Source: Leptogorgia sarmentosa (taxonomy: Eukaryota). Taken from it: a DNA stretch of 64,000 bases. Shown here one piece after another: positions 1-64,000 of the stretch; positions within the stretch are counted from its first letter, which is position 1, and every line of letters begins with the position of its first letter. The position numbers and the translations under genes were made by a program. Under the pieces are notes generated by a model. That model was given only the letters and a program-made list of their open reading frames with translations, was not told where the DNA came from and did not search any database. The stretch is taken from positions 16,058,001-16,122,000 of the forward strand of contig OZ210885.1 in NCBI GenBank assembly GCA_964658305.1. Reading direction: 5' to 3'.

Positions 1-889
1 ACACCAACGCTTGCATCAGGGCAAAAATTGAATGGCTCAGTGATGTGTTGCATTTTCAGAGATAATAAGCCTGTATATGTGAGACCATCTATGCAGATTG
101 TGAAAGAACATGTAATATGTTGTGGCTGATAGTGATGTATATGAAGATGATATTTCCAATTTGTCAGAAAGTCACTATGAATGTTGTATATATCTAAGTG
201 GCTTACAACGATCCTCATGAAAGTAATAGAACAAAGAGGTCATGTTAGATAAAATTTTAATTGTAAACAGAAATTATTTATCCAACATGGCAGCAGACTG
301 TTGTTTTTAAAAATCAACAACTTTTTTATATATCAAAAAATATTTTAATAAGTAACCTTAATAATGGCAATAAATTTTTCAATGGCTATGAATATAATGA
401 TGATTTTTTGGATAGTTTCATGTGTGACCCATGTCATTAATTCCAGAAATATATAGCCTAGCAGCTAGAATATAATATGTCATCCACCTATGATGGCCAC
501 CATAGCTTAATTGGCTGAATTGTGACTTGTAATAAAATTTGCATTTGAGGTCCCAAGACTTGCAGAATAGCTATCACAATGGTAAAGTTGAATAAAATAA
601 TGCTTTTTTGTTGCATTACCTGAACTAGAAATATGTGCTTTAAAATGTTTAATTATAGAATCAAATCCAGGCAGCAACACTGCAATTGATGAGGGTGAGG
701 TCAATGATCACCATGATGGTAATTATGTTTGTCTGTTTTTTAACACAGATGATAAAATCAAAGTTGTGGTGGGATTTAAACTCTCACTTTTGTTCATTAA
801 AATGAGATTATAAATGAAATCAGCTTTTCATATCGTTGAGGATGATAGAACCAATTTGAAACACTGCGTTGTCCTCCAAGACAAGCTTT

Positions 890-1020
890 AACGACTTAGA
901 CAGATAGATAGTCTAGATTCTAGAAACCCGAAGCTGGGAGTTCAAATCCCGCTTGAGCCAACAAATTTTTCGTTAGTATTTGCAGTACCAGAAATTAAAT
1001 TAGATTTTAAACTAGTGCGA
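890..1020 (+). mobile_element. Possible tRNA-derived SINE head
   Basis: B-box-like GAGTTCAAATCCC at ~938-950 followed by a T-run. No clear cloverleaf. Confidence 0.3.
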
Positions 1021-1174
1021 TTTTTTTTTGTTCTGTTTAACCAGCTGTTATCCATACTCATGATGTGGAGGAGGATTTTCCGCAGATTTTGCAGCATGAA
1101 TGGCAGCTAGAGCCTCAACGTGAATGTGACATTCTGGCAAAATGTCAAAAAACGAAAAAAACGACTTTCAACTT

Positions 1175-2498
1175 TGACAAAAAACGACTGATCCGAGGAT
1201 GATAAAATGGAGGCTGTAAAAAGTTGCACATAGAAAATGCACCAAACCCACAAAATCGCGAAGATAGATCTCACTATGGTACCCTTTGCATTTCGGATAC
1301 CCGTGAACAAACGCCGTGAAAGTTTTGAAACGCCGTGTTTCCTTGCCGAAAGAAAAAGGTCAGAGGAAGTTTCACCTTTCTCAGCCCACTGTTCCCTGCC
1401 CCGAATGTGTGCACCTTCTGCTGCGTAGTGGTGCTCAAGCTCCAATTTCTCTTGTTCCTTTATTAGATGAGCCACATCATCACCATTAGCAACCCGTTGA
1501 TGAAGATGTTCGAGGGTGGATTCCAAATCGTGCATGTTTGACCGCCTTGATCGAGCTTTGCCTCGAGAAAAACGACGGATGATTTCTTTCAAGCAAGCCT
1601 TGCCCCGCGTCCCACCAAATGGCCAGAGACGAAAAAGTATCTTTCTCGGACTGCCACGAGACCCAGAAGTTACGGACCTCCATGCACAGTGTGTCATTGC
1701 GCAGCAAGGATGTGTTGAGTTTCCATACCCCAGGACCTCGTTCCGGTAGTGTTGGAAAGGCCACAATGAGCAATACATAAGAATGGTCCGAGCGAAAAAA
1801 GGGGAGAATGAATACCTCAGAGACGTGTTCGTGTAATGAAGACGAAATCCAAAACATGTCTTGTCGGGATGCCTGGGAGCCATTGGCCTGGTGCCACATA
1901 TAACTCCGCTTATCGGGATGAGTTAATCACCACATATTGACCAGATCGCACCAATCGGTGAGAGAAGATAGAGAAGCAGGCCAATTGTATGCCCAAGGAG
2001 AGTCAGAATTACAACCCGTCGGTCAACATGGGGGTCCACTACTACGTTAAAATCACCACACAGGATAGTGGGAAGAGAAAGATCAATTTTTGGATGAAGG
2101 GAGGGGAAAAAATCTTCACCAGCTTGCTTCTTATTTGGACCATATATGTTAGCAACCTGAATAAGAGACTCAAGGTCAATATGCTTCAATTGTGCTATGA
2201 GAGTGCGAGCGTCTGCATCTCTGTCATTGGCTCCATCCTAAAGCACGGTTTGTATAGTAATGCTACCCCAGCACTTTGTATAGTGCCCTTAGAAGAATTC
2301 GGACGCCACCCAGGAAGAAAATTCCTCTATGGAGCGATTATGTCGGGCTTGGCACAGTTCATCCAAGAAAAAACAGGTTCTTGGCACAGTTCGGCCAAGA
2401 CAGGACAGGACCACCAAACTGAACAGCACCACGGACCACGGAAAGGATTTCTTCTTTAGCATGAACAAGACTTCAGTGAGACCACCAACTGTCAGAGT
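1175..2498 (-). mobile_element. Tx1-clade non-LTR retrotransposon copy A (internally deleted, 3' truncated)
   Basis: APE endonuclease pieces (NIYGPN, ILCGDFN, FFRSDHS, PGVWKLN) closely similar to copy B. The 5' UTR start follows TAAGA at 2499-2503. ORF1 and RT are missing. Confidence 0.8.
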
Positions 2499-3031
2499 TC
2501 TTATTTTGAGTTGAACGACGATGGGCTTGTCGACTCCGACGGTGCAATGGAGCCCGGACCCAAACAAGTCGCCGCACTCAGGGGGGTCACTACAGGTGAC
2601 GCGGATCGACAGGGGTCATGAGCACCTCCCCTGTGCCATGATGCAACTGAACGATCCGGTGCTATCCACCTTCACGCCCAGGGATCCCTAACCTAATGGT
2701 GGTGAAATGGTCAGATGATGATGTTAAGCTAGACGATTACAACATGAGCAGCAACCCCTATATCAAAACCTGTGCCACCCGCTTGGAACAAGTCCAAGCG
2801 AACCACAGGGCAAAAATTGAAACAAACAAACTACCCAATCCGATACAGGCAGTACAACCAATAAAGGCGACCGCCAGATCTTCATGGGAGGACAATACAG
2901 ACCAACATTAAACATAAAGACAAATGTGCTGTCCAGTCCAAAACAACAGACAACTATACAAAGATAAACAAACTAGTCCAGAAGGCGACGACAGTACAAC
3001 CAGTAAAGGTGACCGTCGAGCCCCTAGACCA

Positions 3032-6000
3032 CTACATTAAACACAAAGAACGAAAAAAGGAGAAGAGGGAGGAAAAAGAGAAGGACTCAGGTGATAAAAT
3101 CCAGAAAGCAGAAAAGACGACGGGCATGTGGCTAGTGGGAGAGAACCCAAATAAAATAGTATTCACTGGCAGTGAGGGAGCATTCGGCCGGAATTTACAA
3201 AAAATTGACTGGAACCAGTCAAAGACCGATACGGAAAATGGGCAAGAGGTGAATAGATGTAGCAAATTCTCTTGCTCTCCACAAAAGCACAGCAGGTCGA
3301 CTCTCATCCCAAACCGAACCAAACGGTCAGTCGTGGGTAGGATGCCGTGGAAGGACAGCCAAGCAGTGTCTTGGACTGACCTCACAAAACGCCACAGACG
3401 AAGCGAGGCCCACACAGCTTGCCATGCGACATTAATACGCCATTCTCTAAACTTGTTCACAGAACGATGTTCAACGGCGGAAGAGTGCCGGAGTAGGGAG
3501 TACCCTGTACGAGCAGTCAGCTCGGAGAGAGGAAGTAGTTGTCCAGAAGGACGAGGGATGACCCATTCGCCCTGCTCGCTCCTACCCTTCAAGAGGACAC
3601 ATGCAGTGAACACGCCCCGATAACAGGGAGGGAGTTTTTTTATTAGGTACGCTGCCAGAGGATCACGAGCGAGTACTTGCGGTACTGACTGACCAAAAGT
3701 GCCAACAACAAGGTGAGCAAAAAGGGATGACCACGGGTGGCTTTGATGGAGAAAAAAACGACCGAGCCATACGGCACGAAGGGACAAAAGTTTATTATTA
3801 ATGTCGACAACATTCAGGCCCCCGTCACTAATGGGCTGAACGACTGATGTGCGAGCCATCCACTCTTTCTCTTTTTTCCCCAAACGAAGGGAAAGATGAT
3901 CTTGTTGACTTTAGCTACAACTACCTTTGGCATGTCGAAGGCCGTTGCCTGGTACCAAAATAGCGATAGACCGAGTGTGTTGACTATCAAAGCTCTACCC
4001 CGAAACGACAGTTGACGCTGTTTCCAAACACCCAACTGCCGCTCCAACCTTCCTACTAGGGTGTTCCAGTCAGCTCCCTCTACATTAGCTATACGGCAAC
4101 CCAGCACGGTCATGGACTCGCTTGACCAATTCAACTGGATTGGTAGATTGGTCCGGCCCTTCCAGGACCTGAAAAGAAGACCATTGCTTTTATTGATGTT
4201 GAGCTTCGCACCGGAAGCCAGCTCATACCGTGCAAAAAGAGAAAAGAGTGACCGGAGGGCTTGCTCCGAATGGACGATGATGGATGTATCATCCGCGTAC
4301 TGGAAGATTTTGATTGTCTCCCCGTTTGGCAACAGGAAGCCGTCGACATGTAAGTCTTTTTTGATGGCACACGAGATGGTTTCAGCCACAATGATGTAAA
4401 GTAAAGGAGAGAGAGGACACCCCTGACGAACTCCCCGAGTAACATTAAAAGCACCACTGGTAAAACCGTTTACTAAGACACAGGAAAATATATTGGTGTA
4501 TAGGAGCTTGACCCACCCACGAAAGGACAGACCAAAATTCATTTGCTCTAAGACACGTAGCATAAAACCCCAATCAACCCGGTCAAAAGCCTTTTCTTGA
4601 TCTAGAGATATGACTGCACCTCCAGTATTGTTATGATTACAAAGATTAACGATGTCCTGTAATGCTCGAACATTCAGGCCAGAAAAACGTCCAGGAACGC
4701 CGCGGGCTTGGGATTCGGAGGTAACTGATGATAAGACGGTTTTGAGGCAATTTGTAAGCACCTTGGACAAGATTTTATAGTCAGTGCATAAAAGAGAAAT
4801 TGGTCGCCAGTTTTTAACATCTAGTCTGTCATTTTTCTTATGTAGGAGGGAGATTCAACCAGTGCGCTGGAAAAAGGAAAGAGCACCTTGTGCCAGACAA
4901 TCATTGTAGACCGCTACTAAGTCGGGACCCAAGATGTCCCAAAAGGACTGATAAAATTCATAGGGTAACCCGTCCAGATCTGGAGATTTGTTGCGTTTGA
5001 AAGAGTTTAGCGCACGCTGGCATTCCTGTAGAGTCACCTCGCCTTCACAAAGCTGGGCTTCCTCTGCAGACAAGGATTGCTCTAAGCTATTTAAGAAAAA
5101 GGACTGATCTGGAGAAGATAGAATGGACGCAGAAAAAAGTTGCACATAAAAAATGCACCAAACTCGCAAGATCGCAGAAATAGATCTTACAATGGTGCCT
5201 TGTGCGTCTCGGATGCCGGTGAACAGGCGCCGCGATGCGTGCACCTTCTCTTGTCTAAAGAAAAAGGCAGAGGAAGTTTCACCTTCCTCAGCCCACTGTT
5301 GGTTGCCCCGAATACGTGCACCTTGGGCTACGTGGTGGTGTTCGAGCTCCAATTTATCCTGCACTTCCTTTATTAGGTGATTCACATCCTCACCGTCAGC
5401 AACTCGTTTATGAAGGTGTTCAAGCGTGGATTCTAAATCACGCATACTCAAGCGCCTCGAGCGAGCCTTGCCCCGAGAAAAATGACGAAGAATTTCCTTC
5501 AAACGAGCCTTGCCCGCATCCCACCAAATAGCTAAGGACGGAAAGGTATCTTTCTCAGATTGCCACGAGACCCAGAAGTTACAGACTTCCGTGCACAGAG
5601 TCTCTTCACGCAGCAAAGATGTATTGAATTTCCACACACCAGGACCACGTCGCGGTAAAGATGGAAAGGCCACGCGGAGGAAGACATAAGAGTGGTCTGA
5701 GCGGAAAAAAGGGAGAATGGTTACTTCTGAAACGTGTTCATGTAATAATGATGATATCCAGAACATGTCCAGTCGGGAAGCCTGGGACCTGTTGGCCCGG
5801 CGACACGTATAACCTCGCTCAGTTGGATGCGCCAAGTATCGACCAGATCGCACCTATCGGTCAGCGAAGAAAGGGAGGCAGGCCAGTTGTAAGCCCAAGG
5901 GGAGTCGGGGTTACAGCCCAGTCGGTCTATATGCGGATCAACTACCACATTGAAATCTCCGCACAAAAGAGTGGAAAAGGAAGGGTCAATCATCTGATGT

Positions 6001-6410
6001 AGAGATGAAAAAAAGTCCTCGCCAGCTTGTTTCTGATTTGGACCATGTATATTTACAACTTGAAAAGTGGACTCAAGGTCAACATGCTTTAAACACACGA
6101 CAATGACCCGGCCACTCGTGTCCCTGTTAATACTTTCCACCTGAAAACATGGCTTAAATAGAATCGCTACCCCCACACTACGAATAGTGCCCGGGGAAGA
6201 TTCAACACCGTATTGTTGTAAATTATTGTGCTCTAGGGTCTCTGTCTGTAGCCAGGAGAAAAACTCGTCTTCAGAACGACTATGCGTTTCATGAAGAGCT
6301 ATGATGTCAGGTTTGGCACAATTCAGCCAGGAAAAAAGAGTTTTACAATTAGGACCATTGCATAACCCTTGAACATTTAATGTGATTATGGTTACTTCTT
6401 GGTTAGCCAT
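3032..6410 (-). pseudogene. Tx1 ORF2 (APE endonuclease + reverse transcriptase), frameshifted
   Basis: TLNVQGL, GDFN, SDH, SLDQEKAFDRVDW, GVRQGCPLSPLLY, FQYADD and a C-terminal Cys/His motif (CFCGEQENLLHLFTSC), spread over four ORF-track frames. Confidence 0.9.
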
Positions 6411-6464
6411 AATAAATGTGTGAAAAAGATGTAACTATTATTATTCTATACAAACAAGGGGGAC

Positions 6465-7724
6465 TTAGAAGCTACCATCATCAGAAGTGACAGAGTCACT
6501 TGCAAAAAAGCGACGGAGAGCAAGAGTTTCTTCAAAAGCTTGATTTACTTCTGGTCTGAAAAGATTCGAGGGGCTAGCTACAGTAGAAGAGCTAGCACCA
6601 ACCGGGGCGAAAGGAGTTAGAAGGGAGTCCGATAATTCGTTTCCGATGTCTGAGAGCAAGCCATCAACAATTAAATCAATATCTGACATTCCCTCAATAG
6701 AAGGAATGCCAAACGTTAGAGAGGGGATATGTGGTCCCTCATCCTCCGGCAGGGGAACATTCTCAGGTAATGGTCTCTCGGAATGCTTAACCTCTGGTTG
6801 GATGGTCGTAGGGGGCTCTTCACGCGAAGATGCCTCTTCACTCTCCACGTGAGAATTCTTGCGGAGAGGAGAATGTGAACGGGCCTTGTCAGTTGACTTG
6901 GAAGTTCGATGGCGCTTAGGACGAGGCGGTGGGATAGGGGGGCGTTCTTTGGGCAGGGAACCACTTGCCTCTGGTGTCTGGGACTCACTAGCTCTAGATG
7001 GAGCAAGAGGCAAACCCGAAGAAAGGGCGCTGCCCAAACTTCCGGAGGTCGCGCCAGGCTCAGAGGTCACTGTGTCCAACAAATTGGCCATGGTCTCCCG
7101 AACCTGCTCGTTCTCTTGGCCCACCGTGGGCCGTACCTCACTACCAGGTGTTTCATGGCTAGCCTGTGTTGACCCCTCAACAGCAGGCCGGGATAGAGCG
7201 GGGCAAGCCGACCGATTGTGGCCTTCCTGTCCACACCCGAAACAAAGACATTTTTGGCCCTTATGATGCACGAAGCACCAGTGGCCGGCAATTCGCATGC
7301 GAAAAGGAATGGGTTGCTTTATTTCCATTAACACATGCCTGACCCCAGTATAAATGCGAGAATACACCTCGGATGTGATTTTGCGGATTTCACCGAAGTC
7401 ACTGAGGACTTTGGAGATCTCTTCATCCAGGACCCCGTAAGACAGGCGGGTAACATTAACCCAGGTGTATTTGGACACCGACGGGAATTTGACAGGGAGG
7501 CCCCGCACGGTTAAACTCGTATGTTCGGCAACCTCCATCTTCTGAGCTCCCTTGAAGGTGACGCGGAACCGACCAGGGGCCATCATCGCGACAGCCTCAA
7601 ACACAGAAATATAATCATCGACCTGCCCTCTGAACTCATCGATGACCTCCTTTACATTTACTCTGTGCGCCTCGATGCTGTCAGAAAGGATGACATCGCA
7701 GGTGCGATTGACGTGAGGAATCAT
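6465..7724 (-). CDS. Tx1 ORF1 nucleic-acid-binding protein (CCHC zinc knuckle, disordered C-terminus)
   Basis: Open ~420 aa frame with YTGVRHVLM and CFGCGQEGHNRSAC, directly upstream of ORF2. First ATG at 7724. Confidence 0.85.
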   Translation of the reverse strand: MIPHVNRTCDVILSDSIEAHRVNVKEVIDEFRGQVDDYISVFEAVAMMAPGRFRVTFKGAQKMEVAEHTSLTVRGLPVKFPSVSKYTWVNVTRLSYGVLDEEISKVLSDFGEIRKITSEVYSRIYTGVRHVLMEIKQPIPFRMRIAGHWCFVHHKGQKCLCFGCGQEGHNRSACPALSRPAVEGSTQASHETPGSEVRPTVGQENEQVRETMANLLDTVTSEPGATSGSLGSALSSGLPLAPSRASESQTPEASGSLPKERPPIPPPRPKRHRTSKSTDKARSHSPLRKNSHVESEEASSREEPPTTIQPEVKHSERPLPENVPLPEDEGPHIPSLTFGIPSIEGMSDIDLIVDGLLSDIGNELSDSLLTPFAPVGASSSTVASPSNLFRPEVNQAFEETLALRRFFASDSVTSDDGSF

Positions 7725-7816
7725 CCTCACCACACTATATTACTATACTTTATATTATATATATTTATACTATACTATATTATTATATTTATATATTTAT
7801 GATTTACTAAATTGCA

Positions 7817-8311
7817 TTCGAGAACCAAAGTCTCGAAAAAAAGGAAAGAGAAAAAAAGGAAAGAAGAAAAGGACAAATTTAACTTCGAGAACAAAAAGTC
7901 TCGAAAAAAGTATAACTAACTTCGAGAACCAAAGTCTCAAGAAAAAGGAAAGAAAAGAAAGACTTAACCTGATTCGAGAATGAAAGTCTTGAAAAACAAG
8001 TTAGCCAAATCCGAGAACCGAAGTCTCGAAAAGCAACCTAAATTAATTCGAGAACCAAGTCTCCACTACCAACTTGACTAACTCGAGAACCAAGTCTCGA
8101 AAAACAAATTAACCTAAGTCGAGAACCAAAGTCTCGAAAAACAACTTAACTTAACCGAGAACCAAGTCTCGATAACTAACTTAACTTAACCGAGAACCAA
8201 GTCTCGAAAACACACTTAACTTAACCGAGAACCAAGTCTCGATAGATAATTTAACTTAACCGAGAACCAAGTCTCGATAACTAACTTAACTTAACCGAGA
8301 ACCAAGTCTCA
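7817..8311. repeat. Array of ~13 palindromic CGAGA-ACCAAG-TCTCG units in the Tx1-B 5' UTR
   Basis: Units recur every ~35 bp (longer spacing near 7817-7970) with variable A/T-rich spacers. CGAGA and TCTCG are reverse complements. Confidence 0.9.
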
Positions 8312-8485
8312 AAGCATGAAAAAAGAAGGGAGGAACGAATCTCTCCAGAAAAGAAAGGAAAAAGGAGCCTGTCCTAGCAATTCCCCCTAGGGGGCCTCGC
8401 AGTCAAGCACAGCCACGCGGTGCACCACCAAGGCCGAAGCCAAGGAGGCCTGAGCCGACTGAAACGATCCAAAGGAATGGACTAG

Positions 8486-8672
8486 TCAGCACAGGGACGG
8501 ACACCACAGGAAGACAGCACAGGAACGGACTGGACAGCACAGGAACGGACTGGACAGCACAGGAACGGACAGCACAGGAAAGGACAGCACAGGAAGACAC
8601 CACAGCACAGCAACGGACTGGACAGCACAGGAACGGCCAAGGCAGGACAGGACCACCAGACTGAACAGCACC
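8486..8672. repeat. GACAGCACAGGAACGGACTG-type minisatellite in the Tx1-B 5' UTR
   Basis: Visible 12-20 bp tandem units. The same repeat occurs at 22843-22992. Confidence 0.85.
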
Positions 8673-8744
8673 ACGGATGACGGAAAGGATATCTTCTGCA
8701 GCAGGAACCAGACTTCGGTAGGAAGACCACCAACTTTCAGTATT

Positions 8745-8767
8745 TCTTAGCCAAAAGGCCGAGAAGC
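8745..8767 (-). pseudogene. U2: U2 snRNA 5' fragment (nt ~4-26)
   Basis: Minus strand GCTTCTCGGCCTTTTGGCTAAGA matches the conserved U2 5' end. It is preceded by a remnant of the upstream motif GCTAATGGCAGCGCGAAGGAGG. Confidence 0.85.
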
Positions 8768-9129
8768 CTTCCTCCTTCGCGCTGCCATTAGCGATCGATC
8801 TCTCAGCCTGCACCGTGTTTGCACGTTCCGACAATTCTCGACCATATTCAATAAGAGTTTAGGAAAAAATCATGAGAATGTAAATCTCATGAACAAAAAT
8901 CCTGTTTTCTTAGCGAGCGAGCAAGCCACACAAAACTACATTCAACACATGAATGCTAGGGCCCTGCTTACCATACAAGTATAATTCGTGGTCGGTCATC
9001 TGCACTGAATATGTCATTATATACATCTCCTGCCAAATGCCGTATCGCGATGATCTGTAAAGGCAAGAATAACTTGTTAGAATTTTGAACTGATAGTGAG
9101 AAATCTTCCCCCAATAATGAAATTGGGGG

Positions 9130-9282
9130 AAGTTGGCCGTACTCGGCGGTAGTGCAATACCAAGACAACCCGTGGCCAGGGCGAAGCAAACTTCAATCCC
9201 ATGGCCGAGGTCCAAAAATCAGTTTAATATATGAGTTAGGACATTGCCTAACACATCAGATATTAAGCTGATAAGAACAGAT
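9130..9282 (-). pseudogene. U2: U2 snRNA 3' portion (nt ~38 to end)
   Basis: ATCTGTTCTTATCAGCTTAATATCTGAT, Sm site GATTTTTGGA, and stem-loop IV CTTGGT-ATTGCACTACC-GCCGAG. Confidence 0.93.
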
Positions 9283-9576
9283 TGTAACAAATTTATTCAA
9301 AACAAGAATTAAATATTTACATTTCTAGATAATTACTATATAAGCAGGCTATAAACACAGCTGTTAAATTATACGTACAAAGTGAGAAATTGCTGATCTC
9401 ATTAGAGAAGGATGATCGACTGGATAGTGTTTGTATTGTATTTCATGTGATTGGAATGATTTAAGATATCACTTATGGTGTGATATACGTATTAACTAAG
9501 AAAGGACGACAAATAAATAGAATTTCTTTTACATGAGTTGATGATGATATAAGATTAGTATAATAATGATATTATA

Positions 9577-10849
9577 TTATATAATATTATATATGTGAGT
9601 TCCATTTAGTCTAAATTTTGATGGTCCATGTGGTGGTAGTTCTGCAGAACCACGAATCACATGCGAGCAGCAGAGTTTCCTGAAGAGGGACTTGTAGGAG
9701 TGGGACATTTGTAATTGGTTTAGGACCGCCTCGTTATTGAGATGCCATGAGCCGAGGGCACCAATTACAAAACCAAACATGTTGCATTTCATACCTTGTT
9801 GATGGAATAAGGTTTTGAGGTGATTATACTTGTTGACTTTGTTAAGGTTAGCGGTGGAGAGAGCGTCCTCACCATTGTCAAACGGGCACGTCACATCTAT
9901 AACAGTAACTTCATTGTCCTTGGAGATGACGATGTCAGGTCTGCATTCAGTGAATATCCATGAGGAACCATTGCTGAAGGCATCTTTAACCAGAGCACAA
10001 GCGACTTTTCCTTGGTCAGGAAGGGACATCAATTTGGCCGACGCGTTGTCTTGGATAAGATGATGGAAGAAAGCGGAGCAATTTTTGGCAAGGCAGGGGC
10101 CTTTGGAATTGGTGGAGATGGATGGTGCTTCGTTGTCGGGGACGTTGAAGGTGATGCCAAGTCTGCGACATGCTGTTCTAGCTCTAGTCCAGAGGGAGTG
10201 TGTTCGGTATCTAATGTGTGAAGGGTGGAATTTGCCACGTCTTGAGCAAGATAGAAATTCGCCAGTTAGGGAAGGAGATGGATCGGCTTGGGCAGCAAAC
10301 CTAACGGATTTGAGAAGTTCACCTTTGTCAACAGCACTGACGAATGGATCGGAGGACAATAGCATTTTCATAGCTTGAACAATTGTTTGGGCGTTGACTT
10401 CAAGAAGAGGACCTTGAAAACCAAGGCCACCAACTCGGGAAGAAGCAAAGATGATGTATGAGGTCGCTCTTAGGGGAAAGTTGCAGATGGATCTAACAGT
10501 TTCGATCAGTTTCTTCTTGTATTTGGTGAGTGATTGTTTTTGGGGCAAAGGGCAAAGGTTAGACATGGTAAACAAATGTTCTTATGCAGTCAAGTTTTTG
10601 CGATGGGGCCAGTAGTGAAGACTGGATTCCGTCAAGATCGATACAGAGATCATCAACCAACGATTCTAGGGACTGGACATCACAGAGGATGCCAATGGGA
10701 ACACCAAGATATCGATAGTGTTCATGTTCTTTCAGGCAGGGAATAGCTTTGTTTTGGACTCGGAGTTGGTTCAGTTCGATGTTGTTAGGGTACCTCTTGT
10801 TGTAAGTCATACTTAACGACGCGCACTTATCTTGACGGAAAGACAAACC
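9577..10849 (-). pseudogene. Utopia-like ORF C-terminal part (RT thumb + restriction-like endonuclease)
   Basis: ORFs 10559-10906 and 9577-10575. PD..D motif present; the zinc knuckle region appears deleted just before RPDIV. Confidence 0.82.
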
Positions 10850-12000
10850 AATTATTATTATTATTAATGGTATAAAATACACACAATGAATTGAATAACG
10901 GTGCACTTACAAAGATATGAAAATTACTACTACAATTTTTATACATAAAAATAATAAGTTTTTACGTTCTAATTTAAAAAATAATTACATTCTTACTAAA
11001 CTCATTAAGTATCGCACTTAAGTTTTGTCACTAGAATTGTTATATAAAGCAACTGTACTTGGAAAGAAACTACGACGGTATCTTTCGGTTCGGCATTTTA
11101 TTAATGTTAAGTTGTTCGAGTTTCTTAGTTGGTATTCATTGGAGCTGGCCCTGGTCAGGGGAACATATTTTGACAGTGGTCATTCCATTTGTATTTTTTC
11201 CAAAGTGTCAACACAAAGTTGTTCACGCCTTTCATCCAATCTGGAACACCCAAGTTGTATTAACGCCTCCTTATAAGAGTACCCCGGTAAAATAATCTTC
11301 AGCGCTCGTCTCTGCACTCGTTCAACCTCATTAGCAAGATACAAGGAAATGGAATGGTGCCATACCACACAGCAGTACTCTAGAACTGATCGTATTAGGG
11401 CAAAGTATATTATCAATAAGTCCTCCGCGGGAAAACCACCACGCCGTAATGTTCGGATGATGTAATTCATAGGCAAACTCTTTTAGGATACGGCAGGGGA
11501 TATTATCTGGGCCGTGAGCTTTGAAGGGTTTAAGAGCTTTGAAGGGTTTAAGAGGTTCTAAGAGCTTTCTAGCAACTTCGTATGGTTGGGATGGGTTCTT
11601 TGGCTGGAAGAAATGCCGGGAGTGCTGTTACGTCAAGTGGTGGAATGTCACTACTGACCGATGCATAGAATACATTCAAAGCTTTCACTAATTCTGATTG
11701 GTTCAGGGTTCTTCCATCATGCTCAAGCAAGAAAGAATGATTCTTTTCAGATTTGCCTGCCATTTTGTTCACGATTTTCCACCACATACGGCAGTCATCC
11801 TTCTTTAAATGTTTCACCTTTGTTTTGTAATACGATGTTTTCCTCACTTTGATTTCATGTTGGACCTTATATTTTAGTGTTTTCCACAAGGTTGTGTTTT
11901 GGCCATGAAACGCCTTTTGGCGATCTTTAATAAGTTGTTTAATTGCAGGTGTTATCCATCATTTATCCGTATAATGGCATGTTGACGTCTGTTGTGGAAA
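10850..12000 (-). mobile_element. Deleted CR1/L2-group LINE nested in the Utopia-like element
   Basis: IYFALIRSVLEYCCVVW...VERVQRRALKII RT C-terminus and a (TAA)n tail at 10850-10867. The host ORF resumes at GLSFRQDKC. Confidence 0.75.
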
Positions 12001-12559
12001 GACGGCGGATGAACTTGCAACATCAAGGAGTTGTTGGAGTTTCTCCTTCATTTTAGTGATTATTACGAGGTCGTCGGCATATGATTATTACAAGGTCGTT
12101 GGCATTATGATTAAGTCGGCGGATGAACTTGCGACATCAAGGAGTTTCTCCTTCGTTTTAGTGATTATTACGAGGTCGTGGGCATATGCAAGAACTGAGA
12201 TTTCGCCATTGTGATGTTTAGTTGGACCGATCTGGTGACCTTTTAACGAAATGGCACGGAGGATGATTTCAATACACAGGTTGAACAGTATAGGAGACAG
12301 TGGGCAGCCTTGCTTTACACCAGCTTTGATGGGAATGCTGGGGGTGGAACTAACAGGGGTACGGACTTCAGTGGATGCATTTGTGTAAATGTTTTTAATA
12401 AGGTTTACAATTGAGTCAGGGATACCAAGGTGGGATAAGGTGATCTCAATGACATTGTGAAGTATACTACTGAATGCATTACGTAAATCGAGCCAAGCAA
12501 GGAAAAGATTCTTTTGGTGGCGTTTGGCATCAAGTACCAGTGACTGTAGGATGTGGGTA

Positions 12560-15500
12560 TTATGTTCTATGTATTTGAAAAAACCCAACCCCATACTCAC
12601 TAATTACATGTGTTTATATACTGTTAATAATTAGCATAATTATGACGTAGCATGCATAATAATATTACAACCCCCTTTTTATAGCTAAATCTCTAATCTA
12701 TATTTTTGTTCAAGTTTTCATCATAGATAAAAAATACGTGTCCGAGCTATATATATAGTGAATAGTTTCTTAATATTAATGTTGTTTAACTACTTATATT
12801 AAATTTAAATGTTTCTATACATAGTCCTTATACCGTTCTGGCTTCCTTACAATCCGTCCTGATCTTGTCTTCACGGGCAGTTCTGTTTCATCCGTGGAAC
12901 GGAGGATCTCTTGGCTTTCTTCTCTTGTTTTTTGCTGTTGTGATTGTTCATGCGGTTCATTCATTGTTGGTGAATTGACTTTGCTTTCTTCCTGTGACGG
13001 ACTTTCGGTTGTTTCCCTTACAGATGGGGATTGTGGAACTTGATTATACGTTTTCCTCAAATGTACTCTGTTTCTTCGGTATTGTGCACCATCTTCTGTC
13101 ATAATGTTGAAACTCCTTGGGGTATCTTGTGACAATAGCAGGTTTCCATTTTCCCTCGCGCTGAACAAAAACATCATCGCCTGCCGATAAATGTTCCAAT
13201 GGTCTCGATGATCTATCGTAGTACTTTTTCTGTTCAGCTTGTTTTCGCTTTAATCTTTTCTGAACAATTGTTGGATTGACCATCTTTGGCTGCAGCTGCT
13301 CAGTTGAAGATGGCATTTTTGATCGTAATCTTCTTCCCATACTCAATTGTGCTGGCGATCCCACGTCGTTAATTGGCGTATTTCGGTGTTCCAATATGGC
13401 TAAGTATGGATCTTGATGATCTTTTCGGGCATTCGATAGAATTAACTTCACTGTTCGAACAGTTCTTTCCGCTAGGCCGTTCGTCTTTGGATACAATGGA
13501 CTCAAAGTTACGTGTTTAAAACCCCACGTCTTGGCAAATTCGGCAAACTGTCCGCATGAATACTGTGGACCATTATCGGATTTGATGACTTCTGGTATCC
13601 CATGTCTTGCAAAAAGAGTTTTCATCTTGTCGATTATTACTGCGCTCTTCGTGCTTGAGACTTTAAATATCTCCCAGAATCTGCTGTAGTAGTCAACGAC
13701 TAATAGATAATCATCACCGTTCCAGAAGAACATATCTGTGGCAACAATCGGCCATGGATATTTTGGAACTTCGTTTAAAACCATGGGCTCTTTCTGATTG
13801 CTGGATCTGTATTCTGCACATATAGTACAATTCTTGACCACCGACTCGATATCTTTATTTATGCCTGGCCAAAAAACCAATTCACGAGCCTGTTGTTTAC
13901 TTCTCCCCACGCCCATATGACTTTGATGAATCTTCTTCAACACGTCGTCTCGTAATAAGGGTGGAATGAATATCTTGTTACCCTTGAATACCACGCCTTC
14001 AATTACTGTTATCTCCTCTCTGTAATTCCAGAGTGAATATAATGAACTTGGGAGATGATCTTTGTGACTTGGCCAACCTTCAGAGATAATCTTTACTAAT
14101 GTTTGCATTGTCCCATCTTTACTTGTTTCTTCCTTGATCTCTCTCACTTGTCGTCCGATACAGGTAGGGTTGAGATCATAGAAATCGCATGATGGTCCAA
14201 ATCTAGTGTTTCTTCTTCAGATTTGCAAATGGATAAATGGGCTCTTGACAACGTGTCAACTAAATATAGTTCCTTGCCAGGTCTATATTTTATCTCGATA
14301 TCAAAACTTTGTAAATTCAACAGCATTCTTTGCAAACGAATTGGCGCTTTATCCAGAGACTTTTTCGTAATGGCTTGAAGTGGCTGGTGGTCTGATTCAA
14401 CTACATAGATATACTGATAGAACCGATTGCATCCAAACACGACTGCTAAGAGTTCTTTTTCTATCTGTGCATATCTGGTTTCTGCCGGCGTTAGAGATCT
14501 TGAGGCATACACAACCGGCATATTTGATTGGATAAGAACTGCTCCTAACCCAGATTTCGACGCATCAACCTGCAGCTTCACTGGTTTCGTCACATCGTAA
14601 TAGGTCAACACTCCAGGCTCGGGATTTGCAAGGATGGTCTTAATCTTGTCGAACGCTTTTGCGTGTGTTACTGACCAATGCCATGATACATCTTTTTTAA
14701 GTAATTCTCGCAGTGGTGAAGTGATTTCAGACACGTTCGGTACGAATTTGCTCACATAATTTACCATTCCGAGAAGTCTTTGAACTCCTTTTTTATCCTT
14801 TGGTTCCTTCAGGTTGAATTCCTTCCGGGGTAAACTTGTGTCCGATGTAACTAACATTGGTACACCTGAAATGGCACTTCTCTAACTTGAACTTTAGATT
14901 GCACTCTCTTGCTCTTTCCAACGTAGCCCTTAGACGCTCATCGTGTTCTTGAAGTGTCCTTCCCCACACGAGAATGTCATCAATATCGGTGTGTACTCCC
15001 TGAATATCTTCGAAAATCTGGTGCACACGTTTATGAAATACTTCCTGGGCACTTCGAATTCCAAATGGCATATGGGTAAAACGGAAACGTCCGAATAGTG
15101 TGTTGAAAGTAGTGAGTTTAGCACTCTCTTCGTCAATGGGTATCTGCCAATATCCCGATCTTGCATCCAGCGTGGAGAAATACCGTGCCCCTGGCATTCG
15201 AGCAGCAATTTCTTCTATTGTCGGAAGTTGGTAATGCTCTCTTTTCAATGCTTTATTTAGATCTTTGGGATCGATGCAGATGTGCAGACGTCCATCTTTT
15301 TTCTGGACCACAACCATTGAGTTGACCCAATCTGATGGACCATCGACCTTTTCTAACACTCCTTGTTTGACCATGTCGTCTAGGGTTTTAGCTAGTTGAT
15401 TTCGCACAGGGTGTGGTACTTTGCGAGGTGGATGAATGACAGGGTCTGCATTGGGATCAATTTCCATATGATACGGTCTCGAGAGACAGTCCAGTCCGGT

Positions 15501-16961
15501 GAATACATCAGAATATTCTGCTTGAATCTGTTTCTGGAACTCGTCTTCTGTAGTTTGCTGTGCTGTCATCAAAGGATCCCTGTCTGCCGATTTTACTTGC
15601 AATTCTTGAGTAAACTTGATGAGGTTTAATCTCTTACAGGCTGCTGTGCTGAGTACTGGTTCACTGGGAGACTCGGTTATGTAAAATTCCAGATCATACT
15701 CTTCTCCTCGATGCTTACATTGTAGTTCGCATACAGCTTTAACAGGAACTGGTTTGCCATTATATGCGATGAGATTGAGTGTTGGTTTTCTTAGCGGTAT
15801 TCGCGTAGAGCTCGCTAGTGTTTTGTAGGTCTTGATTGGAATAACATTCACCTCTGCTCCAGTGTCCAATTTGATCTTAACTTCAGTATTGTTCACAGAC
15901 AAAGTTACATATTCAGCTTGATTGTTACTGCTTGTTTTTGTCTCGTCTACGGCGGCTGTTATCCAGTCGAGAAATAAGTAATCATCACCAGTTTCTTCAG
16001 GTTTTAAATCTTTTGTCTTGACTGCATTTAATTTTCCGCTCGAGCGACACATCTTTGCATAGTGATTTAGCTTCTTACATTTATTACATTGACGACCAAA
16101 CGCTGGGCACTTTTGCTTTGGATGTTTATTTCCACAATTTGTACAAGTCTTCCAGGTCTTGTTTCCATTTTGATCTTGACTTGGCTTTCTGTCTTCTGTC
16201 GGTTCGCTTCTTGGCACATATTTCTGTCGCGGTTTGTGTTTTGTTGATTGCTCCGACTTCTTTGTCCTTGTCGAATAGTTTTAATTGTTGTAGAGATAGT
16301 TCATCTGCTTGACATATTTCAATCGCTCGTTTGAGCTTCAAATCCGGCTCTCGAAGAAGCCTTTCCCGGACTCTAGTCGAAACTATTCCGCTTGCGATTC
16401 TGCTGCAGATTAAATCCTCTTTGATGTCGCCCCATTCACAGCTTGAAGCCAGATTCTTGAGTTCTGTCACGTATTGGTCGATCGTTTCAGATTGCTCTTG
16501 ATTCCTCGTCAAAAATCGATGTCGCTCTACGATTAGATTTTTCCTTGGTTTGCAATACTGCTCGAACTGCTGAAATAGCATTCTCACCATCACTATTTCC
16601 TTGCCGTCTTTATCCAAATCAAACTCGAAAGTATCTCGGATATCTTGACCTTGTCTGCCTATTGTGCACATGAATACAGCGACTTTTTCCTCTTTGCTTC
16701 TGTCCTTGCATGTTGCAACTAGGTAGTATTGCATACTTCTTTTCCATTTCGCCCAAGCTTCGGACAAATTGGTCGATTCAAAATTGAGCTCGCCTGGCCC
16801 TCGTATATCGTTTATCTCGTAGCTGAGAAATTGGCCACACCTGACACCATGTTATGTTCTATGTATTTGAAAAAACCCAACCCCGTACTCAGTAATCACA
16901 TGTGTTTATATACTGTTAATAATTAGCATAATTATGACGTAGCATGCATAATAATATTACA
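12560..16961 (-). mobile_element. Gypsy/Ty3 LTR retrotransposon (short ~110-bp LTRs), complete but frameshifted
   Basis: LTRs at 12560-12669 and 16850-16961. PBS TGGTGTCAGG at 16849-16840, PPT AAAAAGGGGG at 12680-12671, TSD GGTA(T). Gene order gag(CCHC)-PR(LDTGA)-RT(DIDD)-RH(DAS)-INT(SDNGPQY, NGLAER). Confidence 0.93.
12815..16790 (-). pseudogene. Gypsy gag-pol polyprotein (frameshifted)
   Basis: ORFs 16126-16767, 14793-16217, 14144-14857, 13044-14147 and 12815-13177 carry consecutive domains, ending in TRSGRIVRKPERY. Confidence 0.88.
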
Positions 16962-17107
16962 GGTATGTTCGTAGCAACCCTCTGTCGGACAAGCACATTT
17001 CTGGGAGGGAGACATGAAGTTGTTATTGATGGAGTAAGTGACCAGACGGTTTGCCATGATGCTCATAAGCAATTTGTATATACAGCTCATAAGGGCAATA
17101 GGACGGA

Positions 17108-17576
17108 AGTTGGACACGTCGGCTGCCAGGCCTTTTTTATGTATGAGGACTGTTCGAGAGGTTTTCCATTGAGCAAGGACATCATTCTCAAGGAGGCAAC
17201 TGTTGAATATATTGCAAAGAATTTTTCCTTTGGGATCAATATTTTTAAGATGTCGGTACTCAACTTGATCAGCTCCAGGGGCAGAATTGGACAGGGAGCG
17301 CAACTTCTTGGAGATTTCTTCGGGTGTAATTGGATCTCCTAGGGACATGTCGGCTGCCGGGCCTTTTTTATGTACGAGGACTGTTCGAGAGGTTTTCCAT
17401 TGAGCAGGGACATCATTCTGAAGGAGGCAACGGTTGAATATGTTGCAAAGAATTTTTCCTTTGGGATCAATATTTTTAAGATGTCGGTACTCAACTTGAT
17501 CAGCTCCAGGGGCAGAATTGGACAGGGAGCGCAACTTCTTGGAGATTTCTTCGGGTGTAATCGGATCTCCTAGGGA
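17108..17576 (-). repeat. In-frame 231-bp tandem duplication in the Utopia-like RT region
   Basis: SLGDPITPEEISKKLRSLSNSAPGAD...HKKG occurs twice in ORF 16932-17657. CTAGGGA at 17339 and 17570. Confidence 0.9.
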
Positions 17577-17933
17577 CTCATCTTTGGGACCAGAAGGGAC
17601 GAATTGGTTTAATCCATTTTTCACCTCATCAACATCCACCGACTTTTCACCGAACACTTTGAAAAAGAAGGAATTAGCTTCGTCTACTGAGCCAGAGTAA
17701 GAGGGCTTGTTATCACTAATGACTTGTCTTGTAGCTCGTTTCTTGGAGATTCGATGTAGGGACGATTTGACGACGCGAAACTTTTACAGACGTTACAAGA
17801 TAAACACCGGTAGATGATTCCACACATCTTTAGGTGTAGTTTGATGTAATGGTCTAATTAATTAGATGTAATTTAATGCAGAAAATTATAGAATTTTGCA
17901 GAGCCCACTCGGGTGTGAACCTGCCTGCGTGCG

Positions 17934-17950
17934 TACTACACTTGATCTTA
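17934..17950 (-). pseudogene. U2: U2 snRNA internal fragment nt 22-38, including the branch-point recognition sequence
   Basis: TAAGATCAAGTGTAGTA lies between the Tx1-C 3' end and the Utopia-like 5' end. Confidence 0.88.
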
Positions 17951-18531
17951 TTTTGAGTTGAACGACGACGGGCTTGTCGACTCCGACGGTGCAATGGAGC
18001 CTGGACCCAAACAAATCGCCCCACCCAGGGGGGTCAGGTAACGCGGATCGACAGGGGTCGTGAGCCCCTTCCCCGTGCCATGATGCAACCGTGAGTGGCC
18101 TGAACGATCCGGTGCTAACCACCTTCACGTCCAGGGATCCCTAACCTAATGATGCTGAAATGGTCAGATGATGATGTTAAACTAAACAATTACAACATGA
18201 GCAGCAACCCCTAGATCAACACCTGTGCAACCCGCTCGGAGCAAGTCCAAGCAAACCACAGGGCAAAAATTGAAACAAATAAACAACCCAATCCGATACA
18301 GGCAGTACAACCAATAAAGGCGACCGCCAGATCTTCATGGGAGGACAATACGAACCAACATTAAACATAAAAACAAATGTGCTGTCCAGTCCAAGACAAC
18401 GACACAAAAACAAACGAGTCCAGAAGGCGACGACAGTACAACCACTGAAGGCGACTGTCGTGCTCCTAGACCACTACATTAACACAAGGAAAACGAAAAA
18501 GGAGAAGAGGGAAGAAAGAAAGAAAAAGGGA

Positions 18532-21049
18532 TCAGGTGATAAAATCCCTGGTAAAGCGGATCCAGTCCTGCTCAGTAAGAGAGCCAATTACACCATCTGC
18601 GAGCCACTCGTGGACAAACCGGTCCCGAGGGCAGTGCCGTTTGTGCATTCGCACTAAAAAGCGGAAGGTGGTCTTCGCCTTCTTCAGGGTGGTGGGAACA
18701 TTTGGAGCAACGTGATCAAAACGATGGGCGTTGCGGCTTAACCAAATGGTGTGTCTTAGTACACCCAGCAAGGCAGAAAAGACAGCGGGCACGTGGTGGT
18801 TTGGAGAGAACCCAAATAATATGGTGGCAACTGGCAGTGAGGGCGCATTCGGTCGGAATTTGTGAAAAATTGACTGGAACCAGTCGATGATCGATACAGA
18901 AAATGGGCAAGAGGTGAATAGATGGAGCAGATTCTCTTGCTCTCCACAAAAACACAGTGGATCCACTCTCATGCCAAACCGAACCAAACGATCGGCCGTG
19001 GGTAAGATGCCGTGGTAGGACAGCCAAGCAGTGTCTTGAACTGACCTCACAAAGCGCCACAGCTGTAATGAGGCCCACACAGCTGGCCATGTGACGTCAA
19101 TGCCCCAGTCTCTAAATTTGGCAACTGAACGATGTTCAATGGTGGAGGAACGCCGGAGCAGGGAATACCCTGTACAAGCAGTGAGCTCAGAGAGAGGAAG
19201 TAATTGTCCAGAAGGACGAGGGATGACCCGTTCGCCCTGCTCGATCCTACCCTTCAAGAGGACCCATGCAGTGAACACGCCCCTATAACAGGGAGGTAGT
19301 TTTTTAATTAAGTAGGCTGGGATCTGATCCCGAGCCAGAACATCAGCAACCGACTGACCAAACGCTAACTCGGTATGGTAGGAAAAGAAGCGGGACCATG
19401 GGTGCATGTGGTTAGCAAAAAAACGACGGAGCCAAACAGCACGAATGGACAAGATTTTATTTGGGGTGTCAACTATGTTTAATCCACCGTCTCCGATGGG
19501 CTGGACCACGGATGTACGCGCCATCCATTCGTGCTTTTTCCCCCAAACAGAAGGAAATATTTTGTTGATTTTAGCAATCGTCATTTTTGGCAGGTCGAAA
19601 ATAGTCGCTTGGTACCAGAAGAGCGACAGCCCCAAGGTATTTATAATGAGTGCTCTGCCCCTAAAAGACAGCTGACGCTGTTTCCATAGTGACAATTGTT
19701 GTTCCAACTTTGCTACTAAAGTATCCCAGTCGGCAGATTCTATATTGGCAACCCGACACCCCAGCACAGTTATGGCGTCACTGGACCAATTGAGCTGGAC
19801 AGGTAGGTCAACCCTATTCTTCCAGGAACCAAAAAGAAGACCATGGCTTTTAGCAATGTTTAGTTTTGCACCTGACGCTTCTTCGTATTTCTCAAAGAGA
19901 GAAAAAAGCGACTGTAGGGCTTTCTCGGAGTGAACAATAACTGACGTATCGTTGGCATACTGAAAAATTTTAATGGTCTCCCCATTGAACATTTGAAAGC
20001 CGTCAATATTGAGGTCCTTTTTTATTGCGTTTGAAATGGTCTCTGCCACAATTATATAGAGTAATGGAGAAAGAGGACACCCTTGACGAACGCTGCAAGT
20101 GATGGTAAAAGCATCGCTCACAAAACCATTAACTAAAATGCGAGAAAAAATGTTGGTGTATAGGAGTTTGACCCATGCACAAAAGGACGGACCAAAATGC
20201 ATCTTTTCCAAAGTGCGTAGCATAAACCCCCAGTCAACTCGATCAAAAGCCTTCTCTTGATCTAAAGATACTATGGCGCCACCGGTATTGTGGCGATTAC
20301 AAAAATTAACTACGTCTTGTAATGTCCTGACATTCAGCCCGGAAAACCAGCCAGGAACACCACAAGCTTGAGATTCCGAGATTACAGAAGAAAGTACTAC
20401 TTTAAGGCGATTAGTAAGCACCTTAGATAGAATTTTGTAATTGGTGCATGAAAGGGAAATGGGCCGCCAATTCTTAAAGTCCAAACGGTCATTTTTCTTA
20501 AAGAGAAGCGAGATTAACCCAGTTCTCTGAGAAAAGGAAAGAGCACCTCGTGCCAAGCAATCATTATATACAGAAACTAAATCAGGTCCTAATGTGTCCC
20601 AAAAGGACTGGTAAAATTCGTACGGTAGACCGTCAAGACCCGGAGATTTGTTATGCTTGAAAGAATTCAAAGCTCGTTGGCATTCAGGTAATGTGACTTC
20701 TCCTTCACAAAGTAGGGCTTCTTGAGAAGAAAGAGATTTATCTAAACTATTGATGAAAAAAGACTCATCCTGGGGTTTATATAAACTAAGTTTATAAAGT
20801 AATGCAACCCCGGCACTACGGATAGAGCCTGGAGAAGATTCTACTAGATAGTGTTGTAAATTATTATGTTTGCTAGATTCAGTAGCTAGCCAGGAATTAA
20901 ACTCTTCAACTGACCGACAATGTTGTCTCCTGAAGTGCAATGATGTCTGGCTTGGCACAATTAAGCCAGAAGAAAAAGGTTTTCCGATTTCGGGGATTAT
21001 GCAATCCCTGTACATTTAAGGTTATAATAAATAAGTGTTGCTTATCCAT
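18532..21049 (-). pseudogene. Tx1 ORF2; most of the endonuclease is deleted and RT YADD is mutated to YAND
   Basis: 827-aa frame with SPGLDGLP, NWRPISL, DQEKAFDRV, RQGCPLSP and FQYAND. It jumps from early EN directly to the linker. Confidence 0.88.
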
Positions 21050-21174
21050 CTTGATTGTATGGGGGGTATACTGTATGATTCTATTACTTTTACTATGTTG
21101 CTATATTATTATTGTACTATTTGACTATATTACTATTTGACTATATTACTATTACTATATTAGCAAGAAACTTG

Positions 21175-22251
21175 CTAAAAACAACTTTCCGACCCATCAT
21201 CGGAAGGAGCACCGCTTTCAGAAAGAGGGCGCAGCGGGAAAAGAGTTTCTTCAGAAGCTTGATTTTCTTCTGGTCTGAAAAGATTCATGGGGCTAGCTGT
21301 ATTAGAAGAGCTAGCACCAACCGGGGCAAAAGGAGTTAACAGTGAGTCCGATAATTCGTTTCCGAAATCTGAAATGGAGCCATTAACGATGACATCAAAA
21401 TCTGACATTCCCTCAATGGAAGGAGTGCCAACCATTAAAGAGGGGATGTATGGTCCCTCATCCTCCGGCAGGGGAACATTCTCAGGTAGAGGACTTACAA
21501 AATGCTCGACCTCTGGCTGGATGGTCGTAGGGGGCACAACACACGAAGACGCTTCTTCACTCTCCACATGAGAATTCTTGCGGAGAGGAGAACGTGAGAG
21601 GTCTTTGTCAGCTGACTTAGAAGACCGACGGCGCTCACGCCGAGGCGGTGCGATAGGGGGGCGTTCCTTGGGCAAGTAACCACTTGCCTCTGGTGTCGGG
21701 GACTCACTGGCTCCAGATGGAGCAGAAGGCAAAACCGAAGTAGGGGCGCTGCCCGAACTTCCGGAAGTCGTGCGAGGCTCGGAGGATACCGTGTCCAACA
21801 AGTTGGCCATGGTTTCTTCAACCTGCACGTTCTCTTGGCCCACCATGGGCCGTACCTCACTACCCGGTGATTCGTGTCTAGCCTGTGCTGACCCCTCAAC
21901 AGCAGGCCGAGAAAGAGTGGGGCAAGACGACCGATTGTGGCCTTCCTGTCCACACCCGAAACAAAGGCGTTTTTGTCCCTTATGATGCACAAAGCACCAG
22001 TGGCCGGCAATTCGCATGCGAAAAGGAATGGGATGTTTTATCTCCATTAACACATGCCTGACGCCAGTATAGATATGAGAGTACACCTCGGATGGGATTT
22101 TACGGATTTCTCCAAAACCGCTGAGGACTTTGGAGATCTCTTCATCCGGGACCCCGTAAGACAGGCGGGTAACATTGACCCAGGTGTATCTAGACACAGG
22201 CCGGACTTGCCCTCTGAACTCATCGGAGGTGCGATTGACGCGAGGAATCAT
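21175..22251 (-). pseudogene. Tx1 ORF1 with N-terminal in-frame deletions
   Basis: Paralogous to 6465-7724 (CFGCGQEGHNRSSC) but lacks two N-terminal blocks. Confidence 0.8.
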
Positions 22252-22305
22252 CCTCACCACACGATATTACTATACTATTATTATATTTTAAATACTAAAT
22301 TGCAT

Positions 22306-22678
22306 ACGAGAACCAAAGTCTCGTAAAAAAGCGAAGAGAAAAAGGGAAAAAAGAACTTAAAACGAGAACCAAGTCTCGCAAACTATAGACCGAGAACCAA
22401 GTTTCGAAAATTCTAAATTAACTAGGCAGAGAACAAAGTCTCGAAAACACACTGTAGTTAACTCGAGAACCAAGTCTCGAAAACTAGCTAAACCGAGAAC
22501 CGAGTCTCGAACACACACTTAACTTATCCGAGAACCAAGTCTCGCAGACTAAATTAGCTTAACCGAGAACCGAGTCTCGAAAACTAACTAAACCGAGAAC
22601 CGAGTCTCGAACACACACTTAAACTAAAACCGAGAACCAAGTCTCGAAAACTAACTAAAACGAGAACACAGTCTCGAA
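22306..22678. repeat. Array of ~11 palindromic CGAGAACCAAGTCTCG units in the Tx1-C 5' UTR
   Basis: Same unit as 7817-8311, with different spacers. Confidence 0.9.
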
Positions 22679-23062
22679 CAGGAAGGGAAGCAGAAAAGAG
22701 GAACGAATCCCTCTAAAAAGGAAAGGAAAAAGGAGCCTGTCCTAACAATTCCCCCGAGAGGGCCTCGCAGTAAGGCACGATCACACGGTGTACCACCAAG
22801 GCCGAAGCCAAGGAGGCCTGAAGCGACCGACACGAACCAAAGGAACGGACTGGACAGCACAGGGACGGACAACACAGGAACGGACTGGACAACAATGGAC
22901 AGCACAGGAAAGGAACAGCACAGGAAAACAGCACAGGAACGGACTGAACAGCACAGGAACAACCAACAGGACAGGACCACGAAACTGAACAGCGTCACAG
23001 CAAGGAAATCTTCTTCACCAGAAACCAGACTTCGGCAGAAAGACCACCAACTGTCAAAACAA

Positions 23063-23082
23063 CTTAGCCAAAAGGCCGAGAG
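23063..23082 (-). pseudogene. U2: U2 snRNA 5' fragment (nt ~7-25)
   Basis: Minus strand TCTCGGCCTTTTGGCTAAG. Confidence 0.85.
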
Positions 23083-23410
23083 AAATGCGGTCCTCCTTCG
23101 CGCTGCCATTAGCAGCCCCGGCTGCAAAATTGCAAGCGAAACGAGCCACAAACGTTATGGCACGCGGTGATGATGAACGCATACAATCAATCATTTGTGC
23201 GCTGCTAATTAATTCGGCTGCACGCGCGAAACTGCTCGCGATGCGGATGCCTTATCCACGAATTTCTGGTGATTTTTTCCCGGTTGCAGGGCGCACATGG
23301 TGCGTTTTCCCGACCTACCTTGGTTCGCTGGCTTCACGACCGATTCGGGAATGGCAAATGACCGACATGCACTGAGTTGAATGAAGCGTGTCCGGTTGCG
23401 TTTCGGTTGG
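23083..23410 (-). promoter_or_regulatory. U2 gene upstream region (proximal part deleted)
   Basis: Highly similar to 50868-50889 plus 51298-51595, which lie upstream of the U2 5' end at 50813. Confidence 0.7.
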
Positions 23411-23413
23411 GGA

Positions 23414-23511
23414 ATGGCCAAGGTCCAAAAATCAGTTTAATATATGAGTTAGGACATTGCCTAACAAATCAGATATTAAGCCGATAAGAACAGAAACTAC
23501 ACTTGATCTTA
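23414..23511 (-). pseudogene. U2: U2 snRNA nt 22 to ~120 (3' truncated)
   Basis: TAAGATCAAGTGTAGTTTCTGTTCTTATCGGCTTAATATCTGAT...GATTTTTGGACC. Confidence 0.92.
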
Positions 23512-24943
23512 TTTTGAGTTGAATGACGTAAGGTTTCGATCATTTCTGACCTGATTCTGGTAGTTCAATGGAACCTCACCTTGTGCAAACGCAGGTGGCG
23601 CTGACCGTCAGGGGTTGTGAGCCCCTCCCCCGTGACATGAGACAACCATGAATGGCCTGAACGATCCGGTGCTAACCACCTTCACGCCCAGGGATCCCTA
23701 ACCTATCATGGTGAAATGGTCAGATTATGATGTTAATCTGGATGGTATCAACATGAGCGGCAACCCCACTGATGCAGCAAGATCGAAAAACATTGAAAAG
23801 CCTGTGCAACCCACACGAGTACAAACCCGAGTGAACCACAGGGCAAAATTAAAGATGCAAGAACAAAGAACATCATCAGACACAGACTGTGCAACCAATG
23901 AAAGCGACCGTCACGTCATCAGATTAACACACACTGCCATCAAATCGCTGACTGTTGCGACTAAGCGAAATATGATGCCGAAGTACACCAAGCAACGCTG
24001 TGTAAGCAACGGGAACACGAGAACCTGAAGAGAAACCAAAGAGTATGTCCGAAAGAGAAGACACAGATGGACATGCGTGTTGTACCCGAGCCAAAAACCA
24101 GTCAAGAACTGCCTTAGCAACCTGACATCGAGCGAAAAGATGAGCCAGGTCTTCCGGAAGACCACAGAAACAATCTGGGTTGACATGGGTTCACGATGGC
24201 CAACTTAGTCAATGCCCATATCACGGAATTTGGCTAAGGAACGATGCTCAACTTGCCGCTGCCGCGAGAGGAACAAGTACCCCTGCGAAGCCAACGGAGG
24301 AGCATGAAATACCAGCTCCATATGATGAGTAAAAAAGACTGACCGAGGATGAGGAGAGGTCGACAAGTATCGTCGGAACCAGACAGCCTTCAATGAGGAG
24401 ATTTTACATGCCACGTCGACCACGCCCAACCCACGATAGGATGCGGGCTGCTTGACAGAAGAACGAGCCATCCATTCACGTTTCTTCCCCCACACAAAGG
24501 GGAAAAGGATCTTATTAACGGCATTAACAACAGACTTGGGTACATCAAAATTGGTGGCTTGATACCAAAAAATGGAAAGTCCCAATACATTTGCGATTAA
24601 TGCACGCCCCTGGAACGGCAACTGGCGCTGTTTCCACAACACCAATTGGCCTTGAAACTGGCCAAGCAACGATATCCAGTCAACCTCATTATTATCATCA
24701 TTGGACCAATTCAGCTCAATCGGCAAATTGACCCGCTGCTTCCACAACCCAACCAAAAGCCCATGACTCTTAGCAACATTCAGTCTGGCACCAGATGCCC
24801 GTTCATACCTCTCAAACAAAGAAAACAAGGCCTGTAAAGCACGATCAGATTGAACGAGTATACTGGTGTCATCCACATACTGGACAATTTTCACTGTCTG
24901 ACCTCCAGGCAAGGCGAACCGTCGATTGCCGGATCTTTCTTTA

Positions 24944-26613
24944 CAGTACATTCGTTTTGATTATGCAAATCGAAGTTCTAGCTATACAATACGAATCAAT
25001 GTGGAAATAATAGCTGTAAACATATATGTGGTAAAAGAAGCTATAATTGTTTGTCCAGTGCATAATATTAATAGCTAAAATGATATTTGTGAACAATTAT
25101 ATGCTTGAAAAACGAAATAAGTCACGTCTGAAAGCGTCCGGCTTCATTACGCAAGGTAGTTTACTGAGCACACAAACATGGGCAACAACAGAGATTAAAA
25201 ATTACGGTTAAAAATTACGTCAATGTTAGGCAGTGGAAGTCTACGCTCGGAATAGCAAAAAATATGAATCGTGACCATAGAACCATCAAGAAATTTGTGT
25301 TTTCTGGCAAAAGCAAGAGAAAAACGCCAAAAAGAAGCCATTTGAGAAGGCTATCCCATAGGGACATTCGCAAACTAAAGATTGAGATTGCAAAGACACC
25401 CCACGCAACAAGTAAAACAATATTTGACAAAGCTGATGTCCCAAAAATGGGGAAAATGGCCCGATGCCAAACTCTGAAAAGTCTCGTCAAAGTGATGAAA
25501 CCAATAAAACAACCTCCATTTACCAAAATTCATCAATCGAAAAGGTTAGAATGGGCTCAGAGGTATATGAAGACAGATTTCCAGAATGTGTTGTTCACAG
25601 ATGAGTGCCATGCTACCCTCGATGGACCGGATGGTTGGTCGTCCGCTTGGATACTCCATGGTCGTCAACCCTAAGTTAGGATTCGTTGTCAACCCCAAGT
25701 TAGGATTCGTCGTCAACCCCAAGTTAGGATTCGTCGTCAACAAGGTGGCAGAGGGGTAATGTTTTGGGCAGGAATCAAAGGAGACTTCATTATTGGACCG
25801 TTCAAATCGAGCAAGGGGTTAAAATTAATTCAGAATCTTACTGCGAGCTCCTTAACAAATACCCCATGCCTTGGTTGGAGGAGCAGCCTCTGTCTCTGTG
25901 GAGAACCATGATTTTCCAGCACGACAATGCCCCCATGCATAAATCGAAGTACACCTCTGAATGGCTTAAAAAAGCTGGCTTCAACAACGACAAGGTGATG
26001 ATGTGGCCTCCGAATAGCCCGGATTTAAATCCCATCGAGAACTTGTGGGCAATCATCAAGAGGAGTATACTGCAATGGAAGGCAATTTACAAACTTGAAT
26101 GACCTCTGGAATGCTATTAAAAAAGTCTCGGCATCGATAACACCTACTGAAATATCAAATCTTACCACTTCAGTTGACCAACGCCTTGTGAAAATTCTAG
26201 GAAATAATGGATGTCATGTTCATGCATAATAGCATGACATGTCAATTTATCGCTTTCATTGTACAGCCACATATTTTCCAAACCAGATTGAATTTTTGTG
26301 TTTCGCTTGTTGTTGGCTGATGGTTTTTAATTATAAAGTATGTTGCAGCTATTTGTTTTGTGATATGAGCCCAATATCAGCCTTGAAATATCGTAAATGG
26401 CAAGTTGCATAATCAGAGCGAACATCAGTTTTTACATTATTTCACAAAGTGGTGTGATTAAAATTGATTTGTTCTAATATTTTAATATTTTGGTTTATAA
26501 AATTTACGTACGGATGTGATATAATCATCTACTGTTGCAATTTTGAAAACGGGTAGCTGAAGAAAGTTCCAGCATGTATATTATGGATTTGCATAATCAA
26601 AACGAACATACTG
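24944..26613 (+). mobile_element. Tc1/mariner DNA transposon
   Basis: TIRs CAGTACATTCGTTTTGATTATGCAAATC / GATTTGCATAATCAAAACGAACATACTG with TA on both sides. Confidence 0.93.
25178..26229 (+). pseudogene. Tc1 DDE transposase (disrupted)
   Basis: VLFTDE, FQHDNAP and WPPNSPDLNPIENLW. A 24-bp triplication with a stop lies at ~25662-25741, plus frameshifts. Confidence 0.9.
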
Positions 26614-27037
26614 TATAGCGGAAGAAATAGTTTCAGCTACTAAATTATAGAGAAGCAGGGACAGAGTACATCTTTGTCGCACCCCACACATCACTTTTAA
26701 AAGCCTCACTAGTGTACCTGTTGACCAGCACTTGCGAAAAGATCCCAGAATACAGCAATTGTACCCAGGCACAGAAGGATGGGCCAAAATTCATGCGCCT
26801 TCAACATCTATCCCAAATCCACACGGTCGAACGCCTTTTCCTGATCTAAGGATACAATTGCTGCCCCAATGTTACCATGATTTGAAAAATTAACGATGTC
26901 CTGCAGAAGACGCACATGTTCTCCTGAAAAACGACCTGGGACACCGCAGACCTGAGAAGGTGAGACTACTGACGCCAGTACCGACTTCAAGCGATTAGTG
27001 AGTACCTTAGGGACCGTTCATTATTTATATACTAATT

Positions 27038-27135
27038 AATGTCAATGTTGAATTGCTAAAAGTATGCATCAACACAAAGCAAATTCAATGTCAATGTTGA
27101 ATTGCTAAAAGTATGCATCAACACAAAGCAAATTC
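27038..27135. repeat. 49-bp perfect tandem duplication
   Basis: AATGTCAATGTTGAATTGCTAAAAGTATGCATCAACACAAAGCAAATTC twice. Confidence 0.9.
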
Positions 27136-28523
27136 AAATAAAGTGTAAACAAAATCTAAAAATCACTGTCAGATGAAGAGTTGTCACTATATTGAACATC
27201 AATGTCTGATATGACAGTTTGATCACTCAAATCTGTAAGAGCACCAATAAATCTCAAATATGAAATAATCTTTGGATCATTCTTTACAAGTTCCTCACAA
27301 CCGATAATTCTTTGAGCTTTTTTTCCATAAATATTTGGGCAAATCTCTTCAATCTCATCTTCTTGAAAACCGCTTTTCTTTAGCAAAGCCTGTGTGTTGC
27401 GAAGTAGTACTTTCTTACATTTTTTTTTGTTTTTGTAATTTTGTTCTTTCTTTCGTCGTTTCTTCCTTTTTTCATCAAAAGTGGATACATCAACATTGCT
27501 GTATTTTTTATTGTATCTGCGTGACGTAGTGACGCAGATATATTGCTATCGTGTTGTTAGTTGTTAGCTGTTAGCTTGCAGCCAATCAGCGAATTTGTTA
27601 GTTAAATTTAGCCAATAGGCGACAACGTAACATTGAGATGACGTAATTTTCACTGAGCCCACCCGCAAATTTAAGGGAACCAACGTGAAGGTGTGCAAAG
27701 CAGTTCTTGCGGGCTAAATATTACAAAATGGCGGCTGATATAGGCGCGAGCTAAAGAGTGGTGATGTGTTCGTCTGTTTGGTCGTGGATTTTGTTTCGCA
27801 TGAATATCCAGATAAAAAGAAAATATAATGTTCGCAGCGACGAGTGACTTCACTGAAATAGAGGTTAATTTATGAGCGTTTACACCGTTAAGAACACTAT
27901 TTATACTAAGGAAATTTAAACGCAAAAATATCATGACGCAAATTGCAGACATTGGCATTGCTTTTAAAGATATTAATTAAAGAGGTTCGCGTTCGCTATG
28001 CAATTTAGATCATCAAAGCAGAAATATCATGACGCAATTTATACAATTGAACACAGCGAATATTTAAAGTGCCAGTACGATGAAATAAGCTGAACTCCAT
28101 TTACAATTTCCGTTGAGTGGGTAGAAGGGTCAGGGTTATTATTCATATTTTCAGTTGTTTTACCTTGGTTTGCTTGAACAGCTAAGAATTATTTTCATTT
28201 GAAATACGGAAAGTATCATCCGTCATTACCAAGATCGTGTTCCATTACGAGCCAGCGATTGACCGCTGGACAATAACATAGTGACGTCAGATTCTCAACA
28301 TGGCCTACACTTGGCCTACCATCGATTATTGTGATTTGGTATATTTGTCATTTGATATCTCTGAAATGGCTTCGAATTACGATTCATTTAACGAAAATTC
28401 CTCCGAGGAATCTGATGAATCCTTCTACGAAAGCTTTATGCCATATGATGAGAGCTTAAAACCGGTAGCGAATGAAGAAGAGGCAGCTCAATATCGAGTC
28501 GAGAAAGCTAGAGAAGACGAAGA

Positions 28524-30982
28524 GGCTAGATTATAGAATACCCGTCCACTTTTGAAACTATGACTTGTTATCATGATACGATGATACGAAGTGAGAATAA
28601 TGACGTAATATATAGAAAATCCGAGCAAGCTCAAAGTTCCTGGGCAAGATATATTTTTTCGTGATACGATGATACGAAGTGAGAATAATGACGTAATGTA
28701 ATATAGCCGAGTATTTAAAGGAGTCTGGGCAAGGTATATTTTTTCGTGATACGATGATACGAAGTGAGAATATTGACGTAATGTAAGAAGCCTTGCCAAC
28801 ATCTATTTTTTCGTGATATGATGATACCAACTTAAATGTGATTTACCCGCGATTATTCAAAAAGCATGTGTTTCCTAATACAATTAAATCAAGTGAAAAT
28901 AATTATGCTTTTATATTTACTTATGCATATCGTTTTTATAGACCAACCGCACACAAAAACTTGCGAAAACAATACGCTTTCTTCGAAAGCCAACGGTACA
29001 CTATAAGCGTAAACAAACAGTTATTTGTGCTTACAATAATATATATTAGTGTTTACTGTTCGGGTTAGTGTTCAATGTTAGGGTCAGTGTTTACTGTTCT
29101 GGTTAGTGTTCAATGTTAGGGTCAGTGTTTATTGTTCGGGTTTCTTGGAAGGGATTAGCTTGCGTCCACACGTTTTTAACGGAACACATTTATTTATCTC
29201 GGATTTACTGTATATTACGTCATTAATCTCACTTCGTATCATCGTATCACGAAAAAATATACCTTGCTCAGGACCTTTGAGCTTGCTCGGACTTACTATA
29301 TATTACGTCATTAATCTCACTTCGTATCATCGTATCACGAAATAATATACCTTGCCCAGGACCTTTGAGCTTGCTCGGACTTACTATATATTACGTCACT
29401 AATCTCACATCGTATCACGAAAAAATATATCTTGCTCAGGACCTTTGAGCTTGCTCGGACTTACTATATATTACGTCACTAATCTCACTTCGTATCATCG
29501 TATCACGAAAAAATATACCTTGCCCAGGAACTTTGAGCTTGCTCGGACTTATTACATATTACGTTACTAATCTCACTTCGTATCATCGTATCACGAAAAA
29601 ATATACCTTGCTCAGGACCTTTGAGCTTGCTCGGACTTACTATATATTACGTCATTAATCTCACTTCGTATCATCGTATCACGAAAAAATATACCTTGCC
29701 CAGGACCTTTGAGCTTGCTCGGATTTACTATATATTACGTCACTAATCTCACTTCGTATCATCGTATCATCGTATCACGAAAAAATATACCTTGCCCAGG
29801 AACTTTGAGCTTGCTCGGACTTATTATATATTACGTCACTAATCTCACTTATCTCACTTCGTATCATCGTATCACGAAAAAATATACCTTGCCCAGGATC
29901 TTTGAGCTTGCTCGGACTTACTATATATTACGTCATTAATCTCACTTCGTATCATCGTATCATCGTATCACGAAAAAATATACCTTGCTCAGGACCTTTG
30001 AGCTTGCTCGGACTTACTATATATTACGTCATTAATCTCACTTCGTATCATCGTATCACGAAAAAATATACCTTGCCCAGGACCTTTGAGCTTGCTCGGA
30101 CTTACTATATATTACGTCACTAATTTCACATCGTATCACGAAAAAATATACCTTGCTCAGGACCTTTGAGCTTGCTCGGACTTACTATATATTACGTCAC
30201 TAATCTCACTTCGTATCATCGTATCACGAAAAAATATACCTTGCCCAGGAACTTTGAGCTTGCTCGGACTTATTACATATTACGTTACTAATCTCACTTC
30301 GTATCATCGTATCACGAAAAAATATACCTTGCCCAGGAACTTTAAGCTTGCTCGGACTTATTACATATTACGTTACTAATCTCACTTCGTATCACGAAAA
30401 AATATACCTTGCTCAGGACCTTTGAGCTTGCTCGGACTTACTATATATTACGTCATTAATCTCACTTCGTATCATCGTATCACGAAAAAATATACCTTGC
30501 CCAGGACCTTTGAGCTTGCTCGGATTTACTATATATTACGTCACTAATCTCACTTCGTATCATCGTATCACGAAAAAATATACCTTGCCCAGGAACTTTG
30601 AGCTTGCTCGGACTTATTATATATTACGTCACTAATCTCACTTATCTCACTTCGTATCATCGTATCACGAAAAAATATACCTTGCCCAGGATCTTTGAGC
30701 TTGCTCGGACTTACTATATATTACGTCACTAATCTCACTTCGTATCATCGTATCACGAAAAAATATACCTTGCTCAGGAACTTTGAGCTTGCTCGGACTT
30801 ATTATATATTACGTCATTATTCTCACTTCGTATCATCGTATCACGAAAAAATATACCTTGCTCAGGAACTTTGAGCTTGCTTCGGACTTACTATATATTA
30901 CGTCATTATTCTCACTTCGTATCATCGTATCATGATAACAAGTCATAGTTCCAAAAGTGGCGGGGTATTCTATAATCGCTCC
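28524..30982. mobile_element. Non-autonomous foldback TIR element (GG termini, 8-bp TSD; Merlin-like)
   Basis: TSD GACGAAGA at 28516-28523 and 30983-30990. Long inverted termini GG..GATTATAGAATACCC...TGACTTGTTATCATGATACG. No ORF. Confidence 0.8.
29211..30931. repeat. ~88-bp tandem repeat, ~19-20 copies (plus ~3 inverted copies at 28575-28826)
   Basis: Unit TATATTACGTCATTAATCTCACTTCGTATCATCGTATCACGAAAAAATATACCTTGCTCAGGACCTTTGAGCTTGCTCGGACTTACTA. Confidence 0.95.
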
Positions 30983-31809
30983 GACGAAGAAGAGCAAATG
31001 CTAATGTCTCGCTTCTCAAAAGAAGTGGCTTTAAAAGAATGGTTAGTGTTGGCAATCATTTATCCTGGTTCATTGTCGAATTTAACTCTATGTCCAGTAC
31101 AATCACCACAAAATTATTTCTAAAATAACTGCTTCAATATGCTTATTTTTAGGTGCACGTGTGGTTATTGTGACTTAGAACTAGTTTGGAAACCAGACGA
31201 ATGTCGATGTTGTATTGATTACGATAGATGCTTCGAGAAAATGGAGGCATCGAACGTGAGGGGCAATGCATTACAACGCACGTGGCATTCGAAAATGTTT
31301 GCCTTAACAGATGGGTTCTTGATGTGGCAGGGATTAGTTTCAAAAAAAGGGATAAGAGTTCCTACAATTCAGGGAGACAAAATGTTGCTGATAATGAGTA
31401 AGTTTATATATATTCTTATTCTACTAGGCTAGTAGCAAAACAATAACCAACTTTTTTCCAAAGATAACTGTGGAAAATGTATTAACTGCTGTACTACTCT
31501 CCAGGATACTTTAGGTCTGTTGCTTATCGTCAATTTGTTCGATTTGTATGGCAATATATTGGAGCTGGCAAGAGAATACCATTACCATGCTGTGTCTACC
31601 ATAGTATTCGAAAAAAATACCCGAATGCTGACCAAAAATACACTGGCTATGAAGAAGAAGAAGAAGGAGAAGAAGAAGACAAGGGAGGAGAAGAAGGAAG
31701 GGAAAGAGAAGAAGGAAGCAATCAGGGTGGAAGTGAGCAAGATGAACAATATGCATGAATGATTAAAACTTTTATTTCCATCAGGCCAGTGTCCAGTTAC
31801 TTCATGTTA

Positions 31810-34800
31810 TTTTACATTTTCATCCTGTAAGGCTAGGTGCAGAACATTCACCCCTTTTGTGACCTTTTCGAGGGAGTCCACACTTTCGGCATTTTGGTGG
31901 AGCTCGTTTTGTAGACTTTGTTTTTGCCACTGGATTTAGAATGGCTTGAAGTTCAGCATCTAAATTTTAAATAAAGTAAATAATTACTTCATATTAATTT
32001 AAATGTAAAAAATAAGTTTGCTTTTATGTACCTGTACATGTTGCAGGACAAAATACTGTTTCCTTATCTTTTCTCTCTTTGTACTTCTGTTTTGCATCTT
32101 GCTTATCTTCCTTATCATCAAAACTATGGCACATCGGCTCAGGAACTTTGGAGTACAGTTCTTTCTGTAACAACTCAAGCTCTTTCCTTGGTGTTGTCAC
32201 CATCATTGTAAATATTTCATTGACATAATCTGCAAGTATAGTAAACATATAGTTTTGTTATCTAGTACACTCTAAAAGCTCTTGTACACACACCATGTGT
32301 ATCATAGTCTGAAGCTGCATACATTATTTTGAAACTTTGCTATAGCTGCATTACCATAGTTTGACTTTAGTTTCAACTCCCTAACAGTCGCATCACCACC
32401 TTTAAACTTTGGGTACTTCACTGTGAGTCTGGGCTGATTATTTGTATCCATTTTACTCTTACGCTTGGCATTGAAGTTGAAATGTAAAGCAGCAAGAATT
32501 GTTCTACAAAACATAATTCAAAATGCTGTAAACACATGTATATCATTTAGCAAGACTAACGGTAATCATTTTGTATTAAGAACCTGGAATACATCCCCAG
32601 ATAAGAAAATGATAGCATTTTCGGTGCAAACTGGTTGATGATGGAATGATATCCTTCCAAAGAACTTGTTTGCGCTATTGGGGATGCTTGCTTAATTGCC
32701 TTTACCGAGTTCTTCTTTGTGAGAGCATCATAGAGTTTTTGATAAGCATCTGAGCCTGTTAATGATAAATGTCAGATTGTAATAAAAAAGTATGAAGTAT
32801 AAAGCCAAACATTGAAAGGTGGTGAACTGTATGTTTAGGTTGTGTATTTTGAGAGAAAATTCAGTCACTCTAATGAAGGACAATGCTCAAGATGTCAGCA
32901 ACCTAAACATATTTTGCAGTTGGGTGAAAGTTCCTGAAAGAGTAAGGACATCTTTTTACCTTTACTTAACCATAGCTTGGTGGTTTCTATTGTACCATGT
33001 GCACACTTGTTGAAAACTTTATTTGGGATGTCTTTATGTTTGTTTATCACATGTGACAAGAAAGCATGAAACTTGGCAATAATTACTTCACCCTGTTTGG
33101 CAGGAGTTGAAGTAACAGCCCAATAAAAATGCCTTACACAGGCCTTTTGCCACTTGCTGATGATTTCATTCCCTTTCTCCTTCCCTAATTTTGTCAGAGT
33201 CTTTTGAATTTCTGAAAAAATAAGCAATATCCCAAATGACTAACAATTTATTATTTTTGTAGTCTATAGTATCAGGTCTGCATGTTGGAAGTACCCCCTT
33301 TCCAGGCTTTTTAAGGTGTGCAATCTTAATTGGCACATGCATACACTCAGAATAATCAATGCATAGGATTGGACACATTGCTAGAACCATTTTATATATG
33401 GTCTAACTACAAACAAAAAGATACCCAGGGCCCTTACTGGTCAGAATACCCAAACACTTACTTTTTCCAATGTGCCATAAATCAAAAAAATGGTCAATCA
33501 CTGGCTTTCCAAGTTCTTTACACTTTTTCGGACACTCTGTTCGCATCCACTTTGCTGTAGACTGGTGTCTGTCTGAAATGAACGTCTTGATGATAATACC
33601 GGTAGTCAACAAGTATGCAAAACTTCTCTGGTGACCAACAAATTCCATATTTGATGAACTTCCACATTCATTAGCCTACACACAATAAGAATAAGTTATT
33701 CAATTGCTATCATATACTCTGATTGGACAATATAACTTTCTGTATTGTTCATGTTAATTGATCACAGCATCAATCCATACCTGGACAAGTACAATATTTA
33801 TGATAAGCCCAATTGTACAGCACAAAATGGTATATGTTCCAAACTTGGCAGAGTGGCCCATGCTGTCATGCCGGCCATCACCAGCAAGGACCACCTGCTT
33901 TCCATTGAGAGAATTCAAAAGTTTACTTTGGTATCCTCTCCAATACTTGACAATTGCAGGAATTAACAAATGCTTTTGATGGTAATAGTATGTCGGGCTG
34001 TGGTACACCAGGAGACCCATGTGCCGAAATACTAAAAGCACCTTGTTGATGGAAGCACCAGAGCATAACATGGCAAAGCTGAGTAGCATATTTCCAGCAG
34101 GGAACTTCCCCAGAAAATTAGGCTGACTTTTCCAGGTGTATGTTCCCATGCACTTCTTACACTTCGAAGCAACTGTTACCATAGTTCCACTCTGACTCAT
34201 GTTGACATCAGGTTTACAAGAGAAACACAAGTGGCAAGTCTGGAACAACAACAACAGTTTTGACAAGAGAACAATGCTTTTTGGTTCCTCTCTAATATTT
34301 TTGTTGCTGCAGTCAATACTGAAAAGAAAATAATATAATATCAATAACCAACACAGAAATACTCAATATTATATCCCATGATTCACATTTTAGTAACAGA
34401 ATAAAATTATTCATAATCAACCTTGGTTTGGATGCAGTACTATCATCTCCAATTTTTGCATAATCCATCTCTACTTTATCAATGGAAGGACCAAACAGAG
34501 TTGGATCTTCATCGCTGTTGTCATCCATTTCACCAGGTAGACTTCCATCATCTTTATCAAGTTCATCTTCGCTTGACATCAGTTTATCATTATATGGAGA
34601 TATATCAGGATCTGGGACTGTTTTCTCATTTACTTCATCTGTCTGCATACCTTAAAATATAATATTCAATTCATCTTGATACAAGAACTCACAAAATAGG
34701 CATGCACAGTAAAAGGCAGGGGGGAGGGCAATGTGCAATAATATGGGTGTATTCAATTTCATAATCATAATCTTAAGTCGTTTATAAATGGCATCTATCT

Positions 34801-36187
34801 ACCTTCTGATACTAAATTTGCTGGTTGGTGTACACTTTGAAAAACGTTCACCCATTCATCTTGATTTGATTTCCTCAGCTGCTCACTTTTACTTAATTTT
34901 ATTTTCAATGTGTTTATTTGTCGTTTCAGCCTTTTCTTTTCTTTTTTGTTATGCTTGCATGAGGTACAATTATTTTCATACTGTGCACTTAATGGCGTTT
35001 ATAAAATGTGAGATGGGTATAACAATTACTAAAAATTATTAATCAATAGAGTGAGTATATTGATGGTAAGTGACACAAATATTACAAAAAATACAGTTAA
35101 ATCAATTACTTCATTACTCACAGAAGAAAACAATGGATGTTGCTGAATATCAGGATCTGGTGTTGTATCCATCTCAGCAAATGTCACTGGAGCAAAGTCA
35201 TCCTAAATACATAGATTGTATTGTCTGTGTGATTAAAACCTCTAAAATTTAATAATACTGATATTCAAAAAAAAATTAATTACATCATCACAAAACCCAG
35301 TTGCTTCAGCTTCCACCATTTCACTTGTTGTAGGGAAAGAATGTGAATCATCCTGGAATAAATACCAGAACCAAACTTGTTAACTAACATTCCTCTGGTC
35401 ATTTTCACCAAGTTTTGTTTAATATTTTGCACACTAAGCTAATATATATTATATTGACAACACCATTTTTTCATTATTGATGATATCATAATCAATGTGT
35501 GTGTTTTTATTGTCAAACTAAAAAAGAAAGTGAAACACAAGTCAATTTTGTTCTCTGTGAGCATTTTACTAAACACAGCATATAGACCTGTTCAAAGTTT
35601 CCCTCATTTATGAGTGTCTTCTGCCTATAGTTCTTACAAATATATTTGAAATCTATTATAATAAACGCCAGCAGTCGATCGAGATGAAATTACCTTTGTC
35701 GGAGTGCCACTGCCAGAGAAAATTTCCTTTTGTTCCTCGACAATATCCTTTATAATCTAAGCAAAAACAAGTGGTATGTTAAATAGGCCGAATTTCCGAT
35801 ACAGTACTGATTAGTGATTTGGCGTTCAACAACGCATTATATTTAAATTTATACGTAAATGGACGCAAAACATCCCACCTTTCTCCGACTTCGATCAGAT
35901 GTTTCCTTCGAATCGGGCTTTTTCCAGACAGTAGGGATGGAACCTGGCAGAATCACGCGCCTTGATCCTCCGAAATGCAGGCTTTTTGAGAAACACGATG
36001 GCTCAAAATGGACAGAACAGACCATGAAACGTCCAGTGGGATTGAAATTAGCTCTGTGTGTTTTCACAAATTGAACCCACAGGTCACGTTTGTGTTTATC
36101 AACTGGACTTATATGTAAAGAAATACCGCCAGAGGTTTCGGAAGAATTGCTGCAATGTTGAACTTCCAACCATCTACTTCCAACCAT
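31810..36187 (-). CDS. Kolobok transposase 1 (THAP domain + DDE), multi-exon; exon bounds approximate
   Basis: THAP-like exon (VCSVHFEPSCF...GSIPTVW), [49 protein letters not shown] and a C-terminal CRKC...GHK. GT-AG introns visible. Confidence 0.8.
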
Positions 36188-38572
36188 GGCTTAAAAAAAC
36201 TGAAAATCCTTTTGAAATCCTTTTTGCTGTACTTGTTTTCTTCGAACGACTGATTCATGTGCATGGAAGATGTTGAGAATCTGACGTCACTTCCGTCGTC
36301 CGCACCGGCGATCAGCCGGTACCAATTTTAGTAATGGCGGCAAAATATCGTTAATAGATACGGTTTATTTAAATGATGTTCTCTTTTAGCTTGCGAAAGA
36401 AAACTTTCGCATTTTAATATCAGTAACAGTATTTTGGGCACAAAAAAATTGGAAAAAACAACATTTGCTCATTCTCACCGCACTGGCACTTTAAGGTTAT
36501 GAAAGAGTTTAATGTCTTGACACAATTGCGCGTATATTTTCCCTACGATACGGCACTGTCGCACTGACACACTATACATGTTTGGACTGCCCGCGGTGTC
36601 ATTGTCATCATGGAATATCTACTATATTTTGACGCTTCGCCATACGGAATCGTTGAAACATTCAATCCCAGGAAAATAGATTTCGTAGCTTGTAATAAAA
36701 CAAGCGCGAGACAAAACAAACGAAATCATATATAGTTTCAAGTATTCTGTTTTGAACCTACGCGCAATGCGCATACCGCTCATACACACACTTTAGCGTC
36801 TACGCAAATGCGCATGAATGGACGGAATGTATTGTATATAAATATATTATTATGATACGGTATGTGAAAGGGTAAATTTGGTTTTTCGAGAGCCACATTT
36901 TTCACAAACAATCGCAAAGCGCTGTGTCTAAGACACAATAACATAAAATGCGATATCATATGTCGTCAAGTTGCAATTCCTTATGCAATTTGATATATGA
37001 TGGCGGGAATTCCGGAATGCGAGATAGTCATGAAAGCTTATATCAAGTATTGAATACGTCTCCGCACAACCTCACGTCTTGAAAGGAATTAGTATTTGCA
37101 CTATTCGCCTATTCCCTAGCAGTAAACCATTTTATACATGCAAGATCGCGTATTAGGTATAAGATGCGTGTATCGAAAAGCTGAAAACAAATAAGACTTT
37201 ATCATCAAGCTACATAGATGCAGATACATGTACACTTTGTGTACCTATTTTTAAGGACTTTTGCAGTATTTGCAATATCATCTTCAATGGCATTCACTTT
37301 GGCCTTTAACTCAGTTAATACTGCAATAAATCCACTGACAACTTCATTTTCATTTCCAGCCCACTTTTTAAGTTCCATGTCCGTTTCGTAAAGTTGGATT
37401 TTCCTTTTCTTTAAATTGTCTAGTACATCTTCAATATCTTCTCTAGTTGCTTTAATATGGCTAGCTGCCCTGTTCACAAAACTAACATCCTTAAGTGTTG
37501 CATCATCAGGGATGGTTTGGTATTTCTTTACCAATATATTCTCTTTGGGAACTAATCCTTCCTCATACAATTTGGTAACATGCTGCAACTTTTCTATTCT
37601 TTTCTTGGTATTCCATCAAAATTGCCTTTGCCCATTTAAGTCAGATATAAATTGACTCTGCTTCTGTGAATATGCCGACTCATAAATCTCTTTTGTGACA
37701 TCATTAAAATACTTTAATCTTTCTGTCTCGGCCTGTGGTTTTAAAAATCTCTCCCATGGCTTCTTTTCCATGCCACAATTGCTGCTGGGTGCAATCACAA
37801 ATTTTCCACCAGAGATTGTTATTGCTGAAAAGAAAAAAAAATGTAAAATTAATATTCAATGTATATTTATGTTATATTACATTACATCACATTACATTTA
37901 CATTACACTACATACATTATATCGACTATATTGTATCATATTATATTAAATTATACTATATTATATCACATTTATATTATAAAAACAACTTAAATATTAT
38001 ATTATAGAAACAACTATTATTTTAAAGTATATATTTTGTGGAAACTATTATTTTTTAATATTTAAAAAGTGTAATATTTAGGAAAGCCATAAACATGAAA
38101 ATATAGATTCCAAAAGTACAGCAACACAGTTCAAACCTGAACACTTTTATATTGACACAATGACATTGTATATGGAAAAAGGAGTAAAATTAAAACACTT
38201 ACTTCCTTGTTTGGAAGGAGTAGGTTTAATGGAATTGGACTTAGTTTCATCTTGCCTCGTAGAAGGACCTGCAGCAGCAGATCTTAAAGTGGTACTGTGG
38301 TGAAATTTTCGTTTTTGTTTTTTTTACGTTAATGCAAAGTATAACACTTAAGAAGTTTACTTGCGAAATTTTAGCGCGAAATTTGAAATCTTGCGCCAGT
38401 TATACTACGACAAAGTTCGAATTTTGGCGGCCGCCATTAAAATGCGCCATATTGGAAAGGTCATATGTTAAGAGGGCTTGTGACGTCATAGTCTTAACGC
38501 AAGTTGCGCGGAGATAGCTATTGCGGTATATATACAACTACAAATACTTAGTTAGATTGACTTTATTTAATA

Positions 38573-41500
38573 ATGCCTTCAACGCGTTGTGTTGTCCAAG
38601 ACTGCAGTAATATGTCTGATAAAAATGCGGGCATATCTTTGCATGAAAGTCCGAATGACGAATCTATAAGGAGAATTTGGGTGATATTTGTTCAAGTCAA
38701 GCACGCCAATTTTTATCCCAGTTCGCGGGAGAATCGCTTTATGATATGTTCGGAGCATTTTTCAACGGATTGTTTTGAGGGCTTATTCCATCTGAGTGGT
38801 GTGTCACGACGACTCAAGCCCGGGGCGGTACCTACCATTTGGAAGAAATCACCTGCGCAAATTACAACACGGGAACGGCGAAAGGTCAGTGAAAATATAA
38901 TTTTTTTATTTGCAACATTTTCATAATCTGATAGATCCAATTTCACACGCTATTCGTGTAATACTCTAATGCTGTCTCAAATAGGTTTTAAAAGACATTC
39001 TAGACACTAGAAAAATACTAAACACCGAAGGGGATGATTCCTCAACTAAAATTGTAAGTTCAGAATCGCAGTGGATGCAAAAAAATGTTACATCAAGCCT
39101 TTTTGTAGCATATATTATAAAAACAGCCTTATTATAACATTTTAACAATACTTGTTTTTTTCTCAGACTTTACCAACTTCAACAGAGGACACTGTTAATT
39201 TGACAGATTGTACAAATTTGGCTAGTGAACAGGTATACATATAATAAAGCATGCTACATATAAAATTGCTACATTTCATTTGTCAACTAGTTAGAAAAAA
39301 ATCTCTGCCCAAACACTTTTTTTTCAGCTTCTGCCAATTTCAACAGAGGACACCCTCAATTTTACAGACTGTACGGATTTAGCAGATAAACCGGTACCTA
39401 TCTACATACAGGAATACATATAGTATAGAACAAAGCATGCAAGCTCCGTATAATGATAATAGTAACAATATCGTTGTGATCATTCAACTTCTTGTGAGGG
39501 TTGTAAAAACAAGGATCGAGATCTGCAAGAATTACAAGGGAAGTTGACAAAACTCCATGCAAAACTGGCCATCAATCAGTCCCAGTGGATTCGGACGATA
39601 GAAGCAATGCCAACAGAGAAAATAACAAACAATTGTGAGTAAATTAAACTAATTTAGATCAACAACACACTCATATTGTGAAAATATACTAACGCATTTT
39701 AATTGCTTTTTTTAGACGAAGAGAAAGCAAAAAACGATTGGACGGATACAAAACTGCATACGAGTGTAGCAAATGAATGTTAGTATAGATGATTGTTATA
39801 TCATGCACTAAAGTACATGCATCAAGTTATTTTGTGTTGAATTAATTTACTTTATTTACTATGACTTAGACAAGGTCGTTGAAGAACTCATGGAGGACAT
39901 GGGCGCATATGCAAGTGCAAATGCAACTGATCCTGGTGAAACAGATGCTGATGATGATGTTGACCCCACATGGGAGCCAGAAGAACTTGACAGGGAATAT
40001 GAGAAAAATGCTGATGACAATGATAATTCAACTCAGAGGCAGTATGTATTTAATTAGAATGCACAGAAATTTGTGCTTTACACTGACCTCTGATAAATTT
40101 CCCATGCTTTCTTTCTTACAGAATTGATCATAGAGGAAAGAACAAAAGAGATGAGCCAAAGGGCATTGTTTTCCTGTCAAATTTACTGTTGCTTTTCCAA
40201 CACTGTCATAATTGCTTTTACCCAAACCCACAAGTGAAGACTAGTTGTTGTGGAACCATGATGATCATAGAAAGTTGGTGCAGTCATTGTAATAAAGGTT
40301 TTACCTGGAAAAGTCAACCTTATCTCCTTGGAAAGTTCCCAGCAGGAAATATTCTCCTTAGTTTTTCTGTTTTGTGTGCAGGAGCTTCCATCAGAAAGGT
40401 AAGGAAATGTGTGTGAATGTGCAATTCGCTTTGTTCACTGGGAACCACACTTTTTGACAATCTCTTCACAATTGTTGCAGGTACTTTGAGTGTTCAAGAC
40501 TATGGGTCTCCTTCGCTACAATGAGGTCACATATTTCCACCAAAGACATTTTCTCTTCCCCTCTATCATTCTGTATTGGCGTAGTTACCAAAAAAAGATT
40601 CTGGAATCCCTGGAAGGAAAAGAAGTTGTGTTAGCTGGTGATGGACGACATGACAGCATGGGACATTCAGCAAAGTATGGGACTTACACTATATTTTGCT
40701 GCACTGTTGGACTTATCATTCATCTGGTTGTCATACAGGTAAATTGCTAACACTCACTGAACATATAATTCAAGTCCAAGTGGCATCTATGAATTTAATC
40801 TCTTTAATAACAGGCAAACCAAGCAGGAAGTAGTTCAGCTATGGAAGCTCTTGGTCATGAAAGAGCCATATCATTTCTGCTCACAACCAGTATGATTATC
40901 ACGACATTTGTATCAGACCGACATGCAACAATAGCAAAGTGGATGAGAGAAACATGTCCTAAAATTGGGGAAACCAGTCATTAAACACTTTTATGACTTG
41001 TGGCACATTGGAAAAAGTAAATACTATATAACTCTAGATCCATATTCAGGATTTGAGTCTTTAATTAAGTTTAACATATTATATATAATTGTGCTTTAGA
41101 GATTCAGAAAATTCTTATCAAACTGGCCAAGGAAAAAAACTGTGAAGTCCTAGGAAAATGGAGGAAAGCATGTGTGCGGCATTTCTACTGGGCTGCTACA
41201 TCCACCTTATCTGGAATTGGCGAAGTTAAATGGGCAAAATTTGAATCTTTTTTCTACCATATAATCAATAAGCACAAAGGTTTCCCCAACAAGATCTACA
41301 ATAGATGTTGCCACAGTGATATTCTGAAGCCACGGGTTTGGTTAACAAAGGGTATTTTGAAATTTATACTGGCACATTTTTATTTATAAGAAAGTGAAAG
41401 ATATAATTAACTGAAAGTAATGTATATTACAATATTCATACATATAGGATCTGTTGCATATGAAAAGCTGAAGGATGCACTTACAAATAAAAGGCTGGTA

Positions 41501-42394
41501 AAAGCTATCAAACAAGCATCTTCTGTTGCTCAAACCAGCTGTTTGGAAGGGTACCATTCAGTTGTCAATCATTTTGCTCCAAAGATGACTCACTTCTCCT
41601 ACTCTGGTATGCTTTGCAGGTAAACTAAGACAAAGGAATAAAAAGCTGACTTTTAGTATATAATTTGTAACAGTGAATCAACACAAAGTATTAAATTAAT
41701 GTTGTGTATCAATTTGGACTTATAGATCAATCCTAGCAGCACTACATTTTAATTTCAATTTACGGCGGGCCAACAAAACTATACAAGATGGGCAAACACG
41801 CCTTTGTGTGTCATATACAAAATACAAGGAGGGAGAAGGAACTGTTCGAAACATACGAGTGAAGCAAGACTTTTGTAAGTTCTACTCTAATGTTTAGTAA
41901 TGTCAGGCAATTTGCCAGCCTATTTATTGAATTCAATATCATATCATGTAATTATTCCATTATTTTACAAATTTTAGCATATGTTGAAGCAATTTATGAT
42001 ATGATGTTGAAAACTTCTCGAAAAGATCTGGAAAAAATTGGAGAAGAACTAAAGGAAGAAACCCCAGAACCACTGCATATGATGCTAAGTGAGAAGCAGG
42101 CCAAGAATGATGCTATCAACATCTTCAACTCAAGAAAACGAAAGATCAACGTAGATGTCCCACCAACGTGTAATGGTAATAATTAATCTAGAATGTAACT
42201 AAAAACCTAACTATTCCTTGCAATAATTCAAGTCATTTCACTTTATAGAAGAAGAGCTGCAGGCTTTGTTGGGCAAAGCATCGGGTGAATGCCAGACGGC
42301 CAAAAAAAGAAAGCCGATGTGTAAGACGTGTGGTGTTCCAATGAAAGGCCACAAGAAAGCTAGCTGTCCAGCAAATACTAATAATGATAGTTAG
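38573..42394 (+). CDS. Kolobok transposase 2 (THAP + DDE), multi-exon, probably with small frameshifts
   Basis: [15 protein letters not shown]...ICSEHF...[52 protein letters not shown] and [13 protein letters not shown]. Confidence 0.82.
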
Positions 42395-42409
42395 ATAGTT
42401 GTAAATAGT

Positions 42410-43297
42410 GTAAATAGGATTTCACCTTTCTATATATCCTCATCCTCCTCAAATCCTGTGTAAGGGCGCTTGTCGGTGCTGGGAAATGTCGAACCTATTT
42501 TGTTGTAACTGCAACACGGCAAAGGAAGATGTCTGCTACTGCCCGTGAAGTCCCATACCAAATGCACAAGCTGTCGGTACGATACTGCTCTTAGGAACCT
42601 ATAAACAAACGTGCAAAGCAGCTTTCAGTATTCTAACTTACAACTCGCAGATTATGCTAATGTGGTCAATAGCCAAGATACATTAGGGACTTCATCTTAC
42701 TCATGTCTCGTCTTGTGGCCATCTCGAAAGACCAAAGAATAATTACGCTTTCCCTTGGTCTTCAAACCTAACGAAGCCAAGTCCAGCACATATTCATTTA
42801 AAATGCCTTCGTTGAAACCAGGATGATCAACGATACATTTTCTCTCCTCCTCTTCGTATTGATACATCTTTTCTCTACACATATCAATCTCCATACAACA
42901 ACGACATTCTTGAGGTTTGACGACAAAGTCCAGTGCACAATGGCCACATTCACACCTGATTGAGTAGTAATGTAAACAAGGCGAAACACGCAATATTAAT
43001 ATTTCGTTCTGGCCCGTAACAAAAACACACACAAAAAAAAACTTACCAAGAAGCAATATCAACACGACCATCGAAACGACTCTCTAGCATATCCTCAAGT
43101 TGCTGTTCTTCTGCTACGGCCTCCTCGTATTGCGCTATTTCCTCGGGCGAAGCAAGTGGCTCAACATTATCGTCAAACGGCAAAATTTCAGAGTCAGATT
43201 CGTCTGAATTTGCCGTTATATATACAGATGAATCAATAGAAGAATCTGTATCAGATGAAGACGCCGAAACCTCACTAGATTGCGATGAAACCGACAT
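42410..43297 (-). CDS. KolX cysteine-rich accessory protein (P2X7 C-terminal-like), 3 exons
   Basis: Exons ~43297-43046, ~42957-42701 (CECGHC...ECRCC...CIVDHPGF) and ~42598-42410 (FLRAVSYRQLVHLVW...LPLPCC...FP). Confidence 0.8.
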
Positions 43298-43932
43298 TTT
43301 TAAGCCAATACTGCACAGTATTTGTATACTATTTTAGCTTGCGCTTGTGTCTTGTGTTAAGACTATGACGTCACAAACCCCTTCGCGATCATACCAAACA
43401 AGATGGCGGATTTTAATGGCGGACAGTGATTTTCGACATTTCAAATGCTAATAACTCTGCGGTTGTTTGCTACATTCGTTTGTAATTTTACACAGGCGTT
43501 TGTTGTATAACAATAAAGCCATTAATTAAAAAAAATTAAGGTTTTTTGATGACCCATTTTCACCACAGTACCACTTTAAGCCTTGTATACATTTTTTTTA
43601 ACTTGAGCACATGGCCATGCAAGGTAATGCCCAATATGTGGAACATCTGATTCTCTTCCTCGTCAGTCATCATTCTTAACAAATCTAAATCATTATAACC
43701 GTGATGACTAAAGTTATCATCGTACACAGCTAAACCAACTGACGTTAACCATGATGCAAATTCATTAGTTTCTGAATTATTCATGTAGAAATCAACGAAG
43801 AATGGAAATAAAAAATGTCAAGACAAAATGGCCGGAAGCTTTATATTATGTTGATCAATCAGCCAATAGGATTGCACAATAGTCTTAGTTTAATGGGGTT
43901 GGCTAACATGAAGTTCTGCTAAAAGTTTCAAA

Positions 43933-46900
43933 ATGGCGGCTAGGCCTGGAAGGAAGCGAAAACATGAAAGTGAACTAAGACGAACAAATGACGCCCGACA
44001 AGAATTGGTTTTTAATTCAAAGTATTCAAACAGAGTTATTAAATCACAACAGACATGCACTGTAAGAGAGAATCGTTGAAAATTGGAAAAACTTTTAGAA
44101 CTTTCATCAGTTGGAAATGATACAAATGTTCGCGCTCAGAAAAGAAATCGTATTAAAGGATTATTGTCTGTTTGGGATATGTTAACAGCCGATGCAGTTG
44201 GGAAAGATGGCAAGGAACACATGAGCTGCTTTGTTGCGTTTGATGATGCATTAGAAATGTACTATGACTCTCAAGAAGAATTCATCAAGAGGCCACCATA
44301 TATAAATACAGACAAGGACCAATTTATGTATGCTCTTCTACATGAACAATGGGGACTGTGTGTGTACGTTTTAACTCATGAAGATAGAAAGAAACGATTC
44401 ATTGTTATGCAACCTGATGAAGTTGATATGGAACTATTTTTGGATGAGATTTGCCTGAAAAGTGAAGATCATTTTCCTTTCAGAGTGTATTTAGACAAAA
44501 CATTTGTGCAGTGTTTGCTTTCATCCATGGATTCAGAATGGGACAAAACTGTTGCACGAGTTCTTATTGGAGTTGATCGATCAGCAGAACAACTTGATAA
44601 TCTTGGCATTGATGGAAGAGAAATTTCAAGAAATGTGGAAAAGGTAATTATATAATGTTATACATTTTAGTGAGGGTCAGCTCTAGATGAAGACTATTAT
44701 TTAGGGAATATATTGTTTACAGTATTTTATGTTGACCTTGTAAAAAATATGGTAGAAAATATCTGCAATTTCATATCTTTTCCTTACTAGAACATTTTCA
44801 TCAATGTATATGGGTTTGACCCCCACTAGTATATCCAAAATATTAACAAATCCCACTTTAACCCCTAATGCGCTGAAATCATCTGTCAAAAATGGGAAGG
44901 TAATACAATTAATGTTAAAGTTTGCACCAGGGGCAGATCCAGGATTTTTCATGTTAGTAAAAAAATTAGAGCGTCAAAGGCACGAGGCACCTAGGGGAGT
45001 CTGTGGTCATCCCTCCCCCCATAGAAATTTTTGAACATCAGAAATGCCATTTGCAGTACTCTGAGGGCAGTTTCAACATAAAATTGACCTCACAAAACAA
45101 GATACAATTTCGGGAATTTTAGCCTCACCGACTCTCACAACTCGTTTCCTAGGGGATACGAAACGAGAAGTGCTTGCAGAAATATAAACATAATTATGAT
45201 CATTTTATTATGGGTTGCTATTGATAAAGTCCTTCAACCTTTGACCAGTAGTCTTCAGTGTCATATTTCTCAATGGGCATATCATCTACCCTAGCTATAC
45301 TGTATATCTACTTCGTTTTGTTGTAAGATTATAGCCTAGACAACTATTATAAACAGGGGAATGAACAAATCCTTATCAGTCATCTTTGATATTGAAAGCC
45401 CTTTCACTTTTGACCAATTTACTGGTCCATCACCGTAAATATATGCAAATATATATAAAGTTCATAGCCAAATCACAATCGAGGTGCATGTATTTATACA
45501 TATGTATGGCGCGCATCTTGTTTGTTGTATAGAGATATTGGTATTCTGCCTAAATAATGAAATTGACATATCATTTCGACTTACCTTATTGCAGTACATT
45601 ACTGGTTCTTTTGATCTCGCACATCACTCTTCAGAATATATATCTCGGCACGAATATTTTGACTCAAACTGTGGTCCGTGCTACTTTAATATGGCATCCA
45701 GGAACTGCTTGACCGTACTCTCCAATATGGAGTCGATTTTCTTCACAAGAACAGGCCAACAGCCTTTAAATACTGTACCACAAGGAGCCCCCTGACTTTT
45801 GCTTTAGATCCACCCTTAGTTTGCACTGGATAGTAATGAGTATAACTTGTTTTCTGAAGGTTATGAAAGGAATTGATGATATTTCAAGTGCCAATCATAC
45901 AGCAAAGGATCTTGTGAAAGCTCATTTGGAGGGGAAAAAAGAAAAGTTGGAAAAGGCCAGCCCATGTTATTGGGGATTTAGACTCTGGAATAAAAGTAAC
46001 AGAAGATAGAATTGGTGAGATTGAAAAGTTGTTGAATTGTGAAGATAGTGCAACAAAACAACGTTTAGATCAAATGAGGAAACGAAAAGCCACACAACTT
46101 GTTGAAAACCAGAGAATAAAGCGAAGAAAACTGGGTAACCAAGGGGCTCCAAGAAAATTGGATGAGGAAGATGAGGAATTCCTTGCAAAATGTGTGGAAG
46201 ACAAGGCCACCTATCATGGCAGAAGACATGACTTGGTAATGTATACCAACCGCCGTGTTAAATCTAGAGATCTGATTAACATTGCAAATAAACGATTAAA
46301 GGATGCTGGGAAAAGGTTAATAAAATCAGGTACCACTGTTTATAATCGCTGCAAACCAAAGAATACCCGATCAGTACAGGCATCACGGCATATTGGAAAA
46401 GGGCTCATGTGTTTCAAAAAACCACCTAAAGCTGAAGACAATGAAAATGAGAACACTCACTACCAGAGGGCTCATGTCAACAATGTGAAGATGAGTATGT
46501 TTTCTGAAAAAGCTGAAAATGCAAAGGAATATTCTCTGATTCACAGTATTGATGACAAAGCATATATTCGTCCAGGTACCAGTGAAGGGTTTTCGAGTGC
46601 TCGTAATCAGCACATCCTCACACTCTCAGAAGCTAGTAAAGCCAGAAAATTACCAAAATATGATTGGCCTGAGAAGATGATGTACCAAACACCAGGCTCT
46701 CATCGAATTATGACTAAACAAAGTGTAAAGGATGATGCTGGTAATGAAAAGCTAATTAATGATACTGATCAACATTTTGTGTTTGTGCGACCCAAAGCCC
46801 TTATTGAATCATCTGGATCAGTATGGGCAAGTGAGATGGTCTTGCTAAGACATACCAATCCTAACACATTTTCACGACCACACATTTTTATTTGAAGATA

Positions 46901-48647
46901 TGACTACTGATGCAGATCTTGAAAAACTTGCGCTGAACGATAATGATGAGACCTGTAAGTTTATTAATTATGAGCAACAACGATTGAATGTTTTGAGTTC
47001 AAGACTACAAAACACCATTTACAAGATAGCTGAGCTGCAAAGTGATTTTAGTGAGGCAGAACAAACTCTGTTAAATAGCAGAGTGAAACCTGTTCTTAAT
47101 GTGTTGTTAGAGAAGGCTAGCACAGAGCCAGATAATTACATCTACACCTTGAAGGAACATTGTGAACAAGTTAAGGAATGTTGCAAGAAGTTGCTGCAGG
47201 TGATTGCAGACCTTAAGGTTCCCCCTGTGAAGCCCAGAGTAGCATATCTTACTGATGCTGGTCCTGGTGTTGGAGTTTCCAACTTTCAAGTGAGATTTAG
47301 AGATGCAGAGATTGCCAGAATGTACAACTCGGATTACAGAGTAAGAGTGCATCGCTCAAGAGGAGACAGCGGACAAGGGGAAGCTGAACGAACTAATTCT
47401 GCTATCGCAGATTCAATTGTTGATGGTGCAACAATTCAGTGGGAAACAATCAAGAGATAAGAAGGAATGACCGCTGCACAAGTTTCGCAGATGTCTGTAA
47501 AGGACTTTGAGGAGTATGAGAAAGACAGAATGACCAAGAACGCGTGGACTGTTGCTGACGAATTAGTGAAACGAATTGATGGTGCCCCAGTCCTAGGCGA
47601 TTATATTGACTGCCGGCTATCTGACAAAGCTGAAAACATGCTCTTTTTCAACAAGGAATATCTTACCGAGTTCCAACATGCCTACCACACAAGAAAAAAA
47701 TCAACAGAACACCAGGGTCAGGTTACATGGAAAAAGTCTGAAAATTCCAGCAGCAACATTACAGAACTGGCGAGCTCTTCACAGACTATATCAAGTATGG
47801 CTGTTCTAATGACACTGGCGTGACATGTGATTTTTGTGCTAGGCATGAGTGGACTGGGCTTCCTGCACAGCGCATTCCACAACCACAACAAGATATTGAA
47901 AACCCTGGTCACTATTTGCATGTATTTGAAACACCACTCACTGATAGTGAAGGTGAGATAAGGGCAGTGGATGACTGCCAACCCAGGGTTGTCATTTCTT
48001 CTTTATACAAAGATGGAAAAATATCTCTTGATGACATAGATATCATAGAAGAAACTGCAGCCAAACTTGCCATTGATGAAGCCCTTGTAGTTTCTTGCAT
48101 TACTCATTTGAGAGATTTAGAAGCCAATCGAGACAGAAGAGAACAGGAAAAAATGAGAAATAAAGAAAAGATAGCAAATAGCACATTTGAAGACTATAAC
48201 TGGCTCGAACTTGTCTTGTCAGGAAGGATAAATAAACTTTTAGTCGTAGAACTTGACAAATACATTGAATACCACAAGCTAAACATGAAGTGCAGTAAAA
48301 AGGACAAAATTCGTGCAATAACCGTGAACGTCCTGAAGCAAGAATCAATGGAGAAACAAAAGGATGCTGTGAGACAAGTTTCAGGCCAAGTAGAAGATGA
48401 TGGCGACCTTTTGGACAATGCTGAGTTAGGTAGTAACAATAGTGATGATGAACATACATCCGAAAGTGAAGCAGAATACAGCAATAATGGTGATAATAAT
48501 GACGATGAAAGTGATGATAATGATGATCGTGATCTTGTGTTTAAAGACCTTGATGAAGAAAGCAGTAACTTTTCGCAATCTGGACTTATTGTCACCACAA
48601 GGTCAGGGCGAAATGCTGGTTCGTGGAAGCTTGCATTTACCGATTAG
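43933..48647 (+). pseudogene. Zator/TP36-like DDE transposase with a C-terminal SAP-like domain; one intron (~44644-45859), stops and frameshifts
   Basis: Candidate triad HSIDDKAYI / YLTDAGPG / DSGQGEAERTNS. SAP-like WLELVLSGRINKLLVVELDKYIEYHKL...KKDKI. Acidic tail. Confidence 0.7.
44928..45818. mobile_element. Non-autonomous hAT-type MITE in the Zator-like transposase intron
   Basis: 8-bp TSD GTTTGCAC (44920-44927, 45819-45826). Imperfect TIR CAGGGGCAGATC / GATCCACCCTTA. Confidence 0.75.
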
Positions 48648-50787
48648 AGATGCCAGAGGTATGAATTTATAACAGTATTAAAATTTCTATTTTTGGGTCG
48701 ACGTTGGTCACTTTAATATTTGTTTTTGGTATGACACTTTTAAGTGAATTTTGACCATTTTGAACTATATTAAAATTGGAACATTTAAGTTACTGTATGT
48801 TACCTATAATAAAATACTATGTAAGTGCAAATAATAGCTAATAAACGAACCCAGTTATTAAACATATACATGAAAAACGCAATGATGAAAACAAATAAAA
48901 TGGTCAATTTGAGTTAAGTTTACAAAGGCAGCTTCAAACTCTTGGATTTCTATTAGAGGTTGGGTAAAAAAGAATTGAACAACCAGAGCAGTTGGGTAAT
49001 TTTTTTATGTATACTTTTTTTAATTTCTCTTCGGTGCCCCCCCGAGGTATAAATAATGAACGGTCCCTTAGCAAGGATCTTATAGTCTGCGCACAGCAGC
49101 GAAATAGGACGCCAATTCTTGGTATCCAATTTATCATTCTTCTTATACAGCAGGGTATAAGGCCGGTACCCTGTGAAAAAGACAAGGAACCACGAGAAAT
49201 ACACGCATTGTACATGTCTACCAAGTCACTGCCAAGCATGTCCCAAAAATGTAAATAGAACTCGTACGGAAGCCCATCAATACCAGGAGACTTATGCTGG
49301 CCAAAGCTCTCAAGGACAACCAAACACTCCTCGACCGATACATCTCCCTCACACAGAGAACCCTCGCGATCCGACAATTTAAGATCCAAGGAGTCCAGGA
49401 AGAAGTCCTGGTCAGGGGGGAGACAGTACTGCAGTGGTAAACAACACTATATAGAAAATACACCAAACACGGATGATGGCGGAGATGGACCGTACCACCA
49501 CGCCTTGAGTGTTTTCTCAAGCTGAAAGAAGTATGCCGAAGACGTCTCACCTTCTTCTGCCTATCGCTCCTTTGCCCGCAGCCGAGCACCATGAGCCCAA
49601 TGGGAATGCTCCGATTGAAGAGAAGCTTTAACATCTGCAATGAGATGGGACACATCCTTACCATTATTCTCACGACAATTGAGATGGAACAAAGTACACT
49701 CTAGAGATTGAATACAAGACCGACGAGACGAAGCCCTTTCCCGAGAATAACGACGCATTAACCGTTTGAAACGCGTCTTACCAGCATCCCACCACATGGC
49801 AAGTCCGGAAAAGAATCCTTTTCTGCCGTAGCAACAAACTCCTCGTCAGACAAAAGGGACGAATTCAATTTCCATACACCCGGCCCCCTATTGGGTAGGC
49901 TAGGGAGATTGACCTTCAAAAACACATAGGAATGATCGGATCTAAAAAAGGGATAAATGTCCACATCACTCACTCCTGCAACAAGATCAGATGAAATCCA
50001 AAATATGTCGAGGTGAGATGCTTGAGAGCCGTTTGCATGATGCCAAGTATATTCCCGCACCTCTGGATGCAAAAGATACTCCCGGAAGAACAAAAGATAC
50101 TGTGGAAGCTTCCTCTCTGGTCAATGTATGGGCCTCAGACTGGACAATCCCTGGCACGGCCTTGGAAGGACACTTATCAGTGAAGTGACCGACCTGACCA
50201 CAAGAAAAACAGGGACGCTTTTGTCCCTTATAGTGAACCACACAATTCTGGCCCGCAATCCTTATGCGCATTGGAATATCCACCCGAATATCCATTAGTA
50301 CATGGCGCACCCCAGTATAAATATTTGCGTATTGTTCTAACTTGAATACGCGAATGTCGCCATATGGAGCTACAGCTCGGCGAATATCATCCTCCGGCAC
50401 TCCGTAGGATAGCCGGGAGAGATTAAGCCACTTATATGTGGTAATAGGCTGATATTGAACAGGATGCCCTCGAACGAGACAACCTGCAGCTTCAAACACT
50501 TCAAGCTTGCGGGAACTCTTACAATGTAGACCACCGCCTTAGCCTTACCCCCTAGAGGGCCACGAAGCATAACCCCAATACCAAGGTCAAGGAGTGATGA
50601 ACAGACACCAAAAAACAGCAACAGCAAACAGAACGTACTTCAATCAACACTGCACAGGACTGAGGACTTCACTACACGTGACGAAATGAAACAGCACCAA
50701 TACACCAAAAAAACCACGAATCTTCTTCACCAACGAAAACTCACGAACTGCTTCAACTTCTGAGAGGTCCAATCCAAATAAGAAATA

Positions 50788-50813
50788 TCTTAGTCAATAG
50801 GCCGAGAAGTGAT
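50788..50813 (-). pseudogene. U2: U2 snRNA 5' end (nt 1-26)
   Basis: ATCACTTCTCGGCCTATTGACTAAGA, with 3 differences from the canonical ATCGCTTCTCGGCCTTTTGGCTAAGA. Confidence 0.85.
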
Positions 50814-51595
50814 GCCTTCTTCGCCGTTCCACACCATCTTTTAAGCGAGAAAAGCAAGGTGAAAAAATGCAGTCCTCCTTCGCGCCGCCGCTTATTTCGA
50901 TTCCGTCGACGGTCGGACACCTCCGAGATGGTCGGACACCTCATTGTATTACATGAACAGCAGTAGCATTAGAAATAAGCATAATAATAATGTTTAATGA
51001 AGGATCAGGCAGCTGGAGCAGTTGGTGTAATGGCAAGGGTACGGACTTCCGTGCAGAGCACCAGGGTTCGATCCCCATCGGGGTACAATATTTTTTCCTT
51101 ATCAGTTTTTTTCGACCTTTAATCTCAAACTTTAATTTTGCCAAAGATTTTTCAACTATTTTTTTTAAAATACGCATATTATTTTGTCAATGTTTAAAGT
51201 TAGGGTTAGGAATAGGGTTTGGGTTAGTGTTATGCGCTGTTGAGGTGCTCAAAACGAGTGAATGAGGTGTCCGACCGTCGACGGAATCGAAATTTGCCGC
51301 GCCGCCATTAGCAGCCCCGGCTGCGAAATCGCGAAGGAAACGAGCCGCAAACGTTATGGCACATGGTGATGATGACGCGTACAATAGATCATTTGTGCGC
51401 TGCTAATTAATTCAGCTGCACACGCGAAACTGCTCGCGACGCGCGTGCGTTCTCCACGAATTTCTGGCGATTTTATCGCACGTGGCGCGTTTTCCCGGCC
51501 TACCTTGGTTCGCTGGCTCCACGACCAATTCAGGAATGGCAAACAACCGACATGCATTGAGTTGAACGAAGCATGTCCGGTTGCGCTTCGGTTGG
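50814..51595 (-). promoter_or_regulatory. U2 upstream promoter region with a candidate PSE (TCACCTTGC...TTAAAAG), interrupted by a MITE
   Basis: Shared with 23083-23410. The TCACC motif lies roughly 50-55 bp upstream of U2 +1. Confidence 0.55.
50890..51297. mobile_element. Mutator-like MITE (9-bp TSD) carrying a tRNA-like segment
   Basis: TSD CGCGCCGCC (50881-50889, 51298-51306). TIR GC..ATTTCGATTCCGTCGACGGTCGGACACCTC. A/B-box-like TGGTGTAATGG / GGTTCGATCCC at ~51015-51088. Confidence 0.8.
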
Positions 51596-51915
51596 AAAAA
51601 TGACGAGTGCATTTGAATTGGAAATGATTGTCTAGTATAAAATGCATGATCAGTTGGCAGCGCGTATCGATTGACTCATTCATTCATTCCGTGTGACGTG
51701 CATACAACAAGGTGTCAGTAATCCAATATTGATTACATGGTTATATATTAGTTTCGAATGACCGCGAAGTAGTATCGAGTAACACATGTTCGTGAAACTC
51801 GCGGCCAGTGTGAAGAACACATAGAATTGTTGTCCCTTCAATAAACTAGGATGCCCGACGACACTTATAATATCAGTTTTGAGTGTGAGAAATGGGAATA
51901 ATAAAATGATGATAA

Positions 51916-52015
51916 AGGGGACAGGCTCGAAGTCAACCCAGTCAAAGTGCAATGAAAGGGCCTCATCCTGAGAGGACCTCCTAGTTGATCAAGGTGCCTC
52001 TCGTATCAGGTAAGT
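51916..52015 (-). pseudogene. U1: U1 snRNA pseudogene with an internal deletion (stem-loop III and Sm site missing)
   Basis: ACTTACCTG 5' end, TGATCA loop I, TGAGGC..CATTGCAC loop II and GTTGAC, then directly TTCGAGCCTGTCCCCT resembling the U1 3' end. Confidence 0.82.
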
Positions 52016-55000
52016 TTATGTTGGATATAGGCAAATCCATCCCCACTGGGGGGGCGTGCAATGGATTTCCCTAAATCGAGGAGGGTGCTACCGGCACGCA
52101 AACGGCTAGGGGGACTATCCCTACTTCCTCATTATTATTCTGACACCTCGATTAGTGCATTTATTTCAGGCAGCAACAGGGATTTAAAAAGAGAACGACC
52201 CCATTGAACCGATCCAGGCACTACAACCAACGAAGTCGACCACCCTTCACGGAACGGCAGAGGAAGAAAAAAGGATTAAAAAACCTAAATAACTAAAAGG
52301 AGAAGACCAGCTCCTCACCCTCGAAATGCCCTAAAATACCACAAGTGAGCCAATCCCACTCAAAGGATCGCAATTGAGCAGTGAGCTTGCACCGACAACC
52401 AAAAAGACGAAGGAGAAACTTTATTTTTGCGATGGCTTTCGCTTGGCAATCCCAGGCGATTGGCCGCTTATCGTGGAAACGGAAATCACAGCACGCCACC
52501 CAGATGGTATGTTTCATCATGTGGAGCATCCACACGATGATGGGAGGCACAATGTGCCGCCGTTCGGACGAGAACCTGAACAAGAGTTCCGTGACGGTAA
52601 ATGGTGCGACAGTAGGACAGATCTGCTATAAAATATAATAATTTATATTTCTTCATCTGCTCGACAGAAACAGCGCATATCGATGTTGGGCATGTTAAAG
52701 CGGGTTCCCAAGCGTGAACCCGTGTAAAGAATGCCGTGAATTTGGCAATACAATGTGGCTGGCTATTTAAATTGCTTTGACTGATGTGGTACACGTTTCT
52801 ACTAGATATGTTATCCACAGGTAGTGGAGAGGCAGACGAGGCAGCAATGCATAAGTCATTGCCGGTAAGACCACCGTCGAGAGATTGCCACACGCGAAAG
52901 ATGATACAATAGAACTCGGGAAAGGCTCGCAAACGACGCTGGGAAAAAGAAGATAAAAGGACCTCACAAGGCTTGGAACCAAGTGAGGCAGAAACAAAAT
53001 GTTCAAAAAAGTCGTTCCATTTGCCACGATCTTCGGCAAAATAACGTTTTACCCATTGAAGGGCAAAAGCGTCTGCCTTGAGTTGGAAATCGATAACTCC
53101 AAATCCACCCTTGGATTTGGGAAGGCAGACTACTTTGTGGGCAACAAGATCCCGCTTGCCAGACCAGAAGAACTTCCAAACGGCCTTGTGAATTCTCTGA
53201 ACCGCCCACTTCGGAACAGGGAAGACGTGAAACAAATGCCATATCTGGGACAAGGCCAAGGTGTTAATGATTGTGGCCTTGCCCTGAAAGGAGAGTTTGC
53301 GTCCAGACCAGTCTGACAAAGGAGGCAGGGCCCCTCACACATATTTGTTGAATTATATTTGTCGTGGCATATCACAGCATTACTGCAATTTCACATCCAC
53401 TTTAGATTTAATTTGTCTTGCATATTCATTTTCTGTATTAAATAACAAAATAAAACCGAATGACGGATAACAAAGTGCCAACGGTCAACATGGGTGCATA
53501 TATGGCTAAAAATTAACACGAATATAATACAAATTAGATATAGTAACCGTTACTGTACATATTTCTGTTTAGTCAGATGATGATCTGTAAACGTTGTGCC
53601 TACGCGATTTCTTCATTGCAAAATCATTGATCAGCGATGAAACTGAAAGGTTTCGCAGCAGTTTCGCTTCAATGCTTAGACGTGTGAGACTGTTCAGACG
53701 TTTCTGTCCCATTGAAGATCGAATGTTACTCTTGATTAGTTTATGTTAGGAAAACAACCTTTCGCCAGAGCAGTTCGAAATCATCAAACTTAAATAAATT
53801 CGTAGTACGATGACAGTATTTGGAAACACTCTCTCCAGATTTTCCGCGACGATTAAGCGGTAAAGGCGCAACTCGGCTGATTCAACGCACAGTAGATAAT
53901 TGTCGTCATCAGCTTCGTTGATGTCCGATTCGTCAGAGGATGTTGCACTCTTCTCCTTGGAAGAACCGGCAGGGGTTGTTGGGACATCAGATACTTCAAA
54001 CTATTTCTCGGCAAAGTCTGTCTTTAAAAAACTTGAAAACTGCAATAGTTGATCAGACAGGCTGTCCTCGAGATCAGTGGGGTAGGCTTTCTGCAGTTTG
54101 ATGGCACATTCGATTAGCTCTTCATTCGACAAGTTCTTAAGGGTTCGCATGAAGCCAAACATAGCAGCAATTTCTGCATAGGCAGCTAGTCGTTTCTCCA
54201 ATTCACTGGCAATACTGTCAACAATTACCAGGAAGGTTACTGTTCGAAACTTGTCGACCGGAGTCTTGGGCTGTTCAGGTGCTGCTTTGGGATCGTCGTA
54301 ACGGCGATTACGTCGACGCATTCGTTTCACTTTCACCTTGTATTGGTCACATTCACTTAATGCTTTTCCCCTGGTTTCAAACTCTTCAAGTCTAGTCCGT
54401 AACTTTCGGATAAACTCCAGAACAGATTTATAGATTGCAACGGCTGAATTGATGTCTTGCTTGGCGGACTGTAGGGCTTGACTGCTGCCGTGAAAACAAT
54501 GCAAGATGTGGTACCACAAAACTGATACAATGCCAGTTTCCAACCGATTCATAACGTCGACGTAGCCTCGGGCTTCTTCGCGAGCCTCAGCTTTTTCTTC
54601 CACGTCGTCAGCAAGTTCCACCAAGGCATCGCAAATTTTCGTCATAGCCATCTACCAGTGCTTTCATCACATCCACACGTGCAGACCAGCGAGTATCCGA
54701 CATGCGCTTGAGAGTGGGAAGCCTTTTGCTAGACAGTTTTTCGTTAAGAACCTTCCAGCGATGCGTTGACGAGGAAAAAAGAGAATACAATCCTTGCAGA
54801 AACTTGAAAAAGGCAATGGCTGCCAGACAGCAACCTGCCGCAGATTCACCAACCAGGTTCAACGAGTGTGCAGCACATGGTATATAATGAGCCAACTCAC
54901 AATGTTGTTGAATGATGGCCTGCATGCCATTGTACTTTCCACTCATATTACTGCCATTGTCGTAGGACTGACCTCTGCAAGCTTTCGGCTAATTGTCGTC

Positions 55001-57878
55001 CAGTATGACCCTGCATGTCAGGGAAGGTAGGAAGGCCCAAAAATAATTTTTAATACGCGAACAGTGAATATTAAATTAAAATGCGCAACGTGCAAGGGCC
55101 CCAAATTTGCACGCAAACCAGGGGGCCCCATATTGACAAGCAAACCACGGGGGCCCAAATTAATGTGCAAACGGAGGGCCCCAAATTAAATTGTTATGCG
55201 AAACACGGGAAGGGGGAATCGACATACGTGAGGAGTGGGGGGGGGGCAAATACACAAATTTCGAGGGGCCCCAAATGTGAACCACAATGGGCGTATCATT
55301 TTCCAGAAAAGGGCGTGACCTATTGAAGATCGGGGCCCCTGAAAGCGCGGGGCCTGGGGCATATGCCGCATCTGCCATGTGCTTAATCCAGGACTGGTCC
55401 TCACGCTCAGCATACTCAATGAGATCCCGGATGAGAAGAGGTTCTCGGAGATAGTACGGCCTGGAACACCGCATGTCTGATCTGGCCACACAACAGACCC
55501 GATGACGGCTAGGAGACGACCCGAAATAGCTTGAGTAGCTATTTTATAGTCGGCATTGAGCAGACTAATCAGCCGCAAGTTCTTTGTCTCCAAGCGGTCA
55601 TTCTTTTTGTATAATACAATGATCAGACCTCAACGCTGAGAGGTGGAAAGCTGGCCGGACTCGTAAGCAACGTTGAGGACGCAAACCAGATCAGCACCAA
55701 GGCATGACCAAAACTTTAGGTAGAACTCCATGGGGAAGCCATCGGAACCCGGAGTCTTTCCTCTAGCCATACCAGATAAGGCAGTAAAGCACTCCTCTAA
55801 AGAGAGAAGACCCTCACAACACGCATGTTCCTCCTTACTAAGGCGGTTAGACAGCTTTGACAGCATCTCATCCTGAGCAGATATATCGCAGGGTGCCACA
55901 GTAAAGAGTCCGGTGTAATACCGCCGCCAGACGTCCAAGATCTCAAAAGGGTCGTGGCGCACGGAACCGGTGTCGGGGTCTTGAATGGAGTGCATCTCCT
56001 GCTTTGCATGACGCTAAGTGGCTAAATTGAGAAAAAGGAGGAGGAAGTTTCCCCCTCCTCAGCCCACTGACAACGAGCACAAACTTGTGCCCCTCTCGCT
56101 TCATGCACAGCAATGCCTCGGAGCTCTTCTTGTACCTCGCAAAGCTTAGTGAATGCAGAGGTATCCCCTGCTTCAAAAAGACGTTGCAGTCTGTGCATTT
56201 GCTTGGTCAGAAAGGATTTATGCTCGCGTCGGTCCAGCTCCTTTGACCGACTAAAAGTCTGTGTCACTTCACAAAGGTAGAATTTCCCTTGGTCCCACCA
56301 ATCCAAAAGTGAAAGGCCTCAGGTGTATAATGGGCCTGCCAGAAGGACCAAAATGAAGTGACAAGGGAGCAATAATTTTCATCGTCCAGGAGGGAAGTGT
56401 TAAACTTCCACACTCCAGGACCACTAACAATACGATAACCGAATTCGAACTTGATCAGCAAGTATTGATGATCGGATAAAAAGGAGCGACGATATTCACA
56501 TTCCCTAATAGACTGTTCCAGACATGTCGGGGCCCAGACCATATCAATGCGCGATGCAAAAGTTCCGGAACCATGGGTCCAGGAATAAGCCTTCTGTGTG
56601 GGATGTAATGTACGCCACACCGGGTATGTCTGGGTATGAGATAGTAGGCCTGCAAAGCCGGGCCACTTTCCTGGGCGCGTGAAGAGGCAGCACCAGTGTA
56701 AGAAGCATGCCGAAGCCAATCCCGATCCTCGTCTAGCACAGAATTAAAATCACCACAAACAAATGTGGGCCTGGTAAGATCAATTAAACCAGGAATTGAA
56801 GAGAAAAAAGTGTTGTGAGCCGGATTCTCATTTGGGGCATATAGTGAGGTGAAACGTAGCTGATCTTCCCCAAAATCAACCAAGACTTGGACTAACCGCC
56901 CATCATCATCTCGAATCACCTGTTTAACCTTGTGAGAATCTTTAATAAGAATAGCCGTGCCACAACGCTTATTTGAAACTGATGACGAGACAGCTCGAAA
57001 GCCAGAATTAGCGAACTACTTCCTAATGGATTCATGCGGTTCGTTTAATATGGTCGTTAAGACCATTGATGTTAATGGACAACAGACTCGCCATCGGAAT
57101 CTGATGTCCCAGATGTGGGCAGCTCACCAAGAAGGAGCTCCTCAATTGATCAGCACAAAGCTGATCACTAAAAGTCGTGCATGTCGAAGATGCACCAACC
57201 TCACTGCCATCATCGCGGAGACCAGACAGTGAGGCTTCATGGATCGATACCAGTGCCTCGAAAAGATCAAGGGATGACTCAAATTGTTGGGACGAGACAT
57301 CCACTGCAGGAGGGTCCTGCGAAGCAGCATTATCATCAAGGCAGAGGCAAGAGCAGGCGCAGATTCATAAGCGACGATAGGATCAACTACCGTATCACCA
57401 CTCAAACACTTGTCCACGTCAGCCTCTGCCTCCATGGCCTCAGGAGTGGCAGTTGGAGTAGGAGGGCTCGGGAACCCTGGCCACACGCTAACGTTGGTCG
57501 GACTCGAAGGAGCAGGAGCAGACTGGCATACCCTCTTGCACACTATACACTCTTCATCCTCACTACGCGAGGAGGAAGAGGAAAAAGGAACATCCCTGGC
57601 GGAGTTGGCCCTAACACCCTTAGGTGACTTGGAAGATGACTTGCCAAGGGGACGTGGGTGTGCATAGGGGATTGGAAGCGCAAAATCAAAGGATTTGCGC
57701 TCCAAATGCTCCGCAGTCAGAGGGTGGTCTGAGCAGACTTAGTCTTGCCAGCCTGACCAGACGGCACAGATGTCCTTCTAGCTTTCTTTATTATTCTCTC
57801 ACAAAGGTCTCCCTTGCGAGAAGAAGAGGAAGCTTGCGGGTTATTGCCATTCTTAACCGAAGCCACCGAAGGCTTAGA
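52016..57878 (-). mobile_element. Tx1-clade retrotransposon copy E (distinct family) whose 3' end abuts the U1 5' end
   Basis: ORF2 pieces MASLLSININGL, SLYAPN, VCGDFN, FLSDHQY, GPGVWKFN, TPGSDGFP, ISLLNADYKI, LSFQGKATIIN, GGFGVIDF, ending at 52293. Central RT lost next to the hAT insertion. Confidence 0.82.
53320..55396 (-). mobile_element. hAT transposon remnant (ZMYM1/Tip100-like transposase C-terminal half)
   Basis: RGQSYDNGSNMSG, YIPCAAHSLNLVG, SDTRWSAR and dimerisation motif SNCSGERLFS. One terminus CAGTCCTGGATTAA at 55396; the other end was not found. Confidence 0.82.
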
Positions 57879-60800
57879 TTTATTATTATTATTATTATTA
57901 AAAAATATTTACACAGGATAAAAATGCTTCAGTGACTATGCACTGCTATCAACGCATGTCCTGTTACCTAAGACTACTAAAATTATGAGTATAAAAAATC
58001 AATATGTTAAGAATATTAAAAATCTGACTGCAGTCAATTCTGCAAAAGGTTTATAATGAACTAAGGTTCTCTTTCAGTTTTCGTTTAAAAAGCATAAAAC
58101 TGTCAATTTCTCTAATATCTTTGGGCAATTTGTTGAATTCAATTGCTCCATTATAATAAAAGGCAAGTTTTGTGGATTCCAAGCGTATTTTGGGAATCCT
58201 GACACTTATTCCGTTTTTCCTTGTATTCTTTACATGTTGTAACCGTTCAAAATAATTGTGAAAGTTACTACACACATTCCTGTCCATGCATTGTTTCACC
58301 AGGAAACACATTTGCAGCTTTGCAAAGCTCATCAGGTCAGGTAATCTTAGATCTGCCGATTCACTCGATTTTATTACTCTAGCAGCTCGATCCTGGAGAT
58401 TTTCAATTCGTGAAGTTTGGGTAGCATTCAAGTTTAGAGTAACAACGCTGGAATACGTTAGTAGTGGCATTATCATGCATTTGTATATAGATTCAGCAGC
58501 GTCCATAGTTAAAGAAGATCGTATTTTCTTAAGCAACCTTAACCTGCCAGATGCTTTCCTAAAAGCTTGACCAAAATGTTCTTTCAAGTTTACATTCTGG
58601 TCCACCAATACTCCAAGATATCTATATTTAGTTGTGAAATTGATCAGTTTATCGTTTAGATATACTCTTATGGGGTTACTTTGTATTCTACGACTAGTTC
58701 CCAGTAACATAGACTCAGTTTTTCCTTTGTTGAGATTTATGATTAGATCATTCTCATCTAACCATTTAGCAACAACTTGCATTTCACTTGTAAGTTGATT
58801 TTCAATTTCAGAAATGTCTTGCCCAGCCAGGAACAGAACTGTGTCATCAGCATACTTTATGATATGTGCACCAATGAGATGGTCGTCGATATCATTAATG
58901 TACAATATGAATAAAAGAGGCCCCAAGATAGACCCTTGGGGTACTCCTGATGTGACTTTGAATTTCTCTGATAATGAACCATCGAAGCTAACACGTTGAG
59001 ATCGATTAAACAAGTAATTGGTAAACCATTCCAGCTCATATGACTTAATACCAAATCTTGTTAATTTATTTAGCAGATTAGAGTGGGACACAGTGTTGAA
59101 GGCTTTGGATAGATCAATGAAGACCATTCCTGTTAGTAGTCCCTTATCCATATTCGCTCGGACTTTATCCAATAATAGTGTCACAGCTAATTGCGTTGAT
59201 CGTTTTGGTCGAAATCCAAATTGAGAGTCGTTTATCAAATGATTTGTCTCTAAATAATTCATCAGTTGATCATGCACCACTCGTTCCATAACTTTTGTGA
59301 CAGCCGGTAATATGGATATAGGACGGTAATTATCAAAATCATTGGTGGGCCCCTTTTTGTGAACTGGGATGACTTTAGCCACTTTCCATTCGGATGGTAT
59401 TGCTCCAGTACATAAGCTCATATTTATTATATGTGCCAGAGGATCCTTGACAACAGACGAGCAGTCCTTAAGTGATCCAGGAGGGATATTATCAATACCA
59501 GCAGCTTTTGATCGCTTTAATTGATTCAATTTCTTTTCTATGTAGTGTGCAGTGACTGGCATAAACTGAAAGCTCATGTTAGTTTGGGTAATGGGTACAT
59601 GCCGATGACCCCAAACAAAGTCTTTCAGAGGACAGGATTTGCGTTTTAGGTTGTCTATGACAGTCGAGAAGAATGATCCAAATGCATTTGCTATACAATT
59701 ACTATGCGTAATTAGTTTGCCTTCAACATGAAATGATCGCCCAGTACACTTTGCCGACGTATTAGGAAAAATTTCTTTTATGGTACTCCAAAACTTTTTT
59801 GGATTTCTGGAATTCTCCTTCAGTAAATCTTTGTAATAGCCGTTTTTATTCATCTTGACTAAATTGTTTACACGATTTCGTTTTCTTTTATATTTATACC
59901 AATCATTCTCAGCATTTGATTTCCTAGCTTTCTTTAAAAGCCAATCCCGTTTGACCATTTCACGCTTCGTTTCATTTCGTAACCATGGACAGGGGCGACC
60001 ACGGATTTTCTTTCTAGTTAGTGGGGCATATTTGTCAACAGCAGAAAGAAAAATGTGTTTAAAATTTTCCCATGCTGATTCAACTGTTTTTGAAGCGAAC
60101 ACTGAATCAAAACTGGATTGCCGAAGATTAGTACATAGATCTTCATGATTATAATTCCTGTAGTCACGGGCTTCGATAGTACGGGCTTTAAATGAATGAT
60201 TGTTTAGTTTACGCACAGAGCCGATCATTTCATGGTCACTCAAGCTTGCAGATATTACTTCAACCTTACTAATATTCTGGGGCTTGTTTGTACAGATGAC
60301 ATCAATTAGTGTCGAAGACTCAGGAGTAATTCTCGTGGGGTCTTTTACCATTTGCATCTATTATAGATTTAATATCTGCATCATTGCTTTTCTTTAAAAA
60401 ATTGCAGTTTATATCACCCATTAGAATCACTTCTTTATTCTCGGCTGCTACTGATGTTAGCATATCATCAAAATAGGCAGGGAAATCTTTTGGCAAAAAC
60501 TTTGAACCATTTGGAGGCCTATAGAGTGTCCCAATCAAGAAACCTTTGGTATTCTTGAGTAAAACTTCAATCCACAGACATTCCAAATGGGGACTTTCTA
60601 GATCATGTCTTCTCAGCCATTGAACTCGGTCTGCTATAAAAGCAGCAACGCCACCAAAGTTTCCGTTTGTCCGATTTCTATAGACCATTGAATACCCGGG
60701 AATACTCGGCAATGATTGAATATTTTCTTCATGCAAATGCGTTTCACTCAAAGTTAACATATGAATATCCTTATAGTTTTTGAGAATAAATTCAATGTGT

Positions 60801-61290
60801 GGATATTTTGTAGCCAAACCACAGATATTCTGGTGTAATAACTTTATTCCCTTTGAACTAACAAGGTTAAGTAGTTCCTCTAAGGCTGGTTGGTCATCAG
60901 ACATACCTTCTCCAAGTTAAATGTTATTTCCCGAGGCGGCCATATTGGATTCATAGCATTCAGAACAGACACCAGCCCCATCACTTTCGTCAAAACATTT
61001 GAGATGGAATTTCCTTTCGCATTCATTGCAGTTTATATTGCTTTGGTTTCTTCTAATAATCTTCTGGCAATTACAGCAGTTCGAAGGACCTGGACAGGTC
61101 TCAATATCACCACACAATAGTAGAAGGAAAATCATTGCCTTTACTCTTTGCTTACGATATGATATGCTAAAGTAAGCTCGAATATTCCACAGCGATGAGT
61201 ATGTATACGTTTCGTTTGTAGATACAACCACAGCAATCACTGCTTATATATTGGGCTTTATTAACCGTAAGAATCGTGATAAATACAAGA
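57879..61290 (-). mobile_element. CR1/L2-group LINE (PHD-like finger + APE + RT) with a (TAA)n tail
   Basis: HQNICGL, LSETHL, YRPP, GDIN, LSDH, NYRPISIL, QFGFR, IDLSKAF, GVPQGSILGPLLF, KYADDT and YRYLGV. Tail at 57880-57900. Confidence 0.9.
58051..61240 (-). pseudogene. LINE EN-RT polyprotein with an N-terminal 2A-like motif and PHD-like finger; stop and frameshift present
   Basis: ORFs 60917-61240, 60320-60904 and 58051-60357. Confidence 0.85.
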
Positions 61291-61297
61291 GTACATA

Positions 61298-62125
61298 TCA
61301 GAACGCCTTCACCTGACGCCATGTTGTATTTCTACTATTACTAGTGGTACTATTACGGCCCTGAGTACCAATAGATGTGGCATTGCCCTCTCGCGCCTGA
61401 ACAGATGGTGCAGCTGGCTTATTAGCCATCTTAGCTAGCTTCTCACGAAGATCTCCAGTGCGTGAGGAAGAGGACGATGGAGAAAGTTCAGATGATGCCG
61501 GCGGGTTTTTGCCATTCCTGCTATTCTGCTTTGATGACTTTGGGCAGTCTTTTGCCGTGTGCCCAACCTCCTGGCACGCAAAGCAAGTAGGAGGCTGCCC
61601 GTGGTAGCGAAACGACAGCTGAAATCCAACCACGCGAATTTAAGCTGGGATGGCCTTCGAAATGACTATTTGCACCATACGTGTGCCAGATTTAACAGAC
61701 GGGAAGCCCTTGATGGTTAAGTGCTTCACCGCGATCACACGACCGTATGGTGCCAAGGCGTTGTAAATGTAATGATCCGGCATCTGAGGAGGCGCACGAT
61801 CCAGAAAAACGGATTTGACCTCCTCATAGGCCAGGAAGGGCGTGATGGTAAGGCCCCGAAAGTTAAGACTGTTGATGTCAAACTGACTTCCAATGGCGGG
61901 AGAAGAAAAACACACACAAAATTTAATGCCAGGCAAGGCCTGAACACACGTCACACGCTTCTCCCCAATGGCCTTAACTAGTTCTGCCCGTAGTTGAGGG
62001 ACTTTGGATTTGCCAACCAGTTTTTTTGGCAAGAGAAACACAGACGTGGTCTGGTTCCACTTCACAAGGTCCTCCTGACTAAATGCAGCTGGGGCAGACA
62101 TACTGCCAAAACAGGTAATACCCAA
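61298..62125 (-). pseudogene. Tx1-type ORF1 (CCHC knuckle), E family or a sibling copy
   Basis: ALAPYGRV...KSGTRMV...YHGQPPTCFACQEVGHTAKDCP, with one internal stop. Confidence 0.75.
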
Positions 62126-62388
62126 GTGACAAAAAATTGAGCCTTAAAAAGTACTACAAATTAAGACCCACACACACTAAGGATCAATAACTAAGTGGAA
62201 AGAAAGGTCCTTTAAAGAAAAAGAGCCAGGGAACGGATATGTTGGCCCACCGACCTCAATCTGCAACACCGAAAGCAAAAAAGAACCTAAAAGGCCGCCG
62301 ACCTTTGAGTTGTCCCCAAACAGACTCCTCAACAGGTCACACACAAGAAGAGATAGTACCCACTACCTAATAAAAACAATAAAAACAC

Positions 62389-63650
62389 TGTAATGGGCGG
62401 CCCTATGCTGTGTCGCGTGCTAATCGCGCAACAAACAGCAGGAAAGACTACCTATCGAGTTCCGAAGAACAAGAAAAGCAGTCCAAAAGAAAAAGAATGG
62501 ACAAACTGCTACCTTGACCCCTATCCAAGTAGGCCGGCCAGACAGCGGGAAGACAAAACAAAGAAGGTGTGTCTGCAAAAAGAACTGCAGCTAATAACAC
62601 TTTACCTCGTATTTTTTGGTCCCTATACTTGGCTTAATAAATTGAAATAAGGATAAACGACTTAACAAAACCAGTCAAACTACGTGCAAAAAATATACTG
62701 AGCACATGGAATACGAATTGCCAACATCCAGGCACTTTTTGCATAAATTTACATAATTATGCGTCTCGATCCTATATACCAGCCCCCAACGACGTTCTAT
62801 ACCTGTCGTTCCAAAATCAACAAATTAAGGATCAAGTACCATATAACAATTTTTGAATTCTTGAATTCTTGCGCAAGTTTCTTCAACAACAGTTTCCACT
62901 ATAAGCCTTCCTTCATTAGTCTAATCACCAAGCTTGTCTGACGAATACGAACAACTTGAACTGAACAGGTTCCGTAAATCTCTAAATGTAACTTCAACAG
63001 CAAAATGTTAACAGGCTTTAAGTCAAACCAATTTTGTTTGATTCTGACTTCTCTAACAAACACAACTTCCTGATGTCACGAGGATATCTGCTTTGGTTTG
63101 CTGTGCAGATAACGACTTGTCGAACGTGTCCTTTAACGTCAGGAAATGTTTCTTTGACTACCGCAAGAGGCCACTGGCCATGCGGTGAGTCCTCCTTGAC
63201 CATTAGAACGAGGTCGCCTTCAGTTAAATTTCTTTTTGGGGTTAACCATTTTTGTCTTTCTTGCAGACTCGGGAGGTATTCCCTCAACCAACGTGACCAA
63301 AACTCGTCTGCCAATTTCTCTGTTTGCTTCCACCTTTCACGGGGATGGACAGATGGCGAATTGTCGGCTGAACTACACTGGTTGCGATAACCGAGTAATA
63401 GCATGTTAGGTGTTAGGACGGACAGGTCGCGAGGGTCGTCGGATTGGCGAGTGAGCGGGCGGTCATTGATCATTTTTTCGACTTCGCACATGACAGTCAG
63501 GAGGGTTTCATCGTCGACAATACGCCTTTTCTCTCAAACGATCGAGAATCTTGGTCTGATTCCAATTCCGTAGCATGATTTTGATTTCGTTCTCTGCTCC
63601 GCGAAAGTTCGTACCATTATCGCTGAATAAATTCTTGGGCGGACTGTTAA
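62389..63650 (-). mobile_element. BEL/Pao LTR retrotransposon 3' fragment (integrase end; possible 3' LTR ~62389-62778)
   Basis: FSDNGTNFRGAE, EVEKMINDRPLT, FWSRWLREYLPSLQERQKW, WPLAVV and IRKLCLLE. PPT-like GGGGGCTGG near 62780. LTR bounds are tentative. Confidence 0.75.
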
Positions 63651-64000
63651 AGTATGCTCTATCATATTCTGTAAAGTAAGTGATGAAAACATAAATGACA
63701 AACAAGAATATTATTCCCATAGATATTAGTTCCATAGATTCCATACATATATATATAGTGTAACAATGAAATGAATGTATCCAACGATAAACCGTATATG
63801 GTAATGAATGTAAAATGTAACTTTATATATCCCAAAATATATTAGCATGTAATCTCATATATATAGACGTAGTTTGTTATGTAAAAGATCAGAGTGAAAT
63901 AAAACTGTAAAACACTAAACGTTGTTGTGTTGCAGTGGTTAGGTTGTGTTTAGTCATAAGGGTGGCAAATGGCTGCCCACCAAAACCCAACACGGACCAC

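Follow-up and report, generated by a model that had tools for sequence, protein, structure and literature searches.

Does the L1/Tx1-like retrotransposon that recurs in the U2 snRNA genes of Leptogorgia sarmentosa recognise a target site of its own, or does it integrate in the manner of Keno, the U2-specific family whose site lies 17 bases further downstream? The window analysed here comprises 64,000 nt of the forward strand (assembly GCA_964658305.1, contig OZ210885.1, positions 16,058,001-16,122,000), and this non-LTR element occupies each of three successive U2 snRNA gene units on its minus strand, all copies lying in the sense orientation relative to U2. Our favoured explanation is that an APE-type, L1/Tx1-like family resides in U2 snRNA genes and that its endonuclease nicks the bottom strand at U2 nt 21/22, which we consider probable. 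The copies and their parts are arranged as follows (window positions).

1173..2498, minus strand: copy Z, with about 110 nt of the 5' end followed by an internal deletion reaching the endonuclease/linker (P0006 residues 23-444)
2504..8745, minus strand: copy A, full length, about 6.2 kb, with frameshifts and one in-frame stop
3032-3910, minus strand: zf-RVT region of copy A
3814-4854, minus strand: RT of copy A
4855-5853, minus strand: linker of copy A
5721-6434, minus strand: APE endonuclease of copy A
6465-7739, minus strand: ORF1 of copy A
7984-8310, minus strand: 35-nt tandem repeats in the 5' UTR of copy A
17951..23062, minus strand: copy B, about 5.1 kb, most of the endonuclease region deleted
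18532-21015, minus strand: ORF2 remnant of copy B, an 827-aa frame with RT and zf-RVT intact
21175-22266, minus strand: ORF1 of copy B
22354-22680, minus strand: 5' UTR tandem repeats of copy B
23512..27008, minus strand: 3' half of copy CD (P0006 residues 553-1123 and 3' UTR)
27009..49066, no strand assigned: 22-kb insertion splitting copy CD, bounded by perfect terminal inverted repeats of 19 nt GGGACCGTTCATTATTTAT, with a 3-bp duplication (TTA)
49067..50787, minus strand: 5' half of copy CD (5' UTR, linker, RT start; P0006 residues 198-553), endonuclease region missing
50146-50520, minus strand: ORF1 remnant of copy CD

The 22-kb insertion interrupts the RT-coding region of copy CD and is separate from the retrotransposon; a further interruption of about 1.7 kb lies in the 3' half, from 24918 to 26611. 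The first-pass annotation had counted "C" and "D" as separate copies, which proved to be the two halves of CD. It was right that two diverged lineages retain the site, but they group as A/B/Z versus CD rather than A/B/C versus D. Copy Z lacks the 5' UTR/ORF1 region through its internal deletion, and no trace of it was detected below about 1173. B and CD have lost the endonuclease region wholly or for the most part, and every element copy in the window is defective. Activity of the family is putative, the case for it coming from intact relatives of 1,183 aa (the P0006 cluster), considered apart from their flanks.

From the 5' end, the elements encode ORF1, which has a weak CCHC match, and then an ORF2 with APE, RT and zf-RVT in that order. 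The assignment to APE-type, L1/Tx1-like elements made in the first-pass annotation is borne out by the Pfam match of copy A to Exo_endo_phos (3.9e-7), by the detection of RVT_1 and zf-RVT, and by the alignment of the close relative P0006 (residues 5-881) with human L1 ORF2p (E 2e-91). The motifs TLNVQGL, ETH, GDFN and SDHS are visible in both copy A and P0006. Copies A and B share 76-87% DNA identity.

The U2 sequences around these copies allow the junctions to be placed to the nucleotide. Rfam detects two U2 matches on the minus strand, one of 107 bits (9127-9316) and one of 58.5 bits (23409-23532), and alignment resolves the units further.

8746..8770, minus strand: U2 nt 1-25, 5' flank of copy A
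8771-8792, minus strand: conserved U2 upstream motif ATGGCAGCGCGAAGGAGGA, directly before U2 nt 1 at copy A
9127..9281, minus strand: U2 nt 39 to the 3' end, continuing the U2 gene that contains copy B and the RLE-type element
9282..17933, minus strand: RLE-type (Utopia-like) non-LTR element that separates U2 nt 38 from nt 39 without any duplication or deletion
9577-10581, minus strand: C-terminal ORF of the RLE-type element, with the RLE motif
about 12560-16961: LTR-type element nested in the RLE-type element, with 110-nt direct repeats (integrase 13044-14216; RT 14793-16280)
16932-17783, minus strand: N-terminal part and RT start of the RLE-type element
17934..17950, minus strand: U2 nt 22-38 TAAGATCAAGTGTAGTA, between the copy B 3' end and the RLE-type element 5' end
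23063..23087, minus strand: U2 nt 1-25, 5' flank of copy B, 5' part diverged
23088-23400: 313-nt U2 spacer upstream of the copy B flank, at very high depth in the sequencing runs
23409..23511, minus strand: U2 nt 22 to about 120, 3' flank of copy CD
50788..50813, minus strand: decayed U2 nt 1-26 ATCACTTCTCGGCCTATTGACTAAGA, 5' flank of copy CD

On the 5' side, all four junctions follow TAAG or TAAGA, and the U2-flanked ones lie at GGCTAAG(A), nt 25/26. The three reported earlier were located at 8745, 23062/23063 and 50787/50788; copy Z adds a fourth, at 2498 after TAAGA. The sequence GGCCTTTTGGCTAAG (U2 nt 11-25) matches the minus strand at 8746-8760 and 23063-23077 without mismatch and at 50789-50803 with 2 mismatches, i.e. 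3 matches against 0.13 expected, and at least 3 were reached in 0 of 100 shuffles. On the 3' side, the conserved 3' UTR, as seen in copy A, terminates in TTCAACTCAAAA and is followed by TAAGATCAAG, U2 nt 22 onward (CTCAAAA|TAAGATC). The terminal 17 nt TTCAACTCAAAATAAGA are identical at all three 3' ends, in line with the CTCAAAA/TAAGA junctions first noticed there. Minus-strand matches to CTCAAAATAAGA lie at 2499-2510, 17946-17957 and 23507-23518; this count cannot serve as an independent test, since it samples the conserved terminus of a repeated element, and the alignments are the real evidence. In two of the three copies U2 continues from nt 26 beyond the 3' end (B, 17945 to 17934; CD, 23506 to 23409), and at the third, copy A, the 5' end of copy Z comes next. 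The A-Z joint, TAAGA at 2499..2503 on the minus strand, is the duplicated target in a head-to-tail tandem of the A 3' end with the Z 5' end. With junctions at nt 21/22 and 25/26, the target duplication is TAAG(A), 4-5 bp, and just four A's stand at the 3' end in place of a poly(A), as the first reading had it. The complete junction pairs all come from this one 64-kb window.

Based on these junctions, we propose a mechanism in which (i) a bottom-strand nick would free a TCTTA-3' end that primes reverse transcription on the element RNA; (ii) the precise start would probably be set by element RNA extending into the U2 sequence downstream and base-pairing with the target, or alternatively by the conserved terminal TTCAACTCAAAA and the 3' UTR positioning the enzyme; (iii) cleavage of the top strand 4-5 nt beyond the nick, after nt 25/26, would yield the TAAG(A) duplication; and (iv) TAAG would be recreated on both sides at each insertion, so that a second copy could land adjacent to the first. 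We propose that the A-Z tandem arose because insertion restores TAAG on either side. The endonuclease would be the main determinant of specificity, as it is in other site-specific APE elements. The target codes for the 3' side of stem I of U2 and for the region of U2/U6 helix I; this region is nearly invariant, so the target cannot easily mutate away, and a multicopy U2 array would tolerate insertions.

The 5' side bears on whether U2 nt 1-25 could be heads captured when the reverse transcriptase switched template onto U2 snRNA, as in crocodilian SINEU/Tx1. An excerpt of PMC4494074 describes elements mobilised by Tx1 that carry U2-derived heads, and the 35-nt repeats of the 5' UTR faintly resemble U2 nt 5-25 (shuffles reach the score in 1/500 for A and 83/500 for B). 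However, in each of A, B and CD the bases immediately ahead of nt 1 are U2 upstream sequence that is not transcribed, with an upstream motif of 22-23 nt common to the A and B units, and the remaining U2, from nt 22 to the 3' end, comes after the elements. Captured heads are thus the least probable of the readings considered here. The first-pass annotation also suggested transcription from the U2 promoter with a leader of about 25 nt, which would be hypothetical: after TAAG at the 5' end, the first ~6 nt vary among copies and the next ~40 nt are conserved, and a seamless U2 leader fits this poorly.

Shared ancestry of the flanks could also mimic specificity: a single old chance insertion in a U2 unit, or a few, may have been multiplied by unequal crossing-over and gene conversion. 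All three successive units are occupied, and in the sequencing runs the U2 unit is a tandem repeat of very high depth, in which the B spacer bin reaches a summed depth of 20,953 against 281-2,160 in element-internal bins (X1) and 358 against 2-72 (X4), depth not being copy number; such arrays amplify their contents. Against this, protein identity between CD and A (48-61%; about 50-60% for CD against A/B) contrasts with 85% identity of the ~300-nt spacer between the B and CD units, so the elements are more diverged than their flanks. Moreover, junction nucleotides and internal deletions vary among copies, A and Z are separated by TAAGA alone with no U2 unit between them, and the identical site is common to two lineages. 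The insertions of A, B and CD are independent, their deletions and first ~6 nt differing along with the excess divergence of the elements, and we regard amplification of chance insertions as very unlikely.

A more serious competitor to a nick at nt 21/22 is Keno-type integration, in which a bottom-strand nick at nt 38/39 would use a template RNA that continues out of its donor U2 gene and so has a U2 nt 22-38 tail, and the top strand would be cut at 25/26; the TAAG duplication would then be only apparent, a 12-13 bp target deletion refilled from RNA. Sequence alone cannot place the nick, as this route predicts a product identical to that observed. Contigs from other runs under the same organism label (X1-X3 may be the assembly's own sample; X4 is from another study) likewise link the element 3' end to U2 nt 22-38. 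In X1, two contigs reach the 3' end of A: one, at depth 3,076, continues as TCAAGTGTAGTA (U2 nt 27-38) and stops at nt 38, as the Keno-type route would have it, and the other (depth 68.9) is the A-Z joint of the window. Both X4 contigs (2/2) continue into U2 nt 27-38. One contig each in X5 and X6 runs into decayed U2-like TAAGGTCAAATGTATTA, and this decayed nt 22-38 tail with non-U2 sequence exactly after nt 38 also speaks for a Keno-type nick; the sequence beyond nt 38 could just as well have arrived later by insertion at the Utopia/Keno hot spot, a situation found in the window, where the RLE-type Utopia-like element and copy B occupy one and the same U2 gene. An X5 contig at the copy B 3' end has U2 continuing beyond nt 38, TCTGTTCT.

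Metagenome elements at the Keno position provide a further comparison; in them the 5' junction falls within about nt 21-27 and the 3' junction within nt 36-39. The L025 element has GGCT (after nt 22) at its 5' junction and an A-run followed by TCTGTTC at its 3' junction; L067 has GGC|AAAGATG (after nt 21; allowing one mismatch, the next bases can be read as U2, which moves the junction to nt 27) and an A-run plus GTA before TCTGTTC. These 5' junctions favour the Keno-type route, and nt 21-27 is a plausible top-strand cut zone for such insertion too. In contrast to the U2 nt 22 family, however, Keno-position elements end in A-runs. In a quick tree of 88 rows, A and B fall within an 18-row clade (SH-aLRT 100) whose sister (support 99) is a clade with elements ending at U1 nt 1, apart from the Keno-position pairs L023 + L025 and L035 + L067; placement in the Tx1 clade is indirect, since the rows include no reference Tx1 or Keno sequences. 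None of the 80 metagenome loci belongs to the A/B/Z/CD family. The Keno-type route also requires an extra assumption, obligatory read-through with internal priming, and the 12 nt preceding TAAG do not vary, not even in CD, a diverged copy whose adjoining 60 nt differ; this points to a functional 3' end there. We consider Keno-type integration unlikely, yet clearly ahead of the two preceding alternatives, and the shared spot, 17 bases upstream of the Keno/Utopia site, likely reflects a new cutting specificity. Among the papers open to searching, we came across no description of a U2 nt 21/22-25/26 site.

Keno is the closest known system, a Tx1-clade, APE-type family specific for U2 snRNA genes (Kojima and Fujiwara 2004, as cited in excerpts of PMC4640811, PMC4494074 and PMC6136364), with cnidarian members reported and a Hydra entry named (PMC4494074, in part). 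Both Keno and the window family are APE-type L1/Tx1-like LINEs inserted in sense in animal U2 snRNA genes, and both destroy the gene copy that is hit. The Keno 3' target is given as TCTGTTCTTATCAGTTTAAT, "37 nucleotides downstream" (PMC6136364, excerpt); in the available text of PMC4640811, U2 downstream of Utopia begins at nt 39 and the Keno 3' flank is identical, which sets the site of both at nt 38/39 with the 3' flank TCTGTTCTTATCAG. The suggestion that the site is distinct from Keno's agrees with these excerpts: the window family joins at nt 21/22 and 25/26, and Keno's flank (TCTGTTCTTATCAG) starts 17 nt beyond the window family's nt 22 (TAAGATCAAG). The window family further differs in its 4-5 bp duplication, its lack of an A-run and its position outside the Keno-position metagenome clades, in a tree from which reference Keno sequences are absent.

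Utopia is an RLE-type, U2 snRNA gene-specific family (Kojima and Jurka 2015, PMC4640811, excerpt) that, like the window family, homes to a conserved stretch of this same multicopy snRNA gene. Its single ORF carries a C-terminal restriction-like endonuclease and its site is nt 38/39 (same excerpt), whereas in the window family the endonuclease is of APE type and N-terminal, an ORF1 is present and the junctions lie at nt 21/22-25/26.

Target-specific Tx1-clade families include Xenopus laevis Tx1L, Kibi, Koshi and Mutsu, and the endonuclease is held to determine the target (excerpts of PMC4494074, the latter point citing Takahashi and Fujiwara 2002). They share with the window family the ORF2 order of APE, RT and C-terminal zinc-binding region, a sequence-specific target and precise 3' junctions independent of poly(A). 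Their targets differ (a DNA transposon, microsatellites and 5S rRNA), and the likeness noted here lies in organisation and target choice.

Like the window family, R1 and R2 of insect rDNA target a single conserved position in an RNA gene present as a tandem multicopy array, and they form tandem or nested copies; R2 combines an RLE with a 5' ribozyme. They belong to other clades and have other targets, and the window family has no ribozyme-family match at E <= 1. Co-transcription with the host gene is treated in an excerpt of PMC4494074, and the mechanistic analogy to the window family may lie in such co-transcription and in priming guided by read-through sequence.

The junction motifs that the first-pass annotation had placed on U2 snRNA sequence, three at 5' ends and three at 3' ends, were found at the places it gave. 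In alignments, U2 stops at ...GGCTAAG before copies A and B and at ...GACTAAGA before copy CD, copy Z starts after TAAGA, the 3' ends read TTCAACTCAAAATAAGA in 3 of 3 copies, and U2 continues from nt 26 onward after copies B and CD. These copies of an L1/Tx1-like APE-type LINE family are inserted in sense orientation within U2 snRNA genes. A duplication of 4–5 bp (TAAG or TAAGA) and an essentially poly(A)-free end (four A's in the tail) were likewise found as first described. The 3' flank begins at nt 22 (TAAGATCAAG) in both copies with U2 downstream, as well as in contigs of sequencing runs, and is not the Keno flank TCTGTTCTTATCAG... (U2 nt 39, '37 nucleotides downstream'). The family's junction lies 17 nt upstream of the published Keno/Utopia site, in keeping with the earlier suggestion of a site apart from Keno's. 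Judged from the junction sequences, the initial observation is real and the site differs from the published one.

Features of the window, all on the minus strand, with forward-strand coordinates falling
about 57000 to 52018, minus: Tx1-like element E
52017 to 51812, minus: U1-like gene, directly 3' of element E; then U2 spacer
50813 to 50788, minus: decayed U2 nt 1-26, the 5' flank of copy CD
50787 to 49067, then 27008 to 23512, minus: copy CD, two halves split by a 22-kb insertion
23511 to 23409, minus: U2 nt 22 to about 120, after copy CD
23400 to 23088, minus: U2 spacer
23087 to 23063, minus: U2 nt 1-25, preceding copy B
23062 to 17951, minus: copy B
17950 to 17934, minus: U2 nt 22-38, between copy B and the RLE-type element
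17933 to 9282, minus: RLE-type element with nested LTR element
9281 to 9127, minus: U2 nt 39 to 3' end, then a spacer
8770 to 8746, minus: U2 nt 1-25, preceding copy A
8745 to 2504, minus: copy A
2503 to 2499, minus: TAAGA joint linking copies A and Z
2498 to 1173, minus: copy Z

An Rfam scan of the whole window (E ≤ 1) returned only U2 (two matches), a sub-threshold U1 and a chance-level snoRNA, with no ribozyme family in the 5' UTRs of the copies. The earlier claim that diverged subfamilies keep the site needs amendment, as the elements then called C and D are not separate and form one copy, CD. The D half ends ...ILAK and the C half restarts VLTNR, both at residue ~553 of P0006, an intact ORF2 relative of the family; because the two breaks meet there, with an insertion bearing terminal inverted repeats between them, the halves are assigned to one copy. 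The terminal inverted repeats of that 22-kb insertion (27009-49066) are perfect over 19 nt, and it is flanked by a TTA duplication of 3 bp; this duplication may point to PIF/Harbinger-type DNA transposons. Its ORFs at 45918-48647 (+) had no match in Pfam.

The flanks belong to genomic U2 units. U2 nt 1 is preceded by sequence that is not transcribed, with a 22-23-nt motif common to A and B, and the ~300-nt spacer is 85% identical between the B and CD units. This spacer is of very high depth in four runs, depth being distinct from copy number: its depth totals 20,953 in X1, where element-internal bins give 281-2,160, and 358 in X4, where they give 2-72. Relative to the U2 unit, the element's 3' end has a summed depth of roughly 1/5 to 1/7 in the runs, a rough figure and not a copy count. 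Two further features were seen upstream of copy CD. Within 50814-50878 (minus strand), a 41-nt stretch (TTTTTCACCTTGCTTTTCTCGCTTAAAAGATGGTGTGGAAC) stands between the U2 upstream motif and CD's piece of U2 nt 1-26. It resembles the 5' part of U2 in decayed form, and after it the last 12 nucleotides of the upstream motif appear a second time; since contigs of X1 and X6 (loose ends at 23083) show this too, the arrangement is multicopy. An element of ~400 bp (about 50905-51300, minus strand), with ~30-nt terminal inverted repeats (AATTTCGATTCCGTCGACGGTCGGACACCTC...), a tRNA-like stretch inside and a 9-bp duplication GGCGGCGCG on its flanks, sits in the conserved upstream motif.

DNA identity between copies A and B is 76-87%, and CD shares 48-61% protein identity with A, a divergence exceeding that of the spacer flanking CD. 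Each copy has its own deletions and its own first nucleotides after TAAG, and at the A-Z joint TAAGA stands alone, with no U2 unit between. The divergence, the differing deletions and junction nucleotides, and the TAAGA-only joint therefore rule out simple array duplication as the only cause, and by these sequence comparisons the copies are independent insertions.

Contigs of four runs were compared with the junctions: X1, possibly the assembly's own sample; X4 and X5, from another study with the same organism label; and X6, under another label. At the 3' end of A, X1 gave two contigs, one of depth 3,076 continuing into U2 nt 27-38 and one of depth 68.9 matching the window's own A-Z joint. Both X4 contigs at this end continue through U2 nt 27-38, and the longer then enters sequence like the 5' end of the window's RLE-type element. 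In X5 and X6, one contig each passes through TAAGGTCAAATGTATTA, which is U2 nt 22-38 in decayed form, before sequence other than U2 takes over. At the 3' end of B, one X5 contig, an example and not a count from among the best-supported loose ends listed, runs on in U2 beyond nt 38. Among the listed joints, one X1 contig joins 17952 to 23139; the method gives the two sides and not the content between them, and the joint is compatible with a unit that is empty at nt 21/22.

Copy A comprises a 424-aa ORF1, an APE endonuclease, a linker, an RT and a zf-RVT region (Pfam: Exo_endo_phos 3.9e-7, RVT_1 6e-33, zf-RVT 1.6e-7). It covers residues 8-1105 of the 1,183-aa P0006 at 58-71% identity and is disrupted by frameshifts and one in-frame stop; the endonuclease region is mostly or wholly missing from copies B and CD, as is the 5' UTR/ORF1 region from copy Z. 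P0006 itself has domains PF03372, PF00078 and PF13966 and aligns with human L1 ORF2p over residues 5-881 (E 2e-91), with the usual catalytic motifs visible. The ORF2 order of N-terminal APE, RT and C-terminal Cys/His zinc-binding region is that of L1/Tx1-like elements. In ORF1, zf-CCHC matches lie below Pfam cut-offs (E 0.0027-0.019), and a C..C..H....C string is visible in copy A. As the P0006 cluster holds six members of 1,183 aa, P0006 included, the family was probably active recently somewhere. The sequence is eukaryotic. Among protein relatives with a named source, the best are from the octocoral Paramuricea clavata, and Cnidaria is the main label of the nearest Atlas cluster, in which only four members have a known phylum; a cnidarian origin is thus probable. 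Close database relatives (P0006-P0014) show 60-84% identity. No relatives of P0006 were found in viral_contigs or genome_contigs, and a 22-nt junction pattern had 0 matches in either. Elsewhere in the window, a 768-aa open frame (58051-60357, minus strand; RVT_1 1.3e-39) is assigned to another LINE clade because it is only ~25% identical to the family, and a weak ORF1-like match lies at 61529-61933.

Folding of the 3' UTR from three sequences predicted 57 pairs, three with double changes, which is not enough support for a structure. The summed depth of the conserved 3' UTR (17997-18390 and 2572-2760) is several-fold above that of the coding part, and a common variant carries a 61-nt duplication (joint 18343 to 18283, depth 2,759 in X1). 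Many 5'-truncated copies, or a short non-autonomous element with the same tail, could account for the high depth.

Eighty metagenome loci were taken, each just 30-52% identical to the query. The family's 3' tail or UTR was absent from all 80, and none had a junction at U2 nt 22; the 16-nt tail motif with ≤3 mismatches occurred in 14 of the 80, all chance-like, and blastn gave one 24-nt match (E 4e-4). Two loci lie at the Keno position: L025 has a 3' A-run followed by TCTGTTC and a 5' junction after nt 22, and L067 has its 3' junction at nt 36 and its 5' junction after nt 21, or after nt 27 if one mismatch is allowed. In L023 and L035 the 5' junction falls in U2 after nt 41 and nt 50, respectively; the elements of L009 and L031/L032 end directly at U1 nt 1, and those of L007 and L015 adjoin U5. 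As a proxy for grouping with reference Tx1-clade sequences, a quick maximum-likelihood tree of 88 rows (14 of the 80 loci omitted, their match being too short) placed the family among elements flanked by U1, U2 and U5 genes. A and B fall within an 18-row clade of database proteins (support 100), which is sister (support 99) to a clade with the U1-end elements and separate from the L023/L025 and L035/L067 clades.

The window holds a further Tx1-like element, E (51812-57000, minus strand), 38-48% identical to P0006, which ends ...ATATCCAACAT flush with the first nucleotide of a U1-like gene (54.5 bits to Rfam U1, under the cut-off; E 8e-11). Loci L009 (5700-5900) and L031 (4880-5160)/L032 also end ...CTTAAACATAAAAA followed by AACTTACCTG. 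Together with element E they look like a lineage homing to the extreme 5' end of U1 genes, and this lineage is the sister of the U2 nt 22 family in the 88-row tree.

The simplest reading of the junctions is that (i) the bottom strand would be nicked at nt 21/22; (ii) target-primed reverse transcription would start from ...TCTTA-3'; and (iii) the top strand would be cut after nt 25/26. Such cuts would yield the TAAG(A) duplication and make re-insertion beside an existing copy possible. The exact, A-poor junction and the conservation of its last 12 nt, which extends to CD, suggest that priming is positioned by pairing with read-through U2, by recognition of the terminal TTCAACTCAAAA plus the 3' UTR, or by both. 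A real rival is a nick at nt 38/39 combined with an RNA bearing a U2 nt 22-38 tail (TAAGATCAAGTGTAGTA), from which an identical sequence would result; L025 and L067, whose 5' junctions lie at about nt 21-27, speak for it, indicating that this zone is usable as a top-strand cut zone in Keno-type events. Transcription of the element from the U2 promoter, as the first-pass annotation proposed, would fit the sense orientation of all copies immediately after nt 25; against it, the 5' UTRs are long and contain 35-nt tandem repeats, and the first ~6 nt after TAAG differ among copies. These repeats, nine to ten tandem units in A (7984-8310) and B (22354-22680) on the minus strand, each with a small hairpin (CGAGACTTGGTTCTCG), are faintly like U2 nt 5-25 (TTCTCGG...TTAAG), with a score reached by 1 of 500 shuffles for A and 83 of 500 for B, and hence ambiguous.

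The classical site is also in use in the window. The RLE-type element (9282-17933, minus strand) occupies the U2 gene that also holds copy B. Its insertion point falls precisely at U2 nt 38/39, without a duplication, and its flanks (5' ...GTGTAGTA, 3' TCTGTTCTTATCAG) are those of the Utopia site in PMC4640811. It shares with Utopia the insertion at U2 nt 38/39 and a C-terminal RLE with RT and no APE domain. An ORF at 9577-10581 carries the motif ...RPDIV...IDVT...K..KY, this ORF aligns with the R2 protein RLE region (9nl3, E 8.9e-10), and the RT of the element starts only about 790 nt from the 5' junction. Inside the element are also a tandem duplication of 231 nt (17112-17573) and, at about 12560-16961, a nested element of LTR type. 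We call it Utopia-like by site and domains. Cnidaria are not named among Utopia hosts in the available part of PMC4640811, and the range of Utopia may be extended if the organism is cnidarian.

Site-specific non-LTR retrotransposons are natural systems that place several kilobases at one defined genomic address, and exact-address APE-type elements are fewer. To our knowledge, how the small APE endonuclease domain is re-aimed is poorly understood. Gene-insertion tools mined from site-specific non-LTR elements have so far been mostly RLE-type R2, according to PMC13580325. Tentatively, we propose that the family is an undescribed, probably cnidarian Tx1-like LINE lineage whose endonuclease cuts U2 genes at nt 21/22, within sequence that encodes the region of U2/U6 helix I; that it belongs to a wider radiation in which each member occupies its own position in a spliceosomal RNA gene (U1 nt 1, U2 nt 22, U2 nt 36-39, U5); and that two unrelated site-specific retrotransposons contest U2 here, only 17 nt apart. 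If true, this radiation would provide, on a single protein scaffold, a natural series of APE endonucleases with changed aim. The family would add a new address within a 40-nt stretch also used by Keno and Utopia, and with its close relatives, which appear aimed at U1 and U5, would allow a compact comparison to map the residues behind APE target choice. A further question it touches is how U2, as a low-copy gene family that is essential, hosts several parasites in competition.

Among known systems, Tx1L reportedly generates a 4-bp duplication. Keno, like the family described here, inserts in sense orientation in U2 snRNA genes; however, the 3' flank of Keno and Utopia starts at nt 39, whereas that of the family starts at nt 22, 17 nt upstream. 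PMC4640811 has U2 downstream of Utopia beginning at nt 39, with identical Keno 3' flanks, and gives frogs, fish, lancelet and hydra as Keno hosts; PMC6136364 gives the Keno 3' target as TCTGTTCTTATCAGTTTAAT. A LINE at U2 nt 21-26 was not found described in the searchable literature, and a Repbase entry with the same site is possible. From its junctions and domains, the family is best described as a putative new target-site variant of U2-homing Tx1-like LINEs.

Follow-up and report, generated by a model that had tools for sequence, protein, structure and literature searches.

A U1 stem-loop II-like hairpin conserved in the 3' UTR of snRNA-gene-targeting Tx1 retrotransposons, a candidate site for host U1A/U2B''/SNF proteins

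The window analysed here, the whole stretch of 64,000 nucleotides of Leptogorgia sarmentosa contig OZ210885.1 (assembly GCA_964658305.1), carries on its minus strand a series of nested Tx1/Keno-like non-LTR retrotransposons within an array of U2 snRNA genes. All features described below lie on that strand and are numbered from the first letter of the window. Rfam recognises U2 at 9316-9127 (107.4 bits) and, as a partial match, at 23532-23409 (58.5 bits). Element B (2499-8744), whose ORFs are broken, follows a U2 leader at 8769-8745, and its 3' end is directly abutted by the 5' end of a further copy, A (2498 down to about 1180). Element C (17946-23062) has ORF1 at 22260-21175, ORF2 at 21015-18532 and a 3' UTR at 18531-17946; upstream of it stands a U2 promoter-like stretch followed by U2 nt 1-24 (23086-23063), while downstream U2 resumes from TCAAGTGTAGT, runs for about 12 nt until a further retroelement, one with RT and integrase, interrupts it, and continues at 9316. 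Element D (23507-24960) is a 5'-truncated copy of a divergent family, with 46-50% amino acid identity to C, and is followed by U2 nt ~28-124 (23506-23409), which again starts TCAAGTGTAGT. Element E (52016-57075) is a decayed Tx1-like copy, 33-52% identical in amino acids to the ORF2 of the metagenomic relative L004 introduced below and nearest to members of the clade that carries the hairpin; it runs up to the 5' end of a degenerate U1-like gene (51812-52017; 54.5 bits, E 2.6e-12, under the Rfam cut-off of 69.5).

The assignment of these elements to the Tx1/Keno-like group follows from both coding content and target. RVT_1 and zf-RVT are detected in B and in C, and the ORF2 of C consists of these two domains without the APE part found in its relatives. 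Its best relatives among the matches listed are 1183-1190 aa long and APE-bearing, and the only named ones are octocoral; PF03372 is carried by ORF2 relatives of 1183-1201 aa, and the closer protein relatives are 60-84% identical. An ORF1 is present as well, giving the expected arrangement of ORF1 and an ORF2 with RT and, in relatives, APE. The insertions lie in U2 genes and in the orientation of the gene, with U2 upstream of B and C and downstream of C and D. The earlier note had proposed a U2 5' leader, and U2 nt 1 to ~25-27 do stand before B and C, as U1 nt 1-15 stand before an intact U1-targeting relative. From these leaders and the downstream snRNA sequence it follows that the elements lie in gene orientation just behind the snRNA start, and we consider them to be presumably transcribed from the snRNA promoter. 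The three U2-borne copies end in TTCAACTCAAAATAAGA at 2499, 17946 and 23507, a string with 3 matches in the window against 0.07 expected.

Measured from these ends, a hairpin stops 33 nt from the 3' end of B, 33 nt from that of C and 46 nt from that of D. In B (2554-2532) and C (18001-17979) the DNA reads GGCTCC-ATTGCACCGTC-GGAGTC, that is, an RNA stem GGCUCC/GGAGUC closed by a C-G pair under an 11-nt loop AUUGCACCGUC; the hairpin of C, identical to that of B, appears in the minimum-free-energy fold of the last 102 nt. In D (23575-23553) the DNA reads GGTTCC-ATTGAACTACC-AGAATC, with arms GGUUCC/AGAAUC, loop AUUGAACUACC and a C.A mismatch in the closing position. Relative to B and C, the stem of D has one compensatory pair (C-G to U-A), and its outer helix has AAGGU/ACCUU in place of UGGGU/GCCCA. 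Upstream of the hairpin, the 3' UTRs of D and of B/C agree in about 90% of their bases, which is odd given protein identities of just 46-50%. In E (52068-52033) an outer stem AAAUCC/GGAUUU encloses AUUGCAC at 52062-52056 and an inner mini-hairpin CCCC-CAGU-GGGG, and the structure ends ~17 nt before the 3' junction with U1. The host genes offer two loops for comparison. Stem-loop IV of U2 (9164-9142), inside the 107.4-bit match, pairs CUUGGU with GCCGAG, is closed by U-G and has the loop AUUGCACUACC (ATTGCACTACC in DNA, at 9158-9148), and stem-loop II of the U1-like gene reads C-AUUGCACUUU, with its heptamer at 51953-51947. The hairpin strings of B, C and D and the U2 loop were all exactly where the earlier note had placed them. 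Its further remark that the loop of D is one base away from U2 stem-loop IV is also correct, but it weighs little, since D is a single, 5'-truncated, decayed copy.

Taken on their own, the three related window copies prove little. The heptamer by itself shows no enrichment across the window, with 13 matches against 11.0 expected, and the stability of the hairpins is not unusual against shuffles of the last 102 nt (z of -1.88, +0.84 and +0.17). A search of both window strands for exact ATTGCAC-loop hairpins with a stem of at least 5 bp returns four, namely B, C, U2 stem-loop IV and a chance match at 33329. In contigs derived from reads of this genome (four runs), the B/C-type hairpin is covered at 25-80 times the depth of its flank, and among the rows listed for those runs no variant reaching 5% lies inside it. 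In run X1 the contig with the D hairpin has a depth of about 86-141, the level of a single copy, against 5000-16000 for the B/C type. One subfamily in these contigs has a second AUUGCAC 13 nt upstream, which does not directly follow a C base. The case for the hairpin therefore rests on its conservation across copies and on the covariation of its stem.

A protein-guided scan of metagenome contigs yielded at least 80 Tx1-like loci, the relatives listed having at most 53% amino acid identity. Twelve of the loci listed have a conserved 3' UTR module in common, and in 10 of these 12 a hairpin with a loop starting at AUUGCAC lies 20-45 nt before the 3' end. The heptamer is exact in L004, L007, L009, L010, L034, L036, L057 and L060; L012 reads AAUGCAC, and L029, which was found separately, reads AUUACAC. 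Two identical copies, L081/L082, came from a search of genome contigs with a DNA pattern; their contig is labelled as a bacterial MAG but actually holds a eukaryotic U1 array. The set used for comparison thus comprises 15 copies: B, C, D and E from the window, the ten metagenome loci just named, and L081 from a genome. Neither the element/U2 junction nor the 3' UTR module was found in viral contigs.

The targets of these copies extend beyond U2, which is the target of B, C and D. U1 is the target of E, L004, L007, L010, L012, L036 and L081; the 3' flanks of all but E open with the U1 5' end, ACTTACCTGACGC, and Rfam supports the identification with 104.4 bits for L012 and with partial matches for L004 and L007. 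U5 is the target of L029 (62.9 bits in Rfam). The 3' flanks of L009, L057, L034 and L060 have no Rfam match and no recognisable snRNA, and the hairpin is kept in all four. Behind L081, a 9.7-kb repeat contains an element whose ORF2 is intact (80% identical to L004, with 1197 aa aligned in one piece). The U1 promoter and U1 nt 1-15 precede this element, U1 nt 3-15 are duplicated on its two sides (13 bp), and the repeat also includes an uninterrupted U1 gene. Stem-loop II of the U1 beside L081 reads C-AUUGCACUUG, and the element loops AUUGCACUUC and AUUGCACUGC have 8-9 of 10 loop bases in common with it. The known target range of Tx1 is hereby widened to U1 and U5 genes.

Within the 15 copies the loop and the stem behave in opposite ways. 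The heptamer AUUGCAC is exact, and placed right after the closing C, in 12 of the 15; each of the three deviants (D, L012 and L029) is a decayed copy that departs from it at one position, while both copies with an intact ORF2, L004 (1201 aa) and L083 (1197 aa in a single aligned piece), have the exact heptamer. C immediately precedes the heptamer in every one of the 14 distinct sequences and has a G partner in 13, the exception being the C.A of D. The stem arms, in contrast, are diverse and yet complementary, with 5' arms such as GGCUCC, AAAUCC, CGAGC, CGGGC, UGAGC, CAAGC, GGUGGAC, UUGAGGC and GGUGGGC among others. Mean pairwise identity over 14 sequences is 0.94 for the heptamer and 0.93 for the closing pair, against 0.60 for the next 3 nt, 0.39 and 0.34 for the two stem arms and 0.44 for the upstream flank. 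Since the loops differ in length, MAFFT could not align the 3' arms in register, and pairs were therefore counted by script from coordinates in 13 distinct sequences (C being dropped as identical to B, and L081 not included). The count gives 68 paired cells out of 78. Shuffling the 3' arms among sequences gives 46.3 +/- 4.7, and sliding the partner by 1-3 positions gives 21-41; none of 10000 shuffles reaches 68, with the caveat that the copies are related and the cell counts overstate the number of independent events. Stem pairs 2-5 are formed in 13, 13, 12 and 11 of the 13 sequences, with 3-6 pair types each. The helix is real and covarying and the loop is conserved, two of the points that the earlier note had proposed to check.

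Beyond the heptamer, the loop takes two forms. In 8 copies it continues for only 3-4 nt, giving loops of 10-11 nt, while in the other 7 an insert of 12-17 nt with a CCC-NNNN-GGG mini-hairpin, whose tetraloops include UUCG and GCAA, extends it to 19-24 nt. In the consensus that RNAalifold gives for six members of the U1-targeting subclade, the heptamer is single-stranded, flanked by the closing C-G and the mini-hairpin, and the whole feature belongs to a domain that an 8-bp helix closes right in front of the A-rich tail. Across the set the hairpins lie 17-46 nt from the 3' end, within this larger conserved and covarying 3' domain. The U1 subclade also has a conserved Sm-like AAUUUUUG site just upstream, and a second upstream hairpin with an 11-nt loop, which is CUUGCACUCCA, UUUGCACGUCA or UUUGCACUCCA in L001, L004, L060 and L081, and AUAGCACUGCA and CUAGCACUGUA in L007 and L010. 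These second loops read NUUGCAC or NUAGCAC and lack A1 or U3. A covariance model of 27 positions built from four sequences was dropped: beyond its training rows its matches were among chance-level hits (L057 at 19.1 bits, E 0.16; host U2 stem-loop IV at 17.4 bits, E 0.46).

The distribution of the hairpin follows the phylogeny of the elements. In a quick maximum-likelihood RT tree of 82 rows, supported by SH-aLRT values only and built without 7 rows, including D and E, whose HSPs fell short of 250 aa, the hairpin carriers all fall in one clade of 21 rows with an SH-aLRT of 96. Under a strict rule (C-G closed, at least 4 contiguous pairs, loop of 9-26), the exact hairpin is present in 7 of the 11 assessable metagenome members of this clade among the loci listed, and with up to one mismatch in 9 of 11; L009 fails the rule solely through one A.C mismatch in the stem, the contig of L061 breaks off after GGAC-ATTGC, and for 8 clade members the contigs end too early for assessment. 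Outside the clade an exact hairpin occurs in 1 of the 41 assessable Tx1 loci listed, L072, where it was rejected as a feature of the element, as it sits behind a poly(A) tract and resembles a U2 3' fragment. Also rejected was the UUUGCAC in the tail of a sister clade (L023, L024 and L027), which forms a GUGC/GCAC mini-stem there. L019 and L020, which have U2 leaders and stand outside the clade, have no such motif in the part of the 3' UTR that their contigs hold, and the hairpin is thus a clade trait and not a necessity for hitting U2. Conversely, the four copies that keep the hairpin without a recognisable snRNA flank indicate that the motif tracks the clade and not the target. The link between hairpin and snRNA targeting drawn at the outset holds in part: the identified targets of the clade are U1, U2 and U5 and the hairpin is as good as confined to it, but the hairpin is not tied to U2, nor to a visible snRNA flank. 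Its conservation and covariation support the view that Tx1 elements inserting into snRNA genes carry it as a genuine RNA feature under selection.

The positions held constant in the hairpin coincide with the ones reported for U1A. According to the accessible part of PMC2203988, U1A contacts AUUGCAC and the closing C-G pair, selects the heptamer "in a variety of loop sizes" and also binds a site in an internal loop; there C10A is given as having little effect on binding, while A1G costs 5.0 and G4A 6.4 kcal/mol. The closing C-G and the heptamer, the very parts held constant in the elements, match these reported contacts, and the loop tail and stem sequence, which U1A is reported to tolerate, are free. 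What does not stand is the description of the hairpin as U2 stem-loop IV-like. The element hairpins have the heptamer on the 5' side of the loop, closed by C-G and unpaired, with a tail of free sequence, which is the arrangement of U1 stem-loop II; C is at position 7, and the UACC tail occurs in D alone, whereas a site of the stem-loop IV type calls for U-G or U-U closure and for G or a U2-type tail in the loop. For the fly protein SNF, the accessible part of PMC5992148 describes a C:G closing pair as the mark of the tighter, U2A'-independent U1 mode and U:G as that of the U2 mode. By this sequence comparison (closing C-G, C7, 10-11-nt loop) the element hairpin appears U1 stem-loop II-like rather than U2 stem-loop IV-like. 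Likeness to stem-loop IV with its U2B''-U2A' partners is confined to the 11-nt loops of B, C and D and the near identity of D, and host stem-loop IV differs in its U-G closure. The heptamer of the element hairpins recurs in U1 and U2 of the host, closed by C-G in U1 stem-loop II and by U-G in U2 stem-loop IV, from which we take it that a host protein reads this code. The elements differ from U1 stem-loop II in that their site, predicted from sequence, lies in the 3' UTR of a retrotransposon RNA of 5-6 kb, and in that 7 copies have a mini-hairpin in place of the loop tail, which puts the heptamer in a junction or internal loop.

A second known arrangement that the hairpin recalls is the polyadenylation inhibition element (PIE) of the U1A pre-mRNA, which requires two heptamers, set in one stem structure upstream of the poly(A) signal, and two U1A molecules. 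The likeness lies in a U1A-type heptamer in a 3' UTR, internal-loop-like in 7 copies and tens of nucleotides upstream of an A-rich, AAUAAA-like end; the difference is that most elements have one good site, and that the second loop of the six U1-subclade members (NUUGCAC or NUAGCAC) departs from the canonical box. The accessible part of PMC2203988 mentions both the internal-loop site of U1A and the regulation of polyadenylation.

We consider that the hairpin is probably, though far from certainly, a binding site for a host RRM protein of the U1A/U2B''/SNF type, a conserved 3' UTR element of the snRNA-targeting Tx1 clade that copies the loop of U1 stem-loop II. The prediction draws on the agreement between the conserved positions and those reported for U1A. 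Under this reading a host protein of this type would bind the hairpin in the element RNA some 20-45 nt from the end of an RNA without poly(A), giving it a 3' end like that of an snRNP, which would most likely protect the RNA and keep it in, or bring it into, the nuclear neighbourhood of snRNPs and snRNA genes in which its targets lie. A block to polyadenylation in the manner of PIE would be a second possibility, for which the two canonical boxes are lacking. Several observations fit this reading less well, among them the four hairpin-bearing copies without a recognisable snRNA flank and the unremarkable stability of the hairpins. The U5-borne copy L029 has AUUACAC, the G4-to-A change to which the accessible part of PMC2203988 assigns the cost of 6.4 kcal/mol, though that copy is decayed. 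In addition, an internal copy of the hairpin looks redundant, as read-through transcripts of U1- and U2-borne copies would already carry stem-loop II or IV downstream.

The most serious alternative is that the hairpin is a handle for the elements' own machinery, either the ORF2p RT in target-primed reverse transcription or ORF1p in cis packaging, the likeness to a U1A site being coincidental or a frozen ancestral state. Other LINEs do need a 3' stem-loop, and "stringent" tails, those read by the element's own RT, have a conserved stem-loop tens of nucleotides from the 3' end; the position of the present hairpin, in a conserved covarying domain with a helix before the A-rich tail, fits such tails, and it occurs clade-wide whatever the target, including copies outside snRNA genes. 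The 3' stem-loops of eel UnaL2 and of R2 are the obvious parallels, sharing with it the place near the 3' end, the invariant loop and the covarying stem; their loops are not known to match any host-protein site, and they stand for this mechanism and not as sequence relatives. ORF1 adds to the argument, since it is predicted to have an RRM-like fold (mean pLDDT 75.9) followed by C-x2-C-x4-H-x4-C, and recognition by a protein with such a fold and a CCHC knuckle would give the same pattern of conservation. All 50 of the 50 PDB matches listed for that fold are RRMs, with E-values from 4e-3; they are generic RRMs and not specially U1A-like, and with none at E of 0.001 or below among those listed, there is no support for a U1A-like RRM having been captured by ORF1. 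Against a handle for the elements' own proteins stands the specificity of the match. By our estimate the chance that 7 loop bases and a closing pair agree with a motif named beforehand is about 6e-5, or about 1e-3 to 1e-2 if other famous loop motifs are allowed, and the match is found in elements that live in both of the genes whose RNAs bear that loop. The parts of loop and stem that vary mirror what U1A ignores. Moreover, the motif is constant across families whose ORF2 is 39-50% identical and has not drifted though the ORF1 RRM-like domain is just 27-32% identical between subfamilies, so that the reader of the hairpin seems to be slow-evolving. On balance we hold recognition by the elements' own proteins to be rather unlikely, if a serious contender.

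Two further accounts are much less probable. The hairpin might descend from U1 stem-loop II, a piece of which was picked up in the distant past through read-through or template switching, and have little or no function of its own. The U1-targeting members do have C-AUUGCAC-UU in common with the host U1 loop; with insertion at U1 nt 2/3, stem-loop II comes to lie about 60 nt past the element end, where read-through RNAs contain it; and SINEs mobilised by Tx1 pick up snRNA pieces (PMC4494074, in its accessible part). Yet beyond the loop there is no similarity to U1, the stems and flanks being unrelated, and a neutral relic would not hold heptamer and closing pair at 0.93-0.94 identity beside compensating stems at 0.34-0.39; a functionless relic is thus very improbable, although capture of stem-loop II may be how a protein-binding site of the kind we favour arose. 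More improbable still is an RNA-RNA contact in which the palindromic UGCA core kisses, between two element RNAs or between the two hairpins of the U1 subclade, with the resemblance to a U1A site incidental. UGCA is indeed self-complementary, and the six U1-subclade members with a second 11-nt loop could supply the partner, but the contact would amount to 4 bp at most, the second loops of L007 and L010 (UAGCAC) are without UGCA, most families have a single hairpin, and A1, U2, C7 and the closing C-G are equally conserved though they lie outside the core. Of these explanations we therefore retain the site for a host U1A/U2B''/SNF protein as the best.

If a host protein does bind, the hairpin would explain how site-specific LINEs without poly(A) stabilise and route their RNA, would link the choice of snRNA genes as targets to the identity of the element RNP, and would offer, in 7 bases and one pair, a simple mutable handle on that link. 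A wider reading, which we put forward as speculation and think unlikely in its full extent, is that the 3' UTR is a portable snRNA disguise made up of the U1A/SNF loop, the stem-loops and, in the U1 subclade, the Sm-like AAUUUUUG. Together with a capped snRNA leader from the host promoter, it might lead the host to treat an RNA of 5-6 kb like an snRNP, which would be stable in the absence of poly(A), undergo import and accumulate at Cajal bodies and snRNA gene arrays, such that host snRNP biogenesis would itself deliver the element to its targets. Retroelements that exploit host RNP proteins have a precedent in Alu and other 7SL-derived SINEs, whose RNA binds SRP9/14 and keeps a host RNP protein site for its own propagation. 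Alu descends from a host RNA and is non-autonomous, whereas here an autonomous LINE carries a likeness to a host RNA that is no larger than a loop.

We found no report of a LINE with a U1A/SNF-type site in the searchable full-text literature, a scope outside which subscription papers and Repbase reports fall, and within it the earlier note's belief that the feature was undescribed is borne out. Keno is reported from cnidarians in the accessible parts of PMC4640811 and PMC4494074, and the present elements share with it and with other target-specific Tx1 elements the RT and zf-RVT of ORF2, the APE (in relatives) and insertion in U2 genes in gene orientation; the same parts of these two papers describe neither a 3' hairpin nor a Tx1 element targeting U1 or U5. 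A scan for U1A sites can flag the hairpin clade in cnidarian assemblies.

Between element D and elements B and C, Tx1/Keno-like elements that lie on the minus strand in U2 genes, the 3' UTR core (D 23592-23790 versus 2593-2760 and 18035-18210, all minus strand) is about 90% identical whereas the proteins are merely 46-50% identical, a disparity that points to either strong constraint on the 3' UTR or its exchange between families. The main hairpin is the conserved stem-loop near the element 3' end whose loop starts with AUUGCAC behind a closing C-G pair. A B/C-type subfamily in contigs of two sequencing runs that cover window sequence, X1 and X6, has GCGGCGAUUGCACC in place of C's GGGGCGAUUUGUUU (window 18008 and upstream), which creates an extra AUUGCAC 13 nt 5' of the hairpin, preceded by a base other than C; this form predominates in the X6 contigs.

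A three-way junction whose closing helix is GGUAGG/CCUACC is conserved at the start of the 3' UTR, at L004:5339-5406 and at the equivalent place in further Tx1-like loci (L001, L007, L009, L010, L012, L014, L034, L036, L057, L060, L061 and L081). The first of its arms, GGGGUUCGAUUCCCC, resembles the T-arm of a tRNA, and a diverged version of the junction, UAGGGAUCCCUG...GAAGGUGG, is present in B, C and D. Located 4-8 nt 5' of the junction in L004, L007, L010, L012, L014, L060 and L081 is a conserved Sm-site-like sequence, AAUUUUUG, with the variants AAUUUUUA, AAUAUUUG and AAUUUCUG; it is single-stranded and lies ahead of stem-loops, and in the loci that carry it RAU4-6GR has a frequency of just 0.22 per kb. 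B, C and D lack the Sm-site-like sequence. Some 45-60 nt 5' of the main hairpin, L001, L004, L007, L010, L060 and L081 have a second hairpin, whose loop of 11 nt reads CUUGCACUCCA, UUUGCACGUCA, UUUGCACUCCA, AUAGCACUGCA or CUAGCACUGUA; this hairpin may have arisen by duplication of the main one and then diverged.

Members of the hairpin-carrying RT clade are not confined to U2 genes. L029 lies inside a U5 snRNA gene (L029:5238-5355; Rfam, 62.9 bits) and its hairpin loop reads AUUACAC. The extreme 5' end of U1 snRNA genes is the insertion site of one Tx1 lineage, represented in the window by the decayed element at 52016-57075 (minus strand) and elsewhere by L004, L007, L010, L012, L036 and L081-L083. 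Its 3' junction reads ...AAAA|ACTTACCTG, its target duplication comprises 13 bp (U1 nt 3-15), and head-to-tail element arrays are frequent. The portions consulted of two 2015 papers (PMC4640811, PMC4494074) list no Tx1 element for U1. L081-L083 come from a 24-kb contig made up of tandem 9.7-kb units. Every unit contains a pair of eukaryotic U1 genes, and one gene of the pair carries an intact Tx1 element; although labelled as an Anaerolineae MAG, this contig consists of host DNA that binning placed in a bacterial genome.

In element C, ORF1 (21175-22260, minus strand) is open, with about 60 aa of B's ORF1 missing, and ORF2 (18532-21015, minus strand) encodes 827 aa, without the APE part of about 350 aa present in relatives of 1183-1201 aa. 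About 12 nt 3' of C, an additional retroelement (about 9317-17933, minus strand; RT 16217-14793, integrase 14147-13044) sits in the U2 gene, which it splits between 17934 and 9316. The presumed U2 upstream or promoter region occurs in two minus-strand copies, 85% identical (51298-51595 and 23099-23410); the copy at 51298 has no U2 after it and leads into telomere-like CCCTAA-type repeats near 51200-51260. A tandem array at 28500-30940 comprises about 28 copies of a unit of about 88 bp, 85-93% alike.

What the first reader, a model, noticed from the sequence alone, without database searches (positions are those of the whole stretch)
9130..23082. One U2 snRNA gene cut into three pieces by two unrelated site-specific retrotransposons
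Seen: on the minus strand the order is U2 nt ~7-25, a Tx1 (APE-type) element, U2 nt 22-38, an RLE-type element, then U2 nt 38/39 to the end. Removing both elements rebuilds a near-complete U2. Known: U2-targeting has been described for Tx1-clade Keno and RLE-clade Utopia elements. Inference: here two nuclease classes share one gene by using sites about 13-16 nt apart, with only 17 nt of U2 between them. That bounds how much flank the later arrival needed to recognise its target.
Basis: partly seen in the sequence, partly recalled or inferred. Interest (0 to 1): 0.85.

Follow-up and report, generated by a model that had tools for sequence, protein, structure and literature searches.

The report
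U2 gene split by two retrotransposons
One copy of the U2 splicing-RNA gene is cut at two spots 13 bases apart by two unrelated jumping genes that use different cutting enzymes, and one of them likely aims at a U2 site that the papers read here do not report, a small-RNA parallel to the R1/R2 pair of ribosomal genes.

Summary
On the minus strand: U2 nt 7-25 (23081..23063), a 5.1-kb Tx1/L1-like element (23062..17951), U2 nt 22-38 (17950..17934), an 8.65-kb block with an RLE-element backbone (17933..9282), then U2 nt 39-end (9281..9127).

The excised pieces align without gaps, 94 of 99 identical, to an uninterrupted U2 fragment 300 bases away.

The Tx1-like family sits at this same U2 position, with a TAAG duplication, at five further junctions in the window.

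The RLE backbone is a dead copy. It lacks its N-terminal fingers and its CCHC finger, and it is broken by a nested LTR element, a second LINE fragment and two tandem duplications. Its relatives in metagenome contigs are followed by U2 starting exactly at nt 39, the published Utopia site.

Published Keno uses the same site as Utopia (nt 38/39), so this Tx1-like family uses a different U2 site, after nt 25. The U2 head also lacks nt 1-6 and about 52 bases of its promoter-proximal flank.

The order of arrival is unresolved, so the "minimal flank" bound is conditional. No whole genome was held, so no census was possible.

Verdict: real; a new variant of known kinds; moderately interesting.

The parts
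23063..23081 (-). U2 piece 1, nt 7-25 (TCTCGGCCTTTTGGCTAAG). The 5' copy of the TAAG duplication is 23066..23063.
   Evidence: Sequence. Exact motif match. It equals Rfam consensus positions 7-25 as printed.
23082..23410 (-). U2 upstream spacer, about 312 bp and high in copy number. It has lost about 52 promoter-proximal bases plus U2 nt 1-6 (junction GCATTT|CTCTCGG).
   Evidence: 85.6% identical to 51298-51595. Alignment. The undeleted form is seen at 50814-50897 and as loose ends at 23081 and 23083. Contig depth is roughly 40-100 times that of the element families.
17951..23062 (-). Tx1/L1-like non-LTR retrotransposon, copy A, 5112 nt. It has a 5' UTR with short repeats and ORF1 (22266..21175, one CCHC knuckle). 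ORF2 (21015..18532) has RT and zf-RVT, but most of its APE domain is deleted. The 3' UTR ends ..TTCAACTCAAAA.
   Evidence: ORFs. Pfam RVT_1 1.8e-29 and zf-RVT 5.7e-8. tblastn to the 1183-aa relative P0001 covers aa 4-149 weakly and aa 428-1183 at 68%. End alignments.
17934..17950 (-). U2 piece 2, nt 22-38 (TAAGATCAAGTGTAGTA). TAAG (17950..17947) is the 3' copy of the duplication. It ends with the branch-site-pairing GTAGTA.
9282..17933 (-). Composite block whose backbone is a dead Utopia-like RLE retrotransposon. It matches relative P0125 at aa 507-1347. The N-terminal zinc fingers and the CCHC finger (aa 1152-1245) are missing and there is one frameshift. The RLE motif RPD..IDVT..KVNKY is kept. 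The 3' end reads ..AATAAATTTGTTACAA.
   Evidence: tblastn. Homologs. Sequences. PDB alignment of P0125 to R2 proteins.
12560..16961 (-). Nested Ty3/gypsy-type LTR retrotransposon with 110-bp LTRs (3 differences) and a TACC/ATACC duplication. Removing it restores the RLE reading frame (..EGCYEHT|HILQSL..).
   Evidence: Pfam RVT_1, RNase H and integrase hits. Contigs of other copies join 12554 to 16961.
10852..12014 (-). Nested, internally deleted fragment of another non-LTR retrotransposon with a (TAA)n tail.
   Evidence: Contig joints 10851->12015 and 10850->12110.
17112..17573 (-). 231-bp tandem duplication inside the RLE reverse-transcriptase N-terminal region. A second duplication with a 105-bp period lies at 12036-12188.
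9127..9281 (-). U2 piece 3, nt 39 to the 3' end.
   Evidence: Rfam 107.4 bits. Motif match.
23414..23512 (-). Neighbouring U2 fragment (nt 22 to about 121) that directly follows the 3' end of Tx1-like copy B. It runs unbroken through nt 38/39.
23513..27008 (-). Tx1-like copy B. It is 5'-truncated and broken by a Tc1/mariner-type insertion whose ORFs lie at 25168-26102 (+).
   Evidence: tblastn. Pfam DDE_3 and HTH_Tnp_Tc3_2.
2504..8745 (-). Tx1-like copy C, near full length but frameshifted. It keeps the APE domain. It is preceded by U2 nt 4-25 (8767..8746) and followed by TAAG (2503..2500).
   Evidence: Pfam Exo_endo_phos 3.9e-7.
1107..2499 (-). Tx1-like copy D, head-to-tail after copy C, with an internal deletion in its 5' part.
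50789..50813 (-). A further U2 head, nt 1-25 (ATCACTTCTCGGCCTATTGACTAAG), behind the undeleted upstream flank. It is followed at 50788 by the 5' UTR of another Tx1-like subfamily (copy E).

Best explanation
One U2 snRNA gene copy is interrupted after nt 25 by a Tx1/L1-like retrotransposon flanked by a TAAG duplication, and after nt 38 by a decayed Utopia-like retrotransposon of the restriction-like-endonuclease class; the two most likely arrived by separate target-primed reverse-transcription events, each enzyme likely nicking its own U2 site.

**Shown.**
- The three U2 pieces and their colinearity.
- The TAAG duplication.
- The same Tx1-like/U2 junctions at five more places in the window.
- The nt-39 start of U2 behind the RLE element here and behind its relatives elsewhere.
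- The two different nuclease domains in the two families.
- The later decay of the RLE copy by nested insertions.

**Inferred.**
- For the Tx1-like enzyme, a bottom-strand nick between nt 21 and 22 and a top-strand nick between nt 25 and 26. This is a 4-nt stagger, hence TAAG.
- For the RLE enzyme, both nicks between nt 38 and 39, hence no duplication.
- The elements would be co-transcribed from the U2 promoter.
- The RLE element probably came first. I put this at about 60%, because it carries more structural damage and because APE-type cleavage usually reads a short local sequence.
For: **U2 pieces.** Their identity and colinearity rest (94 of 99 identical, no internal gap, across the RLE site).

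**Tx1-like family at one site.**
- 3' junctions TTCAACTCAAAA|TAAG occur at 17947-17962, 23508-23523 and 2500-2515. That is 3 exact matches, plus one 2-mismatch match at 39826 that no other search supports. The count is 4 matches against 0.17 expected.
- Copy B's flank continues as U2 through nt 38/39 to about nt 121.
- 5' junctions ..GGCTAAG|element occur at 23063, 8746 and 50789.
- The tandem C-D junction keeps TAAG.

**Nuclease classes.**
- Relatives of ORF2 carry Exo_endo_phos, RVT_1 and zf-RVT. Copy C scores 3.9e-7 for Exo_endo_phos.
- P0001 is colinear with human L1 ORF2p at 2.3e-91.
- The RLE relatives P0125, P0134 and P0164 have N-terminal C2H2 fingers, RT, a CCHC finger and the RPD..D..K motif. 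Pfam finds no Myb domain in them.
- P0125 aligns to R2 proteins in the PDB at 4.5e-62, including the finger and the nuclease.

**RLE lineage is U2-directed.**
- Ten metagenome loci have at least 34% identity and a match that reaches the C-terminus.
- Six of them (L003, L004, L005, L007, L008, L016) are followed by TCTGTTCTTATCAG. L007 and L008 are identical in RT.
- Rfam finds U2 in 9 of the 18 closest loci scanned and in 0 of 20 more distant ones.
- In the RT tree, the window copy lies in a 19-row clade (SH-aLRT 99). That clade is sister (SH-aLRT 92) to the clade holding all 10 U2-flanked metagenome elements.

**Nested inserts came later.** Contigs of other RLE copies join across them.
Against: - There is only one RLE/U2 junction pair for this family in the window, and no genome was held for a census.
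- The closest metagenome relative, L001 (76% identity), has no U2 behind its 3' UTR. A Tx1-like ORF1 fragment follows instead.
- The RLE copy starts at aa 507 of its relatives, behind about 150 nt of unexplained sequence. Its 5' junction at nt 38 may therefore not be the family's usual one. The metagenome relatives show 14-20 nt of duplicated U2 (nt 39-52/58) at their 5' side, and the window copy shows none.
- The U2 head lies behind a deletion that removed nt 1-6 and the proximal flank. Rearrangement has therefore acted on this locus.
- One contig form in three runs of one sample joins 23139 directly to 17952, and this is not explained.
- Tx1-clade membership was not tested against named reference elements.
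Confidence: 0.8

Rival explanations
1. The U2 nt 7-25 piece would not be the resident gene's own left part. It would be a U2 'head' brought in with the Tx1-like RNA, by co-transcription from a donor U2 gene or by 5' transduction. In that case only two of the three pieces belong to the hit gene.
For: Tx1 families and SINEU elements with U2-derived 5' heads are described in PMC4494074 (passages read). Heads A and C are both abnormal: copy A lacks nt 1-6 and copy C lacks about nt 1-3/5. Both follow a shortened flank that starts with the same 24 nt, GCTAATGGCAGCGCGAAGGAGGA.
Against: Upstream of head A lie 312 bp of the canonical, very high-copy U2 upstream spacer. A transcript started at U2 +1 would not carry that spacer. 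Head E sits behind the undeleted flank. The tandem C-D junction shows that the element proper starts after TAAG.
Confidence: 0.1
2. The doubly interrupted gene would be a recombinant. Unequal crossing-over or gene conversion in the U2 array would have joined a Tx1-bearing copy to an RLE-bearing copy, with no second insertion into an occupied gene.
For: The locus is rearranged. U2 fragment B is cut at about nt 121 and joined to the spacer. Flank deletions differ between copies. Contigs show alternative joints.
Against: The exchange would have to fall within the 13 nt of U2 (nt 26-38) between the two elements. The pieces are exactly colinear, with no gap or overlap.
Confidence: 0.07
3. The arrangement would be an assembly chimera of repeated sequences.
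For: All components are multi-copy. No contig shown spans either junction with unique flanks.
Against: The junctions are base-exact at positions each family uses elsewhere. The nested inserts have their own target duplications and restore the reading frame when removed. Runs from three studies hold parts of the junction stretch.
Confidence: 0.03

Closest known systems
Utopia (U2 snRNA gene-targeting RLE non-LTR retrotransposons, NeSL clade; Kojima and Jurka 2015, PMC4640811; abstract and sections 5, 6, 7 and 9 read)
   Same: The 3' flank is U2 starting at nt 39 (TCTGTTC). The family encodes one protein with N-terminal zinc fingers, RT, a C-terminal CCHC finger and a PD..D/ExK nuclease, and no Myb domain. 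There is no target duplication, as reported for arthropod Utopia. The 3' ends read ..AATAAA..A|TCTG, as in the U2-flanked metagenome relatives.
   Different: The host appears to be an octocoral-type cnidarian, judging from the only named protein hits (Paramuricea, Xenia). That phylum is not in Table 1 of the 2015 paper. The window copy is a dead fragment without the fingers. Its placement among named Utopia families was not tested, because no reference sequences were at hand.
Keno (Tx1 clade, APE-type, U2-specific; Kojima and Fujiwara 2004, not held; seen only through PMC4640811 section 6, PMC6136364 passages and PMC4494074 passages)
   Same: It is an APE plus RT element with an ORF1 that carries a CCHC knuckle. 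It is inserted in sense orientation in U2 genes, it occurs in tandem, and it is found in cnidarians.
   Different: Published Keno has the same 3' flank as Utopia (TCTGTTCTTATCAGTTTAAT, nt 39). Here the 3' flank starts at nt 22 and the 5' flank ends at nt 25, which is 13-17 nt upstream. I could not check whether the Repbase cnidarian Keno (Tx1-1_HM) also uses this site.
R1 and R2 in insect 28S rRNA genes (recalled, not read here)
   Same: An APE-type and an RLE-type site-specific LINE use two nearby sites in one multicopy RNA gene, and single genes can carry both.
   Different: The target is a 190-nt snRNA gene. The sites are 13-17 nt apart, against about 74 bp for R1/R2 (recalled). The APE partner belongs to the L1/Tx1 group and not to R1.
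Tx1 families and SINEU elements with U1/U2-derived 5' heads (Kojima 2015, PMC4494074; passages read)
   Same: A U2 5' segment stands directly in front of a Tx1-type 5' UTR.
   Different: Here the head is preceded by the U2 gene's own upstream spacer, and U2 continues behind the element. The element therefore sits in a U2 gene and does not carry a captured head to other targets.

Membership tests
Utopia | The 3' end of the element abuts U2 starting at nt 39 (TCTGTTCTTATCAG) | tested here: met
   The window reads ..TTGTTACAA|TCTGTTCTTATCAGCTTAAT, with T39 at 9281. The same junction occurs in 6 of the 10 related metagenome loci that reach the C-terminus.
Utopia | One protein with 1-3 N-terminal zinc fingers, RT, a C-terminal zinc finger and an RLE domain, without APE or Myb | tested here: met
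   Met by the full-length relatives P0125, P0134 and P0164. The window copy keeps only RT and RLE, covering aa 507-1347 and lacking aa 1152-1245.
Utopia | The RT groups with named Utopia families in a phylogeny | tested here: inconclusive
   No named references were available. In a 46-row quick tree, the window's 19-row clade is sister (SH-aLRT 92) to the clade with all 10 U2-flanked metagenome elements and two sponge proteins. It is separate from other RLE-type loci.
Utopia | Many copies of the same family are flanked by U2 (family-level specificity) | tested here: inconclusive
   The window holds one copy. One contig loose end at 9302 hints at a second 3'-tail variant next to U2.
Keno (Tx1 clade) | ORF2 with an N-terminal APE endonuclease and RT, and ORF1 with a zinc knuckle | tested here: met
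   P0001 and most relatives carry Exo_endo_phos, RVT_1 and zf-RVT. Copy C scores 3.9e-7 for Exo_endo_phos. ORF1 has a CCHC knuckle, a weak Pfam hit below cut-off plus the sequence read directly. Copy A has lost the APE domain.
Keno (Tx1 clade) | Specific insertion in U2 snRNA genes | tested here: met
   Three U2-flanked 5' junctions, two U2-flanked 3' junctions and one tandem junction lie in the 64-kb window.
Keno (Tx1 clade) | The 3' flank is TCTGTTCTTATCAG.. (the same site as Utopia, nt 38/39) | tested here: not met
   The 3' flank is TAAGATCAAGTG.. (nt 22 onward) in copies A and B, and TAAG in copy C.
Keno (Tx1 clade) | The RT falls in the Tx1 clade next to named Keno families | not testable with these tools
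   No named Tx1 or Keno sequence was returned by any search. The only anchor is that human L1 ORF2p is the closest solved structure, 2.3e-91 and colinear over aa 5-881.

The most novel reading that the evidence does not exclude
This cnidarian genome holds a U2-specific Tx1-type lineage whose cleavage site (nt 21/22 and 25/26, TAAG) lies 13-17 nt upstream of the site shared by published Keno and Utopia. Because of this, an APE-type and an RLE-type parasite can stack in one 190-nt snRNA gene. That would be an snRNA counterpart of R1/R2 niche partitioning. The double hit shows that one of the two enzymes works with no more than 17 nt (RLE) or 13 nt (APE) of U2 on one side of its cut.
Probability: 0.55. 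Interest if true: 0.65.

Novelty: new variant of a known kind. Interest (0 to 1): 0.55.

Why it matters
Site-specific LINEs are models for how retrotransposon proteins read DNA targets. R2-type enzymes are being developed for targeted gene insertion (PMC13580325, passages read).

A second U2 site used by a Tx1-type element would show that target choice inside one tiny gene can shift or evolve twice. It would also offer a natural case of two nuclease classes dividing one snRNA gene between them. In the papers read here this is not reported: Keno and Utopia are said to share one site, and they are listed from different hosts.

The doubly hit gene also gives a testable upper bound on how much U2 sequence one of the enzymes needs on one side of its cut.

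The find would add cnidarians to the hosts of Utopia-like elements.

Tried and rejected
- **Whole-genome census.** No genome is held for this window.
- **Rfam on the excised sequence.** I replaced it with a script alignment to an uninterrupted U2 fragment and by reading against the Rfam consensus printed. An earlier script used a start two bases off and is superseded.
- **Second read-laying run on the middle junction.** Counts of singly versus doubly occupied U2 genes therefore remain open.
- **Runs not laid.** Nothing is concluded from them.
- **Genome-contig scan** for U2 with a non-C at nt 21: 0 hits. That collection is prokaryotic, so this says nothing.
- **Earlier scan notes.** By place and by sequence there was nothing. 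By words I found only cases at the nt 38/39 site in other genomes.
- **blastn of five window stretches against the 80 loci.** The stretches were the RLE 5' 330 nt, the RLE 3' UTR, both Tx1 UTRs and the spacer. Only a low-complexity match turned up.
- **L001 3' UTR** does not align with the window's 3' UTR.
- **The 150 nt at 17933..17783.** blastx gives only weak matches (E about 0.7) to the finger-2/finger-3 region (aa 65-100) of several relatives. This hints at an internal deletion and proves nothing.
- **Order of insertion.** No usable clock was found. Both elements have long open frames, and only the structural damage differs.
- **U1 5' motif search.** It gave no more than chance.
- **ARAGORN on the small inverted-repeat element.** It found no tRNA.
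- **Tx1-clade placement.** No named reference came back. A paper search for Tx1 in octocorals gave nothing relevant among the 10 papers listed of 213 found.
- **Cnidarian Utopia in print.** It is not in Table 1 of PMC4640811. I read none of the 13 listed papers for it, apart from the Utopia passages of PMC13188248 and PMC13580325, which report sponge Utopias. Repbase could not be consulted.

Full report
**1. What is there**

All features lie on the minus strand.

Rfam finds two U2 matches at gathering threshold. One is at 9127-9316 (107.4 bits), with good alignment from about model position 39 to the end. The other is at 23409-23532 (58.5 bits).

Reading the sequence gives this order:
- TCTCGGCCTTTTGGCTAAG at 23081..23063, which is U2 nt 7-25.
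- 5112 nt of foreign DNA at 23062..17951.
- TAAGATCAAGTGTAGTA at 17950..17934, which is nt 22-38.
- 8652 nt of foreign DNA at 17933..9282.
- TCTGTTCTTATCAG... from 9281, which is nt 39 to the end at 9127.

Each short motif is far rarer in shuffled sequence than observed.

In a script I joined the three pieces, counting TAAG once. They align to an uninterrupted U2 fragment 300 bases away (23512..23414) with 94 of 99 identical and no internal gap, across the second insertion site. The Rfam model could not be run on the excised sequence, because the tool reads only held sources.

**2. The first element**

Copy A has two ORFs:
- ORF1 (22266..21175) has one CCHC knuckle.
- ORF2 (21015..18532) is an open 827-aa frame with RVT_1 (1.8e-29) and zf-RVT.

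Its relatives in the protein collection are about 1180 aa long and carry Exo_endo_phos, RVT_1 and zf-RVT. The only named hits are from the octocoral Paramuricea.

The relative P0001 is colinear with human L1 ORF2p (2.3e-91). Against P0001, copy A lacks about aa 150-427, so most of its endonuclease is gone.

The element is flanked by TAAG on both sides, at 23066..23063 and 17950..17947.

**3. The same junctions recur in the window**

- The 3' end TTCAACTCAAAA|TAAG occurs exactly three times: copy A, copy B (23508-23523) and copy C (2500-2515).
- Behind copy B, U2 runs on unbroken through nt 38/39 to about nt 121.
- Behind copy C comes TAAG and then the 5' end of a fourth copy D, head to tail.
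- 5' junctions ..GGCTAAG|element occur at copy A, at copy C (8746; the head is nt 4-25) and at copy E. Copy E is another subfamily, at 50789, with a head of nt 1-25 behind an undeleted upstream flank.
- Copy C keeps an Exo_endo_phos domain (3.9e-7).

The 13 nt ATCAAGTGTAGTA are therefore not a constant part of this element's terminus.

**4. The second element**

Four reading-frame pieces match RLE-type proteins of 1198-1371 aa at up to 82% identity. The pieces are 17783..16932, 12603..12088, 10906..10559 and 10581..9577. Named hits are Xenia and Paramuricea.

These relatives have N-terminal C2H2 fingers, RT, a CCHC finger and RPD..D..K. Pfam finds no Myb domain in them. P0125 aligns to R2 proteins in the PDB, including the finger and the nuclease (4.5e-62).

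The window copy covers aa 507-1347 of P0125:
- It lacks the N-terminal fingers and aa 1152-1245, which hold the CCHC finger.
- It has one frameshift.
- It keeps the nuclease motif.

Four later events inflate the block from about 2.75 kb to 8.65 kb:
- A Ty3/gypsy-type element at 16961..12560, with 110-bp LTRs (3 differences) and a TACC/ATACC duplication. Its removal restores ..EGCYEHT|HILQSL...
- A 1163-nt internally deleted fragment of another LINE with a (TAA)n tail.
- Two tandem duplications, of 231 and about 105 bp.

Contigs of public runs of the same organism label join across both nested inserts. Other copies of the RLE family therefore lack them.

**5. Is the RLE element U2-directed?**

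In the window it ends ..TTGTTACAA directly before T39, and U2 ..GTAGTA (nt 38) stands directly before its 5' end. There is no duplication and no loss.

A scan of metagenome contigs with an alignment of 15 relatives gave 80 loci:
- Ten loci have at least 34% identity and a match that reaches the C-terminus.
- Six of these are followed by TCTGTTCTTATCAG (L003, L004, L005, L007, L008, L016). L007 and L008 are identical in RT.
- Of the other four, L001 is followed by a Tx1-like ORF1 fragment, L006 by an inverted U2 head, and L010 and L011 end before any U2.
- Rfam finds U2 in 9 of the 18 closest loci scanned and in 0 of 20 more distant ones.

I built a quick maximum-likelihood tree of 46 RT rows. 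The window row was made of three pieces with X at the breaks. The window copy sits in a 19-row clade (SH-aLRT 99). That clade is sister (SH-aLRT 92) to the clade that holds all 10 U2-flanked metagenome elements and two sponge proteins.

This matches the behaviour and architecture that define Utopia (PMC4640811, sections 5, 6, 7 and 9). The metagenome relatives carry 14-20 nt of duplicated U2 at their 5' side, which the window copy does not.

**6. Comparison with what is published**

[quoted passage not shown] PMC6136364 (passages) gives Keno's 3' target as TCTGTTCTTATCAGTTTAAT.

The Tx1-like family here has its 3' flank at nt 22 and its 5' flank ending at nt 25. It therefore fails that defining feature of Keno while behaving like a U2-specific Tx1-type element.

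The 2015 host list for Utopia has no cnidarian (Table 1). Keno is listed from frogs, fish, lancelet and hydra. The later papers I looked at add sponge Utopias (PMC13188248 and PMC13580325, passages).

I could not consult Repbase. A cnidarian Keno entry that uses nt 25/26 may already exist there.

**7. Context of the locus**

The 312 bp upstream of the U2 head (23410..23099) recur at 51595..51298 (85.6%). Together with U2 they are roughly 40-100 times deeper in contigs than the element families. This fits a high-copy U2 repeat unit.

The undeleted proximal flank is seen at 50897..50814 and as loose ends. It shows that the head of the doubly hit gene has lost about 52 flank bases and U2 nt 1-6. 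The locus is a decayed, rearranged stretch of snRNA repeats.

**8. Mechanism and order**

The simplest account is two separate target-primed insertions. The nick positions are inferred from the junctions:
- Tx1-like enzyme: 21/22 on the bottom strand and 25/26 on the top strand.
- RLE enzyme: 38/39 on both strands.

Which came first is not shown. The RLE copy has more structural damage, and the tandem Tx1 junction shows that this family can land where U2 context survives on only one side. Both points lean towards RLE first, at about 60%.

Either the RLE enzyme needed at most 17 nt of U2 upstream, or the APE enzyme needed at most 13 nt downstream.

Three rivals are listed with their tests: an imported U2 head, a recombinant of two singly hit genes, and an assembly chimera.

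**9. Verdict**

It is a new variant of known kinds, for three reasons:
- It is a U2-directed Tx1-type family at a site that the papers read here do not report.
- It coexists with a Utopia-like family in an apparently cnidarian genome.
- One gene carries both.

It is one locus with dead copies and no census, so interest is moderate (0.55).

Noticed in passing
window 51812-52017 (-) and 52018-53310 (-): A 3'-truncated U1 pseudogene scores 54.5 bits, below Rfam's gathering score. It starts directly behind the 3' end of another Tx1-like element (..TATATCCAACATA|AACTTACCTG). This may be a U1-directed Tx1 family. Its 5' end is cut off by another LINE, so no second junction could be read.
   Followed up: partly
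window 50898-51279 (-): A 380-bp element with terminal inverted repeats of about 29 nt (TTTCGATTCCGTCGACGGTCGGACACCTC) is inserted in the U2 upstream spacer. By eye it holds a tRNA-like stretch, but ARAGORN finds no tRNA.
   Followed up: partly
window 17952-18518 (-): The 3' UTR of the Tx1-like family is about 5-10 times deeper in contigs than its ORFs. This suggests many 5'-truncated copies or a short non-autonomous element that shares this tail.
   Followed up: no
window 17952 joined to 23139: One contig form in three runs of one sample joins the U2 spacer at 23139 directly to ..AATAAGATCAAG at 17952. It skips Tx1 copy A and the U2 head. This could be a deletion derivative or a paralogous locus, and it remains unexplained.
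   Followed up: no
L001 2370-3086: In the closest metagenome relative of the RLE element (76% identity), the 3' UTR is followed by a Tx1-like ORF1 fragment in the same orientation and not by U2. The two families are therefore neighbours in another sample too.
   Followed up: partly
window 25168-26102 (+): A Tc1/mariner-type transposase remnant (DDE_3, HTH_Tnp_Tc3_2) is inserted in Tx1-like copy B.
   Followed up: partly
window 23099-23410 and 51298-51595 (-): The 312-bp U2 upstream spacer is at least as abundant in contigs as U2 itself. Depths at single positions reach 2-3 times the U2 bin mean. No Rfam family matches it.
   Followed up: no
window 55438-57000 and 58639-59556 (-): Further LINE fragments lie here: a Tx1-like one, and a second family with a (TAA)n tail near 57890. 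The whole window is a nest of non-LTR elements around snRNA gene remnants.
   Followed up: no

Follow-up and report, generated by a model that had tools for sequence, protein, structure and literature searches.

Keno, a non-LTR retrotransposon of the APE type that is specific for U2 snRNA genes, belongs to the Tx1 clade (Kojima and Fujiwara 2004, as cited in PMC4494074 and PMC4640811), and U1 snRNA genes are described as the specific target of Dada-U1, DNA transposons of zebrafish (PMC3706591). Another association of snRNA with mobile elements, the snRNA-headed retroposons, is described for crocodilians, namely SINEU and U1- or U2-headed Tx1 copies, in which an snRNA piece heads the retroposon at its 5' end and is attributed to template switching (PMC4494074). 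Of the proteins that bind these RNAs, U1A makes contacts to AUUGCAC and to the C:G closing pair, in loops of varied size and in an internal loop too (PMC2203988), and fly SNF binds a AUUGCACCUC loop closed by C:G (PMC5992148).

In the window, that is, the whole 64,000-nt stretch of DNA analysed here, a decayed LINE (copy E) is joined by its 3' end to nt 3 of a U1 sequence and carries an AUUGCAC hairpin in its 3' UTR. With its relatives, it resembles Keno in that the 3' junction falls precisely at one place within a multicopy gene of a spliceosomal RNA and that insertions occur in tandem, as well as in architecture, with an APE-RT-zinc-finger ORF2 and, in the relatives from G001 (see below), an ORF1 with a CCHC knuckle. 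However, Keno targets an internal site of U2, whereas the target of E is U1, two bases behind the transcription start. Dada-U1 is likewise targeted to U1 and has, close to its ends, ATTGCAC/GTGCAAT, which matches the U1 ATTGCAC, but it uses a DDE transposase, inserts further inside U1 and generates 6-bp duplications; its motif is a subterminal inverted repeat of DNA, thought to serve target recognition (PMC3706591), while that of E would act as a single-sense RNA hairpin in a LINE 3' UTR. No report of a LINE targeting U1 was found in the published literature.

Structure and affiliation of copy E

The features of the locus are listed in Table 1. The reading frame ending in ...EELVFSF has its stop codon at 52293-52295, and its C-terminus matches that of P0001, a protein of 1181 aa onto which E can be mapped with order and orientation kept. 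E's own RT core is missing, and the hAT-like DNA stands in its place (P0001 residues 592-790); the match to a hAT dimerisation domain within this DNA is weak (53746-54000, E-value 0.0054, under the cutoff). Loose ends of run contigs were seen at 53320/53328, where other E copies continue differently. The Pfam matches of the N-terminal half to Exo_endo_phos and RVT_1 are weak, and a Pfam search of the region upstream of ORF2 gave no match. The 5' junction of E is absent from the window, in which neither the U1 upstream flank (sought by the loose-end motif) nor a second U1 5' piece was found; the target-site duplication described below is that of a G001 relative.

Table 1. Parts of copy E and of its flanks (positions in the window)
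Feature	Position	Strand	Remarks
U1 snRNA fragment, nt 3 to ~87	51931..52015	minus	Rfam alignment; ends before stem-loop III
E tail CCAACATAA	52024..52016	minus	last part of 3' UTR
Hairpin AAATCCATTGCACGCCCCCCCAGTGGGGATGGATTT	52068..52033	minus	heptamer at 52062..52056, 47 nt from element end
3' UTR of copy E, 277 nt	52016..52292	minus	from ORF2 stop codon to tail CCAACATAA
E ORF2, C-terminal third, frameshifted	52293..53319	minus	tblastn of P0001, 65-71% identity, ~residues 791-1180
Foreign hAT-like DNA, ~2.08 kb	53325..55396		gap in P0001 map
E ORF2, N-terminal half (AP-endonuclease and RT start), frameshifted	55397..57098	minus	tblastn of P0001, residues 24-591, 73-83% identity
Upstream of ORF2: 5' UTR or ORF1 remnant	57099..57880	minus	adjoins (AAT)n tail of another LINE; true 5' end undefined

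The ORF2 pieces of E share 65-83% identity with the 1181-aa APE-RT proteins of a separate set and 28-52% with the LINE copies inserted into U2 in this window, so the assignment of E to a different Tx1 family, made in a preliminary description of this DNA, holds. Domains matched in P0001 are RVT_1 (122 bits), Exo_endo_phos (66 bits) and zf-RVT (23.9 bits, under the cutoff of 27.5), the last reaching 27.5 in ORF2 from G001. An APE-RT-zinc-finger ORF2 of the site-specific Tx1/Keno kind is thereby present, and a 3' junction that keeps to one base of a multicopy RNA gene while the 5' junctions vary is found as well when the window, the run variants and G001 are taken together. Copy E is an APE-type LINE with probable Tx1/Keno affinity, its placement in the clade being based on architecture and insertion habit. 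Keno-like copies inserted into U2 lie at 2504, 17946 and 23507 of the window; the same heptamer hairpin is present in two of the three.

The junction with U1 in the window, in sequencing runs and in relatives

The minus strand reads ...CCTATATCCAACATAA up to the last base of E (+ coordinate 52016) and continues with ACTTACCTGATACGAG from U1 nt 3 (52015); the exact boundary may slide inside the AAA run. Both this join and the AAATCC-ATTGCAC-GGATTT arrangement at 52068..52033 were confirmed as originally described, and the remark that only one junction is visible proved correct for the window, in which ACTTACCTG has a single occurrence and a 16-mer search with up to 3 mismatches found no second U1 5' end. 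The Rfam U1 match covers 52017..51812 (-) with 54.5 bits and an E-value of 1.2e-12, under the gathering score of 69.5. The fragment holds the 5' splice-site-pairing end, stem-loop I and stem-loop II with its own AUUGCAC at 51947-51953. Since only nt 3 to ~87 align well, while the 3' half of the match contains a 61-nt insertion and no Sm site was seen in it, what flanks E is a truncated piece of U1 rather than an intact gene. The remainder of U1, sought by the stem-loop III motif, is absent from the window; in a contig of run X5 a canonical stem-loop III follows where the window diverges at 51931.

The stop of the window U1 at ~nt 87, where it is joined to another highly repeated sequence, would also suit a U1 piece that forms the head of the downstream sequence, made by template switching or read-out as in SINEU, with E merely standing in front and its heptamer due to chance. 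Retroposons headed by snRNA are known, and in the crocodilian copies U1 is directly joined to a Tx1-type retroposon (PMC4494074), as it is to E. However, those copies carry the snRNA piece at their 5' end, whereas U1 lies 3' of E, after its 3' end at one fixed base, and in G001 this U1 is the intact target gene. Moreover, U1 from nt 3 comes next in every contig that reaches the end of E (three sequence variants, two organism labels), the U1 of G001 is full length and sits in a regular U2-U1-5S array, and the heptamer recurs in most of the element 3' modules (see below), all of which makes an origin of this kind scarcely credible.

The family of E itself was viewed through short Logan contigs, four runs being compared over 51975-52165. 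The junction is bridged under the 31-letter rule by three records, all of the diverged variant (X1 rec 2, X6 rec 9 and X7 rec 21), and is entered or crossed by five shorter ones (X6 rec 10-12, X1 rec 3 with 12 U1 letters, and X7 rec 22, a deletion variant). The 15 loose ends listed include none on E's side of the junction, and those at 52015 in X2, X6 and X7 represent intact U1 upstream flanks. In X6 the unitig depths of the E UTR (1757) and of the junction-crossing sequence (1815) are near equal, contig depths being taken as rough ratios only, from runs that may be of DNA or RNA (X5-X7). U1 is covered in run X2, and E is without cover there. No relative was found in the protein scan of metagenome contigs or among viral contigs; three metagenome loci matching the junction 20-mer were set aside as chance, because they share just the 20-mer and have no U1.

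Relatives with ORF2 ~42% identical to that of E are encoded in G001, a set of eukaryotic contigs mis-binned into a bacterial MAG and belonging to a second organism. Ten distinct 3' modules end there at U1 nt 3. Behind them stand full U1 genes, with an Rfam score of 153.9 bits as compared with 155.6 for uninterrupted U1 genes; the 5' junctions differ (U1 nt 13, 15 and 18). An intact copy is flanked by a target duplication of 13 bp, U1 nt 3-15 (L006 2172 and 7724), and tandem element arrays contain 13-16 nt of U1 between units. ORF2 was matched at 11 places, with open frames of 1175-1202 aa at ten of them and of 688 aa in L041. Nine of these places reach the 3' end: six end at U1 nt 3, one is deleted into U1 nt 7, and the other two end at U2 nt 1 and ~7 nt before tRNA-Gln. 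A pattern census gave 11 heptamer-plus-U1 junctions, and 0 for the reversed-pattern control. In a quick tree, built from the sequences of this analysis only, the U1-nt-3 label is not one clade and takes 3 changes; 185 of 500 shuffles gave a number as low. Among relatives with DNA the closest is L004 (56% identity), which lies on a contig that stops 177 nt past ORF2, before the expected junction, and no further copy was found in its genome. Matches to ATTGCAT...ACTTACCTG in G002, G004 and G005 were rejected as chance, since U1 is not next. The protein atlas gave leads on the family only at the level of 'Eukaryota, Chordata/Arthropoda'.

The high repetition of U1 and its flank in the runs, the identical element-plus-flank units in G001 and the fact that E's family is known from short contigs only might all be taken to mean that E inserted once, by chance, beside a U1 repeat and was then multiplied as the snRNA array underwent tandem or segmental duplication, with no choice of target. 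Some G001 junctions have indeed been multiplied by duplication, as follows from the identity of L031 with L032 and of L035 with L036. However, the junction is common to three variants of E (the major one, one that has a 21-nt insertion and 13-16 differences, and one with a deletion), and the ~42%-identity relatives elsewhere use the same base, in ten modules with varied 5' junctions. Duplication cannot yield this pattern, and a single multiplied insertion is very improbable. The early proposal of U1-specific insertion at the transcription start is supported: random flanks, looked for in Logan contigs and in the G001 relatives, were found in neither.

The AUUGCAC hairpin of the 3' UTR

The hairpin of E is composed, in this order, of AAAUCC, the heptamer AUUGCAC, a GC-rich inner hairpin and GGAUUU, and its natural changes in the runs are 52040 T>C and one C fewer, with AUUGCAU in the diverged form. 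The chance of meeting the heptamer in the final 100 nt of one UTR strand is ~0.006 (94/4^7). A closing stem of at least 6 bp is alone weak evidence, being found at 10% of random window positions in a permissive scan; it appeared in 15 of 2000 shuffles of E's downstream sequence. The display of AUUGCAC in an internal loop, as initially suggested, agrees with the folds of both run-derived E variants, in which the heptamer forms a 7-nt bulge, but not with that of the window copy, the lowest-energy fold of which pairs AUU, so that opening would cost 3.7 kcal/mol.

The exact heptamer was found in 12 of the 15 modules examined, at 38-50 nt from the 3' end in 11 of these; module b has it at 26 nt. 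In an alignment of ten modules, the preceding C and the heptamer letters TTGCAC never vary, and the A is kept in nine. A G partner with a stem of at least 4 bp is present in 11 of the 12 heptamer modules, the exception being b with its weak stem, and the closing stems, of 4-11 bp, differ in sequence between modules. In six G001 modules 93.3% of cells are paired, compared with 27-51% in slid controls, changes on both sides are seen in 4 of 11 pairs, and the score for covariation is 0.315 versus 0.185 (1 of 500 shuffles). Sense-strand ATTGCAC occurs 25 times in the G001 loci: 9 times in U1 stem-loop II, 12 times in element 3' UTRs and 4 times elsewhere. In 6 of 8 G001 hairpins, and in both run-derived E variants, the lowest-energy fold has a C:G pair followed by the unpaired heptamer. 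The heptamer is presented either in a hairpin loop of 10-13 nt (G001 d, f, g, the first hairpin of e1, and the U2-inserted copies of the window) or in an asymmetric bulge next to another stem (E and G001 a, c, e, h and i); G001 e1 and e2 have two heptamer boxes, 48-49 nt apart, in separate hairpins. Variants of the heptamer are AUUGCAU (diverged E), UUUGCAC (G001 family d) and AUUGAAC (third U2-inserted copy), and the family inserted at U2 nt 1 (L034) is without it. A covariance model built from the six G001 modules gave the E module 10.1 bits (E-value 4.8, rank 8 of 14), which is not significant, and the best matches of this model covered just the A-rich tail. The hairpin is not a product of chance: C-AUUGCAC and the C:G closure recur near the 3' end, and the stems covary.

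Because the heptamer module occupies the same place, with the C:G closure and a similar A-rich tail, in U1-, U2- and tRNA-associated families, it looks inherited. The motif is present in a diverged family, as had been stated, but the independence of this instance, claimed at the same time, needs correction, as the module looks conserved and not gained twice. Its occurrence in a tRNA-associated relative also means that the motif is not tied to U1 as the target. As in U1 stem-loop II and the polyadenylation inhibition element (PIE) of the U1A pre-mRNA, AUUGCAC in the element hairpins lies directly behind the C:G closing pair; the difference is that the element hairpin is part of a retrotransposon UTR and a candidate U1A site. 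In PIE, two heptamer boxes lie in internal loops, a few base pairs apart. The earlier comparison of E with PIE is valid for one box, and the paired-box arrangement is absent from E.

LINE reverse transcriptases recognise stem-loops, and this would fit a hairpin that serves as the element's own signal, bound by its RT or ORF1 protein so that reverse transcription begins at the correct 3' end, in the style of 'stringent' LINEs, with no host U1A/SNF engaged and with a likeness to U1 that has no host-binding role. The fixed distance of the heptamer to the 3' end in 11 of the 12 modules and the keeping of the hairpin across families at U1, at U2 and in the tRNA-Gln flank point in the same direction. 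However, an arbitrary conserved 7-mer would coincide with the U1A heptamer with a probability of ~6e-5, and the C:G closure together with the freely varying 3' part of the loop corresponds exactly to the U1A determinants published in PMC2203988. A signal of the element without the host protein is regarded as rather unlikely, and recognition by the element's own proteins and by U1A are compatible with each other.

Proposed mechanism and significance

The interpretation favoured here, and considered fairly probable, is that E is a decayed APE-type LINE at the inferred target of its family, U1 nt 3, and that its conserved hairpin likely recruits U1A/U2B''(SNF). The endonuclease would nick the bottom strand opposite U1 nt 2/3, and reverse transcription would begin on the A-rich tail, where U1 sequence that the RNA carries by read-through may give guidance. 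A second nick may follow ~13 nt downstream, leaving a full-length copy ~15 nt behind the U1 start site, where the U1 promoter could drive its transcription. Binding of U1A/SNF by the hairpin is predicted and may serve nuclear import, delivery to snRNA gene loci or protection of the 3' end.

Site-specific LINEs are natural models for safe, targeted gene insertion, and for only a few of them is it understood how the sites are found. A family with U1 genes as its target, at their second or third base, would be a new entry on the short published list of snRNA-gene targets. The C-AUUGCAC hairpin may further suggest that the RNA of a retrotransposon borrows a spliceosomal RNA-binding protein by mimicry, and, as few RNA-protein contacts are understood as well as that between U1A and its hairpin, point mutants whose binding penalties are known are at hand. 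It is possible, as a tentative generalisation, that LINEs at the starts of small-RNA genes use a 3' UTR mimic of U1 stem-loop II or U2 stem-loop IV to capture U1A/U2B''(SNF), which would carry the RNP to the nucleus and to the target arrays. If this is true, a retrotransposon would locate its target by posing as the RNA product of that target.

Copy E and its junction with U1

The reading-frame pieces of copy E, a decayed LINE on the minus strand, gave weak Pfam matches to the AP-endonuclease and reverse-transcriptase families, and a search of a large protein collection returned 32 relatives, of which the best, P0001 (1181 aa), covers 83% of E's C-terminal piece at 65% identity. Both P0001-like parts of E share a single order and orientation, while the RT core (P0001 residues 592-790) has been swapped for foreign DNA with a faint hAT signature; loose ends at 53320/53328 correspond to the break between E and this DNA. 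The position of the ORF2 stop gives a 3' UTR of 277 nt. On its upstream side E directly borders the (AAT)n tail of a neighbouring LINE, with no definable 5' end. The window's other LINE copies occupy U2 genes and share no more than 28-52% identity with the pieces of E, so E is judged to belong to a separate family of broadly the same type, as the preliminary description had it.

Features of copy E and its surroundings, in window positions
Feature	Position	Strand	Remarks
P0001 residues 24-591	57093-55397	minus	73-83% identity, P0001 mapped on window
P0001 residues 791-1180	53319-52299	minus	65-71% identity, P0001 mapped on window
hAT-like DNA, ~2.08 kb	53325-55396		ORFs at 53746-54988, faint hAT dimerisation match
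ORF2 stop of E	52293-52295	minus	
Heptamer (AUUGCAC) of E	52062..52056	minus	
Last base of E / U1 nt 3	52016 / 52015	minus	plus-strand coordinates
Rfam U1 match	52017..51812	minus	54.5 bits, E 1.2e-12
U2-inserted LINE 3' ends	2504-2575, 17946-18020, 23507-23600	minus	...AAAATAAG followed by ATCAAGTGTAG, or tandem with next copy
U2 genes or fragments	9127-9316, 23409-23532		
Another LINE	57880-62143	minus	intact-looking APE and RT, 768-aa ORF at 58051-60357, CCHC-knuckle ORF1, (AAT)n tail; adjoins E's upstream region
LINE copy of same general kind	49064-51200	minus	CCHC ORF1 49987-50538, APE/RT pieces; its upstream region, with telomere-like CCCTAA repeats, comes after the snRNA-upstream-like segment
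Short tandem or inverted repeats	28529-30977		units ~88 nt, 76-94% alike (self-comparison)

On the minus strand, E reads ...GGGAAATCCATTGCACGCCCCCCCAGTGGGGATGGATTTGCCTATATCCAACATAA and then directly ACTTACCTGATACGAGAGG..., which bears out the proposed joining of a LINE 3' end to the U1 5' end. The Rfam match to this U1 does not reach the gathering score of 69.5; its alignment is good from the 5' end through stem-loops I and II, requires a 61-nt insertion beyond ~nt 87, and revealed no Sm site in the flank. A contig of sequencing run X5 runs on into canonical stem-loop III exactly at 51931, where the window diverges, so the flank of E is a piece of U1 covering nt 3 to ~87 and fused to a second sequence that is itself highly repeated. 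ACTTACCTG was found once in the window; no further U1 5' piece was found there, nor the sequence that lies upstream of intact U1 genes.

Within 51298-51930 the U1 fragment runs into 335 nt of highly repeated, unassigned sequence, past which the segment 51298-51595 is 85% identical to 23099-23410, a stretch upstream of a U2 start. Contig depth over 51298-51930 equals that of U1, and the snRNA array may include this stretch as a variant of its repeat unit.

Specificity of insertion

Seven sequencing runs (X1-X7), under two organism labels, contain part of the window; their Logan contigs were aligned at 80% likeness and the junction was examined over 51975-52165 in four of the runs, with bridging taken as 31 letters on each side. 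Three records bridge it (X1 record 2, X6 record 9 and X7 record 21), all of one variant that shows 13-16 differences relative to the window and, in X7, a 21-nt insertion, and five shorter ones cross or enter it (X6 records 10-12, X1 record 3, which reaches 12 U1 letters, and X7 record 22, a form with a deletion). Of the 15 loose ends listed for the Logan contigs in this region, none lies on E's side of the junction; those at 52015 in X2, X6 and X7 represent the upstream flank of uninterrupted U1 genes, which read ...GAAGTCAT followed by ACTTACCTG, i.e. the usual AUACUUACCUG start. E is absent from the X2 contigs over 51975-52165. Unitig depths in X6 (1757 in the UTR of E, 1815 across the junction) are contig depths and not copy numbers, and the DNA or RNA origin of X5-X7 is not recorded.

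When one genome per prokaryote species was scanned with a profile built from 15 relatives (A3), 27 loci were found, which are clearly eukaryotic contigs placed in MAGs by mis-binning. In one of these records, G001, a regular U2-U1-5S array of 2081 bp is accompanied by numerous intact elements whose ORF2 shares 42-43% identity with P0001. Searching G001 with an ORF2 C-terminus gave 11 matches, ten in open frames of 1175-1202 aa and one (L041) of 688 aa; two contigs stop too early, leaving nine with usable downstream sequence. Six of these copies, representing four distinct families (a-d) and including two pairs of identical duplicates, end at U1 nt 3, another of family d has lost sequence as far as U1 nt 7, one stops at U2 nt 1 and one ~7 nt ahead of a tRNA-Gln gene. 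A census by pattern (heptamer, gap, U1 5' end) found 11 places in G001, against none for the reversed control pattern, and added the 5'-truncated types e1, e2, f, h, i1 and i2. The ten distinct 3' modules of G001 elements at U1 all end in AAAYAYAAAA directly before ACTTACCTG, and the tail of E (AACATAA) is similar to the G001 tails (AAACATAAAA).

The U1 behind the G001 elements is full length (Rfam 153.9 bits vs 155.6 for uninterrupted genes), the 5' junctions are variable, the last U1 base ahead of the element being nt 13, 15 or 18, and only 13-16 nt of U1 separate tandem elements. An intact copy (L006 2185-7723; ORF1 489 aa, ORF2 1175 aa) has ACTTACCTGACGC at both flanks, a 13-bp duplication. 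The combination of a precise 3' end, ragged 5' ends and a regenerated target is characteristic of repeated target-primed insertion and not of duplication. U1-specific insertion, as first suggested, is upheld by the lack of loose ends on E's side and by the G001 modules, and the family very probably aims at U1 nt 2/3.

Records G001-G005 (L004-L056), labelled bacterial MAGs, hold U1-U2-5S arrays, tRNA clusters and intact LINEs, and this eukaryotic contamination is worth flagging to users of the bins. The tRNA-associated sister family (L013 8435-8613, one instance), ending ~7 nt before tRNA-Gln(CTG), has two AUUGCAC hairpins, and the copy at U2 nt 1 (L010/L034, G001 C68, 3' UTR of ORF2 17500-18405, one instance) is without the heptamer. 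A well conserved GGCGGGGTTCGATYCCCYGGCGAAGTTGGCG, which looks like a tRNA T-arm, lies ~150 nt before the 3' end in several G001 families (L031, L033, L035, L037). Another mis-binned contig, L015, carries a more distant LINE (ORF2 29% identity) in U1 near nt 17-20, with U1 nt 1 to ~20 on its 5' side (60-100), U1 resuming at ~nt 18 past its 3' end (5950-6102) and AUUGUAC 40 nt before that end.

The 3' hairpin and its likeness to U1A/SNF sites

The heptamer had been suggested to lie in an internal loop. This holds for two run variants of E, the major one (52040 T>C, one C fewer than the window) and a diverged one (five changes, AUUGCAU among them), whose lowest-energy folds have an outer stem AAAUCC/GGAUUU, a 7-nt bulge at exactly the heptamer site and a GC inner hairpin, but not for the window copy, whose lowest-energy fold pairs AAAUCCAUU with GAUGGAUUU and so puts AUU inside the stem; opening the heptamer by force costs 3.7 kcal/mol.

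Of 15 modules compared (E, ten G001 U1 modules, the tRNA and U2-nt-1 modules and two U2-inserted types), 12 have the exact heptamer; its distance to the 3' end is 26 nt in module b and 38-50 nt in the other 11. In G001 it either bulges out next to a small hairpin with a tetraloop (a, c, e1, e2, h, i) or starts the 10-13-nt loop of a simple hairpin (f, g, first hairpin of e1), and family d has UUUGCAC in its place. Among the three U2-inserted 3' ends in the window, two have GGCUCC[AUUGCACCGUC]GGAGUC at a distance of 44-49 nt from the end, and one, a more diverged copy, reads AUUGAAC. Sense-strand ATTGCAC occurs 25 times in the G001 loci (9 in U1 stem-loop II, 12 in element UTRs, 4 elsewhere).

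Aligning ten modules shows no change in TTGCAC or in the C that precedes the heptamer, and the heptamer's A is retained in nine of them, while the stems vary (UCC/GGA, AAGC/GCUU, AGGC/GCCU, GGGC/GCCC, GAGC/GCUC, AGCC/GGCU). Across six G001 modules 93.3% of cells are paired, 4 of 11 pairs are changed on both sides and the covariation score was matched or beaten in only 1 of 500 shuffles, figures somewhat flattered by drawing the structure from the same six related sequences; slid-partner controls were 27-51% paired. Against the hairpin reading stand a covariance model from these six modules only, which placed the E module correctly at a non-significant 10.1 bits (E 4.8, rank 8/14), a permissive scan finding closing stems of at least 6 bp at 10% of random positions, the almost absent stem of module b, the U2-nt-1 module lacking the heptamer, and one-base heptamer variants in three modules. 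U1A binding loses 5-6 kcal/mol by A1-to-G or G4-to-A, the variants measured differing from those of the modules (PMC2203988, available portion).

According to the same portion of PMC2203988, U1A contacts AUUGCAC and the closing C:G pair, AUUGCAC is selected in variously sized loops, and the U1A pre-mRNA has an internal-loop site of nearly the same sequence, also bound by U1A. Fly SNF binds the C:G-closed U1 loop AUUGCACCUC and, together with U2A', the U:G-closed U2 loop AUUGCAGUACC (PMC5992148, available portion). In the window, U1 stem-loop II and U2 stem-loop IV both contain AUUGCAC. Compared with these sites, the element hairpins retain exactly the heptamer and closing C:G, while all else varies, and because the U1A/SNF determinants are kept and the rest varied, the hairpin is probably a selected mimic of the snRNA U1A/SNF-binding loop. 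In the chief alternative, the hairpin would be recognised by a protein of the element itself and not by U1A/SNF; its constant spacing from the 3' end and the occurrence of the motif in the tRNA-associated relative are compatible with this too. On the mimicry reading the hairpin is predicted to bind U1A/SNF, and actual recruitment of that protein has somewhat less than even odds. The preliminary observation is real, and its reading largely right.

Target choice in the family

A quick maximum-likelihood tree, built from an ORF2 segment of 249 columns, pairs E with P0001 (support 98) within a clade of 12 rows, adjoining a G001 clade (11 rows, support 91) where U1-nt-3, U2-nt-1 and tRNA families are intermixed; a long branch leads to the U2-inserted copies of the window, which fall outside both. 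The U1 label does not mark a single clade, taking 3 changes, a number equally low in 185 of 500 shuffles with the target known for a minority of rows. An old U1 habit with later target switches would be compatible with the tree, which does not demonstrate it.

The available portion of PMC4640811 gives only Keno and Utopia (U2), Dada-U1 (U1) and Dada-U6 (U6) as snRNA-gene elements reported by 2015. Dada-U1 DNA transposons have ATTGCAC/GTGCAAT near their ends, matching U1, a parallel to the E hairpin at the DNA level (PMC3706591, available portion). A full-text literature search, with subscription journals and Repbase outside its scope, returned no later report of a U1-aimed LINE; full-text searches of the same scope returned no paper with AUUGCAC and retrotransposon together and none tying U1A to a non-LTR retrotransposon hairpin.

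The three targets of the group all lie at, or a few bases from, the start of a small-RNA gene, and a full-length copy at the U1 or U2 start would come under that gene's external promoter.
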